Part shown: positions 1-64,000 of the stretch, in pieces | Position numbering within the stretch: the first letter of the stretch is position 1 | Layout of the letters: every line of letters starts with the position of its first letter | Assembly: GCA_964647905.1 (NCBI GenBank) | Contig: CAZYJR010000008.1 | Span: forward strand, 47,823-111,822 | Direction of reading: 5' to 3' | DNA from: an uncultured Desulfobacterales bacterium | GTDB lineage: Bacteria; Desulfobacterota; DSM-4660; Desulfatiglandales; HGW-15 | Length of the DNA stretch: 64,000 nucleotides | The notes under the pieces: generated by a model | Seen by the model: the letters and a program-made list of their open reading frames with translations, nothing else | What the model was told of the DNA's origin: nothing | Database searches by the model: none | Made by a program: the position numbers and the translations under genes

Positions 1-125
1 ATTGATTTTTTGGGTGCGAAGCATCCATAAGGAAAGGGAGGGGTGATTCGGCGGATCCTGCCCGGCCGTCACCGATACACACGCCGGGGTATAGGCTTGA
101 ATGATCCATTAAAAAGGGAGTCAAG

Positions 126-2708
126 ATGCAATACAATGACAAGAAACGCAAGGACGTCCTGGCTGATCTCCTGGCAAACACCACTCTGACGCGGCGCAGT
201 TTCGTGAAGGCGTCGGCGGCCACAGGAGGCGCCTTGGCCGCGGGCGGAAGGCTGATGCCGACGCTCAAAGCCCTTGCCAAGACGAATGAAACACCGGGCG
301 GGGCCGAAGGAGAGTGGCTGCCGGCCACCTGCCAGGGGTGTACGTCATGCTGCTCCCAGCAGGTCTATGTAATTCAAGGTCGTGCCGTCAAGGTGCGAGG
401 CAATCCGCATTCAAAGGTCAATGTAGGGGCCGGCTGTCCGCGGCCGCACCTTGCCATCCAGCAGGTCTATGACCCTGATCGCATCAGGACCCCCATGAAG
501 CGGACCAACCCCCGGAAAGGCCGCGATCAGGACCCTCAATTCGTGCCGATCACATGGGACGAGGCGCTCGACACCATCGCCGACAAGATCATTGAACTGC
601 GCGACAACCATGAGACCCACAAGTACATGCTCATGCGGGGGCGGTACACCTATATGCGCGATATCCTATATGATCGAATGACCAAGATCATCGGATCGCC
701 CAACAACATCTCCCACAGCGCCATCTGCGCAGAGGCGGAAAAGTTCGGGCCCTATTTTACCGAAGGTTTGTGGAACTACCGGCAGTATGACGTTGAAAAC
801 GCCCGCTACCTCCTGCTCTGGGGGGCCGATCCACTGTCCGCCAACCGCCAGGTCTCCTATTATTCGAGCGCCTGGGGCACGGTCCTCGACCGGGCCCAGG
901 TGACGGTGGTGGAACCCCGTCTATCGGCCACGGGCGCGAAAGCGGATGTCTGGCTTCCCATCAAACCGGGGAACGACGGCGCTCTTGCTGCCGCGATCGC
1001 TCATGTGATTCTCACAGAAGGGATCTGGTACCGGGATTTCGTGGGTGACTTCAGAGACGGAGAAAACCGGTTTCGACCCGGCCAGGATGTCCGCGAAGAC
1101 GACTTCGAGGAAAGATTCACCTACGGTCTCGTAAAGTGGTGGAACCTGGAGCTCAAGGATAAGACGCCGGAGTGGGCGGCATCCAAGACCGGCATCTCGG
1201 CCGAACAAATCCGCCGGGTGGCGCTTGACTACGGCAATGCAGCCCCCCATGCGATTTCCTGGGTCGGCGGCGGCCCGGTCATGCAGGTGCGCGGCTGTTA
1301 CGGCGGCATGCTCTGTCACGCCTTGAACGGCCTGGCCGGATCTGTGGACAACGCCGGCGGAACCCTGGCGCCCAACAAGGAATTTACATCACCTTTTCCG
1401 GGACCCGACGATTTCATGGATGAAATCGCCCAAAAAGGCATAAAACACGAAAAGATCGATCAGCGCGGCCGGCTGGAATTCCCCTCTCTCAAAGAGGGAA
1501 AACCCGGCGGCGGGGTGGTCACCAACAACGCGGCTGAGGGCATCCTCAACGAAGATCCCTATGAAATAAAAGTCGCGGTCGCCTACATGAACAATTTTTC
1601 CTTCTCCGCCGGACAACCCGAGCGATGGGAGCGGGCCCTGTCCAAGATCCCCTTCGTGGTCCACATGACCACCAATGCGTCGGAGTTTTCCTGGTTTTCG
1701 GACATTCTGCTGCCCAACACCCACCATCTCTTCGAAAAGTGGGGCTACGTCAAGGTACACGGCAACGGCTACCGGCACGTCACACTGATGCAGCCGATCA
1801 TCAAGCGTATCGGCGACTACAAGACGGATGAATCCGAATTCACCTGGCTGATTGCAGAAAAACTGGCCGAGCGGGGCTTCGACAACCTCTTGCGCCACTA
1901 CAAGACCTACCGGGATCCGGAGACCGGCAAAGAGCCGAGCAGTGATGATGAATTCGCGCTTTTTGCCCTGAAGATAGCCACCCGGAATCTGTGGGACCCC
2001 TCCAAGTACGAGGGCGGGGACAGATTCGGCGGATGGGCGGAATTCCGCAAGATCGGTGTCTGGAATTCGGATCCTTATCCGTTTCGCAAGCGCTGGGGAA
2101 AGATGAAGACAAAGACCGGCATGTTCGAATTCTACAGCGAAACCCTCAAAGAGGCCCTGAAGAACCATGCCGAAAAACACGATACGACCGTCGATCGTGT
2201 AATGGAGGTTTGCGATTACCAGGCCAGGGGAGAGCAGGCCTTCATCCCCCACTTTGAAGAACCGTGGACGTCCGGTGACCCGGGGGAGTATCCCCTCCTC
2301 TTTGTGGACCACAAATCGCGGCTCAATCGGGAAGGCCGCTCGGCCAACTGTCCCTGGTACTACGATTTCAAGGACGTGGATCCCGGAGACGAGAGCCGGG
2401 ACGATGTGGTCAAACTCAACCCATTGGACGGCAGGAAATTCGGCATCGCCAACGGTGACCGGGTTCGCCTGACCTCCCCCACCGGCCGCATCGAGTGCAC
2501 GGCAAAGTTATGGGAAGGGGTGCAGCCGGGAACGGCGGCCAAGTGTTACGGCCAGGGGCATTGGGCCTACGGCCGGTTGGCCGCGAAGGTATTCGGAAAA
2601 GCCCCCCGGGGCGGCAACAACAACGACCTGATACCCGCCGTATATGACCGCTTGAGCGGCAGCAGCGTGCGCCACGCCGGGACCCGCGTCAGGATCGAGA
2701 AGATCTAG
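126..2708 (+). CDS. Tat-exported molybdopterin oxidoreductase catalytic subunit, ArrA-like (Psr/Phs/Arr clade)
   Basis: 860-aa ORF with SD AAGGGAG upstream. Twin-arginine signal TRRSFVKASAATGGALAAG. FeS motif C-x2-C-x3-C-x27-C (CQGCTSCC...GAGC). RGRY at 171-174 (R173/Y174), HSAIC-x4-K (197-206) and Y218 match, at a constant +8 offset, the arsenate-pocket and Mo-Cys residues I recall for Shewanella ArrA. Confidence 0.85.
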   Translation: MQYNDKKRKDVLADLLANTTLTRRSFVKASAATGGALAAGGRLMPTLKALAKTNETPGGAEGEWLPATCQGCTSCCSQQVYVIQGRAVKVRGNPHSKVNVGAGCPRPHLAIQQVYDPDRIRTPMKRTNPRKGRDQDPQFVPITWDEALDTIADKIIELRDNHETHKYMLMRGRYTYMRDILYDRMTKIIGSPNNISHSAICAEAEKFGPYFTEGLWNYRQYDVENARYLLLWGADPLSANRQVSYYSSAWGTVLDRAQVTVVEPRLSATGAKADVWLPIKPGNDGALAAAIAHVILTEGIWYRDFVGDFRDGENRFRPGQDVREDDFEERFTYGLVKWWNLELKDKTPEWAASKTGISAEQIRRVALDYGNAAPHAISWVGGGPVMQVRGCYGGMLCHALNGLAGSVDNAGGTLAPNKEFTSPFPGPDDFMDEIAQKGIKHEKIDQRGRLEFPSLKEGKPGGGVVTNNAAEGILNEDPYEIKVAVAYMNNFSFSAGQPERWERALSKIPFVVHMTTNASEFSWFSDILLPNTHHLFEKWGYVKVHGNGYRHVTLMQPIIKRIGDYKTDESEFTWLIAEKLAERGFDNLLRHYKTYRDPETGKEPSSDDEFALFALKIATRNLWDPSKYEGGDRFGGWAEFRKIGVWNSDPYPFRKRWGKMKTKTGMFEFYSETLKEALKNHAEKHDTTVDRVMEVCDYQARGEQAFIPHFEEPWTSGDPGEYPLLFVDHKSRLNREGRSANCPWYYDFKDVDPGDESRDDVVKLNPLDGRKFGIANGDRVRLTSPTGRIECTAKLWEGVQPGTAAKCYGQGHWAYGRLAAKVFGKAPRGGNNNDLIPAVYDRLSGSSVRHAGTRVRIEKI

Positions 2709-2719
2709 GAGGATACACG

Positions 2720-3445
2720 ATGCCCAGATACGCCATGGTTATCGATCTGCAGAGTTGCGTCGGATGCGGTGCCTGCAGCCTTTCCTGCCGCAGCGAGAAC
2801 AATGTGCCGGACGGGATTTACTGGTCCAACAAGATCACTGAGACGGTCGGGACCTTTCCCAACGTCCGCTACCACTACATCCCAACGCTTTGCAACCACT
2901 GCGAAAACGCCCCCTGTGTCCGGGGCTGCCCCACCCGGGCCATGCACAAACTAGACAATGGGATTACCATGCACGATCCCAAAAAGTGCATTGGCTGCAA
3001 ATACTGCGAATTCAACTGCCCTTACGGGGTAATCTATTTCAACTGGCGCAAACCGCATCCCTTCTGGCGGCGGGAAAAAGCGTTGATCGAGGGAGGAACC
3101 TTCTCCCCGGCCGGAGTGGCCCGAAAGGCCGGCGGGGGGGTGATTCCCTACTACAACCCGGAGCGCGATGAAACCCTGGCCGGTATCAGACCCAAGGGCG
3201 TGGTGGAGAAATGTACATTCTGCGATCATCGCATCAAGAGAGGGCTGCTCCCGCGCTGCGTGGAAGCCTGCCCGGCCGATGCACGGATATTCGGCGACAT
3301 ATCGGATCCCGGCAGCGAGGTCAGCAAACTGCTCGGGAAATTCAGGCCGTTCCGGCTGCGCGAGCAGCTGGGCACCGATCCCCATGTTTTCTATATCCGC
3401 GATTTCAACCCCGCCCACTACCAGCCGACAAAGGGAGGTGTCTAA
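2720..3445 (+). CDS. 4Fe-4S ferredoxin-type beta subunit (PsrB/ArrB/DmsB-like)
   Basis: 241 aa with four Cys clusters (CVGCGACSLSC, CNHCENAPCVRGCP, CIGCKYCEFNCP, CTFCDHR...CVEACP). Lies directly after the alpha subunit. Confidence 0.9.
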   Translation: MPRYAMVIDLQSCVGCGACSLSCRSENNVPDGIYWSNKITETVGTFPNVRYHYIPTLCNHCENAPCVRGCPTRAMHKLDNGITMHDPKKCIGCKYCEFNCPYGVIYFNWRKPHPFWRREKALIEGGTFSPAGVARKAGGGVIPYYNPERDETLAGIRPKGVVEKCTFCDHRIKRGLLPRCVEACPADARIFGDISDPGSEVSKLLGKFRPFRLREQLGTDPHVFYIRDFNPAHYQPTKGGV

Positions 3446-4590
3446 TGAAGTCGTCCCAAGGAGCCTATATCACTTGGCTGGGCCTGCTCGGCGCCGCCAT
3501 TCTCGCCGGACTCTACGCCGCCTTCCGGTTGTTTACGGAAGGTCATTACCTGTTCAATGCCAACGATGTCCTGATGTGGTCCCTCCCCCTCGGCGTCTAT
3601 ATCTACCTCGCCCTGACCAGCACCGGCTTGACCCTGCTGGCATCGCTGCCCCTTGTTTTCGGGGTCGAGAAATTCGAACCATTGGCCAAACGTCTGGTCT
3701 TTTTGGCCATCGCCACCCTGGTCGGAGGGTTTGTGTCCATCGGGCTGGAGCTGGGCAATATTTTTCACATGTATTACATCCTGCTCTCCCCCAACCTGAG
3801 TTCCCCCATTTGGTGGATGGGGTTCATCTACAGCGTGGAGCTGGGGGTCTTGGCCATAAAGTTCTGGAGGCTCCACGTGGGAGACCGGCACAGCCCGCTG
3901 AGCAGGGTGTTGGGGCAGATCTCATTTGTCGCCGCCATCGTGGCTCCCCTGATGATCGGCTCCGTGTTCGGTCTTACGGAGTCGCGGGTTACCTATTTCG
4001 GCCCGGTGATGTCCATTTACTCCCTGATGATGGCCATCCTGAGCGGGACGGCAATGTGCCTTTTCTACAACCTCGTGCTCGACGCTCTTTCCGGCGACGG
4101 GCGGAGTGAGCCCGCTTCCGCGGTCCAGGATGATATTGCTCGGATTTTTGTTTGGACACTCGGTATAGTGATCATCTTCACTCTGGTCAAAGTCGCCATT
4201 GAATCCGCGACGGTCATTCCTGAGTTCCTGAACTACCGGAAATACGCTCAGATTTTCGGCGGAATCGGCAAGCTCAACACCGAGGTGATTGTAGGCTTGC
4301 TGGTGCCCTTTGTGCTGATGGCGGTTCCGTCCATCCGCCAGGCTCGTGTCACCCGAATTCTGGCCTCTGGCCTGGTTCTGGTGGGGACTCTCGCCATGCA
4401 CATGGAAATTCTCCTGGCAGGCCAGAGCCGCCCCATCGGTCCAAAGGCCGAGCAGTATCCCGAGTATGTGCACTATCATCCGAGCAGCTACGAGTGGCTG
4501 GTGATGCTGCTGGCCGTCTCAGTGGCCCTGCTGCTCTATACATTGGGTGAGCGCTACTTGAAGCTGGGGGCTGCGCCCGAGCACGGATGA
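3445..4590 (+). CDS. NrfD/PsrC-type polytopic membrane anchor subunit
   Basis: The ORF-track start 3211 overlaps the beta gene. The in-frame ATG at 3445 follows GGAGG and overlaps the beta stop. Sequence is hydrophobic with multiple TM segments (MKSSQGAYITWLGLLGAAILAGLY...). Confidence 0.8.
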   Translation: MKSSQGAYITWLGLLGAAILAGLYAAFRLFTEGHYLFNANDVLMWSLPLGVYIYLALTSTGLTLLASLPLVFGVEKFEPLAKRLVFLAIATLVGGFVSIGLELGNIFHMYYILLSPNLSSPIWWMGFIYSVELGVLAIKFWRLHVGDRHSPLSRVLGQISFVAAIVAPLMIGSVFGLTESRVTYFGPVMSIYSLMMAILSGTAMCLFYNLVLDALSGDGRSEPASAVQDDIARIFVWTLGIVIIFTLVKVAIESATVIPEFLNYRKYAQIFGGIGKLNTEVIVGLLVPFVLMAVPSIRQARVTRILASGLVLVGTLAMHMEILLAGQSRPIGPKAEQYPEYVHYHPSSYEWLVMLLAVSVALLLYTLGERYLKLGAAPEHG

Positions 4591-4615
4591 ACTTCGGGGA
4601 GGAGAATAATAATCG

Positions 4616-5296
4616 ATGAAAGCATCAAGAGAGCGGCTTCTTGACCAGGAAAACGCAAGAGCGGTGGTTTATCGACAATTGGCCGACGCCTTTCGCGTAC
4701 CGTCGGAGGCATTGTTCGAGGGACTGAAGGAAATGGCCGCTGCACTAGAGCTACTGGATTCCGAAGCCTGGGGAGACGCCGCGCGACTGGCGGCCGGCCG
4801 CTATGACGATCCGGATGATCGCCTCGAGATAAAGATCGACCATGCAGCGCTTTTCATGGGGCCCTTCCTGGCACCGGCTGCACCTTACGGATCGGTATAC
4901 CTTGAAGACCAACGCCGGCTGATGGGTGCTTCGACCGTGGATGCAAGGCGGCATTACCTCAGCTTGGGGTTGGATCTGTCACCGGACTTCAAGGAAGCGC
5001 CGGATCACATTTGCGCCGAGCTGGAGTTCATGCATGTGCTGGTCCATCGGGCGATTGGGGCCGTCGAGACCCTTGACCGGGAGTTGCTGGCGAAGAGCGT
5101 CCGTCAACAGAGCATCTTTCTTGTAAAGCACCTTGGGACATGGGCGCCGGCCTTTGCGCACCAGATCCTCCAGCACGCCCAAACCGGCTACTACCGGAAT
5201 TTGGCCGCAGTGCTCGAAACGTTTGTGGCCGAAGAGATGGAAGCCCTCCCTGATCTGAAGAATCTGCAGCCGGCGCCCCGCTCGGCAGCCGGCTGA
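4616..5296 (+). CDS. TorD/DmsD/NarJ-family redox-enzyme maturation chaperone
   Basis: 226 aa with SD GGAGGAG. Contains the family-typical PDHICAELEFMHVL segment and sits in the chaperone position of the operon. Confidence 0.8.
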   Translation: MKASRERLLDQENARAVVYRQLADAFRVPSEALFEGLKEMAAALELLDSEAWGDAARLAAGRYDDPDDRLEIKIDHAALFMGPFLAPAAPYGSVYLEDQRRLMGASTVDARRHYLSLGLDLSPDFKEAPDHICAELEFMHVLVHRAIGAVETLDRELLAKSVRQQSIFLVKHLGTWAPAFAHQILQHAQTGYYRNLAAVLETFVAEEMEALPDLKNLQPAPRSAAG

Positions 5297-5316
5297 CAGT
5301 CAACCGGAGGAAACCC

Positions 5317-6009
5317 GTGGGACCATTTGAAAGCCTGTTGAAGGAATCGGCAAGGGTCCATGGGCACCTGTGCCCGGGACAGGTTATCGGCGTCCGTATG
5401 GCCATGCTGGGCTGCCGCCTGATCGGTCTGAACCGACCCACCAGCCGGGACCAGATCAAGAAACTGATCGTTTACGTCGAAATGGACCGCTGTACGGCCG
5501 ACGCCGTGGCGTACGTCAGCGGGGTGAGGCTGGGACGGCGCAGTCTCAAATTCATGGATTACGGCATCATGGCGGCCACTTTTCTCAATATCGAATCGGG
5601 GCGGGCCTACCGCGTGCTTTCGACCGAGGAATCCCGCGATCTGGCGGACGTCTACGCTCCGGCGATCCAAGGCAAACGCGCCCGGCAGCTGGAGGCTTAT
5701 CGGCGCATGCCGGACAGCGTCTTGTTCCGGGTTCAGAAGGTAAACGTCCGTCTGAACGACTGCGACCTGCCGGGTCCGACCCGAAGCAAGGTGGCCTGCA
5801 GCCTATGCGGTCAGATCATTCGCGACGGGCGTGAGATCAGGTATAACGGAGAGCCTGTCTGTAAACCGTGTTCCGATGACTGCTACTTTTCCCATGCCAG
5901 GGAGGTCAACTGGCCGGAGATGAACTGGTCGCCGCTTGAAGAAGAAACCCGGCGCCGGGGCCCATCGATTGACTCAGGCCGCAACAGGAAGATCGCGGCG
6001 ATCCACTGA
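5317..6009 (+). CDS. FmdE/FwdE-family protein with C-terminal zinc ribbon
   Basis: GTG start 5 nt after GGAGGA. N-terminal HGHLCPGQVIGVRMA motif is typical of the FmdE domain. C-terminal CSLCGQ...CKPC pair. Confidence 0.75.
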   Translation: MGPFESLLKESARVHGHLCPGQVIGVRMAMLGCRLIGLNRPTSRDQIKKLIVYVEMDRCTADAVAYVSGVRLGRRSLKFMDYGIMAATFLNIESGRAYRVLSTEESRDLADVYAPAIQGKRARQLEAYRRMPDSVLFRVQKVNVRLNDCDLPGPTRSKVACSLCGQIIRDGREIRYNGEPVCKPCSDDCYFSHAREVNWPEMNWSPLEEETRRRGPSIDSGRNRKIAAIH

Positions 6010-6113
6010 GCTCCAACGCCCGGTGCAAACCAACAAAGGCTAAGAGCCCTTCCACCTCGCTTTCCGGATCAACAGCCCGTTTTGCATTTCGAGAGCGACA
6101 AGTACACAAACCG

Positions 6114-6142
6114 TTGACATGTCTCAATTAGCAGTATAGTAT
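6114..6142 (+). promoter_or_regulatory. sigma70-like promoter for the arsR-ABC operon
   Basis: TTGACA (6114-6119), 17-nt spacer, TAGTAT (6137-6142), about 30 nt before the ATG at 6173. TTGACATGTCTCAA is also a partial palindrome. Confidence 0.45.
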
Positions 6143-6172
6143 CTGCGCAACCACTTAAACTTTGGAGATGCC

Positions 6173-6496
6173 ATGACACAAGAGGACAAGGCGGCGCGTA
6201 TGTTCAAGGTGCTTTCCTCCGCCACCAGGCTGAGGATGACGGAGCTCTTGAAGGGCCGGGCCCTGTGCGTAAACGCGCTTGCCCGGGCCCTGGAGATCAC
6301 CCCCGCGGCTGTCTCCCAGCACCTCAGGGTACTGCGAGACGCGGACCTGGTCACAGGAGAAAAGAGGGGGAACTTTGTCCACTATACCATGAACCAAAAG
6401 ACCCTCCTCGAGTGGTACGAGACTGCGGCCGGATTCCTGGCAGTGCAGGAAAGGATCGTCCTTCCCACCATACAGGGCGGAGACGGGAAAGACTAA
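6173..6496 (+). CDS. ArsR/SmtB-family transcriptional regulator
   Basis: 107 aa with HTH LCVNALARALEITPAAVSQHLRVLRDADLV and wing GNFVHYTMN. Confidence 0.9.
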   Translation: MTQEDKAARMFKVLSSATRLRMTELLKGRALCVNALARALEITPAAVSQHLRVLRDADLVTGEKRGNFVHYTMNQKTLLEWYETAAGFLAVQERIVLPTIQGGDGKD

Positions 6497-6498
6497 GG

Positions 6499-7482
6499 AT
6501 GGAGAGGCCGGAATCGATCATTGAGGTGGGAGGGCTCAGCAAACGCTTCGACGGGGTCGCCGCGGTTGATTCGGTGGGCTTCGACGTACGCGGGGGAGAG
6601 CTCTTCGGCTTCCTGGGACCCAACGGCGCGGGCAAGACCACCACGATCAACATGCTGACCGGTCTGGCGCGACCAGACAAAGGGACCGTCACCATAGGAG
6701 GCATAGACTGCACCGACCGCCCCAGGGCAGCCCAGCATCTGATAGGGGTGGTCCCGGACGAGAGCAATCTCTATCCCGAGCTCACCGGATTCGACAATCT
6801 GTGCTTCTGCGCCGCTCTTTACGGAATGGCAAAGGCCGAGCGCAAGGCCAGGGCAAGAGAGCTCCTCTCCGCCTTCGACCTCGAGGAGGCCGCCGAACGG
6901 AGGTTCGGCGGGTTTTCCAAGGGGATGAAGAGGAGGCTGACCATCGCGGCCGGGATCATCCACAGGCCCGAGATACTGTTCCTGGACGAACCGACCACCG
7001 GGATCGACGTGGCCGGGGCGCGAAAGCTCCGCCGGCTTATTGCCGATCTCCACCGGTCCGGGACGACGATCTTCCTCACCACCCACTACATCGAGGAGGC
7101 CGAGAGGCTCTGCAGCCGTACTGCGTTCATCGTATCGGGACGGATCGTGAGGATCGACACCGTGGAGAATCTGCTCCAGCCCTTCCAGGAGAGGCCCGCG
7201 GTGCAGATCTCATGCTCCAACCCTCTGGACGGGCTGAAGCACCTGCTTCAGGAGTCTTTCCCGGATCTGGGGTTCTCCTTCCCGGGGCCCGGCTTGATCC
7301 GGGCGGAGTCCCATAGGCCGGTGCGGGCGGGCGAGCTGGTCAGATATCTGGAAGAGCAGGGCATAGAGGTATCCGAGGCCCGAAGGATGAGGCCGTCCTT
7401 GGAGGAGGTCTTCGTCAGAATCACCGGTCTGGAGGCGGAGGCCATGCGGAAAGAAAAGGAAAAGGCAGGAGGCGGACCATGA
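6499..7482 (+). CDS. ABC transporter ATP-binding protein
   Basis: In-frame ATG at 6499 (the track start 6265 overlaps arsR). Walker A GPNGAGKTT, signature FSKGMKRRL, Walker B ILFLDEPT. Confidence 0.9.
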   Translation: MERPESIIEVGGLSKRFDGVAAVDSVGFDVRGGELFGFLGPNGAGKTTTINMLTGLARPDKGTVTIGGIDCTDRPRAAQHLIGVVPDESNLYPELTGFDNLCFCAALYGMAKAERKARARELLSAFDLEEAAERRFGGFSKGMKRRLTIAAGIIHRPEILFLDEPTTGIDVAGARKLRRLIADLHRSGTTIFLTTHYIEEAERLCSRTAFIVSGRIVRIDTVENLLQPFQERPAVQISCSNPLDGLKHLLQESFPDLGFSFPGPGLIRAESHRPVRAGELVRYLEEQGIEVSEARRMRPSLEEVFVRITGLEAEAMRKEKEKAGGGP

Positions 7483-8216
7483 AGCTCTGGATCGCCTTTT
7501 GGAACATACTGACAAAGGACATGAGGACCTATTACCTCAAGCCGCCCAATATCAGCTGGGGCCTCATCTTCCCCCTGGCCTGGACCGGCATGTTCTTCAT
7601 CAAGTCAGGGAGCGAGCTGGGGAGCATACCTGCACTGCTCCCGGGGGTCGTGGCGATCTCCATCCTGTTCGGGACCACCTCCATGCTGGCCGTGACCGTG
7701 ACCTTCGAGAAGAAGAACCGATCCTTCGAGAGGCTCCTCCTGGCCCCCATCCCGCTGGAGCTGCTGATGCTGGCCAAGACAGGCGGGGCGATACTGTTCG
7801 GTACGGCCAACGCCTTTGTGCCGGTGGCAATGGCCGCGTTCTTCACGGATCTATCAGAAGTGGTATGGGTGGCGTTCATTCCTTCGGTTATCCTGATTGC
7901 TGCATCTTCAACTTTCTTGGGGCTTTTCATAGCAGTCGCCGTGAGCGAGGTCTTTGAGGCTCAGACCTTTTCCAACTTTTTCCGTTTTCCCATGATCTTC
8001 CTCTGCGGCCTTTTCTTTCCCATCGAAAGACTGCCCGTGTTCCTCAAGCCCCTCTCTTATATACTCCCTCTGACCTACGGGGCGGACGTGCTCCACGGAG
8101 CGGTCCACGGGGGGCACTCCATGCCCTTCACCCTGGACCTGGCCCTGCTCGTGGTGTTCTGCACCGCGCTCTTCGCCGTGAGCCTCCGCAACATCAAGAG
8201 GCGCTGGATCACCTAA
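7479..8216 (+). CDS. ABC-2 type transporter permease
   Basis: 245 aa, about 6 TM segments, 4-nt overlap with the ATPase gene. Confidence 0.85.
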   Translation: MKLWIAFWNILTKDMRTYYLKPPNISWGLIFPLAWTGMFFIKSGSELGSIPALLPGVVAISILFGTTSMLAVTVTFEKKNRSFERLLLAPIPLELLMLAKTGGAILFGTANAFVPVAMAAFFTDLSEVVWVAFIPSVILIAASSTFLGLFIAVAVSEVFEAQTFSNFFRFPMIFLCGLFFPIERLPVFLKPLSYILPLTYGADVLHGAVHGGHSMPFTLDLALLVVFCTALFAVSLRNIKRRWIT

Positions 8217-8289
8217 ATCAACCCCCGCCCGCGACCCTTGATAAACGCTGTAGCTCGGAGTAAAAAGACCTGGGGCTTGGCACAAGAGT

Positions 8290-9972
8290 ATGAAGGCGCT
8301 TCTTATTTATCCTTATTTCCTGGACCAGAGGCTCGACCAGGAAGACATTGACGTCATCCCCCAGGGCCTCTATTACGTGGCGGCGGTCCTCCGCTCGGCC
8401 GGAATGGAGGTGGGAGTGGCTGATCTCCACGGGTTTCGGGATAGGCCCGACGAGATCGGAAACATGATCGCGGCGGCCGATCCGGACCTGATCGGCGTTT
8501 CGGTCCTGCATGCCAACCGCTGGGGCGCAATCGACATAGCCGGGATAGCCAAAGCCGCCCGGCCCGAGACTCCGGTCGTATTCGGCGGGGTGGGGGCCAC
8601 GTTCCTCTGGGAGCTCCTCCTCGGCCGGTTTGCGGAGATCGACTACGTGGTCCTGGGCGAAGGGGAGTACACCTTCCTTGAGCTCGCCCGGACCCTGGAA
8701 GCCGGGGGCCCGGCGGGCGCAGCAAGCATATCAGGGCTGGCCTTTCGCCGGGGCGGACGTCCTATCAAGACCGGCCGGCGGGAGCCCATCCCCGATCTAG
8801 ACGCCCTGCCCCACCCGGCCCGGTTCTTTACGTACCGGCATCTGCTCCTCTCCCGCGGCTGCCCCGGGCGGTGCACCTTCTGCGGCTCCCCGGGGTTCTG
8901 GCCGGGGCCCGTGAGGTCCCACTCGGCCGGCTACTTCCTGGAAGAGCTGGAGATGCTCTCAGCGAGAGGGGTGGGGCACTTCTTCGTCTCGGACGACACC
9001 TTCACCCTGGATCCGTCCAAGGTGGTGGAGATCTGCCGGGGCATAATCGATCGGAGGCTCTGGATCACCTGGCAGGCCATATGCCGAGTGGACCAGGTGG
9101 ACAAGGAGCTCCTGTACTGGATGAGGAAGGCCGGCTGCATCCAGATAAGCTACGGGGTGGAGAGCGGGTCCCCAGCGATACGAAAGCGCCTGGGAAAACC
9201 CTTGCGGGAAGATGACATCCGCAGGGCCTTCTCCCTCACCACCAGGTTCGGGATCCTGCCGAGGGCCTATTTCATCTACGGTTCACCGGGCGAGACCCGG
9301 GAGACCATCCAGGCGACCCTGGATCTTATGACCGAGATAAGGCCCCTGGCAGCCATCTTCTATGTTCTGACCCTATTCCCGGGCACGGCCCTGGCGGACC
9401 GGTTCCTGCGGAGGACCGGGCGGTCAAAGGAGGTCTGGCTGGAACGATCGGAAGACATTCCCTATTGCGAGACCGATCCGCAGCTCACCAGGGAGCAGGT
9501 CCTGGAGTTCGGCCGCTTGTTGAGGGAGGGGTTTTACCGGATGCTGCCGCGGGCGGCTGACGCCGTAGAGCTCGAGGAGCGGGAGGATCTTCGCCCGTCC
9601 CATGCGGATTTCCTCTCCCGCCTCGGAATGACCTTCCACCGGGGGGACTACGCCCGGCTGGAGGCCGTGCCCGAAAAGGCGGCCCTGGCCCGGGGGCTCT
9701 ACTCCAGGGCCCTGGACTTCCACCCCGATCCCAGGGCCTTCCTGGGCCTGGCTATGCTGGATCAGCAGTCCGGCGAGGCGGCCTCGGCCGAGAAGACCCT
9801 CCGGAGGGGCCTGGAGCGATTCCCGGAAGACGCGCCCCTTGCGCTATGCCTGGGCGTCCTCCTGATGAACCAGGGGCGTTTCCAAGAGGCCTTGGATCTG
9901 CTGGGCCGCTTCCCGGACAACTCGGACATCCGCCCGTACCTGGACGAATGCCGGCGTATGCTCGGGAGATAA
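8290..9972 (+). CDS. B12-binding-domain radical SAM protein with C-terminal TPR-like repeats
   Basis: N-terminal cobalamin-binding-like fold (KALLIYPY...GLYYVAAVL). Radical SAM triad CPGRCTFC. C-terminal helical repeats (ALDFHPDPRAFLGLAML...). Confidence 0.8.
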   Translation: MKALLIYPYFLDQRLDQEDIDVIPQGLYYVAAVLRSAGMEVGVADLHGFRDRPDEIGNMIAAADPDLIGVSVLHANRWGAIDIAGIAKAARPETPVVFGGVGATFLWELLLGRFAEIDYVVLGEGEYTFLELARTLEAGGPAGAASISGLAFRRGGRPIKTGRREPIPDLDALPHPARFFTYRHLLLSRGCPGRCTFCGSPGFWPGPVRSHSAGYFLEELEMLSARGVGHFFVSDDTFTLDPSKVVEICRGIIDRRLWITWQAICRVDQVDKELLYWMRKAGCIQISYGVESGSPAIRKRLGKPLREDDIRRAFSLTTRFGILPRAYFIYGSPGETRETIQATLDLMTEIRPLAAIFYVLTLFPGTALADRFLRRTGRSKEVWLERSEDIPYCETDPQLTREQVLEFGRLLREGFYRMLPRAADAVELEEREDLRPSHADFLSRLGMTFHRGDYARLEAVPEKAALARGLYSRALDFHPDPRAFLGLAMLDQQSGEAASAEKTLRRGLERFPEDAPLALCLGVLLMNQGRFQEALDLLGRFPDNSDIRPYLDECRRMLGR

Positions 9973-10123
9973 AGGAGAGCTTGCTCATGCATGCGGGCCA
10001 GGAAAGAGTAGGCGGCGAGGTGCTGAAATCGCTTGAACATGGGCCGAGTCTGCCCCATTATGCGGTCTTCGCATCGGCGGCGTTCACTGCAGTCGCATCC
10101 GGTGCATTGAGGGGCTCTTACAC

Positions 10124-10825
10124 ATGCTGTTGGGCACGATCGTCAACACTCTGGCCATCATCGCAGGCGGACTCATAGGTCTCTTCTTCAGCCGTTTCAT
10201 CCCGGAGAGGCATTCCGGAACGGTAATTCAGGCGGTGGCCCTTGCCATCATCATGATGGGAATCAAGATGGCCTGGGGGACGGAAGACGTCATCCTGGTC
10301 ATCTGCAGCTTGGCCCTTGGAGGGGCCCTGGGTGCGGTGATCGGGGTCGAGGATCGGCTGGAGGGCCTGGGGAACAAGCTCCAACAGCGCTTCAGCGGAT
10401 CGGGGGAAGGAATATCCAAGGCCTTCGTGTTCACCAGCCTCCTCTACTGCGTTGGATCCCTGGCCATCGTAGGGTCTCTGGAGAGCGGACTCGAGGGGAA
10501 GCATGAAATACTCTTCGCCAAGTCCGTGTTGGACGGCCTGGGATCAGTCCTCTTCGCCGCGACCATGGGTGTAGGCGTCCTTTTCTCCTCGATTCCTGTC
10601 TTTCTCTACCAGGGTGGCATAGTCGTTACAGCGTCCTTCGGCAAACAGCTCCTGACCCCGGAGGTGATCGCTCAGATGTCCGCTGTGGGCGGGCTGCTCA
10701 TCATGGGCATGGGGCTCAACATGCTCGGTGCCACCAAGATCAAGGTGGGGGATATTCTTCCCGCCATATTCGTCCCCCTCCTGTACCACCTGTCCAGGGA
10801 TCTGATAACGCTTTTCTTTTCCTGA
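10124..10825 (+). CDS. DUF554-family integral membrane protein
   Basis: 233 aa. N-terminus MLLGTIVNTLAIIAGGLIGL and Gly-rich TM segments are typical of YdfK/YqgA-like DUF554. Confidence 0.7.
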   Translation: MLLGTIVNTLAIIAGGLIGLFFSRFIPERHSGTVIQAVALAIIMMGIKMAWGTEDVILVICSLALGGALGAVIGVEDRLEGLGNKLQQRFSGSGEGISKAFVFTSLLYCVGSLAIVGSLESGLEGKHEILFAKSVLDGLGSVLFAATMGVGVLFSSIPVFLYQGGIVVTASFGKQLLTPEVIAQMSAVGGLLIMGMGLNMLGATKIKVGDILPAIFVPLLYHLSRDLITLFFS

Positions 10826-10882
10826 TCTTTACCGTCCTCCGGACACCGGTCATACCCGTCTCTCCATCAAACTCCCCCGATC

Positions 10883-10896
10883 TTGACTTAGGTCAA
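10883..10896. promoter_or_regulatory. CRP/FNR-type palindrome TTGACTTAGGTCAA (copy 1 of 5)
   Basis: Exact 14-mer, intergenic, upstream of the xdhC remnant and fmdE paralog. Confidence 0.6.
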
Positions 10897-10900
10897 AGAC

Positions 10901-11098
10901 ATGGAGCGACGGCTCCTTAAGATGGAACCAGAGGACAGGACGATTCCTGCACAGGGGCCCGGGCGGGGAAGCGCTGCACCCATCGGCCTGGATATCGGTG
11001 CCGACACGCCCGGCGAGACGGCAGTGGCCATAGCGGCTGAATTGATCCAGGCACGCCGCAGACCCCTTTCTCCCGAAACGGAGAGGATAGGAGGGTGA
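10901..11098 (+). pseudogene. C-terminal remnant of an XdhC/CoxI-family Mo-cofactor insertion protein
   Basis: Only 65 codons. APIGLDIGADTPGETAVAIAAELIQ matches the conserved XdhC C-terminal block. The N-terminal roughly 200 aa are missing. Confidence 0.5.
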
Positions 11099-11100
11099 TC

Positions 11101-11748
11101 ATGGAAAGAACCGCCCGGCGCCTAGCCGGCGCCCCCCTGGCGGGGACAATCGGGGAATACACGTTCGCCCGGTTCAAGAAAAAGGTGGAGGCCTTTCACG
11201 GCGCGCCCGCCCCGGGGATTCTCATCGGAGGCTACATGGTGGTGCTGGCGAGATCCATGCTTCCGCCGGGGACGCTGTTCGAGGCGCTGGTCGAAACATC
11301 CAAGTGCCTGCCCGACGCGGTGCAGCTGCTGACCCCGTGCAGCACCGGGAATCGCCGCATGAAGGTCGTAGACCTCGGACGCTACGCCCTGACTCTCTAC
11401 GATAAGGTCAATGGAAAAGGCAGGCGCGTATCCATCGATCTTCAACTGCTGGCCGACTGGCCGGAGATTCGTGATTGGTTCATGAAGCTCAGGCCTAAAA
11501 GGGAGCAGGACACCGATCGATTGCTCATGGAGATCGAACAGGCCGGCGAAGCATTCCTGGCCTGCGAGCCCGTTCAGATCAAAGAACCGTGGCTTCAAAA
11601 AGAGTCTATAGGAGAGATCGGAATCTGCCCTATGTGCCGGGAGGCCTACCCCAAGAACCACGGACCTTGCTGCCGCGGCTGCAACGGCGGCGCCCCCTTT
11701 CGTCCCCTGGAATCCGGAGGCAAAGGGACCTTGTCAATCGCCTCATGA
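11101..11748 (+). CDS. FmdE/FwdE-family protein with C-terminal zinc ribbon (paralog of 5317-6009)
   Basis: ATG 5 nt after GGAGGG. FHGAPAPGILIGGYMV motif; C-terminal CPMCRE...CCRGC. Confidence 0.7.
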   Translation: MERTARRLAGAPLAGTIGEYTFARFKKKVEAFHGAPAPGILIGGYMVVLARSMLPPGTLFEALVETSKCLPDAVQLLTPCSTGNRRMKVVDLGRYALTLYDKVNGKGRRVSIDLQLLADWPEIRDWFMKLRPKREQDTDRLLMEIEQAGEAFLACEPVQIKEPWLQKESIGEIGICPMCREAYPKNHGPCCRGCNGGAPFRPLESGGKGTLSIAS

Positions 11749-11939
11749 CTCCCTTCCTTGCTCCATGGCCGAGCACTCGAGGGTCTTACTGGGAGCTTTT
11801 CAGGCCGATCGGACATGTCAGGCCTTTTATCAACCATTTCAGCCTGTTTTAGCATAGCAACAATCGCTGACCCCCCGTTGACGCAAATAGACCCGCTCGA
11901 GTTTTTTTTCGAGCCTATGTCTCTCGAAACCTCATTTCC

Positions 11940-11953
11940 TTGACTTAAGTCAA
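11940..11953. promoter_or_regulatory. CRP/FNR-type palindrome TTGACTTAAGTCAA (copy 2 of 5)
   Basis: Perfect 14-bp palindrome 76 nt upstream of the CBS-gene ATG. A TGnGCTAT -10-like element lies about 30 nt downstream of its centre (class II geometry). Confidence 0.6.
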
Positions 11954-12028
11954 AGCCCGGCCTCCTTGCTTGTGCTATGCGTGAGCCATCATCCGGCGTA
12001 TCCGGCGGATGCAAACAGGAGCAAAGCT

Positions 12029-12646
12029 ATGCCGGAGGACAGAGAGACATACAGTCAAGGCATTCCCCGGTCGATCGACCTCTCCGAGGAGGATGTCTAC
12101 GACGCCATGAAGGAGCTCTCGGGATACCTGGACATCACTCCGGGAGACTTCAGAGACGTTTACAGGCACGCATACCGCCACGCCGTGGAGCGGATCACCC
12201 GTACGATAAAGGCCCGCCACGTCATGACCAGAGAGGTGGTATTCGTCCACCCTGAGGCTACGGCTGGGGAGGTCGCCCTCTTGATGGCCCGCCACGGCAT
12301 CTCGGGACTCCCGGTGCTCGACCAGGCCGGCCGCGTAAAGGGGGTGATCTCGGAGAAGGACTTCCTCAGCCATATGGCGGCGGGGGCGAACCTGACATTT
12401 ATGGAGGTGGTGGCGGAGTGCTTGGAGGCCAAGCGATGCGCGGCCAGTCCGGTTCGGACCAAGACCGCCGCAGAGATCATGACCTCGCCTGCGATAACGG
12501 TGGGCGAGGATACCCCGATCATGGACATAGCCGACCTGCTGGTGGAGAGCAATATCAACAGGGTGCCGGTAGTGGATCAGGACGGCGGACTGAAGGGCAT
12601 CGTCTCCAGGGAGGACTTGGTCAAGTCGATTACGTTCCAGGGATAA
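12029..12646 (+). CDS. CBS-pair domain protein
   Basis: ATG 7 nt after AGGAG. Two CBS repeats (VMTREVVFV...GISGLPVLD; IMTSPAITV...NINRVPVVD). Confidence 0.8.
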   Translation: MPEDRETYSQGIPRSIDLSEEDVYDAMKELSGYLDITPGDFRDVYRHAYRHAVERITRTIKARHVMTREVVFVHPEATAGEVALLMARHGISGLPVLDQAGRVKGVISEKDFLSHMAAGANLTFMEVVAECLEAKRCAASPVRTKTAAEIMTSPAITVGEDTPIMDIADLLVESNINRVPVVDQDGGLKGIVSREDLVKSITFQG

Positions 12647-12650
12647 CAAA

Positions 12651-13187
12651 ATGGAATTCACAAGGAAAATGAAGGGGAGCACCAAGAGCCCGCCTCCGGT
12701 AAGGGCCAAGGAGATTCTCTGGTCCTGGATCGGGTCCTTCTTGGGAATTGCGGCGGTGGGGTATATAAATGACCCCCTTCTTTCACAAACCGACCTGGTG
12801 ATGATCATCGGATCCTTCGGAGCGTCCGCGGTCCTCATATACGGGGCGGTCAAGAGCCCCCTGGCCCAGCCCAGGAATCTCCTGGGCGGCCATGTCATCT
12901 CCGCGTTCATCGGCGTCATGAGCTATCAGATCTTTCAAGGCAATATCTGGCTTGCCGGCGCGTTTGCCGTGGCCACGGCCATTGCGGCCATGCACGCGAC
13001 CAAGACGCTTCACCCTCCGGGCGGTGCCAGCGCCCTTATAGCCGTAATCGGGGGCAGGGAGATCCAAGACCTGGGCTACCTGTATGTTGTCGTCCCGGTA
13101 GGGTTGGGGGCCGCTGTGATGCTGGTGGTGGCCCTGGTGGTCAACAACCTGCCGAAAGACAGGAGGTATCCTGAATTCTGGTGGTAA
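12651..13187 (+). CDS. HPP-family membrane protein
   Basis: 178 aa and hydrophobic. Contains the eponymous LHPPGGASALIAV motif. Confidence 0.8.
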   Translation: MEFTRKMKGSTKSPPPVRAKEILWSWIGSFLGIAAVGYINDPLLSQTDLVMIIGSFGASAVLIYGAVKSPLAQPRNLLGGHVISAFIGVMSYQIFQGNIWLAGAFAVATAIAAMHATKTLHPPGGASALIAVIGGREIQDLGYLYVVVPVGLGAAVMLVVALVVNNLPKDRRYPEFWW

Positions 13188-13206
13188 TCATGGAATAGGA
13201 GGAGCC

Positions 13207-15741
13207 ATGGAACTCAGAAGACGAACCCTCTTGAAGCTGGGAGTCGTGTCCTGGGCCGCGGCATCGCTCGATATGAAGTTCTTCAGCTACCTGGGCGAAG
13301 CCGCTATACCGAAGAACGAGGACAGGGTAGTTCGTTCAACCTGCTCCCCCAACTGCACCGGGGCCTGCGGTTTCAACGCCCATGTGACCGACGGCAGAAT
13401 AACCACCCTTATCCAAAGCGCCGACTATCCTGAAGAAGGGTACAACCCCAGGGGATGCCTCCGCGGGCTCTCCATGATGAACCTGATATACGGAAAAGAC
13501 CGGATCAAATACCCGCTCATCCGCACGGGGCCGCGGGGAAGCGGCCTTTTCCGCAAGGCGACCTGGGACGAGGCCCTCGACTACGCAGCCGAAAAACTCA
13601 AGGGCGTAATGGAAAAATACGGGCCCGAGGCCGTCGGTCTGACGGTCCAGGTGCCGGGGACGGGCTATGTACACAAGGGGGCCTTTGTGAGGCTGGCCGG
13701 GCTGGCCGAATGGTCCATCCACCACGGCTATGATCAAAACGGGGATCTGCCCATGTTCTGGCCCATGACCTTCGGGGTACAGACCGAGGAGCTGGAATCC
13801 CTGGAATGGCCAAACGCCCGCTACACAATGGTTTGGGGCTCCAATATAATTCAGACCCGCCTCCCGGACGCCCACAATCTAATAAAGGCCAAGGAGAACG
13901 GCAAACTCGTGGTAATGGACCCCGACTTCTGCTCCACAGCGGCAAAGGCGGATGAATGGGTGCCGGTGAAGCCTGATACCGATGCGGCCCTGGCCATGGG
14001 GATGGCCAAGGTGATGATCGACAGGCGGCTCTTCGATGGTGACCTTCTCCGAGATTTCACGGACATGCCCATCCTGGTCAGGAAAGACACGGGAAAACGC
14101 CTCCTGGGCCGGGACGTAAAGGAGCTGGCCGGCGCGGCGGCCCGCCGGGACATACCCGACTACCGGGATCTATTCGTTGTCAGGAAGGGGGAAGGCCTTG
14201 CCCTTCTGGATCCCGAGGACCTGAAACCCTCGGGAGCGGAGCTGGAATGGGAGGGGGTCGTGGAGCTCGCCGGAGGGGGCAAGGTGGAGGCGACGACGAT
14301 CTTCAATCTGCTCAAGGAGCGACTGGAGGGCTTCTCTGTGGAGAGGGTCTCGGGGATAACCGAGGTCCCGGCCGAGCAGATACAAAGGATAGCCGTGGAG
14401 GCGGCGGAGAACACACCGCTCCACGTGATTTACGGGGCCAGCAATTATCAATGGTACAACGGTGACCTGAAAGGCCGGGCCATCTCTCTGCTTCCGGTCC
14501 TTACCGGGAGCATCGGGAAGAGCGGCGGCGGGTTGTCCACGTATGCCGGGCAGTACAGGATCCGGTTCGACCTCGGGGACTGGTGGTTTCCCCCGGAGGG
14601 CAGGCTCAACTGGGTCCCTTACCTCTACTTCCTCCAGGGCGGGGGGAAACGCTATCCCGAAAACGGCATAAAGGCCATGGTCGGCGGGTGGGGAAACCCC
14701 TTCGACCAGCACAACATGGCCAACCGCCTGAAGGAACGCGCCTCCTCCGGGGACATCCAATTCATACTGACGTTCGATTTCTCCATGACCACCTCGTGCA
14801 TGTGGTCCGATGTGGTCCTCCCGGCCACCACCTGGTACGAGAACTATGAGCTGACCGCCACCATCCTCCACCCGTATCTGCAGCTCCAGCAGCCCGCGAT
14901 AAGGCCCCTTTTCCAGAGCCGCACCGGGCTGTGGGTCGCAAGGGAGCTGGCCAAGAGGCTCGATCCGGGGTTTGAGAAGTACTTCTTCCCGGAGCTGGAC
15001 GAGGAGCGCGCCTCCCTTCGGGTGATCGATCTGCTGCTCGAGACAGGCGGTCCGGAGACGGCCGGGATAACATCGGATATGCTCAGGAAGGGGCCGATCC
15101 GCCTTCATTCCACGGCCCCGGAGGACAGGCAGATCCCGTTCTACGAGCAGGTGAATAAGAGGGTCCCGTTCCCGCCAAGGAGCTATCCCCCGCCCCTGGA
15201 GGCGACGGCGAGGTTCGTGAGGAGCGGCAGGATCGAGTTTTACAAGGACGAGGACCTGTTCCTCGAGACCGATGAGCAGCTTCCCACCCACAAGGATACA
15301 TTCGAGGAGACGGAGTACAGAGTAAACCCTGACGCCCGCTGGAGGTACAAGCTTCGCTTTGTGACCAAGAACTCCCTCTACAGGGTGCATTCCACTCATT
15401 CCAACAACGTGTGGATGAACGAACTTCAGGGCAACAGGCCCAAGGTGTTTCTGAACCCTGAAGACGCCCGCGAGAGGGCCATAGAGAACGGAAATCTCGT
15501 GGAGGTCTACAACGACAGGGGCAGGACCCGGGCATACGTGGTGATTGATCCGGGATGCCGCAAGGGAACGATCATATTCGACCAAGGCTGGTGGGCCAAG
15601 TACCTGAAGAATGAGTCCTACAACTCCCTGACCATGCCTTGGATCAAACCCCATCACGAAATCTACTTCGTACCCGGGATCTGGTCCCCCACCACGGTGT
15701 GGAACGAATGCCTGGTGGACGCAAGGAGGGTCGAAGAATGA
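13207..15741 (+). CDS. Tat-exported type II DMSO-reductase-family (NarG/EbdA/SerA-like) molybdopterin catalytic subunit
   Basis: SD AGGAGG. Tat signal RRRTLLKLGVVSWAAA. FS0 motif C-x3-C-x3-C (CSPNCTGAC). YDQNGDLPMFWPMTFGVQTEE...WGSNIIQTRLPDAH aligns to E. coli NarG [20 protein letters not shown]...WGSNVPQTRTPDAH, including the Asp Mo ligand. Confidence 0.85.
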   Translation: MELRRRTLLKLGVVSWAAASLDMKFFSYLGEAAIPKNEDRVVRSTCSPNCTGACGFNAHVTDGRITTLIQSADYPEEGYNPRGCLRGLSMMNLIYGKDRIKYPLIRTGPRGSGLFRKATWDEALDYAAEKLKGVMEKYGPEAVGLTVQVPGTGYVHKGAFVRLAGLAEWSIHHGYDQNGDLPMFWPMTFGVQTEELESLEWPNARYTMVWGSNIIQTRLPDAHNLIKAKENGKLVVMDPDFCSTAAKADEWVPVKPDTDAALAMGMAKVMIDRRLFDGDLLRDFTDMPILVRKDTGKRLLGRDVKELAGAAARRDIPDYRDLFVVRKGEGLALLDPEDLKPSGAELEWEGVVELAGGGKVEATTIFNLLKERLEGFSVERVSGITEVPAEQIQRIAVEAAENTPLHVIYGASNYQWYNGDLKGRAISLLPVLTGSIGKSGGGLSTYAGQYRIRFDLGDWWFPPEGRLNWVPYLYFLQGGGKRYPENGIKAMVGGWGNPFDQHNMANRLKERASSGDIQFILTFDFSMTTSCMWSDVVLPATTWYENYELTATILHPYLQLQQPAIRPLFQSRTGLWVARELAKRLDPGFEKYFFPELDEERASLRVIDLLLETGGPETAGITSDMLRKGPIRLHSTAPEDRQIPFYEQVNKRVPFPPRSYPPPLEATARFVRSGRIEFYKDEDLFLETDEQLPTHKDTFEETEYRVNPDARWRYKLRFVTKNSLYRVHSTHSNNVWMNELQGNRPKVFLNPEDARERAIENGNLVEVYNDRGRTRAYVVIDPGCRKGTIIFDQGWWAKYLKNESYNSLTMPWIKPHHEIYFVPGIWSPTTVWNECLVDARRVEE

Positions 15742-16412
15742 GAAGAGGCATGGTCATCGATCTCGAGAGCTGTATAGGGTGCCGTTCATGCGCGGTTGCG
15801 TGCAAGGAGCACAATGCCCAGCCGCCCGGGAACTGGTGGAACAGGGTCATGTCCCCCGGGAGCCACCGCCATCTCACGCCGCCGGAAAAAGGACGGATGT
15901 ACTTTCTCCCTGTCCACTGCCAGCACTGCGAGAACGCCCCCTGTGAAAAGGTCTGCCCGGTGGACGCCACCTACCGCTCGGACCAGGGGGAGATCCTGGT
16001 GGACTTCGAGCGGTGCATCGGGTGCCGCTACTGCATGGCCGCCTGCCCTTACGGCGTCCGGCAGTTCAATTGGGAAGAGCCGAAAAAGGCCGTCCGCAAG
16101 TACGAGTATCAAAACGGCTACGTCTACGGACACCCCCGGGAATACCGCCTGAAAGGGCGGCTCGTCTATATGCCTTTCCGATTCAAAGGGGTGGTCGAAA
16201 AGTGCAACTGCTGTGTTCATTACAAGGATCAAGGGCTGGAGCCCGCCTGCGTGCGGGGGTGCCCAGGAAATGCGCGGCACGTGGGCGACCTGGACGATCC
16301 GGAAAGCGAGGTGTCCAGAATGATCCGGGATAAGAACGGTTTCAACCTCTTGCCGGAGAAGGGGACGAGACCCAATGTGTTCTATCTCCCCCCGAGAAGG
16401 AAGGAGGTCTAG
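15738..16412 (+). CDS. 4Fe-4S ferredoxin-type beta subunit (short, DmsB/PsrB-like)
   Basis: In-frame ATG at 15738 overlaps the alpha stop (ATGA). Four Cys clusters (CIGCRSCAVAC, CQHCENAPCEKVCP, CIGCRYCMAACP, CNCCVH...CVRGCP). Confidence 0.85.
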   Translation: MRRGMVIDLESCIGCRSCAVACKEHNAQPPGNWWNRVMSPGSHRHLTPPEKGRMYFLPVHCQHCENAPCEKVCPVDATYRSDQGEILVDFERCIGCRYCMAACPYGVRQFNWEEPKKAVRKYEYQNGYVYGHPREYRLKGRLVYMPFRFKGVVEKCNCCVHYKDQGLEPACVRGCPGNARHVGDLDDPESEVSRMIRDKNGFNLLPEKGTRPNVFYLPPRRKEV

Positions 16413-16415
16413 GGC

Positions 16416-17645
16416 ATGAGAAGCATCAAGAATTGGGCGATTCTGGCAAGCGGCCTCCTAATAGTGGTAGGGGCCATGGCCTGGATTTATCAATACAGAG
16501 AAGGACTGATGGTAACCAACATGAGGAACTCTTACTCATGGGGACTTTATGTCTCGGGGCTCGCCTTCTTTGTGGGCAACGCCGCCGGAGGGCTGGTGCT
16601 CACCTCACTGATTTACGTCTTCGGCCTGACTCACCTCAAGCCCTTTGCAAAGATAGGCGCTCTTACCGCCTTTGCCAATGTCACCGCGGCCATGCTCTCC
16701 ATACTCCCGGACATAGGACAACCGATCCGCCTCTACAATTTGCTGCTGCACCCTCAGCTCGCATCCCCCTTGATCTGGGACATCGTCATCCTGAATCTCT
16801 ACGCGGTGCTCTCCCTGCTCTACCTCTACCTCCTGATCCTCCCGGATCTCAAGGGGCGGCTCGGGAGGCTGGCCTTGAAAGTGGATGACCCTGCGGCGTT
16901 CTCCGAGAAATGGGTCAAGCGCCTGGCCCCGTTTTCTCTGGTGGCCGCGGTGGGAATCCACGTGATAACGGCCTGGATCTTCGCCACCCAGGGGGCCAGG
17001 GACTGGTGGAACTCGGCCGCGCTCGCCCCGGATTTCCTTGCGGCTGCCCTGGCCTCCGGGACCGCGGTGGTCCTGCTTGTTTCCCTGTTTGCTTACGGCG
17101 TCAAAGAAAAACATGCCCGCGCATATCGCACTATGGGTATTTTTATATCCGTTTCTTTGTTTATACATTTCTTCCTGATGTATAATGATTTTTTCATACA
17201 TGCCTGGTATGGCGCGTCTGAGGCCTTGTCCACCCTGTCCGTCACCCTGAAGGATTACGGAGCGGCCCACGCCTTTGAAACGGCCGCCCCGCTCTTGGCC
17301 GTTCTTCTATTTCTCTCCGCGAAGACCAGGCAGCGTGCGTGGGCCCTGGCCTCCGGCTGCCTGCTGGTGCTCTCGGGCGTCTTTGTCCATCGCTTCCTGC
17401 TGATGCCCGCCGCCTTCGACAGAATACCGCTCTCCTTTGAGCCGCTGGGGCTCCAGCACACTGACTGGGCGATGCCCATAGCCTCGGGGCGGTATGGCGA
17501 GGGGCTGGATGTCTTTGTCACCAAGTGGCATTACTTCCCGAGCGCAATAGAGTGGGCGGTGTTCCTCGGGGTCCTTGCCTACGTGAGCATCCTCCTCCTC
17601 ATCGCCGTCGACCGACTTCCGATTCTGAGCAGGGAGGGATCATGA
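16416..17645 (+). CDS. NrfD/PsrC-type membrane anchor subunit
   Basis: 409 aa, polytopic, SD AGGAGG. Same architecture as 3445-4590. Confidence 0.8.
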   Translation: MRSIKNWAILASGLLIVVGAMAWIYQYREGLMVTNMRNSYSWGLYVSGLAFFVGNAAGGLVLTSLIYVFGLTHLKPFAKIGALTAFANVTAAMLSILPDIGQPIRLYNLLLHPQLASPLIWDIVILNLYAVLSLLYLYLLILPDLKGRLGRLALKVDDPAAFSEKWVKRLAPFSLVAAVGIHVITAWIFATQGARDWWNSAALAPDFLAAALASGTAVVLLVSLFAYGVKEKHARAYRTMGIFISVSLFIHFFLMYNDFFIHAWYGASEALSTLSVTLKDYGAAHAFETAAPLLAVLLFLSAKTRQRAWALASGCLLVLSGVFVHRFLLMPAAFDRIPLSFEPLGLQHTDWAMPIASGRYGEGLDVFVTKWHYFPSAIEWAVFLGVLAYVSILLLIAVDRLPILSREGS

Positions 17646-18268
17646 TGGATCGAGCCGCTCTCAAAGAAGACCTCAAGGCCTTGTCCGCGCTTTTCAGCTA
17701 CCCGACTCGACCGCACTCCCTGGGGGACCTCAAGAGGGCGGGCCTCATGGAGGTGGGGAATGGCCGGCCGCCGGTGGGAACCACCGGGCTCCGAACCCTT
17801 CAAAACGCCTATGTGCGCCTGTTCATAAACGCCCTCCCGGAAATCCCCTGCCCGCCGTACGGCTCTTTCCACCTGGAAGGAACGCTAATGGGGGTCTCCA
17901 CCCTGCGCATCCGGGATCTCTACGCGGCATACGGCTTTCAGACCCGGGAGATGCCGGATCACATAGCGGTGGAGCTGGAATTCCTCCACCTTCTGACCCA
18001 CCTACTGCCCGTTGGGGACCTCGAGGTGAGGCAGGATCACGCATTCCTCTTGGAGCACCTCAGGCTGTGGTCCCCCGCCTTTTTCGAAGGTGTGGAGGTA
18101 AGTGACGAAAGCGGCTTCTACGCGGGAGTCTGCAGATTCGCCGGTTCCGTGCTCCAGGCCGATTTCATGGATGAAGCAGAGCTTCTGAGCATGCACTATC
18201 CTCCTGAGACCGGGACCGGCAGCTTGATTATGCACCGGGCCCCTTTATCGGGAACGGGCTCGAGATAG
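17642..18268 (+). CDS. TorD/NarJ-family chaperone
   Basis: ATG at 17642 overlaps the upstream stop (ATGA). PDHIAVELEFLHLL motif. The last roughly 30 codons run into a foreign antisense remnant, so the C-terminal end is uncertain. Confidence 0.7.
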   Translation: MMDRAALKEDLKALSALFSYPTRPHSLGDLKRAGLMEVGNGRPPVGTTGLRTLQNAYVRLFINALPEIPCPPYGSFHLEGTLMGVSTLRIRDLYAAYGFQTREMPDHIAVELEFLHLLTHLLPVGDLEVRQDHAFLLEHLRLWSPAFFEGVEVSDESGFYAGVCRFAGSVLQADFMDEAELLSMHYPPETGTGSLIMHRAPLSGTGSR

Positions 18269-18423
18269 ATCTCCCCCAAGCTCCTCCGGGCGGCCAACCG
18301 GGCTATAGGGAGACCGAACCCTGTTCCGTAGGGTTTGGAGGAATGAAAGGGGATGAAGGACTCAACCAGGATGCAGTCCCCCGAGAAGTCCTCCTGGAGA
18401 AAGGAGCTCGTCGGATGAGACAA
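18196..18423 (-). pseudogene. Orphan C-terminal fragment of a histidine-kinase ATPase domain
   Basis: KPYGTGFGLPIARLAARRSLGEIYLEPVPDKGARCIIKLP matches the G2 box and C-terminus of HATPase_c. No HisKA or sensor part lies upstream. It overlaps the torD 3' end and the hdrC 5' leader. Confidence 0.5.
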
Positions 18424-19044
18424 AGATCAGCGAAGAACACGCTCTCAGACAAGGGAGAGGTCAAAGGCTGTGTTGATTTGACCGACAAGGACGATTCTCT
18501 CCTGGACGAGGTCAACCGGCTGAGCGGAGAGAACATAGGGCTATGCCTTCATTGCCGGTGCTGCGCCAACGGCTGTCCTTATACCGAGGTGATGGACTAT
18601 CCGCCGCATGTAGTTTTTCGCCTGGTTCAGTTGGGGCTCAGAGAAGAGGCCCTGGCATGCTCGACCATTTGGATATGTGTGAGCTGCAACACCTGCTCCA
18701 TTCAGTGCCCTGTTGCCCTCGATATTCCGGCCGTAATGGACGGTCTGCGCTATGTGGCCTTGAGCGATGACGCCAGGCTCGGAGAGCCGGAAATTGTCAA
18801 ATTCCACAGAGAAGTAGTTCAATCCATCCGGCGTCACGGCAGAACCCACAAGCTGGAAATCATGCTGAACTACAAAATCAGGACCCGGAAATGGTTCGAG
18901 GACATGGACTTGGGATTGAAGATGCTGGCCAAGCGAAAGCTGGATCTTCGACCTTCCCGGATCAAGGGGATCGAAGGGGGCTCCTGGAGCAGGATCTTCG
19001 AAGGAAAAGGAGGGAACCATGGGATATGGAGAAGAGACAGTTGA
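18415..19044 (+). CDS. hdrC: Heterodisulfide reductase subunit C-like protein
   Basis: ATG 8 nt after GGAGAAAGGAG. Two ferredoxin motifs, CLHCRCCANGCP and CVSCNTCSIQCP, spaced as in HdrC. Confidence 0.75.
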   Translation: MRQRSAKNTLSDKGEVKGCVDLTDKDDSLLDEVNRLSGENIGLCLHCRCCANGCPYTEVMDYPPHVVFRLVQLGLREEALACSTIWICVSCNTCSIQCPVALDIPAVMDGLRYVALSDDARLGEPEIVKFHREVVQSIRRHGRTHKLEIMLNYKIRTRKWFEDMDLGLKMLAKRKLDLRPSRIKGIEGGSWSRIFEGKGGNHGIWRRDS

Positions 19045-19891
19045 GATGTCCTATTTCCCGGGATGCTCAATGGTGACTTCTGCGAAGGAGAGCAATCTTT
19101 CTCTTCTGCAGGTTATGAAAAACCTGGATATGAATCTAACCGAGCTGGACGACTGGAACTGCTGCGGGTCTTCCTCGGCCCACAGCACGGACCCCTCTCT
19201 GGCCTTGAGTCTTGCGGCCAGGAACCTGACCCTGGCCTCCGGCCGAGTACCCCTGATGGTCATGTGCCCTTCGTGCCTAATACGGCTCAAGACGGCCCGA
19301 GCCTATCTCAGCAAAGACCCGGAAGCCCGGGAGCGCCAAGAGGAGTTATGGGGAGGGGCCATTGACCCGGACCTCAAAATCATGCATTTCTTTGAGGTGA
19401 TGGATGCGGTTCCGCCCGAACGCCTCGCCGCATCACGAGTCAAGAAGCTGGACCGCCTGAGAATCGCCGCGTACTACGGATGCATGCTGGCAAGACCCCC
19501 GATACTTCGAAAGGAGCCCCGCTATTCGGGAATAATGGAGAGGATTCTTTCCAGGGTCGGCGCCTACTGTGTGCCGTGGAGGTATCACTCTCTTTGCTGC
19601 GGGACCTTTCTGGCGGCGGCCAGACCGGATATCGCCACACCGTTGGTCAACAAAATAACTGAAGACGCGGTCAAATGGGGCGGGGAGTGCATTGTCACCG
19701 CCTGTGCCATGTGCCAAATCAATCTGGAGATCCGCTGTACCCTGAAAAGCAGGATCCCGGTGTTCCATTTCTCGGAGATCCTCGCCCTCGCCATGAGCGA
19801 AGACGGAGATTCCGCGGCGGGATGGCTGAAGCGCCACCTGACGGACCCTAGGCCCCTGCTGGCCGAAAAGGGATTGATTGAAACCCATTGA
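19019..19891 (+). CDS. hdrB: Heterodisulfide reductase subunit B-like (CCG-domain) protein
   Basis: SD AAGGAGGG. YFPGCS...NCCGS and YYGC...LCCG CCG-type motifs. Confidence 0.75.
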   Translation: MGYGEETVEMSYFPGCSMVTSAKESNLSLLQVMKNLDMNLTELDDWNCCGSSSAHSTDPSLALSLAARNLTLASGRVPLMVMCPSCLIRLKTARAYLSKDPEARERQEELWGGAIDPDLKIMHFFEVMDAVPPERLAASRVKKLDRLRIAAYYGCMLARPPILRKEPRYSGIMERILSRVGAYCVPWRYHSLCCGTFLAAARPDIATPLVNKITEDAVKWGGECIVTACAMCQINLEIRCTLKSRIPVFHFSEILALAMSEDGDSAAGWLKRHLTDPRPLLAEKGLIETH

Positions 19892-19982
19892 TCCAAAGCC
19901 GTTTATGACTAAAATAGTAGGAGTTGGTTGCCTGGGAGATGAGTATGACAAGACGCGTCAATCGTGCGAGGAGGGGGAAGCA

Positions 19983-20525
19983 ATGTACACCAAGACAGTG
20001 ATGGATCACTTCAAGTCCCCCCGAAACGTAGGGGTCATTGAAGACCCCGACGGGGTCGGGGAGGTGGGCAATCCTCTCTGCGGGGATATGATGAGCATCT
20101 ACCTCAAGGTGAAGGAGGAGCGGATAGAGGACATTAAGTTCCAGACCTTTGGTTGCGGTGCGGCCATCGCGGTCTCCAGCATGTTGACCGAGATGGCCAA
20201 GGGTAAGACCCTGGAGGAAGCGAAAAAAATCTCCAATAAGGACGTTGCCGAGGCCCTGGAAGGGCTTCCCAAGAACAAGCTCCACTGCTCCAACCTGGGG
20301 GCGGACGCCCTGCACATGGCGATCAAAGATTATGAAGACCGCAAGGCGGGAAAGCCCAAACCCGAGGAGAAACGCAAGGAGGTACATGAGCACACCCATG
20401 GGGGCAAGTGCTACTGTCCTTATTGTAAGTCTGAGCTTTCTGAAGGGATCAGCTTTTGTGAATCATGCCAGCTCAATGTGCACCCTGAACATGAATCATC
20501 CCAAGACCTTGGAGGATCGTCATGA
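19983..20525 (+). CDS. nifU: NifU/IscU-type Fe-S scaffold with C-terminal zinc-ribbon tail
   Basis: MYTKTVMDHFKSPRNVG...NPLCGD...FGCGAAIA...LHCS scaffold Cys triad, with SD GAGGAGGGGG. Tail is CYCPYC...CESC. Confidence 0.85.
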   Translation: MYTKTVMDHFKSPRNVGVIEDPDGVGEVGNPLCGDMMSIYLKVKEERIEDIKFQTFGCGAAIAVSSMLTEMAKGKTLEEAKKISNKDVAEALEGLPKNKLHCSNLGADALHMAIKDYEDRKAGKPKPEEKRKEVHEHTHGGKCYCPYCKSELSEGISFCESCQLNVHPEHESSQDLGGSS

Positions 20526-21682
20526 AGGTGGTGAATCTGGATCATCTCTCGGCCAACCCACTGCTCCCCCCGGTGCAGGACGCCATGATCGAGGCCGTAA
20601 AGAAGAATTACGGCAATCCTTCAAGTCAGCATCGCCTCGGAGACAAGGCGGCCGAAGTCCTTGAATCAGCAAGGGAATCCGCGGCCTCGCTTATTGGATG
20701 CCGAACTCCAAAGGAGGTGGTCTTCACCTCGGGAGGGACGGAGTCCGTGAACCATGCCATCAAAGGGGCCGCCCTGGCCCTGCGCGAAAAGGGCCGTCAC
20801 ATAGTAAGCTCCAATATTGAGCATAATGCCGTGCTTCGAGCCCTGAGAAGACTCAAGCTAATGGATTACAAGGTCACCTCCCTGCCCGTGGACCCGGACG
20901 GGCGGGTGGATCCTCAAGACGTGGCCAAGGCCATCCGCGGGGACACCATCCTGGTGACGATCATGCACAGCAACAACGAGATCGGGACCCTTGAGCCAAT
21001 CAGGGAGATCGCACAGATTACGCGGGAGCGGAAGGTCTTGTTTCACACAGATGCCGTAGACTCTGTAGGAGTCCTTCCCGTTAATGTTCAGGAGCTTGGA
21101 GTGGACCTGCTGAGTTTCGCCTCAAATACGTTCTATGGCCCCGCTGGGGTGGGCGGACTCTATGTGAGAAGCGGCACTAAGCTGTGGCCCCTGCTGGACG
21201 GCGGGGTGCAGGAAAACAACAAGCGGGCTGGCGCTGAAAACCTCATCGGCATCGTAGGCATGGGGGTTGCGGCGGATCTCGCCCGCGAGGAAATGCCGCA
21301 TCGAATGGCGCATGTGAGAAGCTTGAGGGAAAAGCTGCTCCGAGAGCTACCCCGGTTCGTGGACGAATACCATATCAACGGGCATCCCGAGCATTGCCTG
21401 CCCCACCTTGTTTCGATCTCCATCAAGTACGTGGAAGGAGAGAGCATTGTCCTGCTGCTGGATGAGGAGGGATTCGCGGTTTCCACACGATCGGCCTGTG
21501 CCGCCGGGGCGCTTCAGGCATCCCATGTGCTTCTGTCCATAGGCAGGGACTTTGCCGATGCCCAAGGCACTCTTGTGATCTCTCTTGGGATGGAAAACAC
21601 CGCTGCCGACATCGACCGCTTCTTGCCGGCCCTTAGATCCGCGGTGGCCACCCTGCGGAAGATATCCCCCCTTTACAATTAG
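20522..21682 (+). CDS. nifS: Cysteine desulfurase (NifS/IscS class)
   Basis: 386 aa, class V aminotransferase pattern (FTSGGTESVN, SNIEHNAV, HTDAV, ...STRSACA active-site Cys). 4-nt overlap with nifU. Confidence 0.85.
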   Translation: MKVVNLDHLSANPLLPPVQDAMIEAVKKNYGNPSSQHRLGDKAAEVLESARESAASLIGCRTPKEVVFTSGGTESVNHAIKGAALALREKGRHIVSSNIEHNAVLRALRRLKLMDYKVTSLPVDPDGRVDPQDVAKAIRGDTILVTIMHSNNEIGTLEPIREIAQITRERKVLFHTDAVDSVGVLPVNVQELGVDLLSFASNTFYGPAGVGGLYVRSGTKLWPLLDGGVQENNKRAGAENLIGIVGMGVAADLAREEMPHRMAHVRSLREKLLRELPRFVDEYHINGHPEHCLPHLVSISIKYVEGESIVLLLDEEGFAVSTRSACAAGALQASHVLLSIGRDFADAQGTLVISLGMENTAADIDRFLPALRSAVATLRKISPLYN

Positions 21683-22011
21683 GGCTGAATCTCCCTGAGG
21701 GCGTCATCAAGAGCCTCTTGGTCCATTGCCCCTTGGTATGTCCGGAGCGGCTTCCCGTCCCTGAAAAATATCAGCGTGGGAATGCTCCGGACGGAGTAGC
21801 GTTCGGCCGTCTTTGGATTGTCGTCCACATCCAGTTTGAAGACCTTGATTTTCCCCGCATTGCGGGCGGCAAACGACTCCAGGACCGGGGCCATGGCATG
21901 GCACGGCCCGCACCACGGTGCCCAGAAGTCCACGAGGCAAAGGCCCAAGTGTCCAAGCACCTTCTCCTCGAACCCCTCGTCGTTGATGATCTGGACAAAA
22001 CCCTCGCTCAC
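21679..22011 (-). CDS. trxA: Thioredoxin
   Basis: WAPWCGPC active site. A GTG at 22011 preceded by AAGGGAGAGG gives a canonical ~110-aa protein; the track start 22125 adds a non-protein-like extension. Confidence 0.85.
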   Translation of the reverse strand: MSEGFVQIINDEGFEEKVLGHLGLCLVDFWAPWCGPCHAMAPVLESFAARNAGKIKVFKLDVDDNPKTAERYSVRSIPTLIFFRDGKPLRTYQGAMDQEALDDALREIQP

Positions 22012-22027
22012 GGCGGCCTCTCCCTTT

Positions 22028-22228
22028 TTAAGATTGATGGAGTTGCAAAAAGCCCACAACCACGTGGAACTCCACGATGCTCTTCTTTTCCGTCCCCGGT
22101 TCGAACAGCTCGCACAGGGCGGCATAGGCCTCGTAGCCCTCCATCAGCTCGCCGAGCACGTTTTCGTACTCGTGGAAAAAGGTCAGGTCCTGGAGAAACA
22201 GGACCCGGTCCCAGCTTGGTCCCACCAC
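22028..22228 (-). CDS. Small hypothetical protein (66 aa), possibly a gene remnant
   Basis: GTG start. Protein-like composition (WDRVLFLQDLTFFHEYENVLGELMEGYEAY...). Its stop is 16 nt before the trx start. I recognise no family, and protein-like sequence continues upstream without a start codon. Confidence 0.3.
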   Translation of the reverse strand: MVGPSWDRVLFLQDLTFFHEYENVLGELMEGYEAYAALCELFEPGTEKKSIVEFHVVVGFLQLHQS

Positions 22229-22554
22229 CCGGCCCGCATCCTGCCGTTCCCCCAGCGGGCCCGGGACATCGCGGGGCTCGCGGCTGAGAAACGCCTCCCG
22301 GTACCCGCCCCACCTCGTCGAGGAAAAGGCTCGGGGACCGGCACAGCTCCCGCACCGGGGGCTCTTCGCAGTTCAGGTGAACGGAAGGGGACGACTTCCG
22401 CGGTCTGCTCTCTTTTTCGTCCTTGCTATTTTCGCCGATCCTGCGAATAAAAGCCCAGTCAGCCTGCGCCGCAGTGGGCCGGGAGCGGCCGAGTCCAATC
22501 ACACATGATCGGAACGATACAGTGCCCAGAATATACACCTCCCCTTTTGTGCGC

Positions 22555-23679
22555 ATGTCGTGCGCCAACTTTTTTATCGTGATCAGCTTCGGCCATTTTT
22601 TCCTTTTCCCGCTGTTTATCAAAGACAGGGGAGGCTCCAAGGCGGACATCGGGGTGATCATGGCGGCGTTTCTGGTGGCCTCCATCCTCTGCCGGCCCTG
22701 GATAGCGGAGATGGTCGACCGCCTGGGCCGAAAGACGACCTACACACTGGGTTGCATCGTCATCACGGTCATGCCGCTGACCTATCTGTTTCTTCAGGGT
22801 CCCTTGGAGTCTTATTACCTCCCGCTTCTCGGCATCCGGGTGATTCACGGTGTGGGCCTGGCGCTGTGTTTCACTGCCGTCTTCACCTTCATCATCGATA
22901 TCGTCCCACATGAGCGTTTGAACGAAGGGGTCGGCGTTTTCGGAATCACGGGGTTGACCGCCATGGCCGTGGGTCCCGTGATCGCGGAAGCGATCCTGAC
23001 GCATTTCGGGTATACGGTTTACTTCATCAGCGCCGCCGCCTCAGGTGCCGCGGGGCTCGCCGTGCAGAGGCCGGTGACCGAACCCGTGAACGAAGCGTTC
23101 ACCCCGGTCCCAGCCGGGTTTTTCAGTATGCTTTTTCAGCCCCGCTTTCTGTGGGTTTCTCTCCTCGTATTCCTGTTCGGTTTCGGTCTTGCGGCTTCAA
23201 ACACGTTTGTCTCTCCGCTTGCAGAAGAGCGGCGGACTGCGCTCATCTCATTTTACTACATCTCCTACTCATTTGCAGCAGTCTGCACCCGCGTCTTCGG
23301 CGGCAAACTGGCCGATCGTTGGGGGGAGGCGAAGATCGTTCCGCCGGCGTTTCTGCTGACCTCATCGGGCTTCATTCTCCTCATGCCGGACGGCGGCGAC
23401 GTCCTTTTCATCCTTTCCGGATTGCTGTGCGGCAGCGGGCACGGCTTCCTGTTCCCCTCTCTCAATGCCCTGGCCGTGAGAGGAGAGCCGCCTTCGGTTC
23501 GGGGTAAGATCACGGGCATTTTTACCGGAGGGCTGGACTTCGGGGTGTTTTCAGGTTCGGTGATCCTCGGGGTGGTGGGGGAGGCATTCGGCTATGGACC
23601 GCTCTTCGGCCTTGCCGGTCTGTCGCTTCTCATGGCGGCGCCCATCACCTGGTGGGGGACATTGAAAAAGCGTGCGTAG
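22555..23679 (+). CDS. MFS transporter
   Basis: About 12 TM segments with the loop motif MVDRLGRK between TM2 and TM3. Start is uncertain (22423-22555); there is no clear SD. Confidence 0.75.
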   Translation: MSCANFFIVISFGHFFLFPLFIKDRGGSKADIGVIMAAFLVASILCRPWIAEMVDRLGRKTTYTLGCIVITVMPLTYLFLQGPLESYYLPLLGIRVIHGVGLALCFTAVFTFIIDIVPHERLNEGVGVFGITGLTAMAVGPVIAEAILTHFGYTVYFISAAASGAAGLAVQRPVTEPVNEAFTPVPAGFFSMLFQPRFLWVSLLVFLFGFGLAASNTFVSPLAEERRTALISFYYISYSFAAVCTRVFGGKLADRWGEAKIVPPAFLLTSSGFILLMPDGGDVLFILSGLLCGSGHGFLFPSLNALAVRGEPPSVRGKITGIFTGGLDFGVFSGSVILGVVGEAFGYGPLFGLAGLSLLMAAPITWWGTLKKRA

Positions 23680-23889
23680 CTCGATTTCGACCCGGATCCC
23701 GAGCGGCCCAAACCTCTTACATATATTGTCTTTAGGGGTGGAGACTGTCTTTCCCCTCCCGGCCGTAACCGGCACGCTCCACAAAGACCGTCTAGAGGGC
23801 TCTTTCCTGGAGCCTCACACGGGCCCGCTCCTCTCCCTCGCTGTCCCTTACCGGGCCCTCGGCCTCCCCTATATGCCCTCCGATCATGA

Positions 23890-23945
23890 TTGACAAACAC
23901 CCAACTTCTAGATACAGTTAATAAACCTTTTTGTTTATTAACTGT
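23890..23945 (+). promoter_or_regulatory. abiE promoter plus 13-bp inverted-repeat operator
   Basis: TTGACA (23890-95), 17-nt spacer, TACAGT (23913-18). Perfect inverted repeat ACAGTTAATAAAC-N6-GTTTATTAACTGT (23914-23945) ends 5 nt before the ATG. Confidence 0.5.
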
Positions 23946-23950
23946 ACCCG

Positions 23951-24544
23951 ATGAAACACAACGAGCTGCGAAGCATTCAGAAACTCTATTTCGGCTACGA
24001 GGAATTGGCCAGGGCCCTGAGCATCAGCGCGGCCTCGGCCCGGGTCGCGGCCAGCCGCTACGTCAAGCAAGGCCTGCTCGTGCGGGTGAAACGAAACGTG
24101 TACGTAAGGCGTGACGTCTGGGAATCCTCCGACCGGGAGCAGAGATTCTTGCTGGCCAACCTGGGGCAGGTGCCCTCTTATATCTCGCTGATGACGGCCC
24201 TGGACCACACCGATTTGACCACGCAGCTTCAACGGGAGGTCATCGAATCCGTCACCCTTAAGCGGACCCGTGAGATCCGGGTCGAAGAGACCCTTTTCAA
24301 ATACACCAAGATATCCGGCTCTCTCTATTCCGGCTTTGTCAAAGAAAAAGGGGGCTTCATTGCGCTCCCGGAAAAGGCCCTACTGGACGCCATGTACCTG
24401 ACGTCCCTGGGCCGCTATTCCCTGGACCTCTCCGCTATTGACCGCTCGAAGCTGGACCTGGAGCGGCTCAAGACCTTGAGCACTCCGTTTCCCTCGAGAA
24501 CGAAGCAGACCCTGGCGAAACATGGATACCTTTCAAAAGCATGA
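23951..24544 (+). CDS. AbiEi-family type IV antitoxin / transcriptional regulator
   Basis: 197 aa. N-terminal wHTH (ELARALSISAASARVAASRYVKQGLLVRVKRNVYV) and conserved LLANL...PSYISLMTAL block. Overlaps its AbiEii partner. Confidence 0.7.
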   Translation: MKHNELRSIQKLYFGYEELARALSISAASARVAASRYVKQGLLVRVKRNVYVRRDVWESSDREQRFLLANLGQVPSYISLMTALDHTDLTTQLQREVIESVTLKRTREIRVEETLFKYTKISGSLYSGFVKEKGGFIALPEKALLDAMYLTSLGRYSLDLSAIDRSKLDLERLKTLSTPFPSRTKQTLAKHGYLSKA

Positions 24545-25199
24545 GGCCTTTGAAATCGAGGTCCTCGACAAGATGCACCGAGCCAAGGGTTTGGAGCCGC
24601 TCGTCTTCGGCGGCGGGACCATGCTCAGGCTCTGTCACGAGCTGCCCCGGTACTCCGTGGATCTGGATTTCTGGGTGATCAAACCCTTAGACGAGGAGAC
24701 CTATCGCGACAGGCTTCAGCGTACGTTCGAAAAGGACTACGAGGTCACGGATGCGGAAATCAAGTACCACTCCATCCTCTTCGAGCTCAGGTCCAACAGG
24801 TACCCCAGACGCCTGAAAATCGAGATTCGCCGAACCCTTGAACACTGGGACTTGCAGGAGAAGATCGCCTTCTCCAAATACGCGACTCTGCAGGTCGCCC
24901 TGAAGGCGCACACCCTGGATCAGACTATGAAAAACAAGATTTCCTCCTTCCTGGACCGCAAGGAGATTCGGGACTGCTTTGACATGGAGTTCATGCTCCG
25001 GCGGGGTGTGGCGCTGCCACCCCTGGACGCCGCTGTCCTGCGCCGACTTCAGGCCGGAATCCAAGACTTGAGGGAGCGGGATTTCAAGGTGAAGCTGGGC
25101 TCCGTCCTGGAGAGCGGCATCCGTTCCTACTACATCTCTGAGGGCTTTTCCTTTCTGAAAGAGAAACTTCACGAAACCCTTGCCGCCTCAGAAAAGTGA
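24522..25199 (+). CDS. AbiEii/AbiGii-family nucleotidyltransferase toxin
   Basis: FGGGTMLRL...SVDLDFW (hGG...DxD NTase motif). 23-nt overlap with abiEi. Confidence 0.75.
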   Translation: MDTFQKHEAFEIEVLDKMHRAKGLEPLVFGGGTMLRLCHELPRYSVDLDFWVIKPLDEETYRDRLQRTFEKDYEVTDAEIKYHSILFELRSNRYPRRLKIEIRRTLEHWDLQEKIAFSKYATLQVALKAHTLDQTMKNKISSFLDRKEIRDCFDMEFMLRRGVALPPLDAAVLRRLQAGIQDLRERDFKVKLGSVLESGIRSYYISEGFSFLKEKLHETLAASEK

Positions 25200-25407
25200 C
25201 ACCCATAAATCTTTTCCTACAACAGCCGGTTGGCCAAGCAGGTCATGCTTAACTTGGATTTCGCTCTTTGAAGATGGCCATTTTTCTGTTTCATGTCGAA
25301 CTTGTGACTTCATTCAGTCGTGCTCCAGTCAGGGCAGGCTAGAGGCGGCTGCCCAACGGATTTAGACGTTGGCCACTTGGCTGAAATTGCTTGGGGATTG
25401 ATTGAAT

Positions 25408-25444
25408 AAGGCTGTTGAATCCCCCAAACGGATTCAACAGCCTT
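25408..25444. terminator. Bidirectional hairpin terminator between abiEii and hcp
   Basis: Perfect 15-bp stem AAGGCTGTTGAATCC / GGATTCAACAGCCTT with a 7-nt loop. It sits between convergent genes and has only a partial U-tract. Confidence 0.55.
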
Positions 25445-25470
25445 TCCTTGGTGATCATCACCCTGAAAGA

Positions 25471-27225
25471 TCAGGCGAGGATGGCCCGAAGGTCCTCATC
25501 CGGTGTGGAGATGGGCATGATGTTGTAGTTGTCCACCAGCACCTGGAGGACTTCAGGGGTGATGAAGGCCGGTAGGGACGGCCCGAGCCTCATATCCCTG
25601 ATGCCCAGGGACAGAAGGGTGAGCAGGATTGCCACGGCCTTCTGCTCGTACCAGGAGAGGACCAAGGACAGGGGGAGCTCGTTCACGCCGCAGTCGAAAG
25701 CCTCTGCCAGGGCCGTGGCGATCTGTATCGCCGAGTAGGCGTCGTTGCACTGACCCACGTCCAGGAGCCTGGGAAGCCCACCGATCTTGCCCAGCTTCTT
25801 GTCGAAGAACCTGAACTTCCCGCACGCCAAGGTCATCACCAGGCAGTCCTCGGGGATCTTTTCCACGAACTCATTGTAGTAGTTCCTGCTCGGTTTTGCC
25901 CCGTCGCAACCGGCCACCAGAAAGATATGCCTGATATCCCCTTTTTTGACGCCTTCGATCACCTTGTCAGCGACCCCCATGATCGTGTTCCGCGCAAAAC
26001 CGACCCAGACGGTCCCGCCGTCCACGTCATCCGGATAGCCGGGCAGGTCCAACGCCCTCTGGATCACCGGGGTGAAGTCCTTGTCCGCGATGTGGGGAAT
26101 ATCCGGCCAGCCCACCACACCCGTGGTGAAGATGTTGTCCTGATACGCCGGGCGCGGTCTTTGTATGCAGTTGGTGGTCATGAGGATGGCGCCCGGGAAT
26201 TGAGAAAACTCCCTCCCTTGATTCTGCCAGGCGGTGCCGAAGTGGCCGTAGAAGTGTGGATAGCGCTCTTTCAGCTTGGGATACCCATGACAGGGAAGCA
26301 TTTCGCCGTGGGTATAGACATAAATCCCCTTGCCGGCGCTTTGGGCGAGGATCTTATCCAGATCGAACAGGTCGTGCCCGGAGACCAGGACGGCCTTCCC
26401 CTTTTTTGCACCCAGGGGGACCTCTGTCGGCGTCGGGTGGCCGTAAGTCCCGGTGTTCCCCGCATCCAGCAATTCCATGGCCCGAAGATTGGTGCGGCCG
26501 CACTCGAGCACCAGCCCAAGCAGATCATTCGTTTTCAGGTCATTGTCCAGGGTGGCGGCCAGGCCCTTGTGAACCGCCTGATACACTTTGTCGTCCCTCT
26601 GGCCCAGTTCTCTGGCGTGGTAGGCATATCCGCATACCCCTTTGAGCCCGAAAAGAAGGGTGTGCCGGAGGGAGCGGATGTCGGGGGCCACGCCGGGATC
26701 GGACTTGAGACCGTAATCCTTGGCCTGTTCGATCATCCCCTCCCGAGTGGCCGCAGGTTGAAAGTCCGCCGCTGTTCCTGCAAGCATATCCTGCCGCAGC
26801 GAGGCAGGGATTTCCTTCTTTAGCCCCTCCCGGAGACGAACGGAGTCCTTGACCAAGGACTCGAGCCTCCCCGGGTCAAACTCCACGTTCGTCAGTGTGG
26901 CGAACATGGCCTTGCAGACGAACTGGTTCACGGCGTCGTCGTTTATCCCCGCTTTCTGAGCGGCCAAGGCGGAAAGGGACAAGCCTTTCAACGAATGCAC
27001 CAGCAGGTCCTGCAAGGCGGCCACATTGGGCTTCTTTCCGCACACACCTATTGTGGTGCACCCCCTGCCTCCCATTGTCTGCTCGCATTGATAGCAGAAC
27101 ATCTTTGTGTCCTGGGCGGCCCACAACTCCTTGGAGCCCAGCAAGGCGGGGCAAAAGGCTGAAGCCGCCACACCCATGGCACCTGTCTGAATGAATCTCC
27201 TTCTGGTTATCTCCTTTTTAAGCAT
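25471..27225 (-). CDS. hcp: Hybrid cluster protein (hydroxylamine/NO reductase) with N-terminal twin-arginine signal
   Basis: MFCYQCEQT...GVCGK N-terminal cluster motif and full-length Hcp body. The ATG at 27225 follows GGAGGG by 5 nt and adds MLKKEITRRRFIQTGAMGVAASAFCPALLG...LWA-AQ. Confidence 0.9.
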   Translation of the reverse strand: MLKKEITRRRFIQTGAMGVAASAFCPALLGSKELWAAQDTKMFCYQCEQTMGGRGCTTIGVCGKKPNVAALQDLLVHSLKGLSLSALAAQKAGINDDAVNQFVCKAMFATLTNVEFDPGRLESLVKDSVRLREGLKKEIPASLRQDMLAGTAADFQPAATREGMIEQAKDYGLKSDPGVAPDIRSLRHTLLFGLKGVCGYAYHARELGQRDDKVYQAVHKGLAATLDNDLKTNDLLGLVLECGRTNLRAMELLDAGNTGTYGHPTPTEVPLGAKKGKAVLVSGHDLFDLDKILAQSAGKGIYVYTHGEMLPCHGYPKLKERYPHFYGHFGTAWQNQGREFSQFPGAILMTTNCIQRPRPAYQDNIFTTGVVGWPDIPHIADKDFTPVIQRALDLPGYPDDVDGGTVWVGFARNTIMGVADKVIEGVKKGDIRHIFLVAGCDGAKPSRNYYNEFVEKIPEDCLVMTLACGKFRFFDKKLGKIGGLPRLLDVGQCNDAYSAIQIATALAEAFDCGVNELPLSLVLSWYEQKAVAILLTLLSLGIRDMRLGPSLPAFITPEVLQVLVDNYNIMPISTPDEDLRAILA

Positions 27226-27353
27226 TTCGTCCCTCCTTGGTGTTTAATTTACGGTTGCCGCCTCTCACAAAGGCGATGCCCAAAACGATGTTTCCAACAT
27301 GCACGGGCTTCCCCGGCCTTTGGTATAGGATAGAGAGACAAGAAATAAGCGCA

Positions 27354-27367
27354 TTGACTTAAGTCAA
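27354..27367. promoter_or_regulatory. CRP/FNR-type palindrome TTGACTTAAGTCAA (copy 3 of 5)
   Basis: Centre is about 135 nt upstream of the hcp ATG. Confidence 0.6.
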
Positions 27368-27568
27368 AGAGAGGCGACAAAAGAACGAACAGAGATGCTC
27401 GAGAAACGGTGAGGCCGTCTCGGGGGAGAAGAAGCGGAGGAACTTGGTCATGAACTTCCAGCAATTGATCTTGCTCCCGGTCATGGCCGACCCTCACGGG
27501 CTGTGTCTTGTCCTTGCAGGTAAGCAAGCCTGTGGAGGTTATGATGCCATGAAACGGGATCAAAGTCC

Positions 27569-27582
27569 TTGACTTAGGTCAA
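27569..27582. promoter_or_regulatory. CRP/FNR-type palindrome TTGACTTAGGTCAA (copy 4 of 5)
   Basis: Second copy in the hcp upstream region, about 350 nt from the ATG and just downstream of the metY stop. Confidence 0.5.
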
Positions 27583-27642
27583 CTATTCGCCCCGGGCACA
27601 AGACAACCCGCCTTCCGGTCCCTTAAACACGCCCGCCTGAGC

Positions 27643-28929
27643 TCAGGCGGCCGCCTCCAGGGCCTGGTCCACGTCCTCCAGGATGTCCCTCAAGTCCTCT
27701 ATGCCCACCGAGAGGCGCACCATGTCCGGCGTGATTCCCGCGGCCCTCTGGGCAGGCTCGGAGAGCTGTGAATGCGTGGTGCTGGCCGGGTGTATGGCGA
27801 GGGTCTTGGCGTCGCCCACGTTGGCCAAGTGGGAGATCAGTCGGAGCCTGTTGATGAAGCTCTCCCCTGCACTCCTGCCGCCGCGGATCCCAAAGACCAC
27901 CATGGCTCCGAATCCGCGTTGAAGCAGGCGGGCTGCCACAGGATTGGCCCTGTCCGAGGAGAGCCCGGGGTAGCGCACCCAGCTCACGCGAGGATGATTC
28001 TTGAGGTGCAGAGCGGCTTTTATGGCGTTCTCGCAGTGCCGCTGCATCCGTAGAGAAAGCGTTTCCAGCCCCTGGAGGAACATCCAGGCGTTGTCCGGAC
28101 TGATGCAGGCCCCCAGGTTCCGGAGCGGCACCAGTCGCATGCGCATGATGAAGGCCACGGGGTTCGATTCGCCCAGGTCTTGGGCGAATCGGATCCCGTG
28201 GTACGAGGAGTCCGGCTCGTTGAAAAGGCGGAACTTCTCGTCGGTCCAATCGAAGCGCCCTTTGTCCACCACGATCCCCCCTATGCCCGTACCATGCCCG
28301 CCGAGCCACTTGGTCAAGGAATGGACAACGATGTCCGCGCCGTGATCCAGGGGGCGGAGCAGGTAGGGTGTGGTGAATGTGGAATCAACGGCCAGGGGAA
28401 GATGGTGGCGGCGGGCGACTCGGGCCACTTCCGGGATATCCGTTACGTCCAGCACAGGGTTTCCTATGGTTTCTGCATAAAGAAGCCTTGTTTTGGAGTT
28501 CACGGCCCGGTCGAAGTTCTCAGGGTCCCCGGGGTCGACAAAGCGGACGGTTATGCCCAGCTCCGGCAGGATATCATTGAACATGGTGTAGGTCCCGCCA
28601 TAGAGGTTATTGGCCGAGACCACCTCATCCCCCCGGCCGCATACGTTGATAACCGTATAAAAAACCGCAGCGGTGCCGGAGGCGAGAGCCAATGCTCCCG
28701 CCCCTCCTTCGAGGGCGCTCATCCGCTGCTCCAAGACCTCCTGCGTGGGGTTCATTATCCTTGTGTAGATATTGCCCGGCTCCTTCAGGGCGAACAAGTT
28801 GGCTGCATGCTCGCTGTTCTTGAAGAGGTACGAGCTGGTGCGGTGTACCGGGACGCCTCTGGATCCGGTCTGATCCACAAGGGCCCCGGCGTGAAGGGCC
28901 AGGGTGTCGAATCGGTAATTCCCGCTCAT
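27643..28929 (-). CDS. metY: O-acetylhomoserine sulfhydrylase (PLP-dependent)
   Basis: MSGNYRFDTLALHAG start 9 nt after AGGAGG. SLTKWLGGHG contains the PLP Lys. Whole-length similarity to MetY/Cys-Met metabolism enzymes. Confidence 0.85.
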   Translation of the reverse strand: MSGNYRFDTLALHAGALVDQTGSRGVPVHRTSSYLFKNSEHAANLFALKEPGNIYTRIMNPTQEVLEQRMSALEGGAGALALASGTAAVFYTVINVCGRGDEVVSANNLYGGTYTMFNDILPELGITVRFVDPGDPENFDRAVNSKTRLLYAETIGNPVLDVTDIPEVARVARRHHLPLAVDSTFTTPYLLRPLDHGADIVVHSLTKWLGGHGTGIGGIVVDKGRFDWTDEKFRLFNEPDSSYHGIRFAQDLGESNPVAFIMRMRLVPLRNLGACISPDNAWMFLQGLETLSLRMQRHCENAIKAALHLKNHPRVSWVRYPGLSSDRANPVAARLLQRGFGAMVVFGIRGGRSAGESFINRLRLISHLANVGDAKTLAIHPASTTHSQLSEPAQRAAGITPDMVRLSVGIEDLRDILEDVDQALEAAA

Positions 28930-29069
28930 TTTTGAGGCTCCTCCTTTAAGAATTTTCACTTCTCAGATTCTACCACCTTGTGGTATGATGTATCAAGTCT
29001 TAAACCGAACCAAAGGATATCCGCCCCGGCGCGGTGACCCGGGACGTGGAGAGCACCGGAGAGAACCTG

Positions 29070-30260
29070 ATGAGCGAGTACATCGAGCACGACAATGAGG
29101 GTGTGTCCGTGGGGTTGGTGAAGACCGAGTACTTCACCCTTGGTTATCCTCCGAACGAGATGACCCCGGAGCGCGGAGGAAGACTGGGACCGGTAACCCT
29201 GGCCTACGAGACTTACGGGGAGCTGAGCCGGGAGCGAGACAATGCGGTGCTGGTCCTCCACGCGCTCTCCGGAGACGCCCACGCGGCGGGCTACCACGCC
29301 CCGGGAGATCTCAAGCCCGGCTGGTGGGACATAATGATAGGACCGGGCAAGGCGATAGACACGGACAGGTATTTTGTCATCTGCAGCAACATACTGGGCA
29401 GCTGCATGGGCTCGACAGGGCCCTCCTCAATCAACCCAAGGACCGGCCGGCCCTACGGCCTGGCCTTTCCCATGATCACCATAGGAGACATGGTCAGGGC
29501 CCAAAAGGCCCTTGTGGACGACCTTGGGATAGAGAGGCTCCTCTGCGTGATCGGGGGGTCGATCGGAGGGATGCAGGTCCTGGAGTGGTGCGTCCGATAC
29601 CCGGACAAGGTGCTCTCCGCCGTTCCCCTGGCCACCACCACAAGGCACTCGGCGCTCGCCATCGCATTCAACGAAGTGGCCAGGCAGGCCGTTATGGCGG
29701 ATCCCAACTGGGCGGGCGGGGATTACTACGGCGGGAAAAAACCGGAGCCGGGCCTTTCAGTGGCCAGGATGATAGGGCACATCACCTACCTCTCGGAGGA
29801 GGCCATGAGACGGAAGTTCGGGAGGCGCGGGCTGAAGCCCGAGGTAGAACTGCATCCGGGCTTTGCCCCCGACTTTCAGGTGGAAAGCTACCTGAGGCAC
29901 CAGGGAGGCAAGTTCGTCAAGCGCTTCGATGCAAACTCCTTTCTATACATAACCAAGGCGGCGGATCACTTCGACCTGGAGCAGCGGTACGGTGCGGGCT
30001 CGGCTGTCAAGGCCTTTTCCAAGGCAAAGGCGCGCTTCCTGGTGGTCTCCTTCACCTCAGACTGGCTCTATCCCACTTATCAGTCCAGGGCCATGGTCAG
30101 GGCCATGAAAAAGAACCACCTGGATGTGAGCTTCTGCGAGCTTGAATCGGACTGGGGCCACGACGCGTTCCTGCTGCCCAATCCCAAGCTGACCGACCTG
30201 ATCCGGGGATTTCTGGACCGGGGGTCAAAACAAGCCGGATGGAGGCTTCGTGCGGTTTGA
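29070..30260 (+). CDS. metX: Homoserine O-acetyltransferase
   Basis: ATG 6 nt after GGAGAG. GGSIGGMQ nucleophile elbow; LSGDAHAAG and the C-terminal ...SDWGHDAFL block are typical of MetX. Confidence 0.85.
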   Translation: MSEYIEHDNEGVSVGLVKTEYFTLGYPPNEMTPERGGRLGPVTLAYETYGELSRERDNAVLVLHALSGDAHAAGYHAPGDLKPGWWDIMIGPGKAIDTDRYFVICSNILGSCMGSTGPSSINPRTGRPYGLAFPMITIGDMVRAQKALVDDLGIERLLCVIGGSIGGMQVLEWCVRYPDKVLSAVPLATTTRHSALAIAFNEVARQAVMADPNWAGGDYYGGKKPEPGLSVARMIGHITYLSEEAMRRKFGRRGLKPEVELHPGFAPDFQVESYLRHQGGKFVKRFDANSFLYITKAADHFDLEQRYGAGSAVKAFSKAKARFLVVSFTSDWLYPTYQSRAMVRAMKKNHLDVSFCELESDWGHDAFLLPNPKLTDLIRGFLDRGSKQAGWRLRAV

Positions 30261-30843
30261 CCTCAGGATCATTGCCTCTTGGATAGAGCCCGGATCCACG
30301 GTCCTGGACCTGGGCTGCGGAGAGGGCGACCTCCTGGTCCTGCTCAGGGACCGGAAGGGGGTTCAGGGATTCGGCATCGAGCTGGTGGAGTCCAAGGTGG
30401 CCCGTTGCATAGCAAGGGGGCTCTCCGTAATCCAGGGCGACATGAACCTGGAGGTCATGGATTACGCGGATCGGTCTTTCGACTATGTAGTCCTGAGCCG
30501 GACCCTGCAGCAGGCATACAAACCGGACGATCTGATCCGGTCAATGCTGAGGATCGGCAAGAGAGGAGTGGTCAGCTTCCCCAACTTCGGCCACTGGCGC
30601 GTCAGATGGCAGCTCCTGACAACGGGCCGTGCGCCGGTCACCCGCCAACTCCCCTATCAGTGGTATGACACACCTAACATCCGGGTCCTCACCTTGAAAG
30701 ACTTCCGAAGATTTTCGAAGCAGGTGGGCTTCGAGATCTTTCGGGAGGTCCCGGTAGTCACCGACGAAGAAAGCGCCAGCGGAAAGACGGTGACGACCCT
30801 CCCCAATCTCCGGGCCACCTATGGTATCTTCCTGATCGGGTAG
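30250..30843 (+). CDS. metW: Methionine biosynthesis protein MetW
   Basis: GTG after GGAGG. MRFDLRIIASWIEPGSTVLDLGCGEGDLL is the canonical MetW N-terminus. Overlaps metX. Confidence 0.85.
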   Translation: MRFDLRIIASWIEPGSTVLDLGCGEGDLLVLLRDRKGVQGFGIELVESKVARCIARGLSVIQGDMNLEVMDYADRSFDYVVLSRTLQQAYKPDDLIRSMLRIGKRGVVSFPNFGHWRVRWQLLTTGRAPVTRQLPYQWYDTPNIRVLTLKDFRRFSKQVGFEIFREVPVVTDEESASGKTVTTLPNLRATYGIFLIG

Positions 30844-30896
30844 CCCCTTCGCATTCCTATCAGCCGTTTTGCTCATATGGAAAAACAATCTTCTGT

Positions 30897-30910
30897 TTGA
30901 CTTAGGTCAA
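30897..30910. promoter_or_regulatory. CRP/FNR-type palindrome TTGACTTAGGTCAA (copy 5 of 5)
   Basis: Lies 119 nt upstream of the 31029 ATG (small protein plus RND efflux operon). Confidence 0.55.
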
Positions 30911-31028
30911 TGAAGGTGGATCCGAATCATGGTATATTCATATGATTAAAATGCTTGAGCGCTAGCGGCGGCAAGACCGCCGCCCGAATCCCAATGCCCC
31001 CGCATTCGGGGGATAAAGGAGAAGAGAT

Positions 31029-31328
31029 ATGCGCAAAGGGATGCCCTATACCGGATTGAAACCAGCGCAGCCGCTCCCGCCCGTCCTGGCATCAGCCGAG
31101 AAGGCGTTGCAGACGGGTGACATGGGGCCGCTCTCCGGTCTTTTGGCCGATGAAATGCATCAAGAGCTGGAGAGGCTCTTTGTCAAGGCCCGCGAAGCCA
31201 AGAAGCACAAGGACGAGAATCTGGCGGCGGGCCGGGAATGGGCGGACGCCTATGTCAAGTACGTGATCTACGTACACGGCCTCTATAAGACCATCAAGGC
31301 CGGGCCGGCCCACGGCGCCGGTGAGTGA
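31029..31328 (+). CDS. Small hypothetical protein (99 aa)
   Basis: SD AAAGGAGAAGAG. PYTGLKPA...AGREWADAYVKYVIYVHGLY resembles, from memory, the C-terminal half of a DUF6448-like family. No signal peptide is present. Confidence 0.45.
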   Translation: MRKGMPYTGLKPAQPLPPVLASAEKALQTGDMGPLSGLLADEMHQELERLFVKAREAKKHKDENLAAGREWADAYVKYVIYVHGLYKTIKAGPAHGAGE

Positions 31329-31350
31329 CCGCCCCTGAGAGAGGGGCCCC

Positions 31351-32727
31351 ATGCGAGGACACATGAATCGATTGATCAAGCTGGTTTTGACCATCCTGCC
31401 GGTCGCAGCGGCAGCCGCCCTGACCGCCTACCTGGTCGCGAACCGCCCTGGCCCGGAGAAGAAACCAAGGGGCGAGGAGGTCAGGACGCTGAGGGTGATC
31501 AAGGCGCCCGCCCCGGATCTGGTTCCCAGGGCTACCGGCTACGGCGTGGCCGAGCCCGGGGAGGTGTGGGAGGCGGTGGCCGAGGTCAAGGGGACGGTTG
31601 CGGAAGTCCACCCGCGTCTAAGCTCGGGCGAGTTGATCCGGGGGGACAGTGTGCTGGTCCGATTGGATCCGGCCGAGTATGAGCTTGCAATCGCACGTCT
31701 GGAGGCCGCCCTTGAAGAGACACGAGCGAAGATAAAGGAGCTTTCCGGCGAGGCGGAGAACATTGAGCGGCTGCTTGCCGTCGAGAGGAGATCTCTGGAC
31801 CTGGCCCGGAAATCGTTCGACAGGAAGCGGACCCAGGCGCAGCGAGGCGTCATGTCCCAGGACGAGGCGGACCGAGAGGAAAGAGCGTTTCTCCAGCAGC
31901 AGCAGAAGGTACGGGAGCTTGAAAACACCCTCTCTTTGATCCCGTCGAGACGGAGGGCCTTGAACGCGGCCCTTGCCGTCCATGAGGCGGACCTTGAAAG
32001 GGCGAGGCTGGACCTTTCAAAGACAACCATAAGGGCCCCTTTTGACTGCCGGCTGGGAGAGGTCAAAATCGAACCCGGCCAATTCCTTCGTGCGGGACAG
32101 ACCCTTTTCAAGGCCCACGGGACCTCGGTCACTGAGGTGGAGGCGAGATTCAGGGCCGAGCAGATGCGCAATCTCCTGGGGGAGGAGAAGCGCAGGCGGT
32201 TTCAGACCGGGGTGGGCATAGAGACATTCGCCCGAATCTTCGAAGACATGAAGGTCCTGGTACGCCTGGAGAGCGGTGAGTGGTCGGCCGAGTGGGAGGC
32301 GCGTATCGACCGGGTCCGGGAGGAGACGGACCCGGGGACCAGAGACGTCAAGGTCATAGCGGCGGTCGACCGCCCTTACGAAAAGGCGGTCCCCGGCGAG
32401 CGCCCTCCCTTGACCGCAGGCATGTTCTGCGAGGTGGAGATCCGGGCGCCGGCGCGTCCGGGGAGCATCATATTGCCCAGGTCCTCAGTTCACACTGGCG
32501 GCGTCTTTGTCCTGGACCGGGAGCAGCGCCTGCGTAAGAGAGAGGTGGTTGTGGATTTCGCCCAGGGGGATTTCGTGGTGATCCTATCAGGCTTGGAAGG
32601 CGGCGAGACGGTGGTGGTATCCGACCCTTCTCCGGCGATCATCGGAATGAAGGTCTCGCCGGTCTTGGATGAGGACCTCCTGCAGCGGCTCCTGGCTCAA
32701 GGCAGGGGTGGAGAGGGAACCCCATGA
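31351..32727 (+). CDS. Efflux RND periplasmic adaptor (HlyD/MFP family)
   Basis: N-terminal TM anchor, long coiled-coil hairpin region, and beta-barrel C-terminus. 4-nt overlap with the pump gene. Confidence 0.85.
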   Translation: MRGHMNRLIKLVLTILPVAAAAALTAYLVANRPGPEKKPRGEEVRTLRVIKAPAPDLVPRATGYGVAEPGEVWEAVAEVKGTVAEVHPRLSSGELIRGDSVLVRLDPAEYELAIARLEAALEETRAKIKELSGEAENIERLLAVERRSLDLARKSFDRKRTQAQRGVMSQDEADREERAFLQQQQKVRELENTLSLIPSRRRALNAALAVHEADLERARLDLSKTTIRAPFDCRLGEVKIEPGQFLRAGQTLFKAHGTSVTEVEARFRAEQMRNLLGEEKRRRFQTGVGIETFARIFEDMKVLVRLESGEWSAEWEARIDRVREETDPGTRDVKVIAAVDRPYEKAVPGERPPLTAGMFCEVEIRAPARPGSIILPRSSVHTGGVFVLDREQRLRKREVVVDFAQGDFVVILSGLEGGETVVVSDPSPAIIGMKVSPVLDEDLLQRLLAQGRGGEGTP

Positions 32728-35700
32728 TCCGCCTTTTCACCGCGCATCCCACCGCCGCGAACCTGCTGATGATCTCATTCCTAGTGGCGGGTGTGCTCAG
32801 CACCCCGCACATCCTCCGGGAGACCCAGCCGGACTATGCCCCGAGCGAAGTCGAGATTCGCATCAGATACCCCGGGGCCACCGCCGGAGAGGTGGAGGAG
32901 GTGGTATGCAGGAGAGTGGAAGACGCCCTTGACGGGATCAGCTTCGTCGAAGAGGTGCGGTCCGACGCGCGGGAAGGGCTTGCCTCCATCGTGGTGGAGA
33001 TGAGCGACGCGGGCGAGATCCTGACCTTTCTGAACGATATACAGACCGAGGTGGACGCCATAGACGATTTCCCGGCGGAGGTGGAAGACCCGATAATTAC
33101 CGAGCTAGGCCGGACCGATCCGGTCATGTCTCTCTTGGTCTCCGGGCCCATGAGCCTGCCGGATCTCAAGGCCTACTCCGAAGACCTGAAGGACCGGATG
33201 CAGGAAGCCGGAATTCCGCTGATCGATATCACGGGGTTCTCGGAGCACCAGCTCCGGGTCTCCCTCTCCGGCGATGCGCTCAGGCGCCTGGGGCAGGGCG
33301 CGGCGCAGGTGGCCGAGCGCATCGCCGCCCAGAGCAATGACATGCCCCTGGGTACCATTGAAACCAGGGAGACCGAGATCCTTCTCAGGTTCGTGGACCA
33401 GCGCCGGACGCCCGAAGAGCTTGAAAACCTGGTCATACTGGCCGGTCCCGAGGGGGGCGAGGTCCGGCTCGGCGACATCTCCAGGGTGGAGGACCTCTTC
33501 GAGCCAGCTGAAGAAAAGGTCGTGGTCGGGGGGAGCAGGAGCGCTCTATTGAATGTCTGCAAGACCAAGGAGCAGGACTCCATACGGATCGCCGAGCAGG
33601 TCAAGGCCTTCATCCGGGACGAGCGCCTCCGCCGCCCCCGGGTGGAGCTCACCGTCACCCAGGACCAGACCGGCATCCTCGAGGACCGGCTGGAGATGCT
33701 GCTCAAGAACGGCGTACAGGGGCTTATACTGGTATTCGCCGTCTTGTGGCTCTTCTTCGGGGGCCGGATCTCATTCTGGGTGGCCCTGGGACTGCCGGTC
33801 TCCTTTCTGGGCGCGTTCATCCTGGTCCCGCACCTGGGGCTCAGCATCAATATGTTCACCATGGTGGGTATGCTGATGGCCCTGGGGCTGTTGATGGATG
33901 ACGCGATCGTAATCGCCGAGAACATCATGGCCCACAGACACAGGGGCAAGTCCCCGCTCCAGGCGGCGGTGGACGGCACCAGGGAGGTGGCACCGGGCGT
34001 TGTCTCGTCATTCATTACCACCGCCTGCATTCTGGGGCCGCTTGCCTTTGTGGGGGGTCAGATAGGAAAGGTCCTCCGGGTGGTCCCCATGATGCTCATC
34101 CTGGTCTTGGCGGTCAGCCTGATAGAGGCCTTTTTGATCCTCCCCGCCCACCTCAACCACGCCCTCCACGGCATAAAGGAAAACAAGGCAGGCCGTTTCA
34201 GGCGGGCCTTTGACGCCTCGTTCGCCTGGGTGCGCGACCGCCTCCTAGGAGGGGCCGTGGAGGTGCTCCTCAGGTGGCGATACCCTTTCCTGGGCCTTGT
34301 GACCTCCGTATTCATACTCTCGCTGGGCATGGTGGCATCCGGGAAGATCAAGTTCCAGGGGTTCCCGGAGCTCGAAGGCGACGTGGTCCTGGCGCGCCTG
34401 CTGCTCCCCCAGGGCACCCCGCTCTCCCGCACCGAGGGTGTGGTGAATCGCGTGCTGGAGGCCCTGGATCGCACCAATGAAGAGTTCAAGCCCAAACAGC
34501 CCGAAGGAGAGGATTTGGTTCGAAACGCCTATGTCCAGTACAACCTGAACACCGAGGCTTTGGAGAGCGGGCCCCATGTGGCCACCGTCACGGTGGATCT
34601 CCTTACCGCTGAAAGACGTACCGGCACCATAGAGGGATATCTGGCAACCTGGAGAAGGGAGATCGGCGATCCGCCGGACGTGCTCAGTCTCACCCTGGGC
34701 GAGCCCGGGTTCGGGCCCGGCGGACGGCCCATCGAGGTCCGGGTGAGGGGAAGGGATCTGGAGGAACTGAAAAGGGCGGCGGCCGATTTGAAGCAGTGGT
34801 TCGGGGGCTTCGAGGGGGTGATCAACCTGGCCGACGACCTCAGGCCGGGCAAGCCCGAGCTTCGCATGAAGATGCGTGAAGGGGCCTACGGGATGGGGAT
34901 CGATGCCGAGACAGTCTCCCGGCAGCTCAGGGCCTCGTTCCAGGGCGCGGTGGCCGATGAGATCCAGGTGGGCCCTGAATCCTACGAGATCGAGGTCCGT
35001 CTCGCCGGAAAAGATCGCGACAGCCTGGCCCGAATAGAAGACTTCGACCTCTTTCTTCCGGACGGGACCCGGGTCCCCCTGAGTTCGGTGGTCTCCTGGG
35101 AGGAGGCGAGAGGCTGGGCCAGGATCGCGCGGTTCAACGGAATGCGGGCGGTGACTCTGAGGGGCGACGTGGACACCCGGCTCATAAACACCAACGAATT
35201 GATGCGGCTCTTCAACGACACCTACCTGCCCGAGTTCAAAGAGACCTACCCCGAACTCGAGCTCTCCATCGCCGGATCCCTGGAGGAGACCAACACCACC
35301 CGCAAGTCCATGCTGAGAGCCATGATGATAGGGTTCATCGGGATCTTCATACTGCTGAGCTTCCAGTTCAGGACCTATACCGAGCCTTTCATAGTCATGT
35401 TGGCTATACCCTTTTCCCTGATCGGCGTGGTTTGGGGTCACGGCCTCATGGGCGTTCCCATCAGCATGCCCAGCCTGCTCGGCTTCATCGCTCTCGGCGG
35501 AGTGGTGGTCAACGACTCCATACTCCTGGTCATGTTCCTCAAGACCGCAAGGAGGGAAGGGCTCTCCCTCCACCAGGCCGCGGCCCGGGCCAGCCGGACG
35601 AGATTCCGGGCCGTGCTCCTGACCTCCTCCACCACCATCGCCGGCCTCCTGCCCCTCCTGTTCGAGAAGAGCCTGCAGGCCCAGATCCTGATCCCCCTGG

Positions 35701-35822
35701 TGATCAGCACCGCGTTCGGCCTGATGGCCAGCACCGTGCTGGTGCTCCTGGTGATCCCCTGCATGTACCGTATCCTGGGCGACTTGGCGCTGACTGAGGA
35801 GGTGGGCATTGCGGGGCGTTGA
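32724..35822 (+). CDS. Efflux RND permease (AcrB/CzcA superfamily)
   Basis: 1032 aa with 12-TM topology and two large periplasmic loops. No outer-membrane factor gene follows. Confidence 0.9.
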   Translation: MIRLFTAHPTAANLLMISFLVAGVLSTPHILRETQPDYAPSEVEIRIRYPGATAGEVEEVVCRRVEDALDGISFVEEVRSDAREGLASIVVEMSDAGEILTFLNDIQTEVDAIDDFPAEVEDPIITELGRTDPVMSLLVSGPMSLPDLKAYSEDLKDRMQEAGIPLIDITGFSEHQLRVSLSGDALRRLGQGAAQVAERIAAQSNDMPLGTIETRETEILLRFVDQRRTPEELENLVILAGPEGGEVRLGDISRVEDLFEPAEEKVVVGGSRSALLNVCKTKEQDSIRIAEQVKAFIRDERLRRPRVELTVTQDQTGILEDRLEMLLKNGVQGLILVFAVLWLFFGGRISFWVALGLPVSFLGAFILVPHLGLSINMFTMVGMLMALGLLMDDAIVIAENIMAHRHRGKSPLQAAVDGTREVAPGVVSSFITTACILGPLAFVGGQIGKVLRVVPMMLILVLAVSLIEAFLILPAHLNHALHGIKENKAGRFRRAFDASFAWVRDRLLGGAVEVLLRWRYPFLGLVTSVFILSLGMVASGKIKFQGFPELEGDVVLARLLLPQGTPLSRTEGVVNRVLEALDRTNEEFKPKQPEGEDLVRNAYVQYNLNTEALESGPHVATVTVDLLTAERRTGTIEGYLATWRREIGDPPDVLSLTLGEPGFGPGGRPIEVRVRGRDLEELKRAAADLKQWFGGFEGVINLADDLRPGKPELRMKMREGAYGMGIDAETVSRQLRASFQGAVADEIQVGPESYEIEVRLAGKDRDSLARIEDFDLFLPDGTRVPLSSVVSWEEARGWARIARFNGMRAVTLRGDVDTRLINTNELMRLFNDTYLPEFKETYPELELSIAGSLEETNTTRKSMLRAMMIGFIGIFILLSFQFRTYTEPFIVMLAIPFSLIGVVWGHGLMGVPISMPSLLGFIALGGVVVNDSILLVMFLKTARREGLSLHQAAARASRTRFRAVLLTSSTTIAGLLPLLFEKSLQAQILIPLVISTAFGLMASTVLVLLVIPCMYRILGDLALTEEVGIAGR

Positions 35823-36051
35823 AACCGTCTTTCAAACGCTGAAACTCCTTCAGGGTTTTGGCCCCGCTGGTGATTTCCAATTTGACCATACCGGTTGTCA
35901 AAACAACATAGTGTTTCAACAAGAAATCTATACGGTCTTTGATTTCGGGTATAAAATCCTTCCTCATGGTCTCCCTTTTGGTCCGGGCGCCGATCGCTTC
36001 TGCTGCGGCCGTCAACAAACCCTCATCGATCAACACCGTCGTTTTCCTCAT
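35823..36051 (-). pseudogene. Degenerate vapB-vapC fusion remnant
   Basis: MRKTTVLIDEGLLTAAAEAIGARTKRETM is a VapB/DUF2191 N-terminus. It is fused in frame to a mid-PIN segment (VLTTGMVKLEITSGAKTLKEFQRLK). The reading frame then runs into the RND gene end. The region is locally AT-rich. Confidence 0.4.
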
Positions 36052-36128
36052 ATATGCCTCCATTAACCATCCAATTGATATGGTTATACGATACATACAT
36101 ATTTCAGTGCGGCTCGTCAAGAAACTGC

Positions 36129-36359
36129 TCATGTAACATTCTTTATTCGAACGGCCTCCAGCGGGCAGGCCTCGATGCAGTCCCAGCAGGCCATGCACAT
36201 GTCCTGGAAGATTGCGGGCGATTCAAAGGCCCCGTCTATCTGCTTGGCCACTTTGTGAGTACAGGCCGATGCGGCCGCACAAAGCCCCTCCTCGGGGTTG
36301 CATTCCCCGGGGTTGCATATCTCATAATCTATCATGGCAAAGGTCTTCTTGGGCTGCAT
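36129..36359 (-). CDS. Small ferredoxin-like 4Fe-4S protein
   Basis: 76 aa. Motif CMACWDCIEACP plus an atypical N-terminal Cys set (CNPGEC...C...C). Last gene of the DsrE/Lpd operon. Confidence 0.6.
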   Translation of the reverse strand: MQPKKTFAMIDYEICNPGECNPEEGLCAAASACTHKVAKQIDGAFESPAIFQDMCMACWDCIEACPLEAVRIKNVT

Positions 36360-36373
36360 TCCCGCCTTCTCTT

Positions 36374-37810
36374 CTATCCGTGGAGCGATCGACCCGCAGC
36401 CTTCAAAGAGGCCTCGAACATTATCTCGGGCAAGGTGGGATGTGCGTGAATGGTCTCGGCCAGATCGCTGACAGTCGCCCCCATCCTTACGGCCAATGTC
36501 GCCTCGGCGATCAGGTCGGTCGCATGAGGACCGATGATATGTACGCCCAATACCCGGCTGGTACCAATTTCGGAGATGATTTTGGCCTGTCCCGCGATCT
36601 CTCCCATCACCTGAGGCTTGCCCAGGGCTCTGAAGAGCACGCTGCTCGATTGAACTTCACGGCCCTGATCCCCGGCCTGAGACTCGGTCAGACCGACTCC
36701 CGCAACCTCGGGAGAGGTGAAGACGGCGTTCGGCACGGCCTGGTAGTCCATAGTGCAATCTCCTCCGGCCGCGTTCTCGGCGGCAACCAGGCCCTCGGCG
36801 GTGGCCACATGGGCCAGCATGACCCTGGAAGGCCCCAGGACGTCTCCTATGGCATACACATCAGGATTGCTGGTCACCATACGGTGATCGGCCGAGACCC
36901 AGCCCTGGCCGTCGAGCTCCACGCCGAGGGAACCGAATCCCTCGATCCCGGAGGTGTTGGGAGTGCGCCCGATACAAACCAAGACCTTGTCCACCTGCTC
37001 AAAAAACGGTTTCTTGTCTTTTTCCGTAGGGTTTTCCAGGAAAGGGGACGGACCGATTTCCACGCTCAGCCGGCCGTCCCTTTCCTCGAGACCGGCTACG
37101 GTCCTATTGAGTATGAAATTGATTTTTCGTTTCTTCATTTCCCGCTGGAGGATCTTGGAGCAGTCCTCATCCAATGAGGGCAAGGGCAGCAGGCGGGAGA
37201 GGGCCTCCACGACGGTCACTTTGGATCCCAGTGCGGAGAGCATGCATGCGAACTCGCACCCGATCACCCCGCCTCCCACGATCAGAACGGACTCCGGCAC
37301 CTCCTCCAGGCCGAGGGCGTGATTGCTGGAGAGGACCCTCTCTCCGTCAAATTCCAGACCGGGTAGCTCAAAGATGCTGCTGCCCGTTGCCAGAATCAGC
37401 TTGTCCCAGGGCACCTGCTCCTCGTCCCCATTCCCGGTCCTGACCCCGAGCATGCCGCGCCCCTTTATGTAGCCGGTTCCTTGGATGTACCGGATGCGGT
37501 TCTGTTTCAACAACTTCAAGATGCCGCTTCTCTGGTCGCTGATGACCTTTCGCTTTCTCTCCATCAAGGCAGGCATGTCGGCACGGGCCGCGCCCTCCAA
37601 GGTGATGCCGAATGATTCGGCCTTTCTGATCTTATCTAATAACTCCGCCGTGGTGATCATCACCTTTGAGGGAATGCAGCCCCAGTTCAGGCAGGTGCCC
37701 CCGACGTCATCCCTCTCTATGACGGTCACCTCCGCGCCCATCCGGGCCGCTCCCACTGCGGCTGTGTATCCACCCGGGCCTGCACCGAGTACGGCAATCC
37801 TTGTCGCCAT
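36374..37810 (-). CDS. Dihydrolipoyl-dehydrogenase-like FAD/NAD(P)H pyridine nucleotide-disulfide oxidoreductase
   Basis: ATG at 37810 after GAGAGGAG. GAGPGGY dinucleotide fold, redox disulfide GGTCLNWGCIPSK, and C-terminal HAHPTLPE His-Glu dyad. Confidence 0.85.
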   Translation of the reverse strand: MATRIAVLGAGPGGYTAAVGAARMGAEVTVIERDDVGGTCLNWGCIPSKVMITTAELLDKIRKAESFGITLEGAARADMPALMERKRKVISDQRSGILKLLKQNRIRYIQGTGYIKGRGMLGVRTGNGDEEQVPWDKLILATGSSIFELPGLEFDGERVLSSNHALGLEEVPESVLIVGGGVIGCEFACMLSALGSKVTVVEALSRLLPLPSLDEDCSKILQREMKKRKINFILNRTVAGLEERDGRLSVEIGPSPFLENPTEKDKKPFFEQVDKVLVCIGRTPNTSGIEGFGSLGVELDGQGWVSADHRMVTSNPDVYAIGDVLGPSRVMLAHVATAEGLVAAENAAGGDCTMDYQAVPNAVFTSPEVAGVGLTESQAGDQGREVQSSSVLFRALGKPQVMGEIAGQAKIISEIGTSRVLGVHIIGPHATDLIAEATLAVRMGATVSDLAETIHAHPTLPEIMFEASLKAAGRSLHG

Positions 37811-37830
37811 GGGTCTCCTCTCCCGCTCCT

Positions 37831-38163
37831 TCAAAGAATTCCTATGACGCGATCACAGGAATCCATTAAATCAACCAGAGATTCATATGAACCCGTCAAA
37901 ACTTCCTGCCCGGCGGTGCCCACCTCGATGCCCCGCAGCCGGGCGTCGTCGCTCAGGACATGGACCTCCGCTTTCATATCCATCAGCTTACGGAGATCAA
38001 CGGGCCCTGGAGTCCTTGTCCCGAGAGAGCAAAAGCGGACGCCCTCTTGCAGCAGGAAAAGGCTTACGCTGTGACCTTTTGCAAGCATGTCCTCGGCGGT
38101 CTGGAGCGCACGCCCGGCATTGTCGGTCCCGGGCCCGCTCTTGAGAAGAAGGCCTATCTTCAT
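37831..38163 (-). CDS. DsrE/DsrF/DsrH-family protein (third of three)
   Basis: 110 aa. MKIGLLLKSGPG...SVSLFLLQEGV pattern typical of the DsrE-fold family. Confidence 0.65.
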   Translation of the reverse strand: MKIGLLLKSGPGTDNAGRALQTAEDMLAKGHSVSLFLLQEGVRFCSLGTRTPGPVDLRKLMDMKAEVHVLSDDARLRGIEVGTAGQEVLTGSYESLVDLMDSCDRVIGIL

Positions 38164-38178
38164 GATCCAGCTCCTTTA

Positions 38179-38559
38179 TCAGAATATGAGTTGGAGGCTC
38201 GTTGACGTCATCAGCTCTGATAACTTTTGGCGATCAATGATCTCCAACTCTTCAACCAGGTCATCTTCACCGAGGCCCCGTTTATCGAGCGACTCTTTCT
38301 CTACGTAGAACTCTGCGGGCGTCTCCTTCTTCTCGTATAGTCCCTTTGCAATGACCTCCTCCAAGGTTTCGCTCATTGACAGCCACGGTCGCTCGCCCGG
38401 GTCTTGATCCGCTTTGGCCAAGTAGACCCCGTCATCGATCAAGACGAAGACCGGCCGAAACCCCATGGCTATGGCGCCGTTTGTATGGCGAAGCCCCTCG
38501 GCCGCCTGAAACCCCCCGTAAGGCCCCCTGCGGACGACTATCAGAACATCCTGGGTCAT
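38179..38559 (-). CDS. DsrE/DsrF-family protein (Cys-less, DsrF/TusC-like position)
   Basis: 126 aa with SD AAAGGAGGAAG. VLIVVRRGPYGG...VFVLIDDGVY pattern and no cysteine. Confidence 0.65.
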   Translation of the reverse strand: MTQDVLIVVRRGPYGGFQAAEGLRHTNGAIAMGFRPVFVLIDDGVYLAKADQDPGERPWLSMSETLEEVIAKGLYEKKETPAEFYVEKESLDKRGLGEDDLVEELEIIDRQKLSELMTSTSLQLIF

Positions 38560-38574
38560 GACTTCCTCCTTTGC

Positions 38575-38928
38575 CTAAGGACCCACATTCAAGACTACGT
38601 CGGTCTCACTCAGGATTTGAAAAAGGCTCTTCAAGGTGCCGGGAGCGGCGCCCTCTATGAACTGCTCTTTTCGCAGACCGCGAAAACTAAAGCAGGTCCC
38701 TCAGAGATCCACCCGAACCCCCTGTTCAATCAGATCGGCGAAGCCCTTCTCGGCATTGGGCGCTCCCGACGCCCTCTGCCCCTTCAAGAACCCGTAAGTG
38801 CCGTCGCCCGAGCCCACCACGGTCAAGCCATGTCCCTTGCTCTTTGCGGCCTTCGCGATCCCCAGGACGGTATCCATGTCCTGGCCGCTGTAAGGCGACG
38901 AACTCAGCATCAAGGTGATATTTTTCAT
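38575..38928 (-). CDS. DsrE-like selenoprotein (in-frame UGA = Sec at codon 76)
   Basis: ATG at 38928 (MKNITLMLSSSPYSG...). TGA at 38703-38701, then 41 further in-frame codons (GTCFSFRGLRKEQFIEG...DVVLNVGP) to TAG at 38575. The UGA sits where DsrE/TusD carry the conserved active-site Cys (V-C-G-x-C). A SECIS-like hairpin follows. Confidence 0.7.
38662..38695 (-). other. SECIS-like hairpin downstream of the DsrE UGA
   Basis: RNA CUGCU-UUAG-UUUUCGC-GGUCU-GCGAAAA-G-AGCAG: 12 bp in total, starting 6 nt after the UGA. The apical GGUCUG is identical to the E. coli fdhF SECIS loop as I recall it. Confidence 0.6.
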
Positions 38929-38965
38929 TGATCTTCGCGCCTCCTTTTCTGATAGTCTTGGTGTC

Positions 38966-39418
38966 TCAGTCAGGATTCCTTTCTCTTTGGAGCTTGGATA
39001 TAAGAAATCTAGCGCCCCTGCGGGAGAGCCCGAGCCTCCCTGCAAGGGTCTCCTCATCCACGGGTCCCTCGGCCCTGAGGATCTCGAGCACCTCGGCCTC
39101 CAGCTCATCCAGCCAGTCCTCGAACAGGACAAGCAGCTCCGGATCCGCGATGGCCCGCAGCTGTTCGGACTGAGTCACCTTGTCCACCAGGCTGCGGCAC
39201 ATCTGCGTTGGGTCGACACCTTCGCCCATGCACTCGGCCAGTCACAGATACACCAGGCCGGACACCTTGTCCCCCTCGGATCCCCCGATCATATTCATGA
39301 GAAACCGTTCACGGGCCTCTTCATCCAGGTCCGCGAGAAGCCTTCCCAGGACTTCGGTGATCTTGGACAGGGCCTCTTCAGGATCCATTCCGGCGACGGC
39401 TTGTAGGAGTTCGTTCAT
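38966..39418 (-). CDS. Candidate selenoprotein with C-terminal winged-helix (AsnC/Lrp-type HTH) domain; in-frame UGA at codon 59
   Basis: ATG at 39418 (GGAG 4 nt upstream), 58 codons, TGA at 39244-39242, then the same frame continues into the 87-aa track ORF, whose own ATG lacks an SD. Context is ...SGLVYL-U-LAEC.... C-terminal EILRAEGPVDEETLAGRLGLSRRGARFLISKLQ. Confidence 0.5.
39204..39232 (-). other. SECIS-like hairpin downstream of the second UGA
   Basis: GGGCGA-AGGUG-UCG(A)CCC with a bulged A and outer pairs. The loop GGU falls at +22..+24 after the UGA, exactly as in the DsrE gene. Confidence 0.45.
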
Positions 39419-39442
39419 TTTACTCCACGCCCCTCCGTGGCA

Positions 39443-39778
39443 TCAAAAGGTTAAGGAGGCGTTCCTGGAGGCCAAGAGCTCGGCCGCCACACCGCTCAGC
39501 TCGCCTATCACATCCAGGATCCTGTGATCCGCCAGTTCGTAGTAGACAAACGGTCCCTTGCGCTCCACCCTCACCAGCAACGAGCGTTTGAGCTCCTTCA
39601 AGTGGTGCGATACCAACGGCTGCGACAACTCCAGCTCCTCCACGATGGCAGAGACCGATTTCTTCCCCCCGCTGAGGAGCAGCAGTATTCTCAAGCGGTT
39701 GCCGTCCGAGAGGCACTTGGCCAGAAAGGCCGCCAGCTGCAGGTGATCGTCATCCAAACCTGGCACACCCTTTTTCAA
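39443..39778 (-). CDS. ArsR/SmtB-family transcriptional regulator
   Basis: NRLRILLLLSGGKKSVSAIVEELELSQPLVSHHLKELKRSLLV...FVYYEL. The start (TTG at 39778 or a downstream GTG) is uncertain. Confidence 0.85.
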   Translation of the reverse strand: MKKGVPGLDDDHLQLAAFLAKCLSDGNRLRILLLLSGGKKSVSAIVEELELSQPLVSHHLKELKRSLLVRVERKGPFVYYELADHRILDVIGELSGVAAELLASRNASLTF

Positions 39779-39801
39779 TATATAAATGAATATTTATATA
39801 T
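39778..39801. promoter_or_regulatory. AT-rich 10-4-10 perfect inverted repeat (candidate ArsR operator)
   Basis: ATATATAAAT-GAAT-ATTTATATAT immediately upstream of arsR. 19 of 21 nt are shared with the element at 40581-40600. Confidence 0.5.
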
Positions 39802-40420
39802 CATGAGTCCCCTTGTCAACGACGATTTGATCCCCCCCTATCGGCTCTTGTGGCTGCTTCAGTCCCAGCAGACCATAATGATATGGAGGCAAATCAATGG
39901 TACCCCCTTCGATTGAAAACCCGGCCTGCTCGATCCATAGGCGGCATTCAGAAGGGCGCGGCCGGATTCCCATTGAAGGGCCGCGAGGGGTGGCGGGATC
40001 GTAGTTCCAGTGGATGACCGCCACCCGACCCCCGGGTCTGAGGATGCGCCGGGCCTCGCCCAGCAATGCGAGGGGGTCTTCGGCGTGCATGATGTTGAAA
40101 AGCATTGCCAGGTCCACCGAATCCGGCGGGAGCCCGGAGCCTTGGCCTACGAAGTCGCGCAAATGAGTCTTGACGTTCCCGCAACCCATCTCTCGAGCAC
40201 GGCGCCCGCATTCCTCTATCATGGCGGGTTCGATGTCCAGGCAATGGATAGTCCCGCTTATCCTCTTGGCGGCGGGAACCGCAAAGGTCCCATACCCGCA
40301 GCCGAAGTCCACGGCGTCCCGTACGGTCCGGTCCACCCTCAGAGCGGTGAATATCCGGTCCAGGTCAAAGAACGACTCCCATGCCTCCTCGTCCGGCATG
40401 TCGCTTTCCCGGGTCTTCAT
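39794..40420 (-). CDS. Class I SAM-dependent methyltransferase
   Basis: 208 aa. Motif I VDFGCGYGTF and post-I LDIEPAM; RILRPGGRVAV. Confidence 0.8.
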   Translation of the reverse strand: MKTRESDMPDEEAWESFFDLDRIFTALRVDRTVRDAVDFGCGYGTFAVPAAKRISGTIHCLDIEPAMIEECGRRAREMGCGNVKTHLRDFVGQGSGLPPDSVDLAMLFNIMHAEDPLALLGEARRILRPGGRVAVIHWNYDPATPRGPSMGIRPRPSECRLWIEQAGFSIEGGTIDLPPYHYGLLGLKQPQEPIGGDQIVVDKGTHDI

Positions 40421-40453
40421 TCCGGCTTCCTCCCGCTCCCCCGCCTCGAGCTG

Positions 40454-40540
40454 TCAAGCGGCCTCCGCCGGCAGGCTGAGCGCTCCTTTGCGGCATGCGG
40501 CAACGCACAGGTTGCACTTCAGGCAGTCCCCGTCTCGCAC
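40454..40540 (-). CDS. Candidate 28-aa mini-ferredoxin sORF
   Basis: GTG after GGGGGAGGAG. Encodes (M)RDGDCLKCNLCVAACRKGALSLPAEAA with a single C-x2-C-x2-C-x3-C motif. Lies 33 nt upstream of the methyltransferase and is below the ORF-track size cut-off. Confidence 0.3.
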   Translation of the reverse strand: MRDGDCLKCNLCVAACRKGALSLPAEAA

Positions 40541-40580
40541 GATTTCCACTCCTCCCCCTCACGGCCGAGATGCCAACACC

Positions 40581-40600
40581 AAATAAATGTATATTTATAT
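40581..40600. promoter_or_regulatory. Second copy of the AT-rich ArsR-type operator-like element
   Basis: AAATAAATGTATATTTATAT (core ATAAAT-GTAT-ATTTAT), lying between tauE and the sORF/methyltransferase. Confidence 0.45.
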
Positions 40601-40670
40601 GTTGTTGGAGCGTTTGTCAATCAAAATCTTCCAGCCAGCACGGCGGCTCTTCGACTGAGCCGCAGCGATC

Positions 40671-41462
40671 TCAAATGATCCCGGAGGCCAGGGCCATGGC
40701 GATCCCGAAGAGAAGCAGGCCGGTCAAGGTCTGGACTGCACGCATGGTGACTTTGTGAAGAAACCGCCGGCCTATGAGCACGCCGGCGAACGCGGCAAGG
40801 ATTCCCGCGGCGATCAAGGGCCATTGTTCAGGCCCGAGCGGATTCGCCGCCTCCGCCAGGAAGAATGCGGCCGCATAGGTCGCGATCCGCGCCGTGTCCA
40901 CCATGAAACCGATCATGGCGTTGGTTCCCACAAACGCCTCGGTGGAAACGGCCGTCTTTGCAAGAAAGGCGGAGCGAAGCGCCCCCTGGTGCCCTGAGAA
41001 CCCTCCGAAGAAGCCTGACAGGAGACCACCCAGGACCAAGTGCCGGGGTTCGAACTGGACCGCCCTCAGGCGCGGCAGGAGCTCGAACAACGCGAAGGCC
41101 AGCATGAGGGCACCCATGGCGAGCTTCACAGGGGTAATCACCGCCATCCTGGGGCCCAGTGAATACCTGGCTATCTCCCCCAGATGGGATACATACCCCA
41201 GCGCGGCGGCACCCGCGAAAGCCGCCCCTATGGCGGGAATCCCGAATCGAAGGACAAGCCCCCGGTCCATGTGCCTGCCGACGACGGCGATCTTGAAGGC
41301 GTTGTTCGCGCCGTGGACCACTGCAGTGGCCGCGACCGCCACCTCCACCGGAAAGAATAAGGCGAAAACAGGCATGAGAAGGGTCCCCAGCCCGAACCCT
41401 GAAAAGAGGGTCAACCCCGAGACCAAGAGCGCCGCACAGGGCACCACGATGAACTCCATCAT
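40671..41462 (-). CDS. TauE/SafE (DUF81) family anion exporter
   Basis: 263 aa, about 8 TM segments, Gly-rich internally duplicated pattern typical of TauE/SafE. Confidence 0.75.
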   Translation of the reverse strand: MMEFIVVPCAALLVSGLTLFSGFGLGTLLMPVFALFFPVEVAVAATAVVHGANNAFKIAVVGRHMDRGLVLRFGIPAIGAAFAGAAALGYVSHLGEIARYSLGPRMAVITPVKLAMGALMLAFALFELLPRLRAVQFEPRHLVLGGLLSGFFGGFSGHQGALRSAFLAKTAVSTEAFVGTNAMIGFMVDTARIATYAAAFFLAEAANPLGPEQWPLIAAGILAAFAGVLIGRRFLHKVTMRAVQTLTGLLLFGIAMALASGII

Positions 41463-41511
41463 TCGCTCCTATGCCCCCCGGGCATCCCGGAGGCTCGTAT
41501 TCCAGCATGCA

Positions 41512-41865
41512 TCATTCACCTTTGGGCCTTCCTTCGTCTTCACCGAGCACCACCTCGCGGTAGAGCTCCTCTACCCGGCTCTTCACGAACTCCAGCGCCT
41601 GCCGGCCGCCCGGGGTCAATGAGTACTCCTTCCTGGCCCGCGGACCCCGGCCCGGATCCTTCCTGCACTCCAGCCATCCGCGCCCCTCCAGCCTGGCCAA
41701 CAGGGGGTAAATCGTCCCCGGGCTGACCTCGTAGCCGTGTCTTCGAAGCTCCCGGATCATCCACTGCCCCACCACCGGGCCCCGGGCGGCGTGGTGAAGG
41801 ATGTGAACCTTCCAGAACCCGAGCAGGATCTCCCTTTGAAACGCCTTGGTCTCCGATGTGTCCAT
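41512..41865 (-). CDS. PadR-family transcriptional regulator
   Basis: HGYEVSPGTIYPLLARLEGRGWL is the PadR wHTH signature. Confidence 0.85.
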   Translation of the reverse strand: MDTSETKAFQREILLGFWKVHILHHAARGPVVGQWMIRELRRHGYEVSPGTIYPLLARLEGRGWLECRKDPGRGPRARKEYSLTPGGRQALEFVKSRVEELYREVVLGEDEGRPKGE

Positions 41866-41973
41866 GGGGTCCTCCTCAACACATAACGCTTAGCATAATC
41901 GATAACCGTAAAGAAGTCAGCCCTATTGGACCCTCCTGTGGACGACAGGCCTCTTGACTCTAAGTGTAAATTG

Positions 41974-41991
41974 ATGCATATTCGTATGCAT
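41974..41991. promoter_or_regulatory. 7-bp inverted repeat overlapping the vapB start (candidate autoregulatory operator)
   Basis: ATGCATA-TTCG-TATGCAT. A TTGACT -35-like box lies at 41954. Confidence 0.35.
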
Positions 41992-42187
41992 GCGTACAAC
42001 GTTAAACATTGATGATGAAACTCTTGAAAGGGCCATGCAGCTCACCGGCATTCGAGAGAAGACCGCGCTGGTCAGGCGGGGACTGGAAGCCCTGATCGCT
42101 CAAGAGAGCAGCAAACGCCTGGCCAAGCTGGGCGGCACCGAAGGCCGGCTTGAGCAGCCCCGAAGGCGGCGCCCACCGGGCTTCTAG
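41990..42187 (+). CDS. vapB: VapB-type (DUF2191) antitoxin
   Basis: MRTTLNIDDETLERAMQLTGIREKTALVRRGLEALI is the canonical family N-terminus. Confidence 0.8.
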   Translation: MRTTLNIDDETLERAMQLTGIREKTALVRRGLEALIAQESSKRLAKLGGTEGRLEQPRRRRPPGF

Positions 42188-42549
42188 TGATGGTGCTCGT
42201 GGACACCTCTATCTGGGTTGACCATTTTAGGCGTGGAAACCGCCGCCTCAAGGCCCTTCTCCTGGACGCCCAAGTCGCCTGTCATCCCTTCGTAATAGGA
42301 GAGCTCGCCTGCGGCAACCTGGAAAACCGAGCTGAAATCCTCGCCCTTCTCGTCTCACTTCCAGCGCCACCGATTCTGTCCCGGGAGGAGTTCCTTCATT
42401 TCATAGACCGGCATCGCCTTATGGGCCGGGGGATCGGGTTCGTGGATGTCCACCTCCTTGCCTCGGCCCGCATTTCGGGACTGCAGTTGTGGACCTCTGA
42501 TAAGAGGCTCTTATCCGCAGCCCGGGAACTAGGCCTGTCATATGGTTGA
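42187..42549 (+). CDS. vapC: VapC PIN-domain ribonuclease toxin
   Basis: LVDTSIWVDHFR...VIGELACG... PIN acidic residues. Its start overlaps the vapB stop. Confidence 0.85.
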   Translation: MMVLVDTSIWVDHFRRGNRRLKALLLDAQVACHPFVIGELACGNLENRAEILALLVSLPAPPILSREEFLHFIDRHRLMGRGIGFVDVHLLASARISGLQLWTSDKRLLSAARELGLSYG

Positions 42550-43055
42550 TGACAACACCGACGTACGCCGGGGGTGAGGGCGTTACGGACATGATTAAAA
42601 TAAGAAATTGCAAAGCACTGCCTGATTTTGATTTGGCCCTTCAAATCATCAGAGACTACATCCAATGGCTGGATATGGATCTTTGTTTTCAGGATATAGA
42701 CAATGAATTGTCGGGATTCAGCACCATCTACTCGCCACCCGGCGGGGCGTTTCTGATTGCATATCATGGAGATGCTCCGGCCGGCGGCGGGGGCGTGAGA
42801 AGGCTCGAGCCCGGGGTCTGCGAGATGAAGCGCCTGTTCGTGTATGAGCGGTTCAGGGGGTGGGGGGTGGGGAGGGCCTTATGCACCGCATTGATCAGGG
42901 AAGCGAAGGAATTGGGATATGATAAGATGCGGCTGGACACCCTGGGGCGCATGAAGACCGCGGCAAGGCTCTACGAAGGCCTGGGGTTCAAGGAAATCGA
43001 GCCCTACCGATTCAACCCGGATCCAGGGGTGAAATACATGGAGCTGGAGCTGTGA
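42549..43055 (+). CDS. GNAT-family N-acetyltransferase
   Basis: RLFVYERFRGWGVGRAL acetyl-CoA motif A. The start is uncertain (42549 or ATG 42591). Confidence 0.8.
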   Translation: MTTPTYAGGEGVTDMIKIRNCKALPDFDLALQIIRDYIQWLDMDLCFQDIDNELSGFSTIYSPPGGAFLIAYHGDAPAGGGGVRRLEPGVCEMKRLFVYERFRGWGVGRALCTALIREAKELGYDKMRLDTLGRMKTAARLYEGLGFKEIEPYRFNPDPGVKYMELEL

Positions 43056-43709
43056 TCACAGCCGAACCGCTTCCCCCAGTTCCAGCCCGGCTTCAAGGGC
43101 CCGGTCCAACACCTCGGGGCGCCCCCTTATCATGCCCCGGTCAAAGAGGCCGTAGACTTCGATTTCCCGGATGATATCATACCCCATTGATCGGAGCGGC
43201 AGGCGCATGGCCTCCAGGGTGACCCCGATGCTCTCCTTGGTCTCCTGTTCGCATATCGCGGCGATCACCGCCTTCCTTCCCTGCCCGGCCAACCGGCTGG
43301 ACCACGGCCGCGGCCGGGAGTCTCCGAAGTCATAGAAACAGTAGAGCCGGTCGATAAAGGCCTTCATCAAGGCCGTGACATTGTAGGTGTGTGTGGGGGA
43401 GACCAGCACCAGGCCGCGCGACCGGAGAACAAGGGGGTACAACAGGGTCATGCCGTCATTGAGCCCGGTGCATATCTTATCTTTTCTGCACTTCTCACAC
43501 CCTTTACACGATTGAAACCAATAGTCGCGCAAGTGCCGGTTGTCCGCTTCCACTCCTTGTCTCTTCAACCCCCCGGCTATGTGCTCCAGGAGGATGTCAG
43601 AGTTGCCTCCCCGCCTCGGGCTGCCGCCGAGGCCAAGGACCCGCCTATGTACTGAATAATCGGTATGGCGGGGGGCGCAATGTCCAAACTCCAACGAATT
43701 ATCCACCAT
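43056..43709 (-). CDS. Iron-sulfur flavoprotein / NADPH-dependent FMN reductase family
   Basis: SD AAGGAGG. GGSPRRGGNS FMN loop and Cys cluster CKGCEKCRKDKIC as in Isf-type flavoproteins. Confidence 0.7.
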   Translation of the reverse strand: MVDNSLEFGHCAPRHTDYSVHRRVLGLGGSPRRGGNSDILLEHIAGGLKRQGVEADNRHLRDYWFQSCKGCEKCRKDKICTGLNDGMTLLYPLVLRSRGLVLVSPTHTYNVTALMKAFIDRLYCFYDFGDSRPRPWSSRLAGQGRKAVIAAICEQETKESIGVTLEAMRLPLRSMGYDIIREIEVYGLFDRGMIRGRPEVLDRALEAGLELGEAVRL

Positions 43710-43739
43710 GCGGCCTCCTTATGGGCTGCTACGACCCGT

Positions 43740-46700
43740 TTATACGCCGTCCAGGGCCGCCCTGACCCTGGCGGCGAGCTCATTCATTGAAAAAGGCTTT
43801 TGCATGAACTGCGTTCCGCGGTCCATTACGCCCCTGTGGACTATCGCGTTGGCGGTGTAACCGGACATGAACAAGGTCCTCAGATCCGGGTGGAGCTCCT
43901 GAAGCCTCACGGCCAAATCCCGGCCGTGCATCCCGGGCATGACTACATCGGTGAGGAGCAGGTGGATCGGGCCGTCATGCTCCCGGGCGGCGGCCAGGGC
44001 CAGGTCCGGGCCTTGAGCCGACAGCACGCGGTACCCCAGCCGCTTGAGGATCTTTCCGGCCAGTTTCAGGATAGCGGCCTCGTCTTCCACCACCAGGATC
44101 GTTTCTCCTCCGCCCCGGGGAATCTCCTTCTCGACCTCCCCCTCGTCTTCCTTGACCACCGACTCTCCCGGGACGCGCGGGAGGTAAATCTTGATGGAGG
44201 TCCCCTTCGCAGGTTCGCTGTAGACGTTGATGAAGCCGCTGTTCTGCTTGACAATACCGTAGACCGTAGCGAGCCCCAGGCCGGTGCCCTTGCCCACATC
44301 CTTAGTGGTAAAGAACGGCTCGAAGATGTTCTCCATGGTCTCCCGGTCCATGCCGCTGCCGTCGTCGCTCACTGCGAGCATAACGAACTCGCCTGTTACA
44401 AAGGCCGGGTGCTCCGAGCAGTACTCCTCATCAAAGGCGACATCGGCCGTCTCGATGACGACCCGCCCGACGCCGCCGATGGCGTCCCTCGCATTGATGC
44501 ACAGATTGGCCAGGATCTGATCCACCTGGACGGGATCCATCTTGACCCGCCAAAGCCCCTTCCCGGGCAGCCATATCAAGTCGATGTCCTCGCCTATCAA
44601 GCGCCTGAGCATCTTGAGCATTCCCTCTATGGTCTCGTTCAGGTCGAGCACCCTGGGGCTGATGGTCTGCTTGCGGGCGAAGGCCAGGAGCTGCTTGGTG
44701 ATCTCCGCTGAGCGCCGCGCCGCCTTGAGGACCTCCTGGAGGTCGGCATGGAGCGGGTCACCCGGTTCCGCCTTTTCCAGGGCTAGCTCCGCATACCCTA
44801 TTATCACGCCCAGCATGTTGTTGTAGTCGTGGGCCACGCCCCCGGCGAGCCTCCCCACCGATTCCATCTTCTGGGCCTGAAAGAGCTGCCTCTCCAGGGC
44901 CTCCCTCTCTTGCTCGGAGCGCTCCTTCTCCTCGGCCATCTTAAGGGCCTTCAGGGCGAAGGCCAGATCGCCCGCCATCTCGGCGAAAAGGGCCTGCTCC
45001 TCGAGGTCGTGGCCGGGCCCGTACTCCAGCGATGCGGCAAGGTAGCCGAGCACGATGCCGCCATGGGCCAGGCGCACGCACAAGGAGTGTGTCTCAGCGC
45101 ATTCCTCGGCCATCGGGCATTGGTCGCAGACCGCTTGTCTGTGCTCGATCAACAAGGCGTCCTCCCTGGACCCGGCCCTGTCGCAGCAGGGAGGCAGCTC
45201 GTTCCGCTCAATCATGCTCGAGACCCGCTCCAGGGCCTCTCCCAATCCCGCTCCGGCCCATGAAACGGGCCGGTCGTCCCGGTCGACCAGTATGATCAAG
45301 GCGGAGGCATAGCCCCGGTTGTCCACCAGCAGCCTGCAGGCCTCGCTGATCAAGGTGTCCCGGTCCCTTTCCCGGCCGATCAGTTGATTCACATCCCTGA
45401 TCGCCCTCAGTACGTTGTTGAGGTGCTCGACCCGCTCCTCGGCCTCCTTTCGCTCGGTGATATCGAGCATGGCACAGACCAGGCCCTCCGGGCTTCCATC
45501 GCGACCGAAGAAGAGCGATTCGTGGAAGATGACCCTGCGTCGCCGCCCGCTGCTGTCCAGGATCTCGACCTCATAGACCTCAACATCGCCCTTTTCCAAA
45601 AGGCTCAAATCAGCGGTATGAAAGCGTTCTGCCATCTTCGCCGGCATGATATCAAGGGCGCTCCTGCCTATGATTTCCTCCTTGGCCAGGCCCACGAAAT
45701 CCGAGAACGCCCTGTTGCACCCCAAGTAGAGACCTTGCGTGTTCTTGTAGAAGACGGGCACCGCTATGGAATCTATGATGGTCTCGAGGAGATCCTCGCT
45801 CTGGCGCAGCTCCGAGGTGCGGCGTGCAACCTGCCTGTGCAATGACCAGGACCAAAAAAAGACTCCAAAGAGTATCAAAAGGAGCGGGATCACGATCATG
45901 GCCGAGTACCTGAGGGCGGTCAAGAGATCCAGGGGCTCTTCCTGGTAGACCCCCAGCCACTTCTTCCTTATGCGCCTGTACTCGCCGGTCTCCTCCAGGA
46001 CCTTCAAGCCTTCGCTGAACTGGGCCAGCAGCGGCCTCTGGTTATTGGGAACCGCATAGCAGTAGTCCAGTGAAAGGAGCGGGGTCTTGCCCGCGGTGAG
46101 ATTGGTCCACCCGTGCCGCTCGATCCAGTAAAGGGCCGTCATACGGGCCATCAGGGCGCAGTCGTGCCTTCCCTTGGATAGCTCCCGCAGGGCGTCCTCT
46201 TGGGAGTCCACAAGGGTGAGTCGGTCTCGGAGTCCGTTTTCCACGGCAAAGTCGTGCATGATATCGCCGTCTTGAACCACGATGCGCTTTCCGGCCAGAT
46301 CTTCGACGCCGCCCGGGGGCGGGCCGGAATCCCGGCGGACCACGCCCACATAATGGCTGACCATGTGGGGCGGGGAGAAGTCGAATACCAAATCCCTCTG
46401 CGGGGAGTAGAGCATTCCCTGGACCGCGTCGATCCGACCCCGCTCCAGCTCATCGCGCACCCTGGCCCACGGCCCCAGGCGGATCTCCACATCCAGCCCC
46501 AGCTCCCTGGCGATCGCCCGGGTAAGCTCAACGCTGTACCCCGCCGGGCGCCCGTTCTGATCCAGATACTCGTAGGGCGGGTAATTGTGATCCCCGCCTA
46601 TCACCAGCCGGCGATTGGACGGCAGCTCCAGGGCTGCAAACCACTTGGAATGAAGGTAACGATAGGTCCCGTCCGCAATGACCAAGGCGAGCCCCTCGTT

Positions 46701-47399
46701 CAAGAGCTCCAGCGTGTCCCTGTCCCCCTCCCTGACCGCGAAGCAGAAGTCCTGGCGGAACTCCGAAACGGGCCTGTTTACTATCCGCAGGTTTGTCAGC
46801 CCTATGTCCCTGATCAGGCGGAGAGCCACCAGGCGCTGGATGACCACCGCGTCATGGAGGCCCTGCGAGAGCTCGCGAAGGGCGTCCTCAAAGGTGGCGG
46901 TCGTGTGTATCCTTATCCCCCGATCCTCCCGGCGCAGGAACTCCTCGGTGTTGTCCCCTTTCATGACGGCCACCCGCCGCCCCTCCAGGTCCCTTATGTC
47001 GAGGATGCCCTTGGTTTCCTCCCTCACCACTATTGCGCCGTGAAGAGACATGTAGGGGAAGGTGAAGTCAAACAGTTCCTCCCGCTCGGGCGTGCGGCCC
47101 ACCAGGGGCAGGGCCTGGATCCCGCCTCTTTCCAGCCAACCCTTTACCTCGTCCCAAGGCCCCACCCGGAAGGTGACATCATGGCCCATTGCATGGAGCG
47201 CAGCGCGCATCAGCTCCACTGAGAAGCCGCCGGCAAGGCCGTCCTCGTCCACGATGCAAAAGGGCGGGTAATCGTACTCGCACCCGGAGATGACCGTGGG
47301 CCTGGTCAACGGGGCGGTCTCCGCGGCCTGTGCCGGGCCTTGAATCAGAAGCACCAATACCGAGGCGATGACCACGGACGGCGGCAGGCAGCGTTTCAT
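43740..47399 (-). CDS. Hybrid sensor histidine kinase (3x periplasmic solute-binding domains, TM, PAS, GAF, HisKA, HATPase, REC)
   Basis: The ATG at 47399 ([25 protein letters not shown] signal) overlaps the upstream stop. Three SBP_bac_3-like repeats. H-box [10 protein letters not shown]-boxes GTGLGLATV, and C-terminal ILVVEDE...TDVVMPGM receiver. Confidence 0.85.
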
Positions 47400-48796
47400 C
47401 AGAATGAATACCTCAAGCCCAAGTACCAGTTGGTGTTGTCCTTGAACCGGCCGAAGAACGTGTGATCCTCTTCTCCTGCAAACAGGTTTCCGCCGGTCTC
47501 CACGGTCCATTCGTCATTGACCTTGTAGGTGATCTTGGGCCTGAAGTAGGCGTCCTGATCGAAAGGCGAGTAAAAGGTGAAGAGGGAAAGAGTGAGGTCT
47601 TGATTCATGAGCAGCTTGGTGAGCCTGAGGGTCAGGAGGTGCCGGTTCTCGTCCCGGGCCCTGGACCCCGGCGGCAGGCGTCGCCTGTAGACCTCATAGT
47701 CCATCATATGCTCCAGGTAGTACTGCAACGACCCGGTGAACTCCTTGGCCAGCTCCCGCTCATAGCCTATCAGCAACCGGATTTCGCTGTTGTTGATAAA
47801 CGGGTCGAGACCGTCCCCGTTCTCCCGGGAGTCATAAAACCCCAACTCCAGGTTGCCGATCCCATGCCCCAGGGGGCCTTGAATGCTGGCCCCGTACACA
47901 TTGAGCCCGGGGAACAGGTAATCTCCGGATGCAGGATCCATGCCCGCGGGGCTCTTCCAATACCCGAAATAGCCGTAGAAGGCCAACTCGTAACCGGATA
48001 TGTTCCTATACGCCCTGAGAGCGATCTCATCGTGGTCGAACCAATGGTCCGGCTCCCTGGCGGCGATCCGGTGGTCTTCGCCCGCGATCCGCCCGAGTGA
48101 GGAGTTCCAATAGCTCAGCCTCTCCCCGTCTATGAAGCGGTCCGGGTCGAATCTGGGCGTATAGACCAGGTTGAGATTCAATGCATCGGTGAACCAGCCG
48201 ATGCGAACCGCGTTCCCTGGCGCCTTCAAGTACTCCACGTCCCTGCCGCTCAAGAACGACACCCAGTCCTTGGGAAAGAGATCATTGATGAAGATGAGGT
48301 CTCCCGTGCCCCAGGAGAGGACTTGGCGGCCCGCCCGCACGTCCACCGAGGGCAGGGGAGAAAAGGTGAAGCGGGCCCGCCGCCAGTCAACGGACGCCTC
48401 ATCGGTCACCCCGTCCAGGACCGCGTCGGCCGTTAGCTCCAAGGCCCCGGAGTCCCGGAACTTCTCCGTCTCGAGCTGCAGGCGTGCCTCCCCCAGGGTG
48501 GCGCTCTCGGATTGGGTGGGATCATCCCGGAGCCGCGGTCCGAACCTACCCTCCACATACCCGTGCAAGGGTATGTCGAGCAAGGCCTTTCCGCCGGGTT
48601 CCTCGGGTGTCGACTCCCGCCCGGAGCGCTCCGGTCCCTCCCCTGACAAGCCGGGAGGGAGTGCGGGCTCGGGTGAGGCTTCCTCCCCGAGACCGGCGGG
48701 CAGGGCCGGCTCATCTGCCTTCGCCTCTTGGGCGGCCCCGAGGAAAAGGGCGGCCGCTGCCAGCAGAACCGCCCGGATCGCTTTTCCCCTGCTCAT
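47399..48796 (-). CDS. Outer-membrane beta-barrel protein (partner of LolA-like/RND exporter)
   Basis: Signal peptide ...GAAQEAKA. Alternating beta-strand pattern and C-terminal ...GLRYSF aromatic terminus. ATGA overlap with the upstream gene. Confidence 0.6.
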   Translation of the reverse strand: MSRGKAIRAVLLAAAALFLGAAQEAKADEPALPAGLGEEASPEPALPPGLSGEGPERSGRESTPEEPGGKALLDIPLHGYVEGRFGPRLRDDPTQSESATLGEARLQLETEKFRDSGALELTADAVLDGVTDEASVDWRRARFTFSPLPSVDVRAGRQVLSWGTGDLIFINDLFPKDWVSFLSGRDVEYLKAPGNAVRIGWFTDALNLNLVYTPRFDPDRFIDGERLSYWNSSLGRIAGEDHRIAAREPDHWFDHDEIALRAYRNISGYELAFYGYFGYWKSPAGMDPASGDYLFPGLNVYGASIQGPLGHGIGNLELGFYDSRENGDGLDPFINNSEIRLLIGYERELAKEFTGSLQYYLEHMMDYEVYRRRLPPGSRARDENRHLLTLRLTKLLMNQDLTLSLFTFYSPFDQDAYFRPKITYKVNDEWTVETGGNLFAGEEDHTFFGRFKDNTNWYLGLRYSF

Positions 48797-49590
48797 CTCA
48801 GATATTCCCGCGGGGCCCGGCGGAGGTACCGCTCGGTGAAGATATCCTCCGGCAGGTCGTTATCGTATGCGACATCGCTGAACTCGAGGACAGTGTTCCC
48901 GCCGCCCTCGAGATCGCTCATCCGCTGCTTGGTGATGGTCTTTCGCCCCTGGATGTCCTTTACCTCCAGCACGGTCATCTCCCTGTACTTGTTGTCTCCT
49001 CTGTAATACTCCGCCTTCACCGGCAGGAATGTGGACTTGTGAACGTACACTATGTAGTAGTCGAACTCCACGTTATCCGGGTTCTTGGGCGTGTTTTTCA
49101 GGACGTAATAGTTCTCCGTGGTATCCGCCAATTCGTGCGAGTCCTCCTCGACACCCCGGCCTGATACGTCCTCGTAGAAGAAATGGGAGCCCACGAAGCT
49201 GGTCCGCTCGTCCGAAGCGGCGATGCGCTTGGTCACATCCAGGGCCGGCAGGTAGAGCCAGCGGTCGTCGTCGCGGCCCACGTGCTTCCACACCAGGAAC
49301 ACCGTGCCCCGCTCATCCGATGGCCGGTGAAAATACACATAGAAGCGCTGTTCCATGTCCCGGTCATCCATGTTCTTCCTGAGGATGGTAAGGGACTTGT
49401 TCCTGGTCCTGCCCTGGGCGTCGGTGATGGTCATCTCCACCCTGGCTTTGCCGTCCTCGCCCTGGTAGTAGGCCATGTGATTGGCCTCGGAGACGATCTC
49501 TTCCACGCTCGGTGCGGCGAGCGCGGGGATAACGCCCGGGGCCGACGCCACGAATACCACGATCAACCAGGCAAACACCTTCTTTCCCAT
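48793..49590 (-). CDS. Outer-membrane lipoprotein-sorting (LolA-like) protein
   Basis: Signal peptide. Family-typical YQGEDGKARVEMTI...RWLYLPAL...RIAASDERTSFVGSHFFYED. Confidence 0.7.
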   Translation of the reverse strand: MGKKVFAWLIVVFVASAPGVIPALAAPSVEEIVSEANHMAYYQGEDGKARVEMTITDAQGRTRNKSLTILRKNMDDRDMEQRFYVYFHRPSDERGTVFLVWKHVGRDDDRWLYLPALDVTKRIAASDERTSFVGSHFFYEDVSGRGVEEDSHELADTTENYYVLKNTPKNPDNVEFDYYIVYVHKSTFLPVKAEYYRGDNKYREMTVLEVKDIQGRKTITKQRMSDLEGGGNTVLEFSDVAYDNDLPEDIFTERYLRRAPREYLR

Positions 49591-49633
49591 AACCGACTCC
49601 TTTTTCCTTTCTCGTTCAAGCCGTGGATCAACC

Positions 49634-52522
49634 TCATGCGGAAGGGCTCTCCCTCCGCTCTTCGACCATGCACGACTCCCGTCTGGAGGTCAGGGCGCAG
49701 GAGAGGAACAGGACCAGGAGCACCGCCAGGCTGACCCATGTCCATTGAGTCCAGCTCAAGGTCAAGAATTGCTGCAGATTAACGATTATCAACGCCAATG
49801 CCGCCACCCCGGTGACCAGGCAGGTGCCGCAGTGGCAGATCAAGGAAAGCTTCCTGCTGCGGGGAAAGAGGAGCGGCTCCAGGTAGCGGATGAGAGAGGG
49901 CAGGATCACCAGGGTAGCGACACCCGAAACCAGCAGGATGGAGGCCATGAAGGTGCCGACCGTGATATAGGGCACCAATGGCGCCAGCAGCAGAGGTGTG
50001 AAACCCACCGCTATCACCACCACATTGCGGGCGATGGCCCTGGCCGGCTCCCCGAACACACCCGGGACCGTGGCCCTCCACCCCTCCCGGTCCCGGTACA
50101 TGGCCCTGGTCCGGACCAGGAAGTGTATGGCGAAATCCACAGCCAGGCCGATGGTAAGCGAGGAGAGGACCGCCACCGGCATGTCGTAGCTCTTGCCCGC
50201 CAGGCCTATGGCCCCGTAGATGACCGCCACGGTGACGGTCAAGGGGACCATGGAGAGGAGGCCCCACAGGGCTGAGCGGAAAAGCAGGATCATCATCAGG
50301 AGCACCACCAGGAAGCTCCCCAGAAAGGCCTGGAGCATGCCTCGCACCATCTTGGCCTGCCAGACCACGTTGATGTAGGTCAGGCCGAACCACCCCGCCT
50401 CGGCCTTCACAGGGGGCGGGTTTTCCTCCATGAAGGTCTCCATCGCCTTTACCACCCTTGTCATGTCCCTGTTGTCCCCGCTCTTCAACTGGACCCAGAG
50501 CGTGCTCTTGCGAAAGTCCGGGGTGACGAAGTGCCAGAGATCCTGGGGCCGGTGGCTGCTCTGGTAGGTGACCAGGGTCTGGGCGACCGCCCTGGAGGTC
50601 TCGGGGATCCTGAAGGCCTCCTCCCTCCCCTCGAAGAGCTCCCTGTGGACCGTCTTCACAATGTCGGCAAGGGAGTTGGATTTCCCCACTATTCCCGTTT
50701 CCAGAAGCCCCTCCTGAAGCCTCTCGATGTACCGCAGCATTTCAGGGTCCTTGAAGACATCGTCCCTTAGCTTTTCCCGGTCCAAGAAGAGCAGGAGCTC
50801 CTCCCACCCGTAGACCGAGTCGCCGGAGGCCTCCTCCATGCGCTCTCGGGCGTACTCCTCCAGGCCCGCCAAGAGCTCCTCCCTGTCCACCGCCCCGAAG
50901 GCCGGATCCTCGGCCTTGCCGGCGAGCAGGCCGGCAAGCTCCCCTGTGGTCTCTTCAAAGGCCTCCTCGGCGGCGAAGACCTCCAACCGCCCCCTGAAAT
51001 CCGCCGCATAACTCTCCGGGTCGAAAGGCCCGGCCTCGGGCGCCAGGCTCAGATAGGCCGTGTAGGTCCCTCCGAAATGGCTGTTCAAGACCCTGTCCGC
51101 AGCCCGTATGGGGTGGTCCTCCTTGAACCACTTGGTCGGGTTGTCGTTGATGACGATCCTGGAGATCCCGTAACCGGCCACCACTACAAGGACCACGGTC
51201 ACTCCCAGATAAACCTTGCCCCTGCGGTAGGTGTCTCCGCCCAAGGCCTTCAAGAAGCGGCCCATGATTCCCGGGCTTGGATGCTCTTCATCCGGCCGGA
51301 CCTTCAGCCCGAAGTCCGCCAGTCTCCGCTCGGGGATGAACATGATGTAGGCGGGGATCAGGGTGATGGTAAGGACCCAGGCGAAGAGGATCCCCAGGGC
51401 CACGAATATGCCGAAGACCTGAACCGGGGGAATGGGAGTCAGGGCCAGGGACGCGAACCCGGCGGCCGAGGTGCATGAAGTGTAGAGCATGGGCAGGAAA
51501 AGTGTGTCGATGGTCTCTCTAACGGTCTTCAAGCGGTCCCTTGCAGCCTGGTAACGATCAAAGAACTCGGAGAGGATGTGGATCGAGTCCAGGACCGCAA
51601 TCGGCATGATAAAGATAGGAATCATGGAGCTCATGATGTGGATGGTGTTCCCGGTGATCACCAGCAGGGACATGGTGAAGATCACCGAGGCCATGGCCAC
51701 CAGCATGGGGGCGACGATCAGGACCAGATTGCGGAAAAAGACCAGCATCAAGACAAAGACGACCAGCATGGCAAGGGGCGCCGAGATAGCCATCTGCTTG
51801 AACATCTCCACCCCGAAGACGTCGTTCGCCACAGGCAGCCCGGTGATGTGCCACTCCTCGTCCCCTCCCTCGAAGCCCTCGATCTTTTCCCTGAGCTTGG
51901 ACCAGACCTCATAGCTCAGGTCCTTGGACGTGATGGGCAGATATACGGCCAGGGCCCGTCCGTCCCCTGATACCAGCGTATCATTCAGGAAAGGGATCCG
52001 TTGCGCCTTGTCCCTGACCGCCAGGGCCTCCTGATCGTCCTTGGGCGGATTCGGCATGAGCCACTCGAACCGGACCGTTCCCATGCCGCCCTGCTCGATA
52101 TTGTCCACCGTGGAGGGTGCAATGATGTCCGCCCGGACCACCCCGGCCCGCGGGTCATCCAGGCCCAGGGCCCCGCCCTGCAGGGTCTGGGCGAACTCGG
52201 TCAATTCATACACCCGTCCGAGCGACTCCCGATTGAACACCCCCTGGGGATGCTCCTCATTGACCACGCCCACCACGATGATCTCGTTCAAGTCGAAAGT
52301 GGACTTCATCCGGTTGTGAAAGACCCGCACCGGTTCATCCGCGCTCAGCATGTTCTCGGGGTCGGTATCCACCCGGACCGGGTTGAGAAAGGGGAATCGC
52401 CCGGGGAAGACGCCGGGCAGGACGGCAAGGGCGCCCATTACGGCCACGAGAACGACTATGGTCCAGACCACGGTCCTGGGGCGATGAGTGGCCACATCGC
52501 TTGTGAAAAGAGCCAAGTTCAT
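49634..52522 (-). CDS. RND-superfamily exporter (MMPL/HpnN-like, two 6-TM bundles)
   Basis: 962 aa. Two sterol-sensing-like TM blocks separated by large soluble loops. SD AAGGA. Confidence 0.8.
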   Translation of the reverse strand: MNLALFTSDVATHRPRTVVWTIVVLVAVMGALAVLPGVFPGRFPFLNPVRVDTDPENMLSADEPVRVFHNRMKSTFDLNEIIVVGVVNEEHPQGVFNRESLGRVYELTEFAQTLQGGALGLDDPRAGVVRADIIAPSTVDNIEQGGMGTVRFEWLMPNPPKDDQEALAVRDKAQRIPFLNDTLVSGDGRALAVYLPITSKDLSYEVWSKLREKIEGFEGGDEEWHITGLPVANDVFGVEMFKQMAISAPLAMLVVFVLMLVFFRNLVLIVAPMLVAMASVIFTMSLLVITGNTIHIMSSMIPIFIMPIAVLDSIHILSEFFDRYQAARDRLKTVRETIDTLFLPMLYTSCTSAAGFASLALTPIPPVQVFGIFVALGILFAWVLTITLIPAYIMFIPERRLADFGLKVRPDEEHPSPGIMGRFLKALGGDTYRRGKVYLGVTVVLVVVAGYGISRIVINDNPTKWFKEDHPIRAADRVLNSHFGGTYTAYLSLAPEAGPFDPESYAADFRGRLEVFAAEEAFEETTGELAGLLAGKAEDPAFGAVDREELLAGLEEYARERMEEASGDSVYGWEELLLFLDREKLRDDVFKDPEMLRYIERLQEGLLETGIVGKSNSLADIVKTVHRELFEGREEAFRIPETSRAVAQTLVTYQSSHRPQDLWHFVTPDFRKSTLWVQLKSGDNRDMTRVVKAMETFMEENPPPVKAEAGWFGLTYINVVWQAKMVRGMLQAFLGSFLVVLLMMILLFRSALWGLLSMVPLTVTVAVIYGAIGLAGKSYDMPVAVLSSLTIGLAVDFAIHFLVRTRAMYRDREGWRATVPGVFGEPARAIARNVVVIAVGFTPLLLAPLVPYITVGTFMASILLVSGVATLVILPSLIRYLEPLLFPRSRKLSLICHCGTCLVTGVAALALIIVNLQQFLTLSWTQWTWVSLAVLLVLFLSCALTSRRESCMVEERRESPSA

Positions 52523-52706
52523 GTCCTTACTCCGGTTGAGCCCTTGATAGCCATATTAGGTAGTTTCCGTCCAGAAATGGCCCTTTCTCCCAATCTCGGC
52601 GTCGATCCGCGGGGTTGGTCGTGCGACGTACTCCAGTACGCCTCCTCCCAACCCCTTGATCTTCTTGACCTTGGAAGAAATTGCTCATTTCTGCCCTGGA
52701 AACTTG

Positions 52707-52741
52707 CTAGTGCCCATAAGGCATTTATGGATGGGCACTAG
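52707..52741. promoter_or_regulatory. 11-bp perfect inverted repeat in a divergent intergenic region
   Basis: CTAGTGCCCAT-N13-ATGGGCACTAG, with a nested CCATAA/TTATGG pair. It lies about 185 nt upstream of the RND exporter and 166 nt upstream of the MBL gene. Confidence 0.3.
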
Positions 52742-52906
52742 GTAGGTGTTGCCTTCCCAGCGGATATTAATCGAATGCCCTCATGTCGAAAAGGATAAAC
52801 TGCTGCCAGTATGCGGCCGGGAGACATGGCCGGGTTTTGCCGAGTATACTTGAAATGCGTCCGGTGATGTGCTTGAGTCTTTCGCGCGGACGGAAGGGAT
52901 ACGGTT

Positions 52907-53656
52907 TTGACTCGGATAACCATACTGGTGGACAACTTTGCGGCCCCCGGGCTCGCGGTCGAACACGGGCTCTCGCTCTGGATAGAGACCGGGGGGAGGC
53001 GCATCCTCTTCGACACCGGGCAGGGGGACGCACTGGAGCCGAATGCGCGCGCCCTGGGAGTCGACGCGGGAGATGCCGGGATCCTGGTATTGAGCCACGG
53101 GCACTACGACCACACCGGCGGCGTGGCCCGGGTCCTAAGGCAGGCCCCGAACATCACGGTCTACTGCCACCCGGGCGTCATGAGGCCCAGGTATGCCGTC
53201 CGGGAGGGCGGGCCCAAGGAGATCGGCATCCCGGCCCGATCAAGGGCTGCCCTGGAGGCCTTGCCGGCCGAGCGTTTTCATCAGGTTCTCCAGCCGGTGA
53301 GCCTCTTCCAGGGGGTCGGCCTAACCGACCCGGTGCCCCGTGAGACCGACTACGAGGATCCCGGCGGCCCCTTCTACCTCGATCCCCTGGGAGCGAAAGA
53401 GGACGTAATCGAGGACGACCTGGCGCTATGGATCCGAACCGGGAGCGGGGTGGTCGTCTGCGCGGGCTGCTCCCACGCCGGCCGCAGGCGTCTCGAGCAG
53501 ACCGTGGCGGCCCTTCGAGCCCTGGACCCTGAACTGGTGGTCCCCTGCCACTGCACCGGGGAAGACGCGGTTTGGGTGCTCAGGCGCGCCCTGGGCGAAA
53601 GGGTCGGACCCGGGGCGGCCGGCACCGCATTCACCTTCGAAAAGCCCTACAGTTGA
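52907..53656 (+). CDS. MBL-fold metallo-hydrolase (COG1237-like)
   Basis: TTG start. ITILVDN...EHGLSLWIE...ILFDTGQ...LSHGHYDHTGG. The segment after GCSHAG looks shorter than I expect for the family, possibly an internal deletion. Confidence 0.7.
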   Translation: MTRITILVDNFAAPGLAVEHGLSLWIETGGRRILFDTGQGDALEPNARALGVDAGDAGILVLSHGHYDHTGGVARVLRQAPNITVYCHPGVMRPRYAVREGGPKEIGIPARSRAALEALPAERFHQVLQPVSLFQGVGLTDPVPRETDYEDPGGPFYLDPLGAKEDVIEDDLALWIRTGSGVVVCAGCSHAGRRRLEQTVAALRALDPELVVPCHCTGEDAVWVLRRALGERVGPGAAGTAFTFEKPYS

Positions 53657-53694
53657 CAGTGGCAGCGGCCGCGGGAAACCTCAATGCGGCCGGG

Positions 53695-55767
53695 TCAGCC
53701 GGAGCCCCGGCCCAAGGGATTGATGTGGCACATGAAGGTGCGGCCCGGCGGAGTCGAAGTCACGGGATCGCGGGTGCGGTCGTCGGTCAGGTTGTTCAGG
53801 CTCCACATGGGGTCCGACTCGCCCCAGCCCCAGGCGATCCGGACGATCCCGGGGCGGACCCTGTCGGATATCCTCGCCCTCATCCTGACGCTTCCCCTGG
53901 GGGTGGAGACCTCCAGCAGCCGCCCCTCGGTGATACCCCTGTCCGAAGCGTCCTCCGGGTTGACATCCACCAGAGGCTCGGCCTCTCCCTTTACCAGGGA
54001 CGGGATGTTGCGGAACTGGGTGTGAGTAAAGCGGCTGCTCCTCTCGCCGCTGATCCCGATCACCGCGTCCCCGCCCATTGTCGGGGCGAAGCTGATCCGG
54101 CTCTCCACGCGGCCGTCCATGAAGGGTACGGGCTGATAGCCCGCCTTTTCCAGGCGCTCCGAGAAGAACTCCACCCGGCCCGACGGTGTGGCAAAACCCC
54201 CGTCCCGATATTTTTCGAACCGGAGAGGGGCCGCCCGCAGCCCTTCGGAGTTTTGCCTCAGCATGTCCACGGTGATCCCCGAGGGGGCGAGCTGATAATC
54301 GATTGCCTCCTCCGCCGTCTCCCAGGGGAACTCCTGCTCCAGGCCGAGACTCCTTGCCAGGTCGAACACGATCTTCCAGTCGGGCCTGCTCTCCCCCTGC
54401 CACTCGATCACCTGGTCCTGAAGGATGACCGGGCTGTTCCGTATGTAGGCCCGATTGAGCTGGGTCTTCTCGAAGCAGGTTGTGGCGGGCAGTATCACGT
54501 CCGCGTATCGGGCGGTTCGGTTCTTGAAAGGGTCTATCACCACCAGGAACTCCAGCTTATCCAAGGCCTCTCTCACCCTGTTCGAATCCGGCATGGTGAC
54601 CGCCGGGTTTCCGGACTGGACCACCAGCATCCTGACCGGGTAAGGCCTCTCTTCCAGGACGGCGTCCACCAGGCAGGACTGGGCGTGGAGCCCCCAGCTC
54701 GGGTTGAACTCGTTGAACAGGGGATAGTCCCGGGTGACCGGCTCCACCCCCGCGGGCCGCCTCTCCCTCAGTTGGATGTCCCGTACCGGCACGGGCTGGG
54801 GTATGAAATCCCCGCCCTCCTTGTCCAGGTTGCCGCTAAGGGCCCTGAGCATGGAGACCGCCCGGGTGGTCTGAAACACCTCAAGCTGCATGTCCAGGCC
54901 GTTGCCGTCGATGATGCAGGCCGACCCGGCCGAGGCGTACATCCTCGCCGCCTCCTTGACAGCGGCCGGGTCCAGCCGAAGATCCCGGGCCACGGACTCC
55001 GCAGGGAAGGCCGCGGCAGCGGCCCTCAATGCCTCGAACCCGACGCAGTGGTCCCGCACGAAGTCCCGGGCATAGAGCCCCGAGGCGATGATCTCGTTGA
55101 TCATGGCCATGGCCAGCGGCCCGTCCTGACCCGGCTTTATCTGCAGCCACACGTCGGCCCGCTCCGCCAGGGGGGTCCTTACAGGGTCGATCACGACCAG
55201 CCGCGCCCCGTGCTCCATTGCATGGTAGACCGCCTCCCAGGCCCCGGGGGCGGTGTTCCGGTCGTTCTTGCCCCAGACCACTATGCACCTGGACTCCTTG
55301 GGCCTGGGTAACGTCATGGCCCCGTAGGTGTAGACATGGGCCATTTCCCGGGCCACATGGCAGACCGAGCCGTTGCCTATGGTATTGGGCGAGCCGAATG
55401 CGTTCATCAGGCGGTTGGCATAGTCCCATTGTACGCCCCAGTCAGCCGCCATCCCCCGCAGCCAGGCCACTGACTCCGCCCCGTAAGTCTCCTTGAAATA
55501 GTGAAATTTCCCAGCTACCAGGCCCAGGGCCTCGTCCCACGAGGCCTCGATGAACTCGCCGCCGGAGCCCCGCTTTCTGATCAACGGCTTCAATACCCTG
55601 TCCGGCGAGTAGACCACTTCGGGTGCAAAGGCCAGCTTGGGACACCTGAGCCTCTTCACCGGGGGCAGGAAGGATTTCCTCTCCACACCCGCCAGTCTCT
55701 CTCCCTCGATTCGGGCCGTGACCGGGCAGCAGGCCGAGCACATGCGGCATACGGTATCTCTTATCAT
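53695..55767 (-). CDS. Cytoplasmic molybdopterin oxidoreductase (no signal peptide, Cys-His Mo-ligand motif)
   Basis: The ATG at 55767 (MIRDTVCRMCSACCPV...C FeS motif) forms an ATGA overlap with the upstream gene; the track start 56409 is an out-of-context extension. GNGSVCHVAR resembles the (U/C)H motif of Fdh-type enzymes. Confidence 0.8.
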   Translation of the reverse strand: MIRDTVCRMCSACCPVTARIEGERLAGVERKSFLPPVKRLRCPKLAFAPEVVYSPDRVLKPLIRKRGSGGEFIEASWDEALGLVAGKFHYFKETYGAESVAWLRGMAADWGVQWDYANRLMNAFGSPNTIGNGSVCHVAREMAHVYTYGAMTLPRPKESRCIVVWGKNDRNTAPGAWEAVYHAMEHGARLVVIDPVRTPLAERADVWLQIKPGQDGPLAMAMINEIIASGLYARDFVRDHCVGFEALRAAAAAFPAESVARDLRLDPAAVKEAARMYASAGSACIIDGNGLDMQLEVFQTTRAVSMLRALSGNLDKEGGDFIPQPVPVRDIQLRERRPAGVEPVTRDYPLFNEFNPSWGLHAQSCLVDAVLEERPYPVRMLVVQSGNPAVTMPDSNRVREALDKLEFLVVIDPFKNRTARYADVILPATTCFEKTQLNRAYIRNSPVILQDQVIEWQGESRPDWKIVFDLARSLGLEQEFPWETAEEAIDYQLAPSGITVDMLRQNSEGLRAAPLRFEKYRDGGFATPSGRVEFFSERLEKAGYQPVPFMDGRVESRISFAPTMGGDAVIGISGERSSRFTHTQFRNIPSLVKGEAEPLVDVNPEDASDRGITEGRLLEVSTPRGSVRMRARISDRVRPGIVRIAWGWGESDPMWSLNNLTDDRTRDPVTSTPPGRTFMCHINPLGRGSG

Positions 55768-56705
55768 CTCACCGCCTTTACAAATGAGCTTCGAATCAAC
55801 TCGAAGTGATTGCTGTGGGTCCTTATCTTCCACCATACGTGGCCCCGGCTCTCCACCTCCCACCTGGACGCCAGGGCCCTCTTTCTCCCTTCCAGGAGAT
55901 CGACCACATTGTCCCCGCCCCTCCCCTGGAACTCTCCGGAGAGCTTCCCTCCCAGCCAGTCCTCCTCCCGGGCCGCTTCGGTCGACCAGGAGAATGGGTC
56001 TGAGAACAGCAACTGGGCCCTCCCGCTCCTGGAGGCCACCCGATCCACCTCCTTCAAGTGAGTCAGGGGCTCGGGGACCTTGTCCATCACGTTCAGGGAA
56101 GACACCACGGAAAATGCGCCCGAGGAAAAAGGGATCGCCTGGGCGTCGGCCACCAGGAACTCGGTGTTCTCGGTCTTCCAGTCCTCGGGGAAGCGTATGG
56201 TCGCCGTCCTGGTAATATGACCCTCTTCGGTCAAGGCGAACTCCGCCTCCCTGTTCGCCATGAGCCGCCGGGACATGCGAACAAAGGAGGCCGCATTGTC
56301 TATACCCACCACGAAATCGCATTTCTTGGCCATCTCGAACGAAAACCGACCCACTGCGGAGCCTGTCTCCAGGCAGGCGCCCGAGGCGGGCCTGACCAGG
56401 TCGGCCCACCTTTGATAGGCGTCCGAGACCTCGGGGTCGCCGATCAGGTCACCGTAATGGCTCCACAAGTATGAGGAGACCAAAGGCTCAGTCTCGTAGC
56501 GGTTCCGGGCTCGGTCCCTTTCGGTCCTGTTGGGATCCAGATACGCGACGCCCTCCCTTATGGGATACTCCGAGGCGCACCCGCGGCACTCCAAGACTCC
56601 CTCGATTAGGTCCTCCCCGTCGGCCCGGGACCCGGCATCCCGCAACGGCTTCTCCTCGGGGAGACAGGCCGGGCAGATCAGCGTCTCCAGCAGGATCTTT
56701 TTCAT
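55764..56705 (-). CDS. Trm112-like zinc-ribbon + class I SAM methyltransferase fusion
   Basis: N-terminus LICPAC...LECRGC...YPIREGVAYL (Trm112p/DUF343-like), then methyltransferase motif I LETGSAVGRFS...VVGIDNA. Confidence 0.75.
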   Translation of the reverse strand: MKKILLETLICPACLPEEKPLRDAGSRADGEDLIEGVLECRGCASEYPIREGVAYLDPNRTERDRARNRYETEPLVSSYLWSHYGDLIGDPEVSDAYQRWADLVRPASGACLETGSAVGRFSFEMAKKCDFVVGIDNAASFVRMSRRLMANREAEFALTEEGHITRTATIRFPEDWKTENTEFLVADAQAIPFSSGAFSVVSSLNVMDKVPEPLTHLKEVDRVASRSGRAQLLFSDPFSWSTEAAREEDWLGGKLSGEFQGRGGDNVVDLLEGRKRALASRWEVESRGHVWWKIRTHSNHFELIRSSFVKAVR

Positions 56706-56924
56706 GGATCAACTCCTGTTCCAAGGGTTGTAAATTTAACACATCAGTAGGCGCATGGATAGGGGAAGAAGGCATTCCACGCTGGCATACAGCTTGCATT
56801 AATATTGAGACTAACAGCGGCACGATCCAAAGGCCGCCCCGAGGGAGCACCGAGGCCCCATGCCCGGGCCGCGGGGTTACAATAGGCATCAGAAGAATTG
56901 TAAGAACCCAAGGTCTTACGATTG

Positions 56925-58145
56925 ATGATCAAGATGAATTTGAACAAATGCAAGAAAAGCCTTAGTTTGAATACCAGGCTGCTTGTGGTGATAGGCGCGA
57001 TATTCGTTGCAGCGGGGGTCTTCACTATACTTTTCGTCAATTGGAGTATGAAACGCCATGCCTTGATGGAAGCAAGAGATAAGGCCAGAATAATCCTGGA
57101 TCACAACCTGTCCATTCATACCTATTTCACCCATCAGCTGAAGCCGCGCCTGTTCGAGACTATTGACGTCAAGGAAAGGCCGGGCTACTTCGACCCCATA
57201 TGGATGTCCTCGACCTATGCGATCCGGGAGATAGAGAAGTATTTCGAAGAACTCGCTACGGACCGCTACTATTACAAGGAATGCGCCGTAAACGCCAGGC
57301 ATCCGGACAATGAGGCCGATGAGTATGAGAAGAGCTTCATAGAGGAGCTGAACCGGGATCCGAGCCTCGAGGAGCGGACCGCCATACGGACTCTTGTGGA
57401 TCAGGATTTCTTCACGGTGCTCAGGAAGGGCGAGGTCATGGAGGAGTCCTGCCTGAGGTGCCACAGCACCCCCGAGCAGGCACCGGAAGGGCTTGTTGAG
57501 GCATACGGTCCGGACAGGAGCTTCGATCGCTCGGTGGACCAGGTGGTATCGGCGATCTCCATCAGGATCCCTCTGGAGGAGGCCTACGCCTCTGCAAACC
57601 GCTTCTCCCTCCAACTGGCCGGGTTTCTGGGGCTGGTCCTGGCCGGGCTCTTCGGCGCTGTGGTCTTCCTGAACAACCGCTGGGTCCTGGGGCCGCTGGA
57701 CAAGATTCGAACGAAGGCCCGTCTTATATCCTCAGACCCCGCCCATCTGGGCGAGGAGATCGATCCCCCTCCCGGGCGGGAGCTATCCGAGCTCGCCGCC
57801 GCCTTCAACCAGATGTCCCGCGGGCTTCAAGAGGACCGCGGCCGGCTGGAGGCCCGCGTGGCCGAGAGGACAGAGGAGCTGGAAGCCGCCAACCAAAGGC
57901 TCCGCACCGAGATCTCCGAGCGCAAGCGCACCATCGATGAGCTCCAAGAGACCCTCCGGGAGATAAAGCTCTTAAGGGGGATCCTGCCCATATGCTCCTA
58001 CTGCAAGAAGGTGAGGGACGACCAGGGCTACTGGAATCAACTGGAAAGATACATCACGGAGCACTCGGCGGCCGAGCTCTCCCACTGCATATGCCCGAAG
58101 TGCGCGGAGGAGCACTTCCCCGGCATGGACCTCTACGACGAGTGA
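56925..58145 (+). CDS. Membrane signalling protein: DUF3365-like heme-c sensor domain, HAMP, coiled coil, C-terminal Cys/His-rich domain
   Basis: TM1, then an extracytoplasmic domain with CLRCH heme-binding motif, then TM2. HAMP (ELAAAFNQMSRGL). Tail is LPICSYCKKVRDDQGYWNQLERYITEHSAAELSHCICPKC. Confidence 0.7.
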   Translation: MIKMNLNKCKKSLSLNTRLLVVIGAIFVAAGVFTILFVNWSMKRHALMEARDKARIILDHNLSIHTYFTHQLKPRLFETIDVKERPGYFDPIWMSSTYAIREIEKYFEELATDRYYYKECAVNARHPDNEADEYEKSFIEELNRDPSLEERTAIRTLVDQDFFTVLRKGEVMEESCLRCHSTPEQAPEGLVEAYGPDRSFDRSVDQVVSAISIRIPLEEAYASANRFSLQLAGFLGLVLAGLFGAVVFLNNRWVLGPLDKIRTKARLISSDPAHLGEEIDPPPGRELSELAAAFNQMSRGLQEDRGRLEARVAERTEELEAANQRLRTEISERKRTIDELQETLREIKLLRGILPICSYCKKVRDDQGYWNQLERYITEHSAAELSHCICPKCAEEHFPGMDLYDE

Positions 58146-58978
58146 GCTCCGGTCAACGCGGCCCTCTTTTCCTCCTCGGCCCGGATCACAGAGCCCACCA
58201 GGTTCAGCATGCCCGCATCGCCCAGGGTGAGGCACCAGACGGCCCAGGCCTCCCTGAGCCCCAGGCCGGCCATGATCTCCCGCCTGGAAAGGCCCTTGGC
58301 CCAAAGGCCGGCCACTTTCCCGTAGAGATCCTCCAGAAAGGCCAGCTTGGAGGCCAGGTGTCTCTTCCCCCCGCCGGGCCGCGGCCTGTGGCCGCACCAC
58401 AAGGACTCGAAGTCGAGCTCCAGGACCATCCTGATAGAGCTAATTTGTCGGTCAATCCGCTCGTCCGCCCGGAAGAACTTTATGCGGTCTCCAAGGTACA
58501 GATCACCGGAGAATAGCCAGCCCCGCTCGGGCACCCAGTAGGCCGTGTGGTCCGAGCTGTGCCCCGGGGTGTGGACAGGGACTATGCGCAGCCGGCCCGT
58601 GTCCAGCCCGCCGGTAAGAGGGCGGGCCTCGAAGGGCGTGCAGCGCCCCCAGATCAGGTGCTGGTAGGCCCGTATGCTGAAGCCGCTTTGCACCGCTTCG
58701 ACTGTTTCCGGGTGCGCATAGACCGGCAGGTTGAATCTCCGGCTCAGTGCGGCGCCGTTCCCGCTGTGGTCCTCGTGGTGATGGGTCAGGAGCACCTGGT
58801 CCGGCGGCGAGTCCTCCACCCATGAGCTTACCCCGCGCTGCATGTGCCTGAGCCCGGTATCCACCAGCACCCCTTCGAAACGGTAGCAGAACGCGGTCAT
58901 AATGGGACGACCCACAGGCGACCAGCCCGCCTCGAGGGCCTCCACAGGGCCGAAATCATGGACTCTCCGAACCTTCAT
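58133..58978 (-). CDS. MBL-fold metallo-hydrolase
   Basis: LLTHHHEDHSGNG metal motif; 281 aa. Confidence 0.8.
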   Translation of the reverse strand: MKVRRVHDFGPVEALEAGWSPVGRPIMTAFCYRFEGVLVDTGLRHMQRGVSSWVEDSPPDQVLLTHHHEDHSGNGAALSRRFNLPVYAHPETVEAVQSGFSIRAYQHLIWGRCTPFEARPLTGGLDTGRLRIVPVHTPGHSSDHTAYWVPERGWLFSGDLYLGDRIKFFRADERIDRQISSIRMVLELDFESLWCGHRPRPGGGKRHLASKLAFLEDLYGKVAGLWAKGLSRREIMAGLGLREAWAVWCLTLGDAGMLNLVGSVIRAEEEKRAALTGAHSS

Positions 58979-59151
58979 GAGGTGTTAATCTAGCAGAGCC
59001 GTCGCTCGCCATCAAGAAAGCCTCGGCTCGAGGCTCATTGAAGGAAATCCCGCCCCGGAACCGCTGGAATACAGGATTCACCCCATTGCTAGGGGATCTC
59101 ATTTACGGAATGGTGTGATATCGTAAGCTTTCTTGAAACGGAGAAACCCAT

Positions 59152-60999
59152 ATGAATCCTGAAAGCCCGGGACCGAACCGGTTCGGCCGTGCGGTGACCT
59201 GGAGAAACATACTGGCCGTTGTCCTGATCTGGATGATCCTGGCCTATTTCATGAGGGGGTACGGTACTCCGGAGGTCCTGGATACCCCCTACAGCGAGTT
59301 CAAGGACCGGCTGCGGGCCGGGGAGGTGGCCGCGGTCACGGTAAAAGGGGACAAGATCCGGGGGCGCTTCAAGGACAAGGTTTCTGACGACGGGAAGGAT
59401 TTCGAGCGCTTCGAGACCGTTATGCCCTCCTTTGACGACCCTGAGCTCATGCGCCTCCTGGAGGAAAAGGGGGTGACCATGGAGGCCGAGCCCTCGGAGC
59501 CTTCCTGGCTTGTCACCGCCGCTGCAGGGCTCCTGCCCTGGCTCTTGATAATCGGCCTCATCATATGGTCCAGCCGCAAGTTCCAGCAGCAGGCCGGGGG
59601 CAAGGGGCTCTTCGGGTTCGGCAAGTCCAAGGCCAAGCTCTACGACAGGTCCCTGGTAGAGATGAGCTATGAAGACGTGGCCGGACTACCCAACGCCAAG
59701 AAGGAGCTCCAGGAGGTGGTGGGGTTCCTCAAGGACCCGGAGCGCTACAGGGCGCTGGGCGGGAAGCTGCCCAAGGGCGTCCTCCTGGTGGGCCCCCCGG
59801 GTACCGGCAAGACCCTGATGGCAAAGGCGACGGCCGGGGAGGCGGACGTACCCTTCTTCAGCATCACCGGCTCCGAATTCATCGAGATGTTCGTGGGAGT
59901 GGGCGCCTCCCGGGTGAGGGACATGTTCGGCCAGGCCAAGAAGGAGGCCCCCGCCATCATCTTCATCGACGAGCTGGACTCCATAGGCCGGGTCAGGGGA
60001 ACGGGCTTGGGCGGAGGCCACGACGAGCGCGAGCAGACCCTCAACCAGATCCTCTCGGAGATGGACGGCTTCACCCCGCAGGAGTCAGTGGTGGTCCTGG
60101 CCGCCACCAACCGCCCGGACGTCCTGGACCCCGCCCTGGTCCGCCCCGGAAGGTTCGACCGCCAGGTCACCCTGGAGCTCCCCCAAAAGAAGGCCCGCCA
60201 AGAGATCCTGGGCGTCCACACGGGCAAGGTCCCCTTGGACCCCGAAGTCGACCTGGAGGAGATAGCGGCAAGGACCGTGGGGTTTTCCGGGGCGGACCTG
60301 GAGAACCTGGTAAACGAGGCTGCACTGGCCGCCGCCCGCAAGGGCAGGAAAGAGGTCGGGCCCGAGGAGTTCGACGAGGCCAGGGACAAGATCATCCTGG
60401 GGCTCGAGCGGGACGATGTGGTCAAGAACGAGGAAAAGGAGAGGATCGCCTTTCACGAGGCCGGCCACGCCATCACCGCCCGGTACGTGCCCCAGGCGGA
60501 CCCCCTGGAGAAGGTGAGCATCATTCCCCGGGGCATGGCCCTGGGAGCCACCGAGCAGATCCCGGAGGAAGACAGGCGCAATCTCGACGCCGGCTACCTG
60601 AAGAGCAGGCTGGCTGTCATGCTCGGAGGCAGGGCCGCCGAAAAGATCGTCTTCGGTGAGGTGAGCTCGGGGGCGGCCGATGACCTCAAGAACTCCACCC
60701 AGCTCGCCCGGCGCATGATCTGCCAGTGGGGCATGAGCGAGAAGCTGGGCCCCACCGCCTTCACCCGTGGAGAGCCCCACCCGTTCCTGGGCCGGGAGAT
60801 GGCCGGGCAGCCGGACCACAGCGAGCACACGGCGCGCCTCATAGATGAGGAGATCCAGAAGCTCACCACCGACATGGAGTCAAAGGCCTTGGAGATCCTC
60901 CGGGACCACCGAGACGAGCTGGACACCCTGGCCCGCGCCCTCCTGGAAAGAGAAACCCTCACAGGCCGGGAGATCGACGACCTCCTCGGAACCGGTTGA
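59152..60999 (+). CDS. ftsH: ATP-dependent zinc metalloprotease FtsH
   Basis: Two N-terminal TM segments. AAA+ Walker A GPPGTGKT, Walker B IIFIDELD, SRH. Zn motif HEAGHA. Confidence 0.95.
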   Translation: MNPESPGPNRFGRAVTWRNILAVVLIWMILAYFMRGYGTPEVLDTPYSEFKDRLRAGEVAAVTVKGDKIRGRFKDKVSDDGKDFERFETVMPSFDDPELMRLLEEKGVTMEAEPSEPSWLVTAAAGLLPWLLIIGLIIWSSRKFQQQAGGKGLFGFGKSKAKLYDRSLVEMSYEDVAGLPNAKKELQEVVGFLKDPERYRALGGKLPKGVLLVGPPGTGKTLMAKATAGEADVPFFSITGSEFIEMFVGVGASRVRDMFGQAKKEAPAIIFIDELDSIGRVRGTGLGGGHDEREQTLNQILSEMDGFTPQESVVVLAATNRPDVLDPALVRPGRFDRQVTLELPQKKARQEILGVHTGKVPLDPEVDLEEIAARTVGFSGADLENLVNEAALAAARKGRKEVGPEEFDEARDKIILGLERDDVVKNEEKERIAFHEAGHAITARYVPQADPLEKVSIIPRGMALGATEQIPEEDRRNLDAGYLKSRLAVMLGGRAAEKIVFGEVSSGAADDLKNSTQLARRMICQWGMSEKLGPTAFTRGEPHPFLGREMAGQPDHSEHTARLIDEEIQKLTTDMESKALEILRDHRDELDTLARALLERETLTGREIDDLLGTG

Positions 61000-61194
61000 C
61001 ACTTAGGGATCCGCTCTCTAAAAGGATCCATAAAGAGACCAAAAGGGAGGTTCTGGCTTCCTCCGGATTTGCCTTTCCTTCATATCGAACCTCTTGCAGC
61101 GCCGGATATGGTCGAGGTATAGGGCGGAGCCCCCGAGTGTTTTCACGATAAGAGGGTTCGCCGGGGAGGCTTATTGAGGACCGCGGGTATTCCG

Positions 61195-64000
61195 ATGGAA
61201 TTCGCCGAATTCATCGACCATTGCCTGTGCCTGGACATAGAGACCGGTCCCGAAGGGGAGATCATCGGGCTGGGCGCGATCCGCGGCGACCAAACCTTTT
61301 CCCGAAGAGGAGGCGCCGGCCGGCAAGCCTCCCTCGATACATTGGACAGGATGGCCCGCGGCGCACAGTTCCTGCTGGGCCATAATCTGGTCGGTCACGA
61401 CCTCCCGGTTCTAGAGGCGGCGGCCCCGCGCTCCCCGCTCATCAAGATGCCCGCGGTGGACACCCTTTATCTCTCGCCAATCGCCTTCCCGGAAAACCCG
61501 TATCACCGGCTGGTCAAGGACTACAAGCTGGTGCGGGACACGATGAACGACCCCCTGGCGGACGCACGCATCGCTTTGTCGCTCTTCAAGGACCAGTGGG
61601 AGACCTTTACGGCCATAGGCAAGACCGAAAGCGCCCTGTTGTCGTTCTTCCTCTTCGCATTCTCGGGCGATCCCGCATTCAAAGGCATCGAGCTGGCCCT
61701 CGAGGCCATGGGCGCGGCAAAAGCGGGCGTGGATGATGCATTTGACATTTTCGAGCGATGCACCCGCAGCCGGGTTTGTGGGGAGGCCCTGAAACGGGCG
61801 GTCCCCTCACGCCTGAAGGATCCCTCCCGGCGGGTCTGCCTGGCGTACGCCCTGGCCTGGCTCCGGGTGGCCGGCGGCAACTCCGTCCTCCCGCCCTGGG
61901 TGGGACATCGCTTTCCGGACGTGGCTTTGATCCTCAGAGACCTGCGTGACATTCCATGCGGCGGGCCGGACTGCGGCTATTGCAGAGAGGCCCACGACCC
62001 CGGCAGGATGCTGCAACGCTTTTTCGGGTTTTCCGCGTTCCGGCCGGAACCGGCTGATGCAGAGGGCCGAAGCCTTCAGGAGGCCATTGTCACGAGGGCC
62101 ATGGGGGAGAAGCCCTTGTTCGCGGTTCTGCCCACAGGGGCGGGTAAGAGCCTTTGCTACCAGGTACCGGCCCTGGCCCGCTACCTGCGCCGGTCCGTCC
62201 TGACCATTGTGATCTCCCCGTTGCAGGCCTTGATGAAAGACCAGGTGGACAACCTGCGGAACAAGACGGGAGCCCCCAACGCGGCGGCCCTGAACGGCCT
62301 CCTCACCGCCCCGGAGCGGGGCGAGGTCCTGCGGGGCGTTCGAATGGGCGATGTCGGCATCCTATATGTCTCCCCGGAACAACTGCGCAACCGCTCGTTT
62401 CGCAGCGCCGTCCGGCACCGTGAAATCGCCTGCTGGGTCTTTGACGAAGCCCACTGCCTCTCCAAGTGGGGGCACGACTTTCGGCCCGACTATCTATATG
62501 CGGCCCGTTTCATCAGAGAGTTCTCGACGGCGCACCAGGGCTTTCTCCCTCCGATCCACTGCTTCAGTGCAACTGCCAAGGAAGATGTCAAGGCGGAAAT
62601 CCTGGACCATTTCCGAACACAACTGGGCGTCGAGCTGGAGGTCCACAGCGGCGGAATCGAACGGGACAACCTGCGGTTCGAGGTGCAGACCGCGGCCTCC
62701 GCCCAGAAGCACCCCCGCCTCCATGAACTGCTATCGGAACGCTTGCCTCCGGACCGCCCCGGGTGCTGCATCGTCTACTGTGCAACCAGAAAGGGGGCCG
62801 AGGCAGCGGCCGGGTACCTCCTGAACCTGGGCTGGCCGGTGCAGGCCTTTCACGCCGGGGTAGACGCCTCCCTGAAAAGAGAGATCCAGGATGATTTCCT
62901 GGAAGGACGCACCCGCGTGATTTGCGCCACCAACGCCTTCGGCATGGGCATCGACAAGGAGGATGTGCGCCTGGTGGTCCACTTGGACATCCCCGGCTCC
63001 TTGGAGAACTACATACAGGAGGCGGGGCGGGCGGGACGCGACCGCCTCGAGGCCGAGTGCGTCTTGTTCTATGACGAAGAGGATATAGAGACCCAGTTCA
63101 GGCTCTCGGCCCTGTCCAGGCTGGACCGCCATGAAATCGCCCGGATCCTTCGGGTCCTTCGCAAGGCGAGGAGGAACAGGGAAGGGAACGTGGTTCTCAC
63201 CACGGGGGAGCTGATGCGGGACGAGGCCATGGAGGAGGCGATCGACCCTGAGGACAGGAACGCCCCCACCAAGGTGGTGACCGCGATCTCCTGGCTGGAG
63301 CGAGCAGGGTTCCTGGAGCGGAACGAAAACCGCACCCAGGTGTTTCAGGGCCGCCCCCTGGTGAGAAGCATCCAAGAGGCCCGCGGCAGGATCGAAAAGC
63401 TGGGGCTCTCCGCCGACCGCAAGGCCCAATGGCTGGCGATACTTGAGGCCCTGATCAACGCCGATCCGGATGAAGGTTTCAGCGCGGACGCGCTGGCGGA
63501 GCTGAGCGCCTTCCGGCGCAGCCCGCAAAGCCACGCCCCGGCCGGCGAAGACGAGACAGACAGCCGGCGCGTGCTCCGCACCCTCCACGAAATGGCCGAA
63601 GCGGGCCTGATAAGAAAGACCCTCGTTATGTCCGCCTTTGTGCGCTACAAGGTGGCCGGCCACTCAGGCGTGCTCCTCGATCAGATATGCCTGCTGGAAT
63701 CCGCCATGCTCGACGCCCTGCGCGAGGAGGCCCCGGACGCTGAAAGGGGGGAGATCCAGATCCTGTCCCTTCGCCGGCTCAACCAGCGCCTCATCGATCA
63801 GGGCCTCGAGCGAAGCAATCCGGAGATCCTCAGGAACCTCCTCTTGAGCCTGGCCCAGGACGGCCGGGGGCCGTCCGGGAGCCGCGGCGGCATCACCTTC
63901 AGGTACGCCGGGCGGGACAGATACAGGGTCAAACTCCAAAGGGACTGGAGCTCCCTCCAAGCCGCGGCCGAACTCCGCCGGGCCTCGGCCAGGGCCGTCT
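61195..64000 (+). CDS. DEDD 3'-5' exonuclease + RecQ-family helicase fusion (partial, runs off window end)
   Basis: Open frame from ATG 61195 (or TTG 61174 after GGGGAGG) to 64000 with no stop; it is not in the ORF track. Exonuclease motifs CLDIETG, LLGHNLVGHDL, NDPLADA. Helicase motifs PTGAGKSLCYQ, DEAHCLSKWGHDFRPDY, ATNAFGMGIDK, QEAGRAGRD. Confidence 0.8.
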   Translation, partial: MEFAEFIDHCLCLDIETGPEGEIIGLGAIRGDQTFSRRGGAGRQASLDTLDRMARGAQFLLGHNLVGHDLPVLEAAAPRSPLIKMPAVDTLYLSPIAFPENPYHRLVKDYKLVRDTMNDPLADARIALSLFKDQWETFTAIGKTESALLSFFLFAFSGDPAFKGIELALEAMGAAKAGVDDAFDIFERCTRSRVCGEALKRAVPSRLKDPSRRVCLAYALAWLRVAGGNSVLPPWVGHRFPDVALILRDLRDIPCGGPDCGYCREAHDPGRMLQRFFGFSAFRPEPADAEGRSLQEAIVTRAMGEKPLFAVLPTGAGKSLCYQVPALARYLRRSVLTIVISPLQALMKDQVDNLRNKTGAPNAAALNGLLTAPERGEVLRGVRMGDVGILYVSPEQLRNRSFRSAVRHREIACWVFDEAHCLSKWGHDFRPDYLYAARFIREFSTAHQGFLPPIHCFSATAKEDVKAEILDHFRTQLGVELEVHSGGIERDNLRFEVQTAASAQKHPRLHELLSERLPPDRPGCCIVYCATRKGAEAAAGYLLNLGWPVQAFHAGVDASLKREIQDDFLEGRTRVICATNAFGMGIDKEDVRLVVHLDIPGSLENYIQEAGRAGRDRLEAECVLFYDEEDIETQFRLSALSRLDRHEIARILRVLRKARRNREGNVVLTTGELMRDEAMEEAIDPEDRNAPTKVVTAISWLERAGFLERNENRTQVFQGRPLVRSIQEARGRIEKLGLSADRKAQWLAILEALINADPDEGFSADALAELSAFRRSPQSHAPAGEDETDSRRVLRTLHEMAEAGLIRKTLVMSAFVRYKVAGHSGVLLDQICLLESAMLDALREEAPDAERGEIQILSLRRLNQRLIDQGLERSNPEILRNLLLSLAQDGRGPSGSRGGITFRYAGRDRYRVKLQRDWSSLQAAAELRRASARAV

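What the first reader, a model, noticed from the sequence alone, without database searches (positions are those of the whole stretch)
126..6009. First Mo operon carries the arsenate-respiratory-reductase (ArrA) residue signature: arrABCD-like plus FmdE, next to ArsR
The alpha subunit has the C-x2-C-x3-C-x27-C motif reported for ArrA and the (R/K)GRY motif used to tell ArrA from ArxA/Psr. It also has R173, Y174, H197, S198, C201, K206 and Y218. As I recall the Shewanella ANA-3 structure (R165, Y166, H189, S190, C193, K198, Y210), these reproduce the arsenate-binding pocket and Mo-Cys ligand at a constant +8 offset. Gene order alpha, beta, NrfD-type membrane subunit and TorD-like chaperone equals arrA-B-C-D of some Gram-positive and delta-proteobacterial arr loci. 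An ArsR regulator follows. Automated annotation would probably call this polysulfide or thiosulfate reductase.
Basis: partly seen in the sequence, partly recalled or inferred. Interest (0 to 1): 0.55.

Follow-up and report, generated by a model that had tools for sequence, protein, structure and literature searches.

The report
Respiratory arsenate reductase operon, Desulfobacterales type
This is a genuine-looking respiratory arsenate reductase operon (arrA-B-C-D plus a conserved FmdE-like gene) from a marine-type sulfate-reducer lineage. It is a new member of a known enzyme family that automatic annotation leaves unnamed; the neighbouring ArsR gene is unrelated to it.

Summary
It aligns without gaps across the pocket region to the solved Shewanella ANA-3 ArrA, at a constant +8 offset.

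The interpretation also holds:
- The alpha is 59% identical to ANA-3 ArrA, 32% to ArxA and 24% to PhsA.
- It sits with ANA-3 ArrA in a 90-91% bootstrap subclade, inside a 96-100% clade whose members mostly carry RGRY. ArxA forms a separate clade.
- The beta subunit's best solved match is ANA-3 ArrB.

Order arrA-B-C-D is conserved in about 65 of 80 related loci. These are mostly Desulfobacterales-type MAGs, plus three Desulfoluna isolates. Many relatives carry, upstream, an ArrX-like arsenate-sensor protein, a sigma-54 activator and a sigma-54 promoter. That region lies just outside the window.

- The Fe-S motif is not ArrA-specific.
- The ArsR gene has its own promoter, heads an ABC-transporter operon, has a single cysteine, and is not conserved next to arr.
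- NCBI names these proteins only "molybdopterin-dependent oxidoreductase", because its ArrA model cut-off (1600 bits) passed only the Shewanella sequence among those tested; the window scores 1271.

An FmdE-like zinc protein is a frequent fifth gene (33 of 51 loci).

Verdict: new member of a known kind, moderate interest.

The parts
1..30 (+). 3' end of an upstream ORF cut by the window edge (…IDFLGAKHP*). It is probably the small receiver-like gene that precedes arrA in relatives.
   Evidence: frame 1 reads to a stop at 28-30. In 66 related loci a 106-210 aa ORF with the conserved motif HIYACLxKPxDPDEL ends 13-288 nt (mostly 20-125 nt) before arrA. The window's 9-residue tail lies in the variable C-terminus, so homology is inferred from position only.
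126..2708 (+). arrA: Mo-bisPGD catalytic subunit of respiratory arsenate reductase, 860 aa, Tat-exported.
   Evidence: - PDB 6CZ7_A (ArrA) 1143.8 bits; next best is Thermus PsrA at 134.6.
- 59% identity over 803 aa to ANA-3 ArrA.
- NCBIfam ArrA model 1270.8 bits; next is PhsA at 240.
- NJ tree places it with ANA-3 ArrA at 90-91% bootstrap.
192..209 (+). Twin-arginine (Tat) motif RRSFVK, residues 23-28 of ArrA.
   Evidence: TIGR01409 Tat signal domain 23.2 bits, above its cut-off of 16.7.
330..437 (+). FS0 [4Fe-4S] motif C69-x2-C72-x3-C76-x27-C104. Present, but shared with ArxA, PhsA and most relatives.
636..779 (+). Active-site segment: RGRY (171-174), H197, S198, Mo-ligand C201, K206, Y218.
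   Evidence: identical to ANA-3 ArrA at all nine positions. ArxA has YGRGWG and E/V at the Lys position; PhsA shares only H and C.
2720..3445 (+). arrB: electron-transfer subunit with four [4Fe-4S] clusters (16 Cys in four groups). It has no signal peptide, so it would be exported together with ArrA.
   Evidence: PDB 6CZ7_B 300.4 bits against Thermus PsrB 163. NCBIfam ArrB 334.5 bits against DsrO 191.8. A GGAGGA ribosome-binding site precedes the ATG.
3445..4590 (+). arrC: NrfD/PsrC-type haem-free membrane quinol dehydrogenase/anchor, 381 aa, about 10 hydrophobic segments.
   Evidence: Pfam NrfD PF03916, 62.4 bits. The ArrC class is described with 10 transmembrane helices in PMC8076601.
4616..5296 (+). 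arrD: TorD/DmsD-family chaperone for cofactor insertion and Tat proofreading.
   Evidence: Pfam Nitrate_red_del PF02613, 104.4 bits. NCBIfam TorD 74.6 bits and DMSO_red_II chaperone 72.5 bits. Conserved in this position in 65 related loci.
5317..6009 (+). FmdE-family protein with a C-terminal treble-clef zinc ribbon. It is the fifth gene of the operon. Its role is inferred only: an accessory or maturation factor.
   Evidence: - Pfam FmdE PF02663, 104.5 bits.
- HGHLC (15-19) and C58 match the N-terminal-domain metal site; CSLC161 and CKPC182 form the zinc ribbon (PMC2954224).
- It follows arrD in 33 of 51 related loci that have enough downstream DNA, at 64-78% identity, against 33-60% for ArrD.
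6114..6142 (+). Sigma-70-like promoter (TTGACA-17-TAGTAT, 10 of 12 matches) in the 163-nt gap after fmdE. It marks the start of a separate arsR-ABC operon.
   Evidence: This is a consensus match only: one site was found and 0.9 is expected by chance, so it is supportive rather than decisive.
6173..6496 (+). ArsR/SmtB-family HTH regulator with a single Cys (C32, LCVNAL). It is not part of the arr unit.
   Evidence: NCBIfam HTH_metalloreg 83.6 bits. One cysteine. Its stop at 6496 is followed by the ABC ATPase ATG at 6499. No homologue adjoins arr downstream in the related loci; only two weak matches lie 3-5 kb downstream.
6499..8216 (+). ABC ATPase (6499-7482) and ABC-2 permease (7479-8216). They are the likely targets of the ArsR-family regulator and are not part of arr.
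   Evidence: Pfam ABC_tran and ABC2_membrane. Gene junctions.

Best explanation
Bases 126-6009 are one operon for a membrane-anchored, periplasm-facing respiratory arsenate reductase of the ArrA clade.

**Proposed mechanism**
- ArrC, a haem-free NrfD/PsrC-type protein with about 10 transmembrane helices, oxidises menaquinol.
- Electrons pass through the four [4Fe-4S] clusters of ArrB.
- They then reach the FS0 cluster (C69/C72/C76/C104) and the Cys201-ligated Mo-bisPGD of ArrA.
- There arsenate is held by the RGRY loop (R173, Y174) and by H197, S198, K206 and Y218, and is reduced to arsenite.
- ArrA carries the Tat signal and would take ArrB across the membrane with it.
- ArrD is the TorD-type chaperone for cofactor loading and Tat proofreading.
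- The FmdE-like zinc protein is an additional, lineage-typical accessory, probably a maturation factor.

**Shown versus inferred**
- Shown here: family membership, residue identity, synteny, and the arsenic-linked regulatory genes in relatives.
- Inferred: catalytic activity, physiological direction, the quinol donor, and the FmdE role.

The ArsR-family gene that follows belongs to a separate ABC-transporter operon.
For: **Similarity**
- Best solved-structure match is ANA-3 ArrA at 1143.8 bits, against 134.6 for PsrA.
- 59% identity over 803 aa.
- ArxA from two arx loci is 32% identical and PhsA 24%.

**Phylogeny** (NJ trees, 100 bootstraps)
- The window sequence and seven sampled close relatives group at 100%.
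- They join ANA-3 ArrA at 90-91%.
- The wider clade, mostly RGRY-bearing, is supported at 96-100%.
- ArxA forms a separate clade at 100%.

**Residues**
- All nine signature residues are identical to ANA-3.
- The full signature is confined to the ArrA clade among 111 representatives.
- (R/K)GRY versus XGRGWG is the published ArrA/ArxA discriminator (PMC6549141).

**Other subunits**
- ArrB's best PDB hit is ANA-3 ArrB.
- ArrC is NrfD-type, ArrD TorD-type and the fifth gene FmdE-family.
- Translational coupling and ribosome-binding sites link the genes.

**Context in relatives**
- arrA-B-C-D is conserved in about 65 of 80 loci.
- Upstream there is a periplasmic binding protein whose best solved match is the arsenate sensor ArrX: 6X6B at 196.8 bits, above AioX at 156 and PtxB at 54. 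ArrX binds arsenate with a Kd of 1 uM (PMC5908839).
- A HAMP-GAF sigma-54 activator follows it.
- A sigma-54 promoter lies 460-790 nt upstream of arrA in 29 of 68 loci, against 22 matches in the remaining ~1.06 Mb.
- Five loci carry a canonical CVC-type ArsR divergent from arrX.
- arrA in Desulfobacterota MAGs has been reported and found transcribed in cold seeps (PMC10060404).
Against: - No activity or growth data exist for any member of this Desulfobacterales clade. I found no report of arsenate respiration in the Desulfoluna isolates that carry the operon.
- The alpha and beta score below NCBIfam's curated equivalog cut-offs: 1270.8 against 1600, and 334.5 against 450. One search shows that, of the sequences tested, only the Shewanella protein (1704.7) passes. 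Other RGRY-clade representatives score 667-1178.
- The tree has only one experimentally characterised ArrA anchor. Other cultured arsenate respirers could not be retrieved.
- The window contains no ars detoxification genes. Its own upstream regulatory region is cut off.
- Gene order A-B-C-D is that of arx and psr, not the classical arrCAB.
- The pocket-residue list rests on recollection of a paper that could not be read.
Confidence: 0.85

Rival explanations
1. The enzyme works physiologically in reverse, as an Arx-like anaerobic arsenite oxidase feeding electrons into the quinone pool.
For: - Gene order A-B-C-D, an X-type periplasmic sensor and sigma-54 control are shared with the arx loci of Sulfuricella and Cereibacter (for relatives).
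- From my own knowledge: Arr enzymes are reversible in vitro.
Against: - The motif is RGRY, not XGRGWG.
- Identity to ArxA is 32%, against 59% to ArrA.
- ArxA forms a separate clade at 100% bootstrap.
- There is no arxB2-type extra Fe-S gene upstream of arrA in relatives.
- The relatives' sensor matches ArrX (arsenate-binding) better than AioX.
- The hosts are Desulfobacterales-type. By taxonomy they are presumably sulfate reducers, which was not checked here. No high-potential electron acceptor system is evident in the window.
Confidence: 0.06
2. It is an ArrA-clade enzyme whose real substrate is a different oxyanion or sulfur-arsenic species, for example thioarsenate or antimonate, in sulfidic sediments.
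For: - The hosts are Desulfobacterales-type MAGs, many from marine or sediment samples, where free arsenate may be scarce.
- The window has no ars genes.
- A sister subclade inside the ArrA clade has an altered pocket (KGRS, H-D-C-K-Y), so specificity does drift in this family.
Against: - All nine signature residues are identical to the arsenate-bound Shewanella enzyme.
- Relatives carry an ArrX-like sensor, and some carry a canonical CVC ArsR.
- No positive evidence exists for any other substrate.
Confidence: 0.06
3. It is a polysulfide or thiosulfate reductase (Psr/Phs), as a generic annotation might suggest.
For: - PhsA is the second-best NCBIfam model at 240 bits, and Thermus PsrA the second-best solved structure.
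- A-B-C order and an NrfD-type anchor are shared with psr.
Against: - Only 24% identity to PhsA.
- PhsA falls outside the clade of all 67 other sequences in the tree, which was rooted on it.
- PhsA shares only the His and the Cys ligand of the signature.
- ArrA-model and ArrA-structure scores are 5-8 times higher.
Confidence: 0.01

Closest known systems
ArrAB of Shewanella sp. ANA-3 (PDB 6CZ7-6CZA)
   Same: - ArrA is 59% identical, with a gap-free alignment through the active site.
- The RGRY motif, H/S/C/K/Y pocket, FS0 motif and Tat signal are the same.
- ArrB is the best structural match.
- Both fall in the same 90-91% bootstrap subclade.
   Different: - Shewanella has only arrAB and draws electrons from the cytochrome CymA (PMC2762525; PMC2500031). 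Here an NrfD-type ArrC, a TorD-type ArrD and an FmdE-like gene are in the operon.
- The NCBIfam equivalog score is 1271 here, against 1705 for ANA-3.
arxB2ABCD/arxXSR arsenite-oxidase loci (Sulfuricella denitrificans skB26 pSCD; Cereibacter azotoformans pORIO3)
   Same: A-B-C-D gene order with an NrfD anchor and a TorD chaperone. A periplasmic X-type sensor and a sigma-54 regulator lie next to the operon. The same is seen in the window's relatives.
   Different: - ArxA is only 32% identical, has YGRGWG in place of RGRY, and lacks the Lys (E/V instead).
- arx has an extra arxB2 gene.
- arx uses separate sensor-kinase and response-regulator genes. The relatives here have one HAMP-GAF-AAA+-HTH protein.
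Classical arrCAB / arrAB clusters (Duval et al. 2008) and arrXSR of Chrysiogenes arsenatis
   Same: An ArrA/ArrB pair, with an optional PsrC-like ArrC. Relatives carry an arsenate-binding ArrX-type sensor: 197 bits to C. arsenatis ArrX, PDB 6X6B.
   Different: - ArrC lies downstream of arrB, not upstream of arrA.
- In relatives the regulator is a sigma-54 enhancer-binding protein, not the CitB/FixJ-like ArrR of Chrysiogenes.
- An FmdE-family gene is present. It is not mentioned in any arr description I could read.
PsrABC of Thermus thermophilus (2VPZ) / PhsABC
   Same: Same three-subunit architecture and A-B-C order. The NrfD-type anchor has no haem. The Fe-S motif is shared.
   Different: About 24% identity. 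The arsenate-pocket residues are absent. It falls outside the Arr/Arx grouping in the tree, which was rooted on PhsA.
FmdE family (PF02663; PDB 2GVI, 2GLZ, 3D00)
   Same: An N-terminal alpha+beta domain with the H-x-H-x-C…C metal site, and a C-terminal treble-clef zinc ribbon.
   Different: Here it is the fifth gene of an arr operon, not part of a formylmethanofuran dehydrogenase operon or a neighbour of a metal transporter. No function is established for the family.

Membership tests
ArrA (respiratory arsenate reductase catalytic subunit) | DMSO-reductase-family Mo-bisPGD protein with a Tat signal and an N-terminal FS0 [4Fe-4S] motif | tested here: met
   Pfam Molybdop_Fe4S4, Molybdopterin and Molydop_binding. 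RRSFVK and C-x2-C-x3-C-x27-C. This feature is necessary but not specific.
ArrA (respiratory arsenate reductase catalytic subunit) | Falls in the ArrA clade with a biochemically characterised ArrA, apart from ArxA and Psr/Phs | tested here: met
   NJ trees with 100 bootstraps: 90-91% with ANA-3 ArrA, 96-100% for the wider, mostly RGRY-bearing clade, ArxA clade separate at 100%, tree rooted on PhsA. Limits: only one characterised anchor, and a distance method.
ArrA (respiratory arsenate reductase catalytic subunit) | (R/K)GRY motif rather than the ArxA XGRGWG motif | tested here: met
   RGRY at residues 171-174. The criterion is quoted from Glasser 2018 in PMC6549141. ArxA references have YGRGWG.
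ArrA (respiratory arsenate reductase catalytic subunit) | Arsenate-pocket residues and Cys Mo-ligand as in 6CZ7 (R165, Y166, H189, S190, C193, K198, Y210) | tested here: met
   All are identical in a gap-free alignment. That these particular residues form the pocket is recalled from Glasser 2018, which could not be read.
ArrA (respiratory arsenate reductase catalytic subunit) | Adjacent ArrB-type four-cluster ferredoxin | tested here: met
   The gene at 2720-3445 scores 300.4 bits to ANA-3 ArrB and 334.5 bits to NCBIfam ArrB.
ArrA (respiratory arsenate reductase catalytic subunit) | Score above the NCBIfam NF041714 equivalog cut-off (1600 bits) | tested here: not met
   1270.8 bits. Calibration: ANA-3 scores 1704.7, Desulfoluna 1285, and six other RGRY-clade representatives 667-1178. 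Of the sequences tested the cut-off admits only the Shewanella one, so this is a property of the model and does not exclude the protein from the family.
ArrA (respiratory arsenate reductase catalytic subunit) | Arsenate-responsive regulation (ArrX-type sensor or ArsR) | tested here: inconclusive
   - The window starts 125 nt before arrA, so its own regulatory region is missing.
- Relatives, including L005 at 83% ArrA identity, have an ArrX-like binding protein, a sigma-54 activator and a sigma-54 promoter. Five have a CVC-type ArsR.
- The Desulfoluna limicola isolate locus (L036) lacks these genes; the conserved-gene tally shows the same for L054.
ArrA (respiratory arsenate reductase catalytic subunit) | Arsenate reductase activity / arsenate-dependent growth | not testable with these tools
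   No experimental data for this clade were found.
ArxA (anaerobic arsenite oxidase) | XGRGWG motif and membership of the ArxA clade | tested here: not met
   RGRY instead. 32% identity. Separate clade.
PsrA/PhsA (polysulfide/thiosulfate reductase) | Clusters with PsrA/PhsA | tested here: not met
   24% identity to PhsA. PhsA falls outside the Arr/Arx grouping in the tree rooted on it. PhsA model 240 bits against its cut-off of 694.
As(III)-responsive ArsR (the gene at 6173-6496) | As(III)-binding cysteine set, such as the CVC of ELCVCDL, or a C-terminal or N-terminal Cys triad | tested here: not met
   A single Cys (C32) in LCVNAL. Relatives' divergent ArsR genes do have CVC. It meets only the generic ArsR/SmtB HTH family: 83.6 bits against a cut-off of 55. 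The motif definitions are from my own knowledge.
ArrC (NrfD/PsrC-type anchor) | NrfD-family polytopic membrane protein without haem ligand motifs, encoded with arrAB | tested here: met
   PF03916, 62.4 bits. About 10 hydrophobic segments. Conserved after arrB in 69 loci. Quinol-site residues were not examined.
ArrD (TorD/DmsD chaperone) | PF02613 domain, encoded with its Tat-dependent molybdoenzyme | tested here: met
   104.4 bits. Conserved after arrC in 65 loci.
FmdE family (PF02663) | FmdE core with H-x-H-x-C…C metal site, with or without a treble-clef zinc ribbon | tested here: met
   104.5 bits. HGHLC at 15-19, C58, CSLC161 and CKPC182, compared with the sites described in PMC2954224.

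The most novel reading that the evidence does not exclude
A large, cosmopolitan clade of Desulfobacterales-type bacteria is an unrecognised guild of arsenate respirers. It includes cultured Desulfoluna species and the Delta3/Delta4 symbionts of the gutless worm Olavius. Current annotation thresholds hide the operon. Many members use a distinctive control circuit: an ArrX-like sensor, a membrane-bound HAMP-GAF sigma-54 activator and a small receiver-like protein. The conserved FmdE-family zinc protein would be a dedicated maturation factor for this Mo-bisPGD enzyme, which would give the orphan FmdE family its first defined role outside methanogenesis.
Probability: 0.3. Interest if true: 0.55.

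Novelty: new member of a known kind. Interest (0 to 1): 0.35.

Why it matters
Respiratory arsenate reduction mobilises arsenic from sediments and aquifers. Surveys rely on recognising arrA.

This operon belongs to a clade found in at least 80 species-level genomes, nearly all Desulfobacterales-type; 308 genomes held a relative. Public annotation labels the protein only as a generic molybdoenzyme, because the NCBI ArrA model cut-off passed only the Shewanella sequence among those tested.

If the clade is active, sulfate-reducing communities in marine and brackish sediments carry much more arsenate-respiring potential than annotation suggests. Three cultured Desulfoluna strains make this directly testable.

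The conserved FmdE-like gene offers a handle on a protein family that has structures but no established function.

arrA in Desulfobacterota MAGs has already been reported, so the main result refines existing knowledge.

Tried and rejected
- **Primary structure paper.** Glasser et al. 2018 could not be read by DOI or PMC id. A search for papers quoting the residue numbers found nothing relevant. The pocket list therefore stays a recollection. The motif criterion was confirmed second-hand.
- **Window's own contig.** The look-up of encoding contigs had no record for the window's ArrA. The 117-kb parent contig and its upstream region could not be fetched.
- **Genome scan.** The single scan was saturated by Desulfobacterales-type genomes. 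Verified ArrAs from Chrysiogenes, Bacillus, Desulfitobacterium or Geobacter could not be added to the tree.
- **Names for cluster representatives.** The listing of cluster members gave no useful names.
- **Plasmid collection.** It holds no ArrA, but it supplied annotated ArxA and PhsA references.
- **Structure model.** The AlphaFold2 model from 36 close relatives was poor: mean pLDDT 47.6, pTM 0.38. No fold search or superposition was attempted. The 59%-identity alignment to 6CZ7 is the better evidence.
- **Sigma-54 promoter in the window.** None in bases 1-125. In relatives it lies 460-790 nt upstream, beyond the window edge.
- **Other arsenic genes in the window.** An FMN-reductase-fold protein (43056-43709) and a small methyltransferase (39794-40420) gave no NCBIfam match, including ArsH or ArsM. 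No arsC, acr3, arsB or arsM was found in the ORFs scanned.
- **ArsR as arsenic evidence.** Rejected.
- **Fe-S motif as an ArrA marker.** Rejected.

Full report
**1. What is in the sequence**

Bases 126-6009 hold five co-directional genes with short gaps and ribosome-binding sites:
- alpha, 126-2708 (860 aa)
- beta, 2720-3445 (241 aa)
- a membrane protein, 3445-4590 (381 aa); its ATG overlaps the beta stop as TAATG
- a TorD-like protein, 4616-5296
- an FmdE-family protein, 5317-6009

After a 163-nt gap that contains a sigma-70-like promoter match (6114-6142) comes an ArsR-family gene (6173-6496). Its stop is followed three bases later by the ATG of an ABC ATPase (6499-7482), then an ABC-2 permease (7479-8216).

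The window begins only 125 nt before the alpha start. Bases 1-30 are the tail of an upstream ORF.

**2. Check of the observation**

- C69-x2-C72-x3-C76-x27-C104
- RGRY at 171-174
- R173, Y174, H197, S198, C201, K206, Y218
- a Tat motif, RRSFVK, at residue 23

The phmmer alignment to PDB 6CZ7 chain A (Shewanella ANA-3 ArrA) has no gap between query 61 and about 420. It puts these residues on chain R125/Y126/H149/S150/C153/K158/Y170. The chain index is 40 below native numbering, so these are R165/Y166/H189/S190/C193/K198/Y210. The +8 offset is correct.

I could not read Glasser et al. 2018. The (R/K)GRY versus XGRGWG rule is confirmed second-hand (PMC6549141).

One element is not diagnostic. The Fe-S motif with x27 spacing is shared by Arr, Psr/Phs and a third clade according to Duval 2008. 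In my set it occurs in 67 of 97 non-ArrA relatives, including ArxA and PhsA.

**3. Is the alpha an ArrA?**

*Similarity*
- ANA-3 ArrA 1143.8 bits, against 134.6 for the next solved structure, Thermus PsrA.
- 59% identity over 803 residues.
- NCBIfam ArrA model 1270.8 bits, against 240 for PhsA.
- Annotated plasmid-borne references gave 32% identity to ArxA and 24% to PhsA. The ArxA references come from the Sulfuricella skB26 and Cereibacter ORIO loci, both with arxXSR and B2-A-B-C-D.

*Family-wide scan*
- A full HMMER scan of 1.84 billion cluster representatives returned 9203 relatives.
- In an alignment of the full-length ones, the nine-residue signature RGRY+H,S,C,K,Y is confined to the strongest-scoring representatives, from about 420 bits upward.
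- ArxA-type representatives have FGRGWG or YGRGMG.
- A small sister group has KGRS and H-D-C-K-Y.

*Trees* (NJ, 100 bootstraps)
- The window sequence groups with seven sampled close relatives at 100%.
- That group joins ANA-3 ArrA at 90-91%.
- The wider clade, mostly RGRY-bearing, has 96-100% support.
- ArxA is a separate clade at 100%. The tree was rooted on PhsA.

*Curated cut-off*
- The alpha and beta both fall below NCBIfam's equivalog cut-offs (1600 and 450).
- Calibration shows why: ANA-3 ArrA scores 1704.7 even without its N-terminus, Desulfoluna limicola scores 1285, and six other RGRY-clade representatives score 667-1178.
- Of the sequences tested, the cut-off admits only the Shewanella one.
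- This explains why NCBI names this protein's relatives only 'molybdopterin-dependent oxidoreductase' and JGI 'anaerobic selenocysteine-containing dehydrogenase'.

**4. The other subunits**
- **Beta.** It has 16 cysteines in four cluster groups. Its best solved match is ANA-3 ArrB (300.4 bits), ahead of Thermus PsrB (163).
- **Membrane protein.** It is NrfD-family with about ten hydrophobic segments. This matches the ArrC class in the NrfD review.
- **Fourth gene.** It carries the TorD/NarJ domain.
- **Fifth gene.** It is FmdE-family, with the H-x-H-x-C…C metal site and a C-x2-C…C-x2-C zinc ribbon, as described for the three structural-genomics structures. The function of that family is unknown; chaperone and regulator roles have been suggested.

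**5. Context in relatives**

A genome scan found 308 species-level genomes with a relative. The best 80 are mostly Desulfobacterales-type MAGs at 70-85% identity. They also include Desulfoluna limicola, D. spongiiphila, D. butyratoxydans and the Olavius Delta3 and Delta4 symbionts.

*Synteny*
- arrA-B-C-D is conserved: ArrB in 77 loci, ArrC in 69, ArrD in 65.
- FmdE follows ArrD in 33 of the 51 loci with at least 2.5 kb of downstream DNA.
- FmdE is better conserved (64-78% identity) than ArrD (33-60%).
- FmdE is missing from the three Desulfoluna isolates.

*Upstream genes, found in roughly 50-65 of the 80 loci*
- A periplasmic binding protein whose best solved match is the arsenate sensor ArrX of Chrysiogenes (196.8 bits; AioX 156; PtxB 54). 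ArrX binds arsenate with a Kd of 1 uM.
- A single HAMP-GAF-AAA+-HTH sigma-54 activator of about 740 aa.
- A small receiver-like protein.
- A strict sigma-54 promoter pattern 460-790 nt upstream of arrA in 29 of 68 loci, against 22 matches in the other ~1.06 Mb.
- In five loci, a canonical CVC-type ArsR divergent from arrX.

*Downstream of FmdE*
- A MoCF_biosynth-domain protein in 41 loci, often followed by MobB.

These are independent links to arsenic and to Mo-cofactor maturation. They are in relatives, because the corresponding part of the window's own locus lies beyond its left edge. The closest relative with full flanks (L005, 83% ArrA identity) has all of them.

**6. The ArsR gene**

It meets the generic ArsR/SmtB HTH family. 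However:
- It has a single cysteine, in LCVNAL, where arsenite-sensing ArsRs have CVC.
- It sits behind its own promoter-like site.
- It heads an ABC-2 transporter operon.
- No homologue adjoins arr downstream in the 80 related loci. Only two weak (32-35%) ArsR-family matches lie 3-5 kb downstream, in L006 and L060.

It should not be counted as evidence for arsenic. No ars detoxification genes were found in the ORFs scanned across the 64-kb window.

**7. Mechanism**

The best-supported model is a quinol:arsenate oxidoreductase:
- ArrC oxidises menaquinol.
- ArrB relays electrons through four [4Fe-4S] clusters.
- ArrA's FS0 cluster and Cys201-ligated Mo-bisPGD reduce arsenate to arsenite on the periplasmic side.
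- ArrA's Tat signal exports the folded ArrAB pair.
- ArrD loads cofactor and proofreads export.
- The FmdE-like protein is an extra accessory, probably in maturation. This is inferred from its position between arrD and the Mo-cofactor genes of relatives. A second FmdE paralogue (27% identical) also sits near the window's second molybdoenzyme operon.

Family membership, residues and synteny are shown. Activity, direction, donor and the FmdE role are inferred.

**8. Rivals**
- **Arx-like reverse operation.** It shares gene order and regulatory style. The motif, the identity and the tree argue against it.
- **A different oxyanion substrate.** This cannot be excluded without assays, but nothing positive supports it.
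- **Psr/Phs.** Excluded by sequence.

**9. Comparison with the known, and novelty**

This is an ArrA-clade enzyme, and arrA in Desulfobacterota MAGs has already been reported and found transcribed in cold seeps. It is therefore a new member of a known kind.

It differs from textbook arr loci in three ways:
- A-B-C-D order, where arrCAB or arrAB is classical.
- The frequent FmdE-family fifth gene. None of the arr descriptions I could search mentions it.
- In relatives, an X-sensor paired with a one-protein sigma-54 activator, not an XSR three-gene module.

No growth or enzyme data were found for the clade. Three cultured Desulfoluna strains make the prediction testable.

**10. What failed**
- The AlphaFold2 model from a shallow alignment was unusable (pLDDT 47.6), so no structural superposition was done.
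- The parent contig could not be fetched.
- Other verified ArrAs could not be added to the tree.

Noticed in passing
window 13207-19891 (+): A second molybdoenzyme operon:
- an 844-aa alpha, closest to the DMSO-reductase type II subfamily (TIGR03479, 447.7 bits, well below its cut-off of 984.75)
- a four-cluster beta
- a DsrP/NrfD-like membrane subunit
- a TorD-like chaperone
- HdrC-like and HdrB/SdhE-like proteins
- NifU and a class-V aminotransferase (NifS-like) at 19878-21682

The substrate is unknown.
   Followed up: partly
window 11095-11748 (+): A second FmdE-family paralogue, 27% identical over 100 aa to the arr-linked one. It lies about 1.5 kb upstream of the second molybdoenzyme operon, next to a CBS-domain protein. 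Two FmdE genes beside two Mo operons hints at a general link with molybdoenzymes.
   Followed up: partly
window 53695-56409 (-): A third molybdopterin oxidoreductase (904 aa; Pfam Molybdopterin and Molydop_binding). No N-terminal Fe4S4-domain hit was listed. Not classified further.
   Followed up: no
L005:3712-7921, and equivalent positions in roughly 50-65 of 80 related loci: The regulatory module upstream of arrA in relatives has three parts:
- an ArrX-like periplasmic binding protein
- a single HAMP-GAF-AAA+-HTH_8 sigma-54 activator, replacing the usual separate sensor kinase and response regulator
- a small receiver-like protein with the motif HIYACLxKPxDPDEL

A sigma-54 promoter lies just before the small gene. 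This may be a variant of the arsenic XSR circuit that has not been described.
   Followed up: partly
L012, L027-L029, L040, L041, L043, L046, L048 and others, ArrC position: ArrC comes in two divergent forms among relatives: 34-41% or about 50-85% identity to the window's ArrC. ArrA and ArrB stay at 70-92% in the same loci. This suggests replacement of the membrane anchor within an otherwise conserved operon.
   Followed up: no
P0126 / P0129 (cluster of 188 members), representatives: A subclade nested in the ArrA clade, 45-46% identical to the window's ArrA, has KGRS where ArrA has RGRY, and H-D-C-K-Y where ArrA has H-S-C-K-Y. This may be an ArrA-derived enzyme with altered substrate specificity.
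   Followed up: no
NCBIfam NF041714 / NF041715: The curated ArrA cut-off (1600 bits) is passed by Shewanella ANA-3 ArrA (1704.7) but by none of eight other ArrA-clade sequences tested (667-1285). The window's ArrB likewise scores below the ArrB cut-off (334.5 against 450; only that one ArrB was tested). Much of the ArrA clade is therefore likely to be left as 'molybdopterin-dependent oxidoreductase' in NCBI annotation.
   Followed up: yes
L062:7806-10583 (Olavius algarvensis Delta 4 symbiont): arrA appears as two ORFs (7806-9347 and 9447-10583), not one. It may be a frameshift, a pseudogene or an assembly error.
   Followed up: no
window 8290-9972 (+) and 10124-10825 (+): A B12-binding radical-SAM protein (560 aa; best NCBIfam matches ApyD and BchE types, all far below cut-off) and a DUF554 membrane protein lie between the two Mo operons.
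   Followed up: no
window 23951-25199 (+) and 25471-27225 (-): An AbiEi/AbiEii type IV toxin-antitoxin pair, and a hybrid-cluster (prismane) protein.
   Followed up: no

What the first reader, a model, noticed from the sequence alone, without database searches (positions are those of the whole stretch)
10883..30910. Five copies of the 14-bp palindrome TTGACTTARGTCAA define a putative CRP/FNR (HcpR/Dnr-like) regulon
Exact copies lie at 10883, 11940, 27354, 27569 and 30897. All are intergenic, and I noticed no other copy in the window. The half-sites TTGAC...GTCAA fit CRP/FNR-family boxes (FNR TTGAT-N4-ATCAA, Dnr/NnrR-type TTGAY-N4-RTCAA). As I recall, comparative genomics of delta-proteobacteria assigned a similar box to HcpR, the regulator of hcp. 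Downstream genes are the xdhC remnant plus fmdE paralog, the CBS-HPP-NarG-type Mo enzyme operon, hcp (two sites), and a small protein plus RND efflux operon. The invariant central TTAR is more conserved than a dimeric HTH alone would need. Co-regulation with hcp suggests a nitrosative or N-oxide-responsive regulon that recruits an uncharacterised periplasmic Mo enzyme. No CRP/FNR-family gene is in the window.
Basis: partly seen in the sequence, partly recalled or inferred. Interest (0 to 1): 0.7.

Follow-up and report, generated by a model that had tools for sequence, protein, structure and literature searches.

The report
HcpR-type activator boxes, nitrosative-stress regulon
Five identical 14-bp palindromes are binding sites of an already described kind (the HcpR box of non-Desulfovibrio delta-proteobacteria), and they switch on the hybrid cluster protein, an uncharacterised exported molybdenum enzyme operon and an efflux pump, most likely in response to nitrite or nitric oxide.

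Summary
TTGACTTARGTCAA occurs exactly five times, at the stated coordinates, against 0 expected. All copies are intergenic, and relaxed patterns add no further copy.

These exact 14-mers were published in 2005 as candidate HcpR sites (D. psychrophila hcp1, Synechocystis norB).

- **hcp loci:** 65 of 80 related loci carry TTGAY-N4-RTCAA upstream of hcp.
- **Regulator:** about 20 loci have a divergent CRP/FNR gene with the recognition helix GTIPETLSRIL (Pro at CRP R180) and no FNR cysteine cluster.
- **Promoter position:** each window site has a -10-like hexamer 22-23 nt downstream, so it is centred near -41.5 (P about 6e-5). Relatives show the same TAnnnT signal, which indicates class II activation.
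- **Central bases:** the central YTAR is conserved across the family.
- **Conserved regulon members:** the box also precedes orthologues of the TAT-exported type II-like molybdoenzyme in 24 non-redundant metagenomic loci. CBS, HPP, DUF6448, RND and HdrCB-like genes are repeatedly linked to hcp or to the box.

The regulator itself is not in the window and could not be retrieved.

This is a new member of a known kind. Its main value is a testable functional lead for an uncharacterised molybdoenzyme.

The parts
10883..10896 (.). Box 1, TTGACTTAGGTCAA
10918..10923 (+). Predicted -10 hexamer TAAGAT, 22 nt after box 1. The predicted transcription start is near 10930.
   Evidence: inference
10922..11098 (+). 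58-codon XdhC C-terminal remnant. It is probably just leader RNA, because its ATG lies upstream of the predicted start.
11101..11748 (+). FmdE-family gene with a treble-clef zinc finger; likely an accessory factor of the Mo enzyme
11940..11953 (.). Box 2, TTGACTTAAGTCAA
11973..11981 (+). Predicted extended -10, TGcTATGCG, with the hexamer 23 nt after box 2
   Evidence: inference
12029..12646 (+). CBS-pair protein gene
12651..13187 (+). HPP-family membrane protein gene. A cyanobacterial member of this family has reported nitrite transport activity.
13207..15741 (+). Catalytic subunit of the molybdoenzyme. It has a TAT signal (MELRRRTLLK) and a C-x3-C-x3-C FS0 motif, and it is type II DMSO-reductase-like.
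15738..16412 (+). Four-cluster ferredoxin subunit
16416..17645 (+). NrfD-type membrane anchor, a putative quinol dehydrogenase
17645..18268 (+). NarJ/TorD-like chaperone
18415..19891 (+). HdrC-like and HdrB-like (CCG) gene pair. Relatives of this pair lie next to hcp, behind FNR-like boxes, in other genomes.
19983..21682 (+). NifU-like and NifS-like Fe-S assembly genes at the end of the same gene string. Whether they are co-transcribed is not shown.
25471..27225 (-). hcp (hybrid cluster protein, 786 bits against the equivalog model), with an N-terminal twin-arginine signal
27354..27367 (.). Box 3, TTGACTTAAGTCAA, proximal to hcp
27327..27332 (-). Predicted -10 hexamer TATCCT, 22 nt after box 3 in the hcp direction
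   Evidence: inference
27569..27582 (.). Box 4, distal to hcp; reads TTGACCTAAGTCAA in the hcp direction
27541..27549 (-). Predicted extended -10, TGgCATCAT, with the hexamer 23 nt after box 4
   Evidence: inference
30897..30910 (.). Box 5, TTGACTTAGGTCAA
30930..30938 (+). Predicted extended -10, TGgTATATT, with the hexamer 23 nt after box 5
   Evidence: inference
31029..31328 (+). DUF6448 gene. In relatives it is co-operonic with HPP and CBS.
31372..32727 (+). Membrane-fusion protein of the RND pump
32724..35822 (+). AcrB-type RND transporter. A 71%-identical orthologue follows hcp in Desulfotignum.

Best explanation
The five palindromes are operators for one dimeric CRP/FNR-family activator of the HcpR1 class. 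This class has the recognition helix GTIPETLSRI: Pro or Ser at CRP position 180, with Glu181 and Arg185 kept. It has no FNR cysteine cluster. The regulator gene lies outside the window.

Each box is centred about 41.5 bp upstream of a predicted transcription start, where a -35 element would otherwise sit. The bound dimer would therefore recruit RNA polymerase directly (class II activation) to promoters that have only a -10 element, which is extended (TGn) in three of the five.

The promoters drive:
1. fmdE, behind a dead xdhC fragment;
2. the CBS-HPP-molybdoenzyme operon (MoA, FeS subunit, NrfD, NarJ-like chaperone), possibly extending to the HdrCB-like and NifUS genes;
3. hcp, from two tandem promoters;
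4. the DUF6448-RND efflux operon.

**Shown here:** the sites, their fixed spacing to -10-like elements, their conservation in front of hcp and of orthologues of the Mo enzyme, and the type of regulator found next to hcp in relatives.

[quoted passage not shown] The signal is inferred from regulon content and from haem/NO sensing reported for other HcpR proteins.
For: - **Copy number:** five exact copies against 0 expected, and no other copy under relaxed patterns.
- **Published precedent:** identical 14-mers are listed as HcpR candidates upstream of D. psychrophila hcp1 and Synechocystis norB. The consensus wyTTGACnnnnGTCAArw is tied to the R180-to-Ser/Pro substitution.
- **hcp loci:** 65 of 80 related loci have TTGAY-N4-RTCAA within 400 bp upstream of hcp. 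There are 49 strict sites in 1.24 Mb against 1.2 expected.
- **Regulator in relatives:** about 20 loci encode a CRP/FNR gene next to hcp. Of 22 such genes, 20 have P-E-R at CRP positions 180, 181 and 185; the other two have S-E-R and T-E-R. Nineteen of the 22 have 0-1 Cys, one has two and one has three.
- **Promoter spacing in the window:** a -10-like hexamer lies at offset 22-23 after every window site. P for the minimum score is 6e-5, and none of 200,000 resamples reached the observed mean.
- **Promoter spacing in relatives:** the 65 hcp sites show information peaks at offsets 23, 24 and 28 (TAnnnT) and an A/T tract upstream. In 24 non-redundant Mo-enzyme loci, T23 and A24 each occur in 20 of 24.
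- **Mo enzyme:** orthologues of 68% identity or more are preceded by the box, whereas homologues of 58% or less are not.
- **Gene linkage:** CBS, HPP, DUF6448, hcp, MFP-RND and HdrCB-like genes recur next to the box or next to hcp.
- **Other HcpR classes:** haem/NO sensing is reported for P. gingivalis HcpR and D. desulfuricans HcpR1, and the latter's NO-induced operon includes an HPP gene.
Against: - No CRP/FNR gene is in the window, and none could be retrieved for this organism.
- There are no expression or binding data for this organism.
- The box class TTGAC-N4-GTCAA overlaps with Dnr/FNR-like specificities, so a paralogue other than the hcp-linked one could read some of the sites.
- The -10 at box 2 (TATGCG) is weak apart from its TG extension.
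- The distal hcp box is 350 bp from the start codon, and its role is unclear.
- No experimental test of the TTGAC-type delta-proteobacterial HcpR1 was found in the searched library.
Confidence: 0.82

Rival explanations
1. The boxes are read by a different CRP/FNR paralogue that responds to another signal. Candidates are an oxygen- or redox-sensing FNR-like protein and a Dnr/NnrR-like denitrification regulator. On this reading the regulon is a general anaerobic or respiratory switch, not a nitrosative-stress response.
For: The half-sites resemble the FNR and Dnr consensus. The regulator is unseen. The regulon contains a respiratory-type quinol-linked Mo enzyme. In Geobacter the HcpR regulon itself is described as including nar and nrf respiratory genes.
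Against: All ten half-sites are TTGAC, not TTGAT. The regulators that sit beside hcp with this box in relatives mostly have 0-1 Cys and lack the FNR cluster. No nir, nor or nos genes are in the window. hcp is the defining HcpR target.
Confidence: 0.12
2. The sites mediate repression or a mixed mode of control. One example is a roadblock or a loop between the two hcp boxes, which are 215 bp apart. On this reading they are not simple class II activator sites.
For: CRP/FNR proteins can repress. Rodionov predicted repression at the Desulfovibrio sat and aps promoters. The proximal hcp box lies inside the transcript predicted from the distal promoter.
Against: None of the five boxes overlaps a -10 element or a start codon. 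All lie at the -41.5 activator position, and this spacing is conserved across 65 hcp loci and 24 Mo-enzyme loci.
Confidence: 0.04
3. The 14-mer is a dispersed repeat (REP/MITE-like) or a chance or structural palindrome with no regulatory role.
For: All five copies are perfect, which is unusual for operators. Only 64 kb of the genome could be examined.
Against: There is no shared flanking sequence. 0 copies are expected by chance. All copies are intergenic and at a fixed distance from -10 elements. The same box sits at orthologous promoters in dozens of unrelated contigs whose flanks are otherwise unalignable. A 5-bp stem with a 4-nt loop is too weak to act as a terminator.
Confidence: 0.02

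Closest known systems
HcpR regulon, 'profile 2' (Desulfotalea psychrophila, Geobacter, Desulfuromonas, Synechocystis, Anabaena); Rodionov et al. 2004 (PMC545781) and 2005 (PMC1274295)
   Same: Same consensus (wyTTGACnnnnGTCAArw), with identical 14-mers at DP0742 hcp1 and Synechocystis norB. Same core target, hcp. Similar distances to the start codon (about -60 to -200). In Geobacter the regulon extends to a Mo nitrate reductase, and efflux and redox genes are also listed. In relatives the regulator has Pro or Ser at CRP R180.
   Different: The extra members here are a TAT-exported, roughly 845-aa type II-like Mo enzyme with an NrfD anchor (not the cytoplasmic NarGHJI), CBS-HPP, DUF6448-RND and fmdE. 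The centre of the box is constrained to YTAR, whereas the published consensus leaves it as n. hcpR is not adjacent to hcp. All sites are perfect consensus.
Desulfovibrio HcpR / D. desulfuricans HcpR1 (TGTGA-N6-TCACA box)
   Same: A CRP/FNR regulator of hcp and nitrosative-stress genes. An HPP-family gene is in the NO-induced hcpR1 operon (PMC5701242). Loci L133, L147 and L149 have this CRP-like box upstream of hcp, followed directly by a 56%-identical homologue of the Mo enzyme.
   Different: Different half-site and spacer, and Arg at position 180 of the helix. That is a different specificity class.
HcpR of Porphyromonas gingivalis and Bacteroides (the HcpR2 branch)
   Same: Haem-based NO sensing that activates hcp (PMC12750200 abstract). 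It serves as the mechanistic model for the signal.
   Different: Distinct branch and distinct boxes (GTAAC-N4-GTTAC; TGTCGC-N4-GCGACA). In those organisms the regulon is essentially hcp alone.
E. coli FNR and CRP class II promoters; Pseudomonas Dnr
   Same: A 5-N4-5 palindrome centred at -41.5 that replaces the -35 element, often with an extended -10 and an upstream A/T tract (own knowledge of the family).
   Different: FNR reads TTGAT and senses O2 through a 4-Cys [4Fe-4S] cluster. Such a cluster is absent from the hcp-linked regulators seen here.

Membership tests
HcpR (HcpR1 class, profile 2) binding site | Palindrome matching wyTTGACnnnnGTCAArw | tested here: met
   All five sites match. 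The 14-mers are identical to published candidate sites.
HcpR (HcpR1 class, profile 2) binding site | Located upstream of hcp, and conserved there in related genomes | tested here: met
   Two boxes lie upstream of hcp. 65 of 80 related hcp loci carry the box.
HcpR (HcpR1 class, profile 2) binding site | Cognate CRP/FNR regulator with Ser or Pro at CRP R180, Glu181 and Arg185, and no FNR Cys cluster, encoded in the same genome | not testable with these tools
   None is in the window, and the rest of the genome is not retrievable. The feature is met in relatives: 20 of 22 hcp-adjacent regulators are P-E-R, and 19 of 22 have 0-1 Cys.
HcpR (HcpR1 class, profile 2) binding site | Position compatible with promoter control (activator position) | tested here: met
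   A -10-like hexamer lies 22-23 nt after every site (P 6e-5), and the same spacing is conserved in relatives.
HcpR (HcpR1 class, profile 2) binding site | Target genes induced by NO or nitrite | not testable with these tools
   No expression data exist for this organism. The signal is inferred from the literature on other HcpR classes.
FNR (oxygen-sensing) box | TTGAT-N4-ATCAA half-sites | tested here: not met
   All ten half-sites are TTGAC/GTCAA.
FNR (oxygen-sensing) box | Regulator with an N-terminal cysteine cluster that binds [4Fe-4S] | tested here: inconclusive
   The cluster is absent from hcp-adjacent regulators in relatives. This organism's regulator is unseen.
Dnr/NnrR regulon | Box upstream of the nir, nor or nos denitrification genes | tested here: not met
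   No nir, nor or nos genes are among the ORFs scanned in the window.
REP/MITE-type dispersed repeat | Conserved sequence extending beyond the core, with copies independent of promoters | tested here: not met
   The flanks are unrelated, and all copies are at promoter positions.
Type II DMSO reductase family (Nar/Pcr/Ebd/Nxr), for the regulated Mo enzyme | C/H-x3-C-x3-C FS0 motif, NarJ-type chaperone, and a score above the subfamily cut-off | tested here: inconclusive
   A C-x3-C-x3-C motif and a TAT signal are present, as is a NarJ-like gene. The best solved relatives are PcrA and NarG. TIGR03479 scores 448 bits against a cut-off of 985.

The most novel reading that the evidence does not exclude
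The box may mark a conserved and so far undescribed periplasm-facing N-oxide module in sulfate-reducing or syntrophic Thermodesulfobacteriota and their neighbours. The module would comprise a distinct clade of TAT-exported type II-like molybdoenzyme with an NrfD quinol-dehydrogenase anchor, a CBS/HPP nitrite channel, DUF6448, an RND pump and, in a subgroup that includes this organism, a TAT-exported hybrid cluster protein. On this reading the Mo enzyme has a specific N-oxide substrate (nitrate, nitrite or a related species), and Hcp works outside the cytoplasm.
Probability: 0.3. Interest if true: 0.6.

Novelty: new member of a known kind. Interest (0 to 1): 0.4.

Why it matters
The motif and its regulator class have been in the literature since 2004-2005, so the finding does not open a new category. 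Its value lies in what the box points to.

It ties an uncharacterised, widespread clade of exported molybdoenzyme to hcp, the marker gene of nitrosative stress. It does the same for the genes that travel with that enzyme: CBS-HPP, DUF6448, an RND pump and HdrCB-like genes. The link holds across many uncultured lineages and under two different HcpR specificity classes.

This gives a concrete, testable hypothesis for the enzyme's physiological role. Cultured organisms that carry orthologues, Desulfotignum phosphitoxidans and Desulfofustis glycolicus, are available to test it in.

Tried and rejected
- **Dispersed repeat:** rejected. There is no flank similarity among the five copies or to related loci.
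- **Remnant of a deleted hcpR or other gene between the two hcp boxes:** blastx against all ORFs of the related loci found nothing.
- **Known RNA family anywhere in the window:** none at the gathering score.
- **Structured RNA between the two hcp boxes:** not significant, z -1.14. The single terminator-like hit there is at chance level.
- **Finding the organism's regulator by walking off the window:** two look-ups failed because the ORF starts were not the called starts. Two others returned Logan contigs that end inside the window. The 117-kb NCBI contig that carries the identical Mo enzyme is on record, but neither it nor its name could be retrieved.
- **HcpR2 box (GTAAC-N4-GTTAC) near distant homologues of the Mo enzyme:** none found.
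- **Ddes_1824 as a precedent for an HcpR-linked Mo enzyme:** it is moeA, not an oxidoreductase.
- **Literature on TAT-exported Hcp:** nothing relevant in the searchable library.
Full report
**1. Observation**

The pattern TTGACTTARGTCAA occurs at 10883, 11940, 27354, 27569 and 30897. No dinucleotide-preserving shuffle produced a single copy. Relaxing the pattern to TTGAYNNNNRTCAA returns the same five sites, against 0.12 expected. Allowing one mismatch in TTGAC-N4-GTCAA adds only 4177 (inside an NrfD gene) and 6114. That is about the number chance gives, and neither has the TTAR centre.

Independent gene calls on 100%-identical Logan contigs place all five sites between genes. The sequences on either side of the five copies are unrelated to each other. 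blastn of the intergenic regions against all fetched loci finds nothing beyond about 21 nt around the box.

**2. Gene content**

| Coordinates | Gene |
|---|---|
| 10124-10825 | DUF554 |
| 10922-11098 | 58-codon XdhC_C remnant (E 2e-6) |
| 11101-11748 | FmdE |
| 12029-12646 | CBS pair |
| 12651-13187 | HPP |
| 13207-15741 | Mo-bisPGD catalytic subunit |
| downstream to 21682 | 4Fe-4S subunit, NrfD, NarJ-like chaperone, HdrC/HdrB-like pair, NifU, NifS |
| 25471-27225 (minus) | hcp |
| 31029-31328 | DUF6448 |
| 31372-35822 | membrane-fusion protein and AcrB-type pump |

The Mo enzyme starts MELRRRTLLK, a twin-arginine signal, and has a C-x3-C-x3-C cluster motif. Its best solved relatives are perchlorate reductase PcrA and NarG. 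Its best NCBIfam model is the type II DMSO-reductase subfamily, but the score is well below the cut-off (448 against 985 bits). 'NarG-type' is therefore approximate: it is a divergent, exported, type II-like enzyme with an NrfD anchor.

A jackhmmer search seeded with E. coli CRP found no CRP/FNR ORF in the window.

**3. What the box is: literature**

Rodionov et al. defined HcpR in 2004. They showed that the non-Desulfovibrio delta-proteobacteria use an FNR-like palindrome, given as ATTTGACCNNGGTCAAAT in 2004 and wyTTGACnnnnGTCAArw in 2005. They correlated this with replacement of CRP Arg180 by Ser or Pro.

Their Table S1 lists tcTTGACtTAGGTCAAAg upstream of D. psychrophila hcp1 and tTTTGACtTAaGTCAAgg upstream of Synechocystis norB. 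These are exactly the two variants in this window. The same papers report that the regulon in Geobacter and Desulfuromonas extends to nar, nrfHA, ndh and other redox genes.

**4. What the box is: comparative evidence gathered here**

A scan of species-representative genomes with the window's Hcp returned 80 loci. They come mostly from Thermodesulfobacteriota and Nitrospirota MAGs, and the best is 68-69% identical.

- **Frequency:** strict TTGAC-N4-GTCAA occurs 49 times in 1.24 Mb, against 1.2 expected.
- **Position:** 65 of 80 loci have TTGAY-N4-RTCAA within 400 bp upstream of hcp, mostly 75-120 bp.
- **Centre:** the four central bases are not free. They read Y-T/C-A-R, with A at the third position in 62 of 65 sites, and TTAA is the commonest centre.
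- **Regulator:** 22 loci carry a CRP/FNR gene near hcp, usually divergent from it. Aligned to CRP, 20 have Pro, one Ser and one Thr at position 180, and all keep Glu181 and Arg185. The typical helix is GTIPETLSRIL. Nineteen of the 22 have 0-1 cysteine, so they are not FNR-type Fe-S sensors.
- **Autoregulation:** several of these regulator genes have a box of their own upstream, which suggests autoregulation.

**5. Promoter anatomy**

Each of the five window sites, oriented toward its downstream gene, is followed by a -10-like hexamer at offset 22 or 23.

| Box | -10 element |
|---|---|
| 1 | TAAGAT |
| 2 | TGcTATGCG |
| 3 | TATCCT |
| 4 | TGgCATCAT |
| 5 | TGgTATATT |

Against random positions of the window, the minimum score of five has P = 6e-5. 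The mean of five was not reached in 200,000 resamples.

This places each box centre at about -41.5, the class II activator position, where the box stands in for a -35 element. The 65 hcp sites from other genomes show the same thing without any alignment of flanks. Information peaks occur at offsets 23 (T), 24 (A) and 28 (T), and an A/T tract lies 7-15 nt upstream of the box, where an alpha-CTD contact would be expected.

I infer activation, not repression. No box overlaps a -10 element or a start codon.

**6. Are the other targets real members?**

A metagenome scan with the Mo enzyme returned 80 loci. Loci with orthologues of 68% identity or more almost all carry the box 65-250 bp upstream of the catalytic gene (one lies 430 bp upstream). 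Homologues of 58% or less do not.

In 24 non-redundant orthologous loci the flanks are unalignable, but T23 and A24 after the box are each present in 20 of 24. In many of these loci CBS-HPP, sometimes followed by DUF6448 and hcp, is transcribed divergently from the Mo operon, with the single box in the shared spacer.

Other links appear among the hcp loci:
- Desulfotignum has hcp followed by orthologues of this window's pump (71% identical).
- Three loci have the HdrCB-like pair next to hcp. In two of them (L006, L021) FNR-like boxes lie just upstream of the pair.
- One locus has CBS divergent from hcp, with two boxes between them.

In a more distant group (56% identity; L133, L147, L149), hcp sits directly upstream of the Mo enzyme, behind a Desulfovibrio-type TGTGA-N6-TCACA box. 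The hcp-molybdoenzyme link therefore holds under two HcpR specificity classes.

Two further points from the literature bear on HPP. An HPP gene lies in the NO-induced hcpR1 operon of D. desulfuricans. An HPP protein has reported nitrite transport activity (Maeda 2014, cited in PMC10605003).

**7. Mechanism and confidence**

Best explanation (0.82): an HcpR1-class activator encoded elsewhere binds the five boxes and activates class II promoters. These drive fmdE, the CBS-HPP-molybdoenzyme operon, hcp (two tandem promoters, with predicted starts near 27320 and 27534) and DUF6448-RND.

The signal is most likely NO or nitrite. This rests on regulon content and on haem/NO sensing reported for other HcpR proteins. 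It is inferred, not shown.

Rivals:
- a different CRP/FNR paralogue or signal (0.12);
- a repressive or looping mode (0.04);
- a non-regulatory repeat (0.02).

**8. What could not be done**

The regulator of this organism was not found. The identical Mo enzyme is on record on a 117,372-bp NCBI contig. That contig, and any organism name, could not be retrieved. The Logan contigs end inside the window. The nearest named relative for both Hcp and the Mo enzyme is the MAG 'Deltaproteobacteria bacterium HGW-Deltaproteobacteria-15'.

**9. Verdict**

The box, its regulator class and its link to hcp are established computational knowledge, so this is a new member of a known kind.

The useful new content is threefold: the conserved recruitment of a distinct clade of exported molybdoenzyme and its companion genes, the family-wide constraint on the centre of the box, and the uniform class II architecture. 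Interest is 0.4.

Noticed in passing
window 27100-27225 (minus strand); also L002, L006, L009-L011, L013 and other Desulfobacterales loci: The window's Hcp begins MLKKEITRRRFIQTGAMGVAASAFCPALLGSKELWAA. This is a twin-arginine export signal, about 41 residues ahead of the usual MFCYQCE N-terminus, and a strong AAGGAGG Shine-Dalgarno sequence precedes the start codon. 26 of 79 related Hcp were flagged as carrying a similar SRRxFLK extension, many with an AxA-like cleavage site; one of these (L061) is a doubtful match. A periplasmic Hcp is implied. Two literature searches found no description of one.
   Followed up: partly
window 27359-27484 (minus strand): A 41-codon ORF (MTGSKINCWKFMTKFLRFFSPETASPFLEHLCSFFCRLSLT) with a GAGGG Shine-Dalgarno sequence lies between the two hcp boxes, downstream of the predicted distal promoter. 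It has no homologue in the fetched loci. The region is not significantly structured (z -1.14), and the terminator-like hit at 27401-27386 is at chance level.
   Followed up: partly
window 126-6496: A second Mo-enzyme operon has no HcpR box. It comprises an ArrA-like catalytic subunit (1271 bits against the arsenate respiratory reductase model, cut-off 1600), an FeS subunit, NrfD, a NarJ-like chaperone and a second FmdE paralogue. A 98-aa ArsR-type (HTH_5) regulator and an ABC transporter follow. The one-mismatch box at 6114 sits just upstream of the ArsR gene and is probably chance.
   Followed up: partly
L133, L147, L149 (metagenome loci): In homologues of the Mo enzyme at 56% identity, hcp lies directly upstream of the catalytic gene, and a Desulfovibrio-type CRP-like box (TGTGA-N6-TCACA) lies about 100 bp upstream of hcp. 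The hcp-molybdoenzyme link is therefore kept under a different HcpR specificity class.
   Followed up: partly
L091-L096, L099, L102, L104, L105: CBS-HPP, sometimes with DUF6448 and hcp, is transcribed divergently from the Mo operon, with a single box in the shared spacer. In some loci a -10-like hexamer also lies about 22-28 nt from the box on the opposite strand. This suggests bidirectional activation from one site.
   Followed up: partly
window 30945-31035: The predicted 84-nt leader of DUF6448 folds into two GC-rich hairpins (-35.2 kcal/mol, z -2.66, 0 of 200 shuffles as stable). Their function is unknown.
   Followed up: partly
window 23951-25199: An AbiEi/AbiEii type IV toxin-antitoxin pair is inserted between the MFS transporter gene and hcp.
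   Followed up: no
window 53695-56409 (minus strand) and 56922-58145: A third molybdopterin oxidoreductase lies next to a methyltransferase. The Logan gene call is 690 aa and has no Fe4S4 domain hit. A Tll0287-like/HAMP sensor protein is nearby.
   Followed up: no
hcp loci L003, L029, L044, L056: A second box lies immediately upstream of the hcpR-like gene itself, consistent with autoregulation of the regulator.
   Followed up: partly

What the first reader, a model, noticed from the sequence alone, without database searches (positions are those of the whole stretch)
11940..18268. NarG-type (Asp-ligand) periplasmic Mo enzyme wired to a Psr-type beta/NrfD module, with CBS and HPP genes
The alpha subunit (13207-15741) carries type II DMSO-reductase hallmarks: a C-x3-C-x3-C FS0 motif and the NarG-like block YDQNGDLP...WGSNIIQTRLPDAH with the Asp Mo ligand. 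It is short at 844 aa and Tat-exported. Its partners are a 224-aa four-cluster beta and a 409-aa NrfD-type quinol-interacting subunit. The usual partners would be a NarH-like beta plus a heme-b gamma (NarI/EbdC/SerC), so the electron-transfer module resembles Psr/Arr rather than Nar/Ebd/Ser. The operon is led by separate CBS-pair and HPP genes, and HPP proteins have been implicated in nitrite transport in cyanobacteria and plastids. It sits behind the same palindrome that precedes hcp. The substrate is unknown; a nitrogen or other oxyanion is an inference.
Basis: partly seen in the sequence, partly recalled or inferred. Interest (0 to 1): 0.65.

Follow-up and report, generated by a model that had tools for sequence, protein, structure and literature searches.

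The report
NrfD-coupled periplasmic Nar-like molybdoenzyme operon
A sulfate-reducer-type bacterium carries a six-gene operon for an exported, nitrate-reductase-like molybdenum enzyme of a kind already described in Archaeoglobus fulgidus, and its regulation and gene neighbours point to a role in nitrate/nitrite metabolism rather than the perchlorate role proposed for that archaeon.

Summary
The classification also holds. In my tree the alpha falls inside the type II (Asp) clade with 97% bootstrap. The beta is ArrB/PsrB/DsrO-like with four complete Cys groups, not NarH-like. No haem-b gamma gene occurs in the window or in 80 related loci.

The architecture is not new. This is the A. fulgidus AF0174-0176 family (53% identity over the full length), known since 2001-2006 and assigned to (per)chlorate reduction in 2013. 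Listed relatives occur in Moorella, Carboxydothermus and Desulfitobacterium.

What I add:
- The palindrome TTGACTTAAGTCAA matches the predicted HcpR box of delta-proteobacteria. It lies upstream of alpha in 27 of about 33 Desulfobacterota loci.
- hcp, NO-reductase flavodiiron, RIC, hemerythrin and HAO-like octahaem genes recur next to the operon. Chlorite dismutase never does.
- HPP, mostly with CBS, recurs in several arrangements.

The best reading is a menaquinol-dependent periplasmic nitrate reductase in a nitrite/NO-responsive regulon. The substrate is unproven. This is a new member of a known kind.

The parts
11940..11953 (.). CRP/FNR-type palindrome TTGACTTAAGTCAA, a predicted HcpR box, 76 bp upstream of the CBS start codon. 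A TG-n-TATGCG extended -10-like element at 11973-11981 would put the box near -41.5, which is class II geometry (inferred).
   Evidence: The same box type lies 96-365 bp upstream of alpha in 27 Desulfobacterota loci. It matches the consensus wyTTGACnnnnGTCAArw predicted for HcpR of non-Desulfovibrio delta-proteobacteria (PMC1274295).
12029..12646 (+). Stand-alone CBS-pair protein (205 aa). Proposed cytoplasmic ligand-sensing partner of the HPP protein.
   Evidence: Pfam CBS, 121 bits, two stretches. The gene call is in L081. It is adjacent to HPP in 12 of the 80 related loci (plus a weak CBS match in L069).
12651..13187 (+). HPP-family integral membrane protein (178 aa). Proposed nitrite channel or transporter.
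   Evidence: Pfam TM_HPP, 210 bits, full length. It is adjacent to the alpha-beta-NrfD core in 14 of 80 loci, in several arrangements: upstream in the same direction, upstream divergent, or downstream.
13207..15741 (+). Catalytic alpha subunit (844 aa): Tat signal, FS0 Cys46/50/54/84, and Asp180 as the predicted Mo ligand. Type II-like Mo-bisPGD enzyme of the AF0176 family.
15738..16412 (+). Beta subunit (224 aa) with four complete Cys groups, implying 4 x [4Fe-4S]. ArrB/PsrB/DsrO-like. No signal peptide, so presumably exported with alpha.
   Evidence: NCBIfam: DsrO 190 bits, ArrB 188, TtrB 165, against type II beta 111 and NarH 66. PDB: ArrB 165 and PsrB 142, against EbdB 100, PcrB 96 and NarH 66. 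Group III is CIGCRYCMAAC, whereas Nar/type II betas have W, Y or F at the second Cys.
16416..17645 (+). NrfD-family membrane subunit (409 aa, 10 predicted helices). Proposed menaquinol-oxidising anchor.
   Evidence: Pfam NrfD, 168 bits. Best NCBIfam hit is DsrP at 144 bits, below cut-off. The only PDB hit is ACIII ActC.
17645..18268 (+). TorD/NarJ/DmsD-family chaperone (207 aa) for cofactor insertion and Tat proofreading of alpha.
   Evidence: Pfam Nitrate_red_del, 78 bits. Found in this position in 46 of the 80 related loci at BLAST level.
10883..10896 (.). Second HcpR-type box (TTGACTTAGGTCAA), upstream of an XdhC_C remnant (10922-11098) and the FmdE-like gene.
11101..11748 (+). FmdE-like protein with a treble-clef zinc finger. 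Probable accessory gene of the Mo enzyme; role unknown.
   Evidence: Pfam FmdE, 117 bits, plus zf-Tbcl_FmdE. An FmdE gene also flanks alpha in the Archaeoglobus locus L089, the Methanoperedenaceae locus L030 and the Nitrospirota loci L066 and L068.
27354..27367 (.). Identical TTGACTTAAGTCAA box about 130 bp upstream of hcp (25471-27225, minus strand). This marks the shared regulon.
   Evidence: hcp is identified by Pfam Prismane at 538 bits and the NCBIfam hydroxylamine reductase equivalog at 786 bits.

Best explanation
The operon encodes a periplasmic, membrane-anchored, menaquinol-dependent oxyanion reductase of the AF0174-0176 family. Its physiological substrate in this organism is most likely nitrate.

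Proposed mechanism:
1. The TorD-like chaperone holds apo-alpha until Mo-bisPGD and FS0 are inserted.
2. Alpha, carrying the signal-less beta, is exported by Tat and docks on the 10-helix NrfD subunit.
3. Menaquinol is oxidised in NrfD.
4. Electrons pass through four [4Fe-4S] clusters in beta to FS0 and then to the Asp180-ligated Mo.
5. Nitrate is reduced there to nitrite. Chlorate and perchlorate are probably reduced as side substrates.

Transcription is driven from a class II-type promoter by an HcpR-like CRP/FNR regulator that responds to nitrite or NO. The same regulator controls hcp. The co-transcribed HPP membrane protein, gated by the soluble CBS-pair protein, is proposed to move nitrite across the cytoplasmic membrane.

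Shown here: domain content, family membership, conservation of the Asp and Cys ligands, conserved gene order, the conserved box, and the neighbour enrichment. Inferred: the substrate, the direction of electron flow, the identity and signal of the regulator, and the function and direction of HPP/CBS.
For: Enzyme class:
- Best solved relatives are PcrA (338 bits) and NarG (237 bits), with the ligand Asp aligned.
- Asp180 is invariant in 116 of 116 members.
- The NJ tree puts the family (100% bootstrap) inside a 97% clade with NarG, haloarchaeal pNarG, PcrA and TIGR03479 members.

Wiring:
- Alpha-beta-NrfD is kept in all 80 loci across Desulfobacterota, Bacillota, Nitrospirota, Archaeoglobi, Methanoperedenaceae and others.
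- The beta is Arr/Psr-type with four full Cys groups.
- No NarI or EbdC-like gene is present.

Link to nitrogen oxides:
- The box equals the predicted HcpR site of delta-proteobacteria. That regulon was predicted to include hcp, nrfHA and nar (PMC1274295).
- The box is conserved upstream of alpha in 27 of about 33 Desulfobacterota loci and in L076. About 0.0015 matches per 400 bp are expected by chance (my calculation).
- hcp lies within 6 kb in 9 loci of two phyla, plus D. hippei, where it is directly upstream.
- In Desulfobulbus loci L020 and L063 the divergent operon is CBS-HPP-hcp.
- Other recurring neighbours are an NO-reductase flavorubredoxin equivalog, an RIC equivalog, hemerythrin and an HAO-like octahaem cytochrome. 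The octahaem gene is directly upstream of alpha in Nitrospirota.
- The Archaeoglobus locus is flanked by DUF438-hemerythrin-PAS, DUF1858 and a flavodiiron protein.
- An HPP gene belongs to the NO-induced hcpR1 operon of D. desulfuricans, and HcpR1 binds the nap promoter there (PMC5701242).
- D. phosphitoxidans, which has a 72%-identical alpha, grows by nitrate ammonification (PMC4046663).
Against: - No member of this family has been shown to reduce nitrate.
- The only experimental assignment, for A. fulgidus by proteomics as summarised in PMC8322695 and PMC6299022, is perchlorate reduction.
- A. neptunius carries a homologue yet uses neither nitrate nor perchlorate (PMC8322695).
- The two residues before the ligand Asp are W-Y in NarG and PcrA but invariably Q-N here. 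The position of PcrA gate residue W461 (Glu in NarG) is an invariant Tyr. The pocket is therefore not a copy of either enzyme.
- HcpR regulons also contain genes unrelated to nitrogen (PMC1274295).
- No HcpR gene was found in the window.
- HPP/CBS adjacency holds in only about 1 in 6 loci.
- Nitrite transport by HPP proteins is known to me only from cyanobacteria and plastids, from my own knowledge and not tested here.
Confidence: 0.5

Rival explanations
1. It is a (per)chlorate reductase working as proposed for A. fulgidus. Perchlorate or chlorate is reduced to chlorite in the periplasm, and the chlorite is removed abiotically by the sulfide that a sulfate reducer produces, with no chlorite dismutase needed.
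For: - This is the only experimentally based assignment in the family (Liebensteiner 2013, as summarised in PMC8322695, PMC6299022 and PMC4150442).
- The window alpha is 53% identical over the full length to the A. fulgidus-type protein.
- The closest solved structure is perchlorate reductase PcrA.
- The closest plasmid-borne homologue sits next to a chlorite dismutase gene.
- One source names the M. thermoacetica member 'perchlorate reductase subunit alpha'.
Against: - No chlorite dismutase lies within 6 kb in any of 80 loci or in the window.
- The conserved regulatory box and the recurrent neighbours (hcp, NO reductase, RIC, HAO-like cytochrome, HPP) are all nitrogen-oxide related.
- The PcrA gate residues are not kept: F164 becomes G and W461 becomes Y.
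- Nar-type enzymes reduce chlorate and perchlorate promiscuously (PMC4150442), so the A. fulgidus activity may be a side reaction.
Confidence: 0.2
2. It reduces a different oxyanion or oxide, such as selenate, tellurate, arsenate, DMSO or another S- or N-oxide. The HcpR box would then reflect only general redox or stress control.
For: - Type II enzymes include selenate reductase and DMS dehydrogenase (my own knowledge).
- All NCBIfam hits are below their cut-offs, so no named function applies.
- An ArrA-like operon with the same beta/NrfD/TorD/FmdE layout lies 7 kb upstream. This shows the organism invests in several oxyanion reductases.
- The Q-N substitution next to the ligand sets the pocket apart from Nar and Pcr.
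Against: - Nothing in the neighbourhoods points to Se, As or S substrates.
- The nitrogen-oxide association recurs independently in three phyla and in the Archaeoglobus locus.
Confidence: 0.15
3. It runs in the oxidising direction, like the periplasmic type II dehydrogenases (Nxr of Nitrospira, Ebd, Ddh). It would oxidise a reduced compound and deliver the electrons to menaquinone through NrfD, as Arx does for arsenite.
For: - Most Tat-exported type II enzymes known to me are dehydrogenases.
- NrfD modules can work in either direction (my own knowledge).
Against: - Oxidising nitrite or NO with menaquinone as acceptor is strongly endergonic. The standard potentials are about +0.43 V and +0.35 V against -0.07 V (my own knowledge).
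- The hosts are strict anaerobes without an obvious high-potential acceptor.
- No substrate-specific neighbours, such as hydrocarbon pathways, were seen in 80 loci.
Confidence: 0.05

Closest known systems
Archaeoglobus fulgidus AF0174-AF0176 (+AF0173) 'Nar-like / perchlorate reductase' cluster and its listed relatives (Ferp_0124, GAH_01285, Moth_1908, CHY_2082, Desde_0947)
   Same: - Same gene order: (FmdE-)alpha-beta-NrfD-TorD.
- 53% identity over the whole alpha.
- Same Tat signal, the same C-x3-C-x3-C FS0 and the same NGDLP ligand block.
- Monophyletic with the window protein at 100% bootstrap.
- The M. thermoacetica, C. hydrogenoformans and D. dehalogenans proteins named in PMC6299022 are all recovered as family members.
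   Different: - The archaeal and Nitrospirota alphas are about 50 residues longer.
- The window operon is led by CBS and HPP genes and an HcpR-type box. Both are features of the Desulfobacterota branch and have not, as far as I found, been described.
- The published functional assignment is perchlorate, whereas the context here points to nitrate/nitrite.
Perchlorate reductase PcrAB(C) of Azospira (PDB 4YDD) and the cld-linked alpha on the Alisedimentitalea plasmid
   Same: - Closest solved structure (338 bits) and closest plasmid homologue (34% identity, 449 bits).
- Asp ligand, Tat export and a similar size.
   Different: - Those enzymes pair with a type II beta carrying a 3Fe-4S signature and with a cytochrome c or PcrC. 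They are not paired with NrfD.
- Their FS0 starts with His or Asn rather than Cys.
- The gate residues differ.
- They sit next to chlorite dismutase.
Respiratory nitrate reductases NarGHI (E. coli) and archaeal periplasmic pNarGH (Haloferax mediterranei)
   Same: - Asp-ligated Mo and the WGSN..QTR.PDAH block.
- Same clade in the tree.
- pNarG is also Tat-exported (stated in PMC6299022).
   Different: - NarG is 1247 aa and cytoplasmic, with NarH (3Fe-4S) and dihaem NarI.
- pNar uses NarH plus Rieske/cytochrome b and an EbdC-like protein.
- None of those partners is present here.
Polysulfide reductase PsrABC, arsenate reductase ArrAB(C), and DsrOP of the DsrMKJOP complex
   Same: The electron-input module matches: a beta with four [4Fe-4S] clusters (ArrB 165 bits, PsrB 142, DsrO 190) and an NrfD-family quinol-interacting subunit.
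   Different: - Their catalytic subunits use a Cys ligand, or none in the case of Dsr, and belong to other clades. The window's own ArrA-like alpha is only 23% identical.
- The NrfD here has 10 predicted helices and resembles DsrP/ActC more than 8-helix PsrC.

Membership tests
DMSO-reductase family type II (Asp-ligand, 'D-group') catalytic subunits | An Asp in the conserved ...(Y/G/C)-D-(L/H)-P... block serves as the Mo ligand. | tested here: met
   D180 aligns with PcrA D170 and NarG D222 at high posterior probability. It is invariant in 116 of 116 relatives. Actual coordination to Mo cannot be tested in silico.
DMSO-reductase family type II (Asp-ligand, 'D-group') catalytic subunits | FS0 motif with x3 spacing (H/C-x3-C-x3-C-xn-C), as opposed to C-x2-C-x3-C. 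| tested here: met
   The motif is C46-x3-C50-x3-C54...C84. The first ligand is Cys rather than the His of NarG, PcrA and pNarG.
DMSO-reductase family type II (Asp-ligand, 'D-group') catalytic subunits | Phylogenetic placement with NarG, PcrA, EbdA-like and TIGR03479 members. | tested here: met
   The NJ tree used 782 columns and 100 bootstraps. It gives a 97% clade containing the family, E. coli NarG, Hfx pNarG, PcrA and representatives that pass the TIGR03479 cut-off, and it excludes DmsA.
DMSO-reductase family type II (Asp-ligand, 'D-group') catalytic subunits | Score at or above the curated NCBIfam TIGR03479 cut-off (984.75 bits). | tested here: not met
   The score is 447.7 bits. TIGR03479 is the best-scoring family but is far below cut-off. 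The protein is therefore a peripheral lineage of the clade, not a member of the subfamily as NCBI defines it.
DMSO-reductase family type II holoenzyme (alpha + NarH-like beta + haem-b gamma) | Beta subunit with 3 x [4Fe-4S] + 1 x [3Fe-4S], with an aromatic residue replacing the second Cys of group III. | tested here: not met
   Group III is CIGCRYCMAAC, with all four Cys present. NarH, pNarH and the Alisedimentitalea beta have W, Y and F respectively. The best families are DsrO, ArrB and TtrB.
DMSO-reductase family type II holoenzyme (alpha + NarH-like beta + haem-b gamma) | Haem-b gamma subunit (NarI or EbdC/SerC/PcrC-type) encoded with alpha and beta. | tested here: not met
   There are no NarI or EbdC-like matches in the window or in 80 related loci with 6-kb flanks. 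An NrfD gene is present in each locus that extends far enough. A gamma encoded elsewhere in the genome cannot be excluded from a 64-kb window.
AF0174-0176 family (A. fulgidus Nar-like/(per)chlorate reductase cluster) | Full-length similarity of alpha to the A. fulgidus protein and monophyly with it. | tested here: met
   There is 53% identity and 958 bits over 844/896 residues to P0274. That protein is named 'MULTISPECIES [Archaeoglobus]' and occurs on a 2,178,400-bp contig. The clade has 100% bootstrap. That P0274 is locus tag AF0176 is inferred from organism, contig size and gene order, not read from an annotation.
AF0174-0176 family (A. fulgidus Nar-like/(per)chlorate reductase cluster) | Gene order: Tat-alpha, small four-cluster beta, NrfD membrane subunit, TorD-like chaperone. 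| tested here: met
   The order is identical in the window and in L089. It is conserved in all 80 loci, except that the chaperone is not detected in most Bacillota loci.
AF0174-0176 family (A. fulgidus Nar-like/(per)chlorate reductase cluster) | (Per)chlorate-reducing activity. | not testable with these tools
   This needs enzyme assays. Context argues that it is not the primary role here: there is no cld, and the neighbours and regulation are nitrogen-oxide related.
HcpR regulon (CRP/FNR-family, nitrite/NO-responsive) | Palindrome matching wyTTGACnnnnGTCAArw in the promoter region, shared with hcp. | tested here: met
   There is a perfect box at 11940 and an identical one before hcp at 27354. 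The box is conserved in orthologous promoters. The consensus comes from PMC1274295.
HcpR regulon (CRP/FNR-family, nitrite/NO-responsive) | An HcpR-type regulator is present and binds the site, and expression responds to nitrite or NO. | not testable with these tools
   No Crp/Fnr-family gene was found among the window ORFs scanned. Binding and induction need experiments.

The most novel reading that the evidence does not exclude
This family may be a third, unrecognised class of respiratory nitrate reductase, distinct from Nar and Nap. It would combine an Asp-ligated type II catalytic subunit in the periplasm with an Arr/Psr-type four-cluster beta and a DsrP-like 10-helix NrfD quinol dehydrogenase. 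It is widespread in sulfate reducers, Bacillota, Nitrospirota and Archaeoglobi. In Desulfobacterota it would be under HcpR control and would come with a dedicated CBS-gated HPP nitrite channel. The perchlorate activity reported for A. fulgidus would then be a side reaction of a nitrate enzyme.
Probability: 0.4. Interest if true: 0.6.

Novelty: new member of a known kind. Interest (0 to 1): 0.4.

Why it matters
Nitrate and perchlorate amendments are used or proposed to control sulfide production ('souring') by sulfate reducers. Nitrate ammonification by anaerobes also decides whether nitrogen is retained or lost from sediments.

Many genomes in these groups carry this alpha-beta-NrfD cluster. 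It is annotated inconsistently as nitrate reductase, DMSO reductase, perchlorate reductase or 'selenocysteine-containing dehydrogenase', and its physiological substrate has never been settled.

The conserved HcpR-type box, the hcp/NO-reductase/RIC/HAO-like neighbours and the HPP/CBS pair give a concrete, testable prediction: nitrate reduction, induced by nitrite or NO. They also point to cultured organisms in which to test it. The operon further offers a prokaryotic, non-photosynthetic setting in which to test whether HPP proteins transport nitrite and whether a separate CBS-pair protein gates them.

Tried and rejected
- **Haem-b gamma, NarK, NarJ(Ec), chlorite dismutase, cytochrome c partner.** I ran tblastn with E. 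coli, Haloferax and Alisedimentitalea proteins against the window and 80 loci. There were no hits, so a hidden canonical type II architecture nearby is rejected.
- **Downstream HdrC/HdrB-like genes (18343-19891) as part of the system.** They are not conserved next to the operon in any related locus. Rejected.
- **An HcpR/Crp-Fnr gene in the window.** None was found among about 35 ORFs scanned.
- **HcpR2-type box GTAAC-N4-GTTAC in Bacillota loci.** None found. Those loci instead often have a sigma-54 activator upstream.
- **Promoter and terminator consensus scan of 10800-18500.** Counts were at chance level and uninformative.
- **Acididesulfobacillus DEACI_2560-2564.** I tried to show that this nitrate-induced 'NrfD-containing molybdopterin oxidoreductase' belongs to the family. 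Its layout fits (Crp/Fnr gene, 889-aa 'nitrate reductase', FeS, NrfD). No sequence named for that organism appeared among the top 120 hits, so this remains an unverified lead.
- **Primary papers.** Liebensteiner 2013 (Science) is not held; I did not try to fetch Dridge 2006. Their content is cited only through open reviews.
- **Sister relationship to the cld-linked clade.** Bootstrap support is only 39%, so I make no claim.
- **Structure prediction.** Not run. Sequence alignment to PcrA and NarG already fixes the ligand column, and a cofactor-free model would not settle the substrate.

Full report
**1. What is there**

The region holds six co-directional genes with minimal spacing:

| Gene | Coordinates |
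|---|---|
| CBS-pair protein | 12029-12646 |
| HPP membrane protein | 12651-13187 |
| Molybdopterin alpha subunit | 13207-15741 |
| Iron-sulfur beta subunit | 15738-16412 |
| NrfD-family membrane protein | 16416-17645 |
| TorD/NarJ-family chaperone | 17645-18268 |

The gaps are 4, 19, -4, 3 and about 0 bp, so this is one operon.

- The alpha begins MELRRRTLLKLG, a twin-arginine motif.
- It has an FS0 motif C46-x3-C50-x3-C54...C84.
- It has the block Y175-D-Q-N-G-D180-L-P...WGSNIIQTRLPDAH.
- HMMER alignments to solved structures place D180 on the Mo-ligand Asp of perchlorate reductase PcrA (D170) and of NarG (D222).
- In an alignment of 116 full-length relatives, D180, C54 and C84 are invariant. 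C46 and C50 are Cys in 110 and 104 sequences and Asp in the rest.

Only the start codons of CBS, beta and the chaperone need correcting.

**2. Classification of the subunits**

*Alpha.*
- The best NCBIfam model is the type II alpha subfamily TIGR03479 (448 bits, below its cut-off of 985). It is followed by DmsA/YnfE (266) and NarG (260).
- The best solved structures are PcrA (338 bits), NarG (237), EbdA (199) and NxrA (181), ahead of PsrA (171).
- A search of 1.84 billion cluster representatives supplied the nearest lineages.
- I built a neighbour-joining tree on 782 trimmed columns with 100 bootstraps.
  - The family is monophyletic at 100%.
  - It sits at 97% inside a clade with E. coli NarG, Haloferax pNarG, PcrA, a chlorite-dismutase-linked alpha from an Alisedimentitalea plasmid, and unnamed representatives.
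  - All ten of those unnamed representatives that I scanned have TIGR03479 as their best hit, and two pass its cut-off.
  - E. coli DmsA and many other 800-aa families lie outside this clade.

*Beta.*
- The best families are DsrO (190), ArrB (188) and TtrB (165). Type II beta scores 111 and NarH 66.
- The best structures are ArrB (165) and PsrB (142), ahead of EbdB, PcrB and NarH.
- In a direct alignment, cluster group III is CIGCRYCMAAC. NarH, pNarH and the Alisedimentitalea beta carry W, Y or F at the second Cys, which is the 3Fe-4S signature.
- The beta therefore predicts four [4Fe-4S] clusters. It also shares an insertion with the window's own ArrB-like protein.

*Membrane subunit.*
- It is an NrfD-family protein with ten predicted helices.
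- Its best NCBIfam hit is DsrP.
- Its only PDB hit is ActC of alternative complex III.
- It is closer to the 10-helix DsrP/ActC type than to PsrC.

The 'type II catalytic subunit on a Psr/Arr-type electron-input module' description is correct.

**3. How conserved the arrangement is**

A scan of one genome per species returned 80 loci with alpha at 51-77% identity. They come from Desulfobacterota, Bacillota (Moorella, Desulfosporosinus, Desulfitobacterium, Thermincola), Nitrospirota, Thermodesulfobacteriaceae, Archaeoglobi, Methanoperedenaceae and a few others.

- Every locus that extends far enough keeps alpha-beta-NrfD.
- The TorD-like gene follows in the Desulfobacterota, Nitrospirota and most Archaeoglobus-type loci.
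- None of the 80 loci, nor the window, contains a NarI, an EbdC-like haem-b protein, NarK, E. coli-type NarJ, chlorite dismutase or the Alisedimentitalea cytochrome c.

**4. This is a known family**

- Open literature describes the A. fulgidus cluster AF0174-AF0176. It was first annotated as a nitrate reductase. It was then treated as a periplasmic type II ('D-group') enzyme of unknown function. In 2013 it was assigned, from genomic and proteomic evidence, to reduction of perchlorate to chlorite, with chlorite removed abiotically by sulfide (PMC8322695; PMC6299022; PMC4150442).
- The same review lists relatives in Ferroglobus, Desulfosporosinus, Desulfitobacterium, Carboxydothermus (CHY_2082) and Moorella (Moth_1908).
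- A search seeded with the Archaeoglobus-type alpha of L065 recovered a protein named for Archaeoglobus that occurs on a 2,178,400-bp contig, together with the A. neptunius, C. hydrogenoformans, D. dehalogenans and M. thermoacetica proteins.
- That Archaeoglobus protein is 53% identical to the window alpha over its whole length.
- Its locus reads FmdE-alpha-beta-NrfD-TorD.

The window operon is thus a new, deltaproteobacterial-type member of a described family. The unusual wiring is not a discovery.

**5. What the context adds**

*The box.*
The identical 14-mer lies about 130 bp upstream of hcp at 27354-27367.
- Three more perfect TTGACTTAGGTCAA copies lie at 10883 (before an FmdE-like gene), at 27569, and at 30897 (before a small ORF and an RND efflux pair).
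- With up to one mismatch there are seven matches, against about one expected, and no shuffle out of 100 reached seven.
- The sequence equals the consensus wyTTGACnnnnGTCAArw that Rodionov et al. predicted for HcpR. HcpR is the CRP/FNR-family regulator of hcp in non-Desulfovibrio delta-proteobacteria. Its predicted regulon also contained nrfHA and a nar operon, and its inferred signal is nitrite/NO (PMC1274295).
- The box is a phylogenetic footprint. A TTGAY-N4-RTCAA site lies 96-365 bp upstream of alpha in 27 of about 33 Desulfobacterota-type loci and in the Thermodesulfobacteriaceae locus. It is absent from the Bacillota, Nitrospirota and archaeal loci. I calculate a chance expectation of about 0.0015 per 400 bp.
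- In the window a TG-n-TATGCG element at 11973-11981 would place the box near -41.5, as in class II activation. This is inference from the sequence.

*Neighbours.* I clustered all ORFs in the 80 loci and checked clusters with Pfam and NCBIfam. Nitrogen-oxide genes recur:
- hcp within 6 kb in nine loci of two phyla. It is directly upstream of alpha in Desulfosporosinus, including D. hippei.
- In the Desulfobulbus loci L020 and L063 hcp is the third gene of a divergent CBS-HPP-hcp operon.
- A flavodiiron protein that passes the NCBIfam cut-off for anaerobic NO reductase flavorubredoxin.
- The iron-sulfur repair protein RIC, also above cut-off.
- Hemerythrins.
- An HAO/HDH-like octahaem cytochrome c directly upstream of alpha in the Nitrospirota loci L068 and L069.
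- The Archaeoglobus locus is followed by DUF438-hemerythrin-PAS, DUF1858 and a flavodiiron protein.

*HPP and CBS.*
- HPP is adjacent in 14 of the 80 loci and CBS in 12-13.
- Four arrangements occur: upstream co-directional, upstream divergent, downstream of the chaperone, and, in Desulfitobacterium, HPP alone after NrfD.
- In D. desulfuricans an HPP gene belongs to the NO-induced hcpR1 operon. HcpR1 binds the promoter of the periplasmic nitrate reductase nap (PMC5701242).

**6. Most likely function and mechanism**

I read the complex as a periplasmic, menaquinol-dependent reductase whose physiological substrate here is nitrate, with chlorate and perchlorate as likely side substrates.

- By analogy with Psr and Arr, quinol is oxidised in NrfD. 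Electrons pass through four [4Fe-4S] clusters and FS0 to the Asp-ligated Mo.
- The chaperone and the Tat pathway deliver alpha-beta to the periplasm.
- An HcpR-like regulator co-induces the operon with hcp when nitrite or NO appears.
- HPP with its CBS partner is proposed to move nitrite across the membrane. The direction is unknown.

The anatomy, family membership, conserved box and neighbourhood statistics are shown. Substrate, electron direction, regulator identity and HPP function are inferred.

Points against the nitrate reading:
- No family member has been shown to reduce nitrate.
- A. neptunius has a homologue but uses neither nitrate nor perchlorate (PMC8322695).
- The residues before the ligand Asp are invariably Q-N, whereas Nar and Pcr have W-Y. 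PcrA's gate Trp461 (Glu in NarG) is an invariant Tyr.

Correlative support:
- D. phosphitoxidans has a 72%-identical alpha and grows by nitrate ammonification (PMC4046663).
- In Acididesulfobacillus a Crp/Fnr-linked 'nitrate reductase'-FeS-NrfD cluster is induced 8- to 30-fold on nitrate (PMC10949509). I could not verify that this cluster belongs to the family.

**7. Rivals**

- A dedicated (per)chlorate reductase has the only experimental precedent and the closest structure. It lacks any chlorite dismutase linkage and does not explain the nitrogen-oxide context.
- Another oxyanion cannot be excluded, because the pocket is distinctive and all curated models score below cut-off.
- An oxidising role is thermodynamically implausible with menaquinone.

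**8. Verdict**

- The system is a new member of a known kind.
- Its residual interest lies in the unresolved substrate of a widespread family, and in the conserved HcpR box, the hcp-type neighbourhood and the HPP/CBS association. I did not find these described, although my literature search was limited to open-access papers. Together they make the nitrate hypothesis directly testable.

Noticed in passing
window 25471-27225 (minus strand): The hybrid cluster protein has a 41-residue N-terminal extension, MLKKEITRRRFIQTGAMGVAASAFCPALLGSKELWAAQDTK, placed before the usual MFCYQCEQ start. It looks like a genuine twin-arginine signal peptide, which implies a periplasmic Hcp. The Hcp genes next to the related loci lack it.
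   Followed up: partly
window 126-6009 (+ strand): A second Tat-exported molybdoenzyme operon has the same layout. It comprises an ArrA-like alpha (NCBIfam ArrA 1271 bits, below the 1600 cut-off), a four-cluster beta, NrfD, a TorD-like chaperone and an FmdE-like gene. Its alpha is only 23% identical to the alpha under study.
   Followed up: partly
window 27569-27582 and 27359-27484 (minus strand); 30897-30910 and 31029-35822: There are two further perfect HcpR-type boxes. One precedes a 41-codon ORF (MTGSKINCWKFM...) whose stop codon lies inside the hcp box. The other precedes a 99-aa ORF followed by an HlyD/AcrB-type RND efflux pair.
   Followed up: no
loci L005, L006, L011, L054 (e.g. L005:7472-9148, L054:3728-4786): A cNMP-binding Ser/Thr protein kinase (L005, L006, L011, L054) lies close to the operon (beside the CBS-HPP genes where present), with a PP2C-like protein in L006 and L054 (also L034). 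Both carry an N-terminal Cys-rich segment (K-I/L-N-C-W-E...C...PGG), and the motif resembles the start of the small ORF upstream of hcp in the window.
   Followed up: no
family alignment, alpha positions 46 and 50 (e.g. Methanoperedens P0090, Planctomycetes P0120): In 6 and 12 of 116 family members respectively, the first or second FS0 cysteine is replaced by Asp (CSPNDTGAC). The cld-linked sister sequences have Asp or Asn at the first position.
   Followed up: no
L085 (Moorella thermoacetica) 3706-7677; also L035, L036, L056, L064: In Moorella, Thermanaeromonas and Desulfitobacterium a PAS/sigma-54 activator lies upstream of alpha; where checked (L085, L056, L064) a 746-aa Fdh/NasC/NapA-like molybdoprotein lies between it and alpha. 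This suggests different regulation and a possible second catalytic partner.
   Followed up: partly
window 23951-25199: An AbiEi/AbiEii type IV toxin-antitoxin pair lies between an MFS transporter gene and hcp.
   Followed up: no
window 18343-21682: Directly downstream of the operon lie HdrC-like (Fer4_17/Fer4_8) and HdrB-like (CCG domain) genes, followed by ORFs at 19878-20525 and 20522-21682 that look NifU/IscU-like and cysteine-desulfurase-like by eye; these two were not scanned against any family library. The HdrC/HdrB-like genes, the only ones tested, are not conserved next to the operon elsewhere.
   Followed up: partly
L083 (Alisedimentitalea scapharcae plasmid NZ_CP123588.1) 5116-10645: A conjugative plasmid carries chlorite dismutase, an 848-aa type II-like alpha, a type II beta, TorD and cytochrome c. 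This looks like a compact mobilechlorate-reduction island. Its alpha is the closest plasmid-borne relative of the family.
   Followed up: partly
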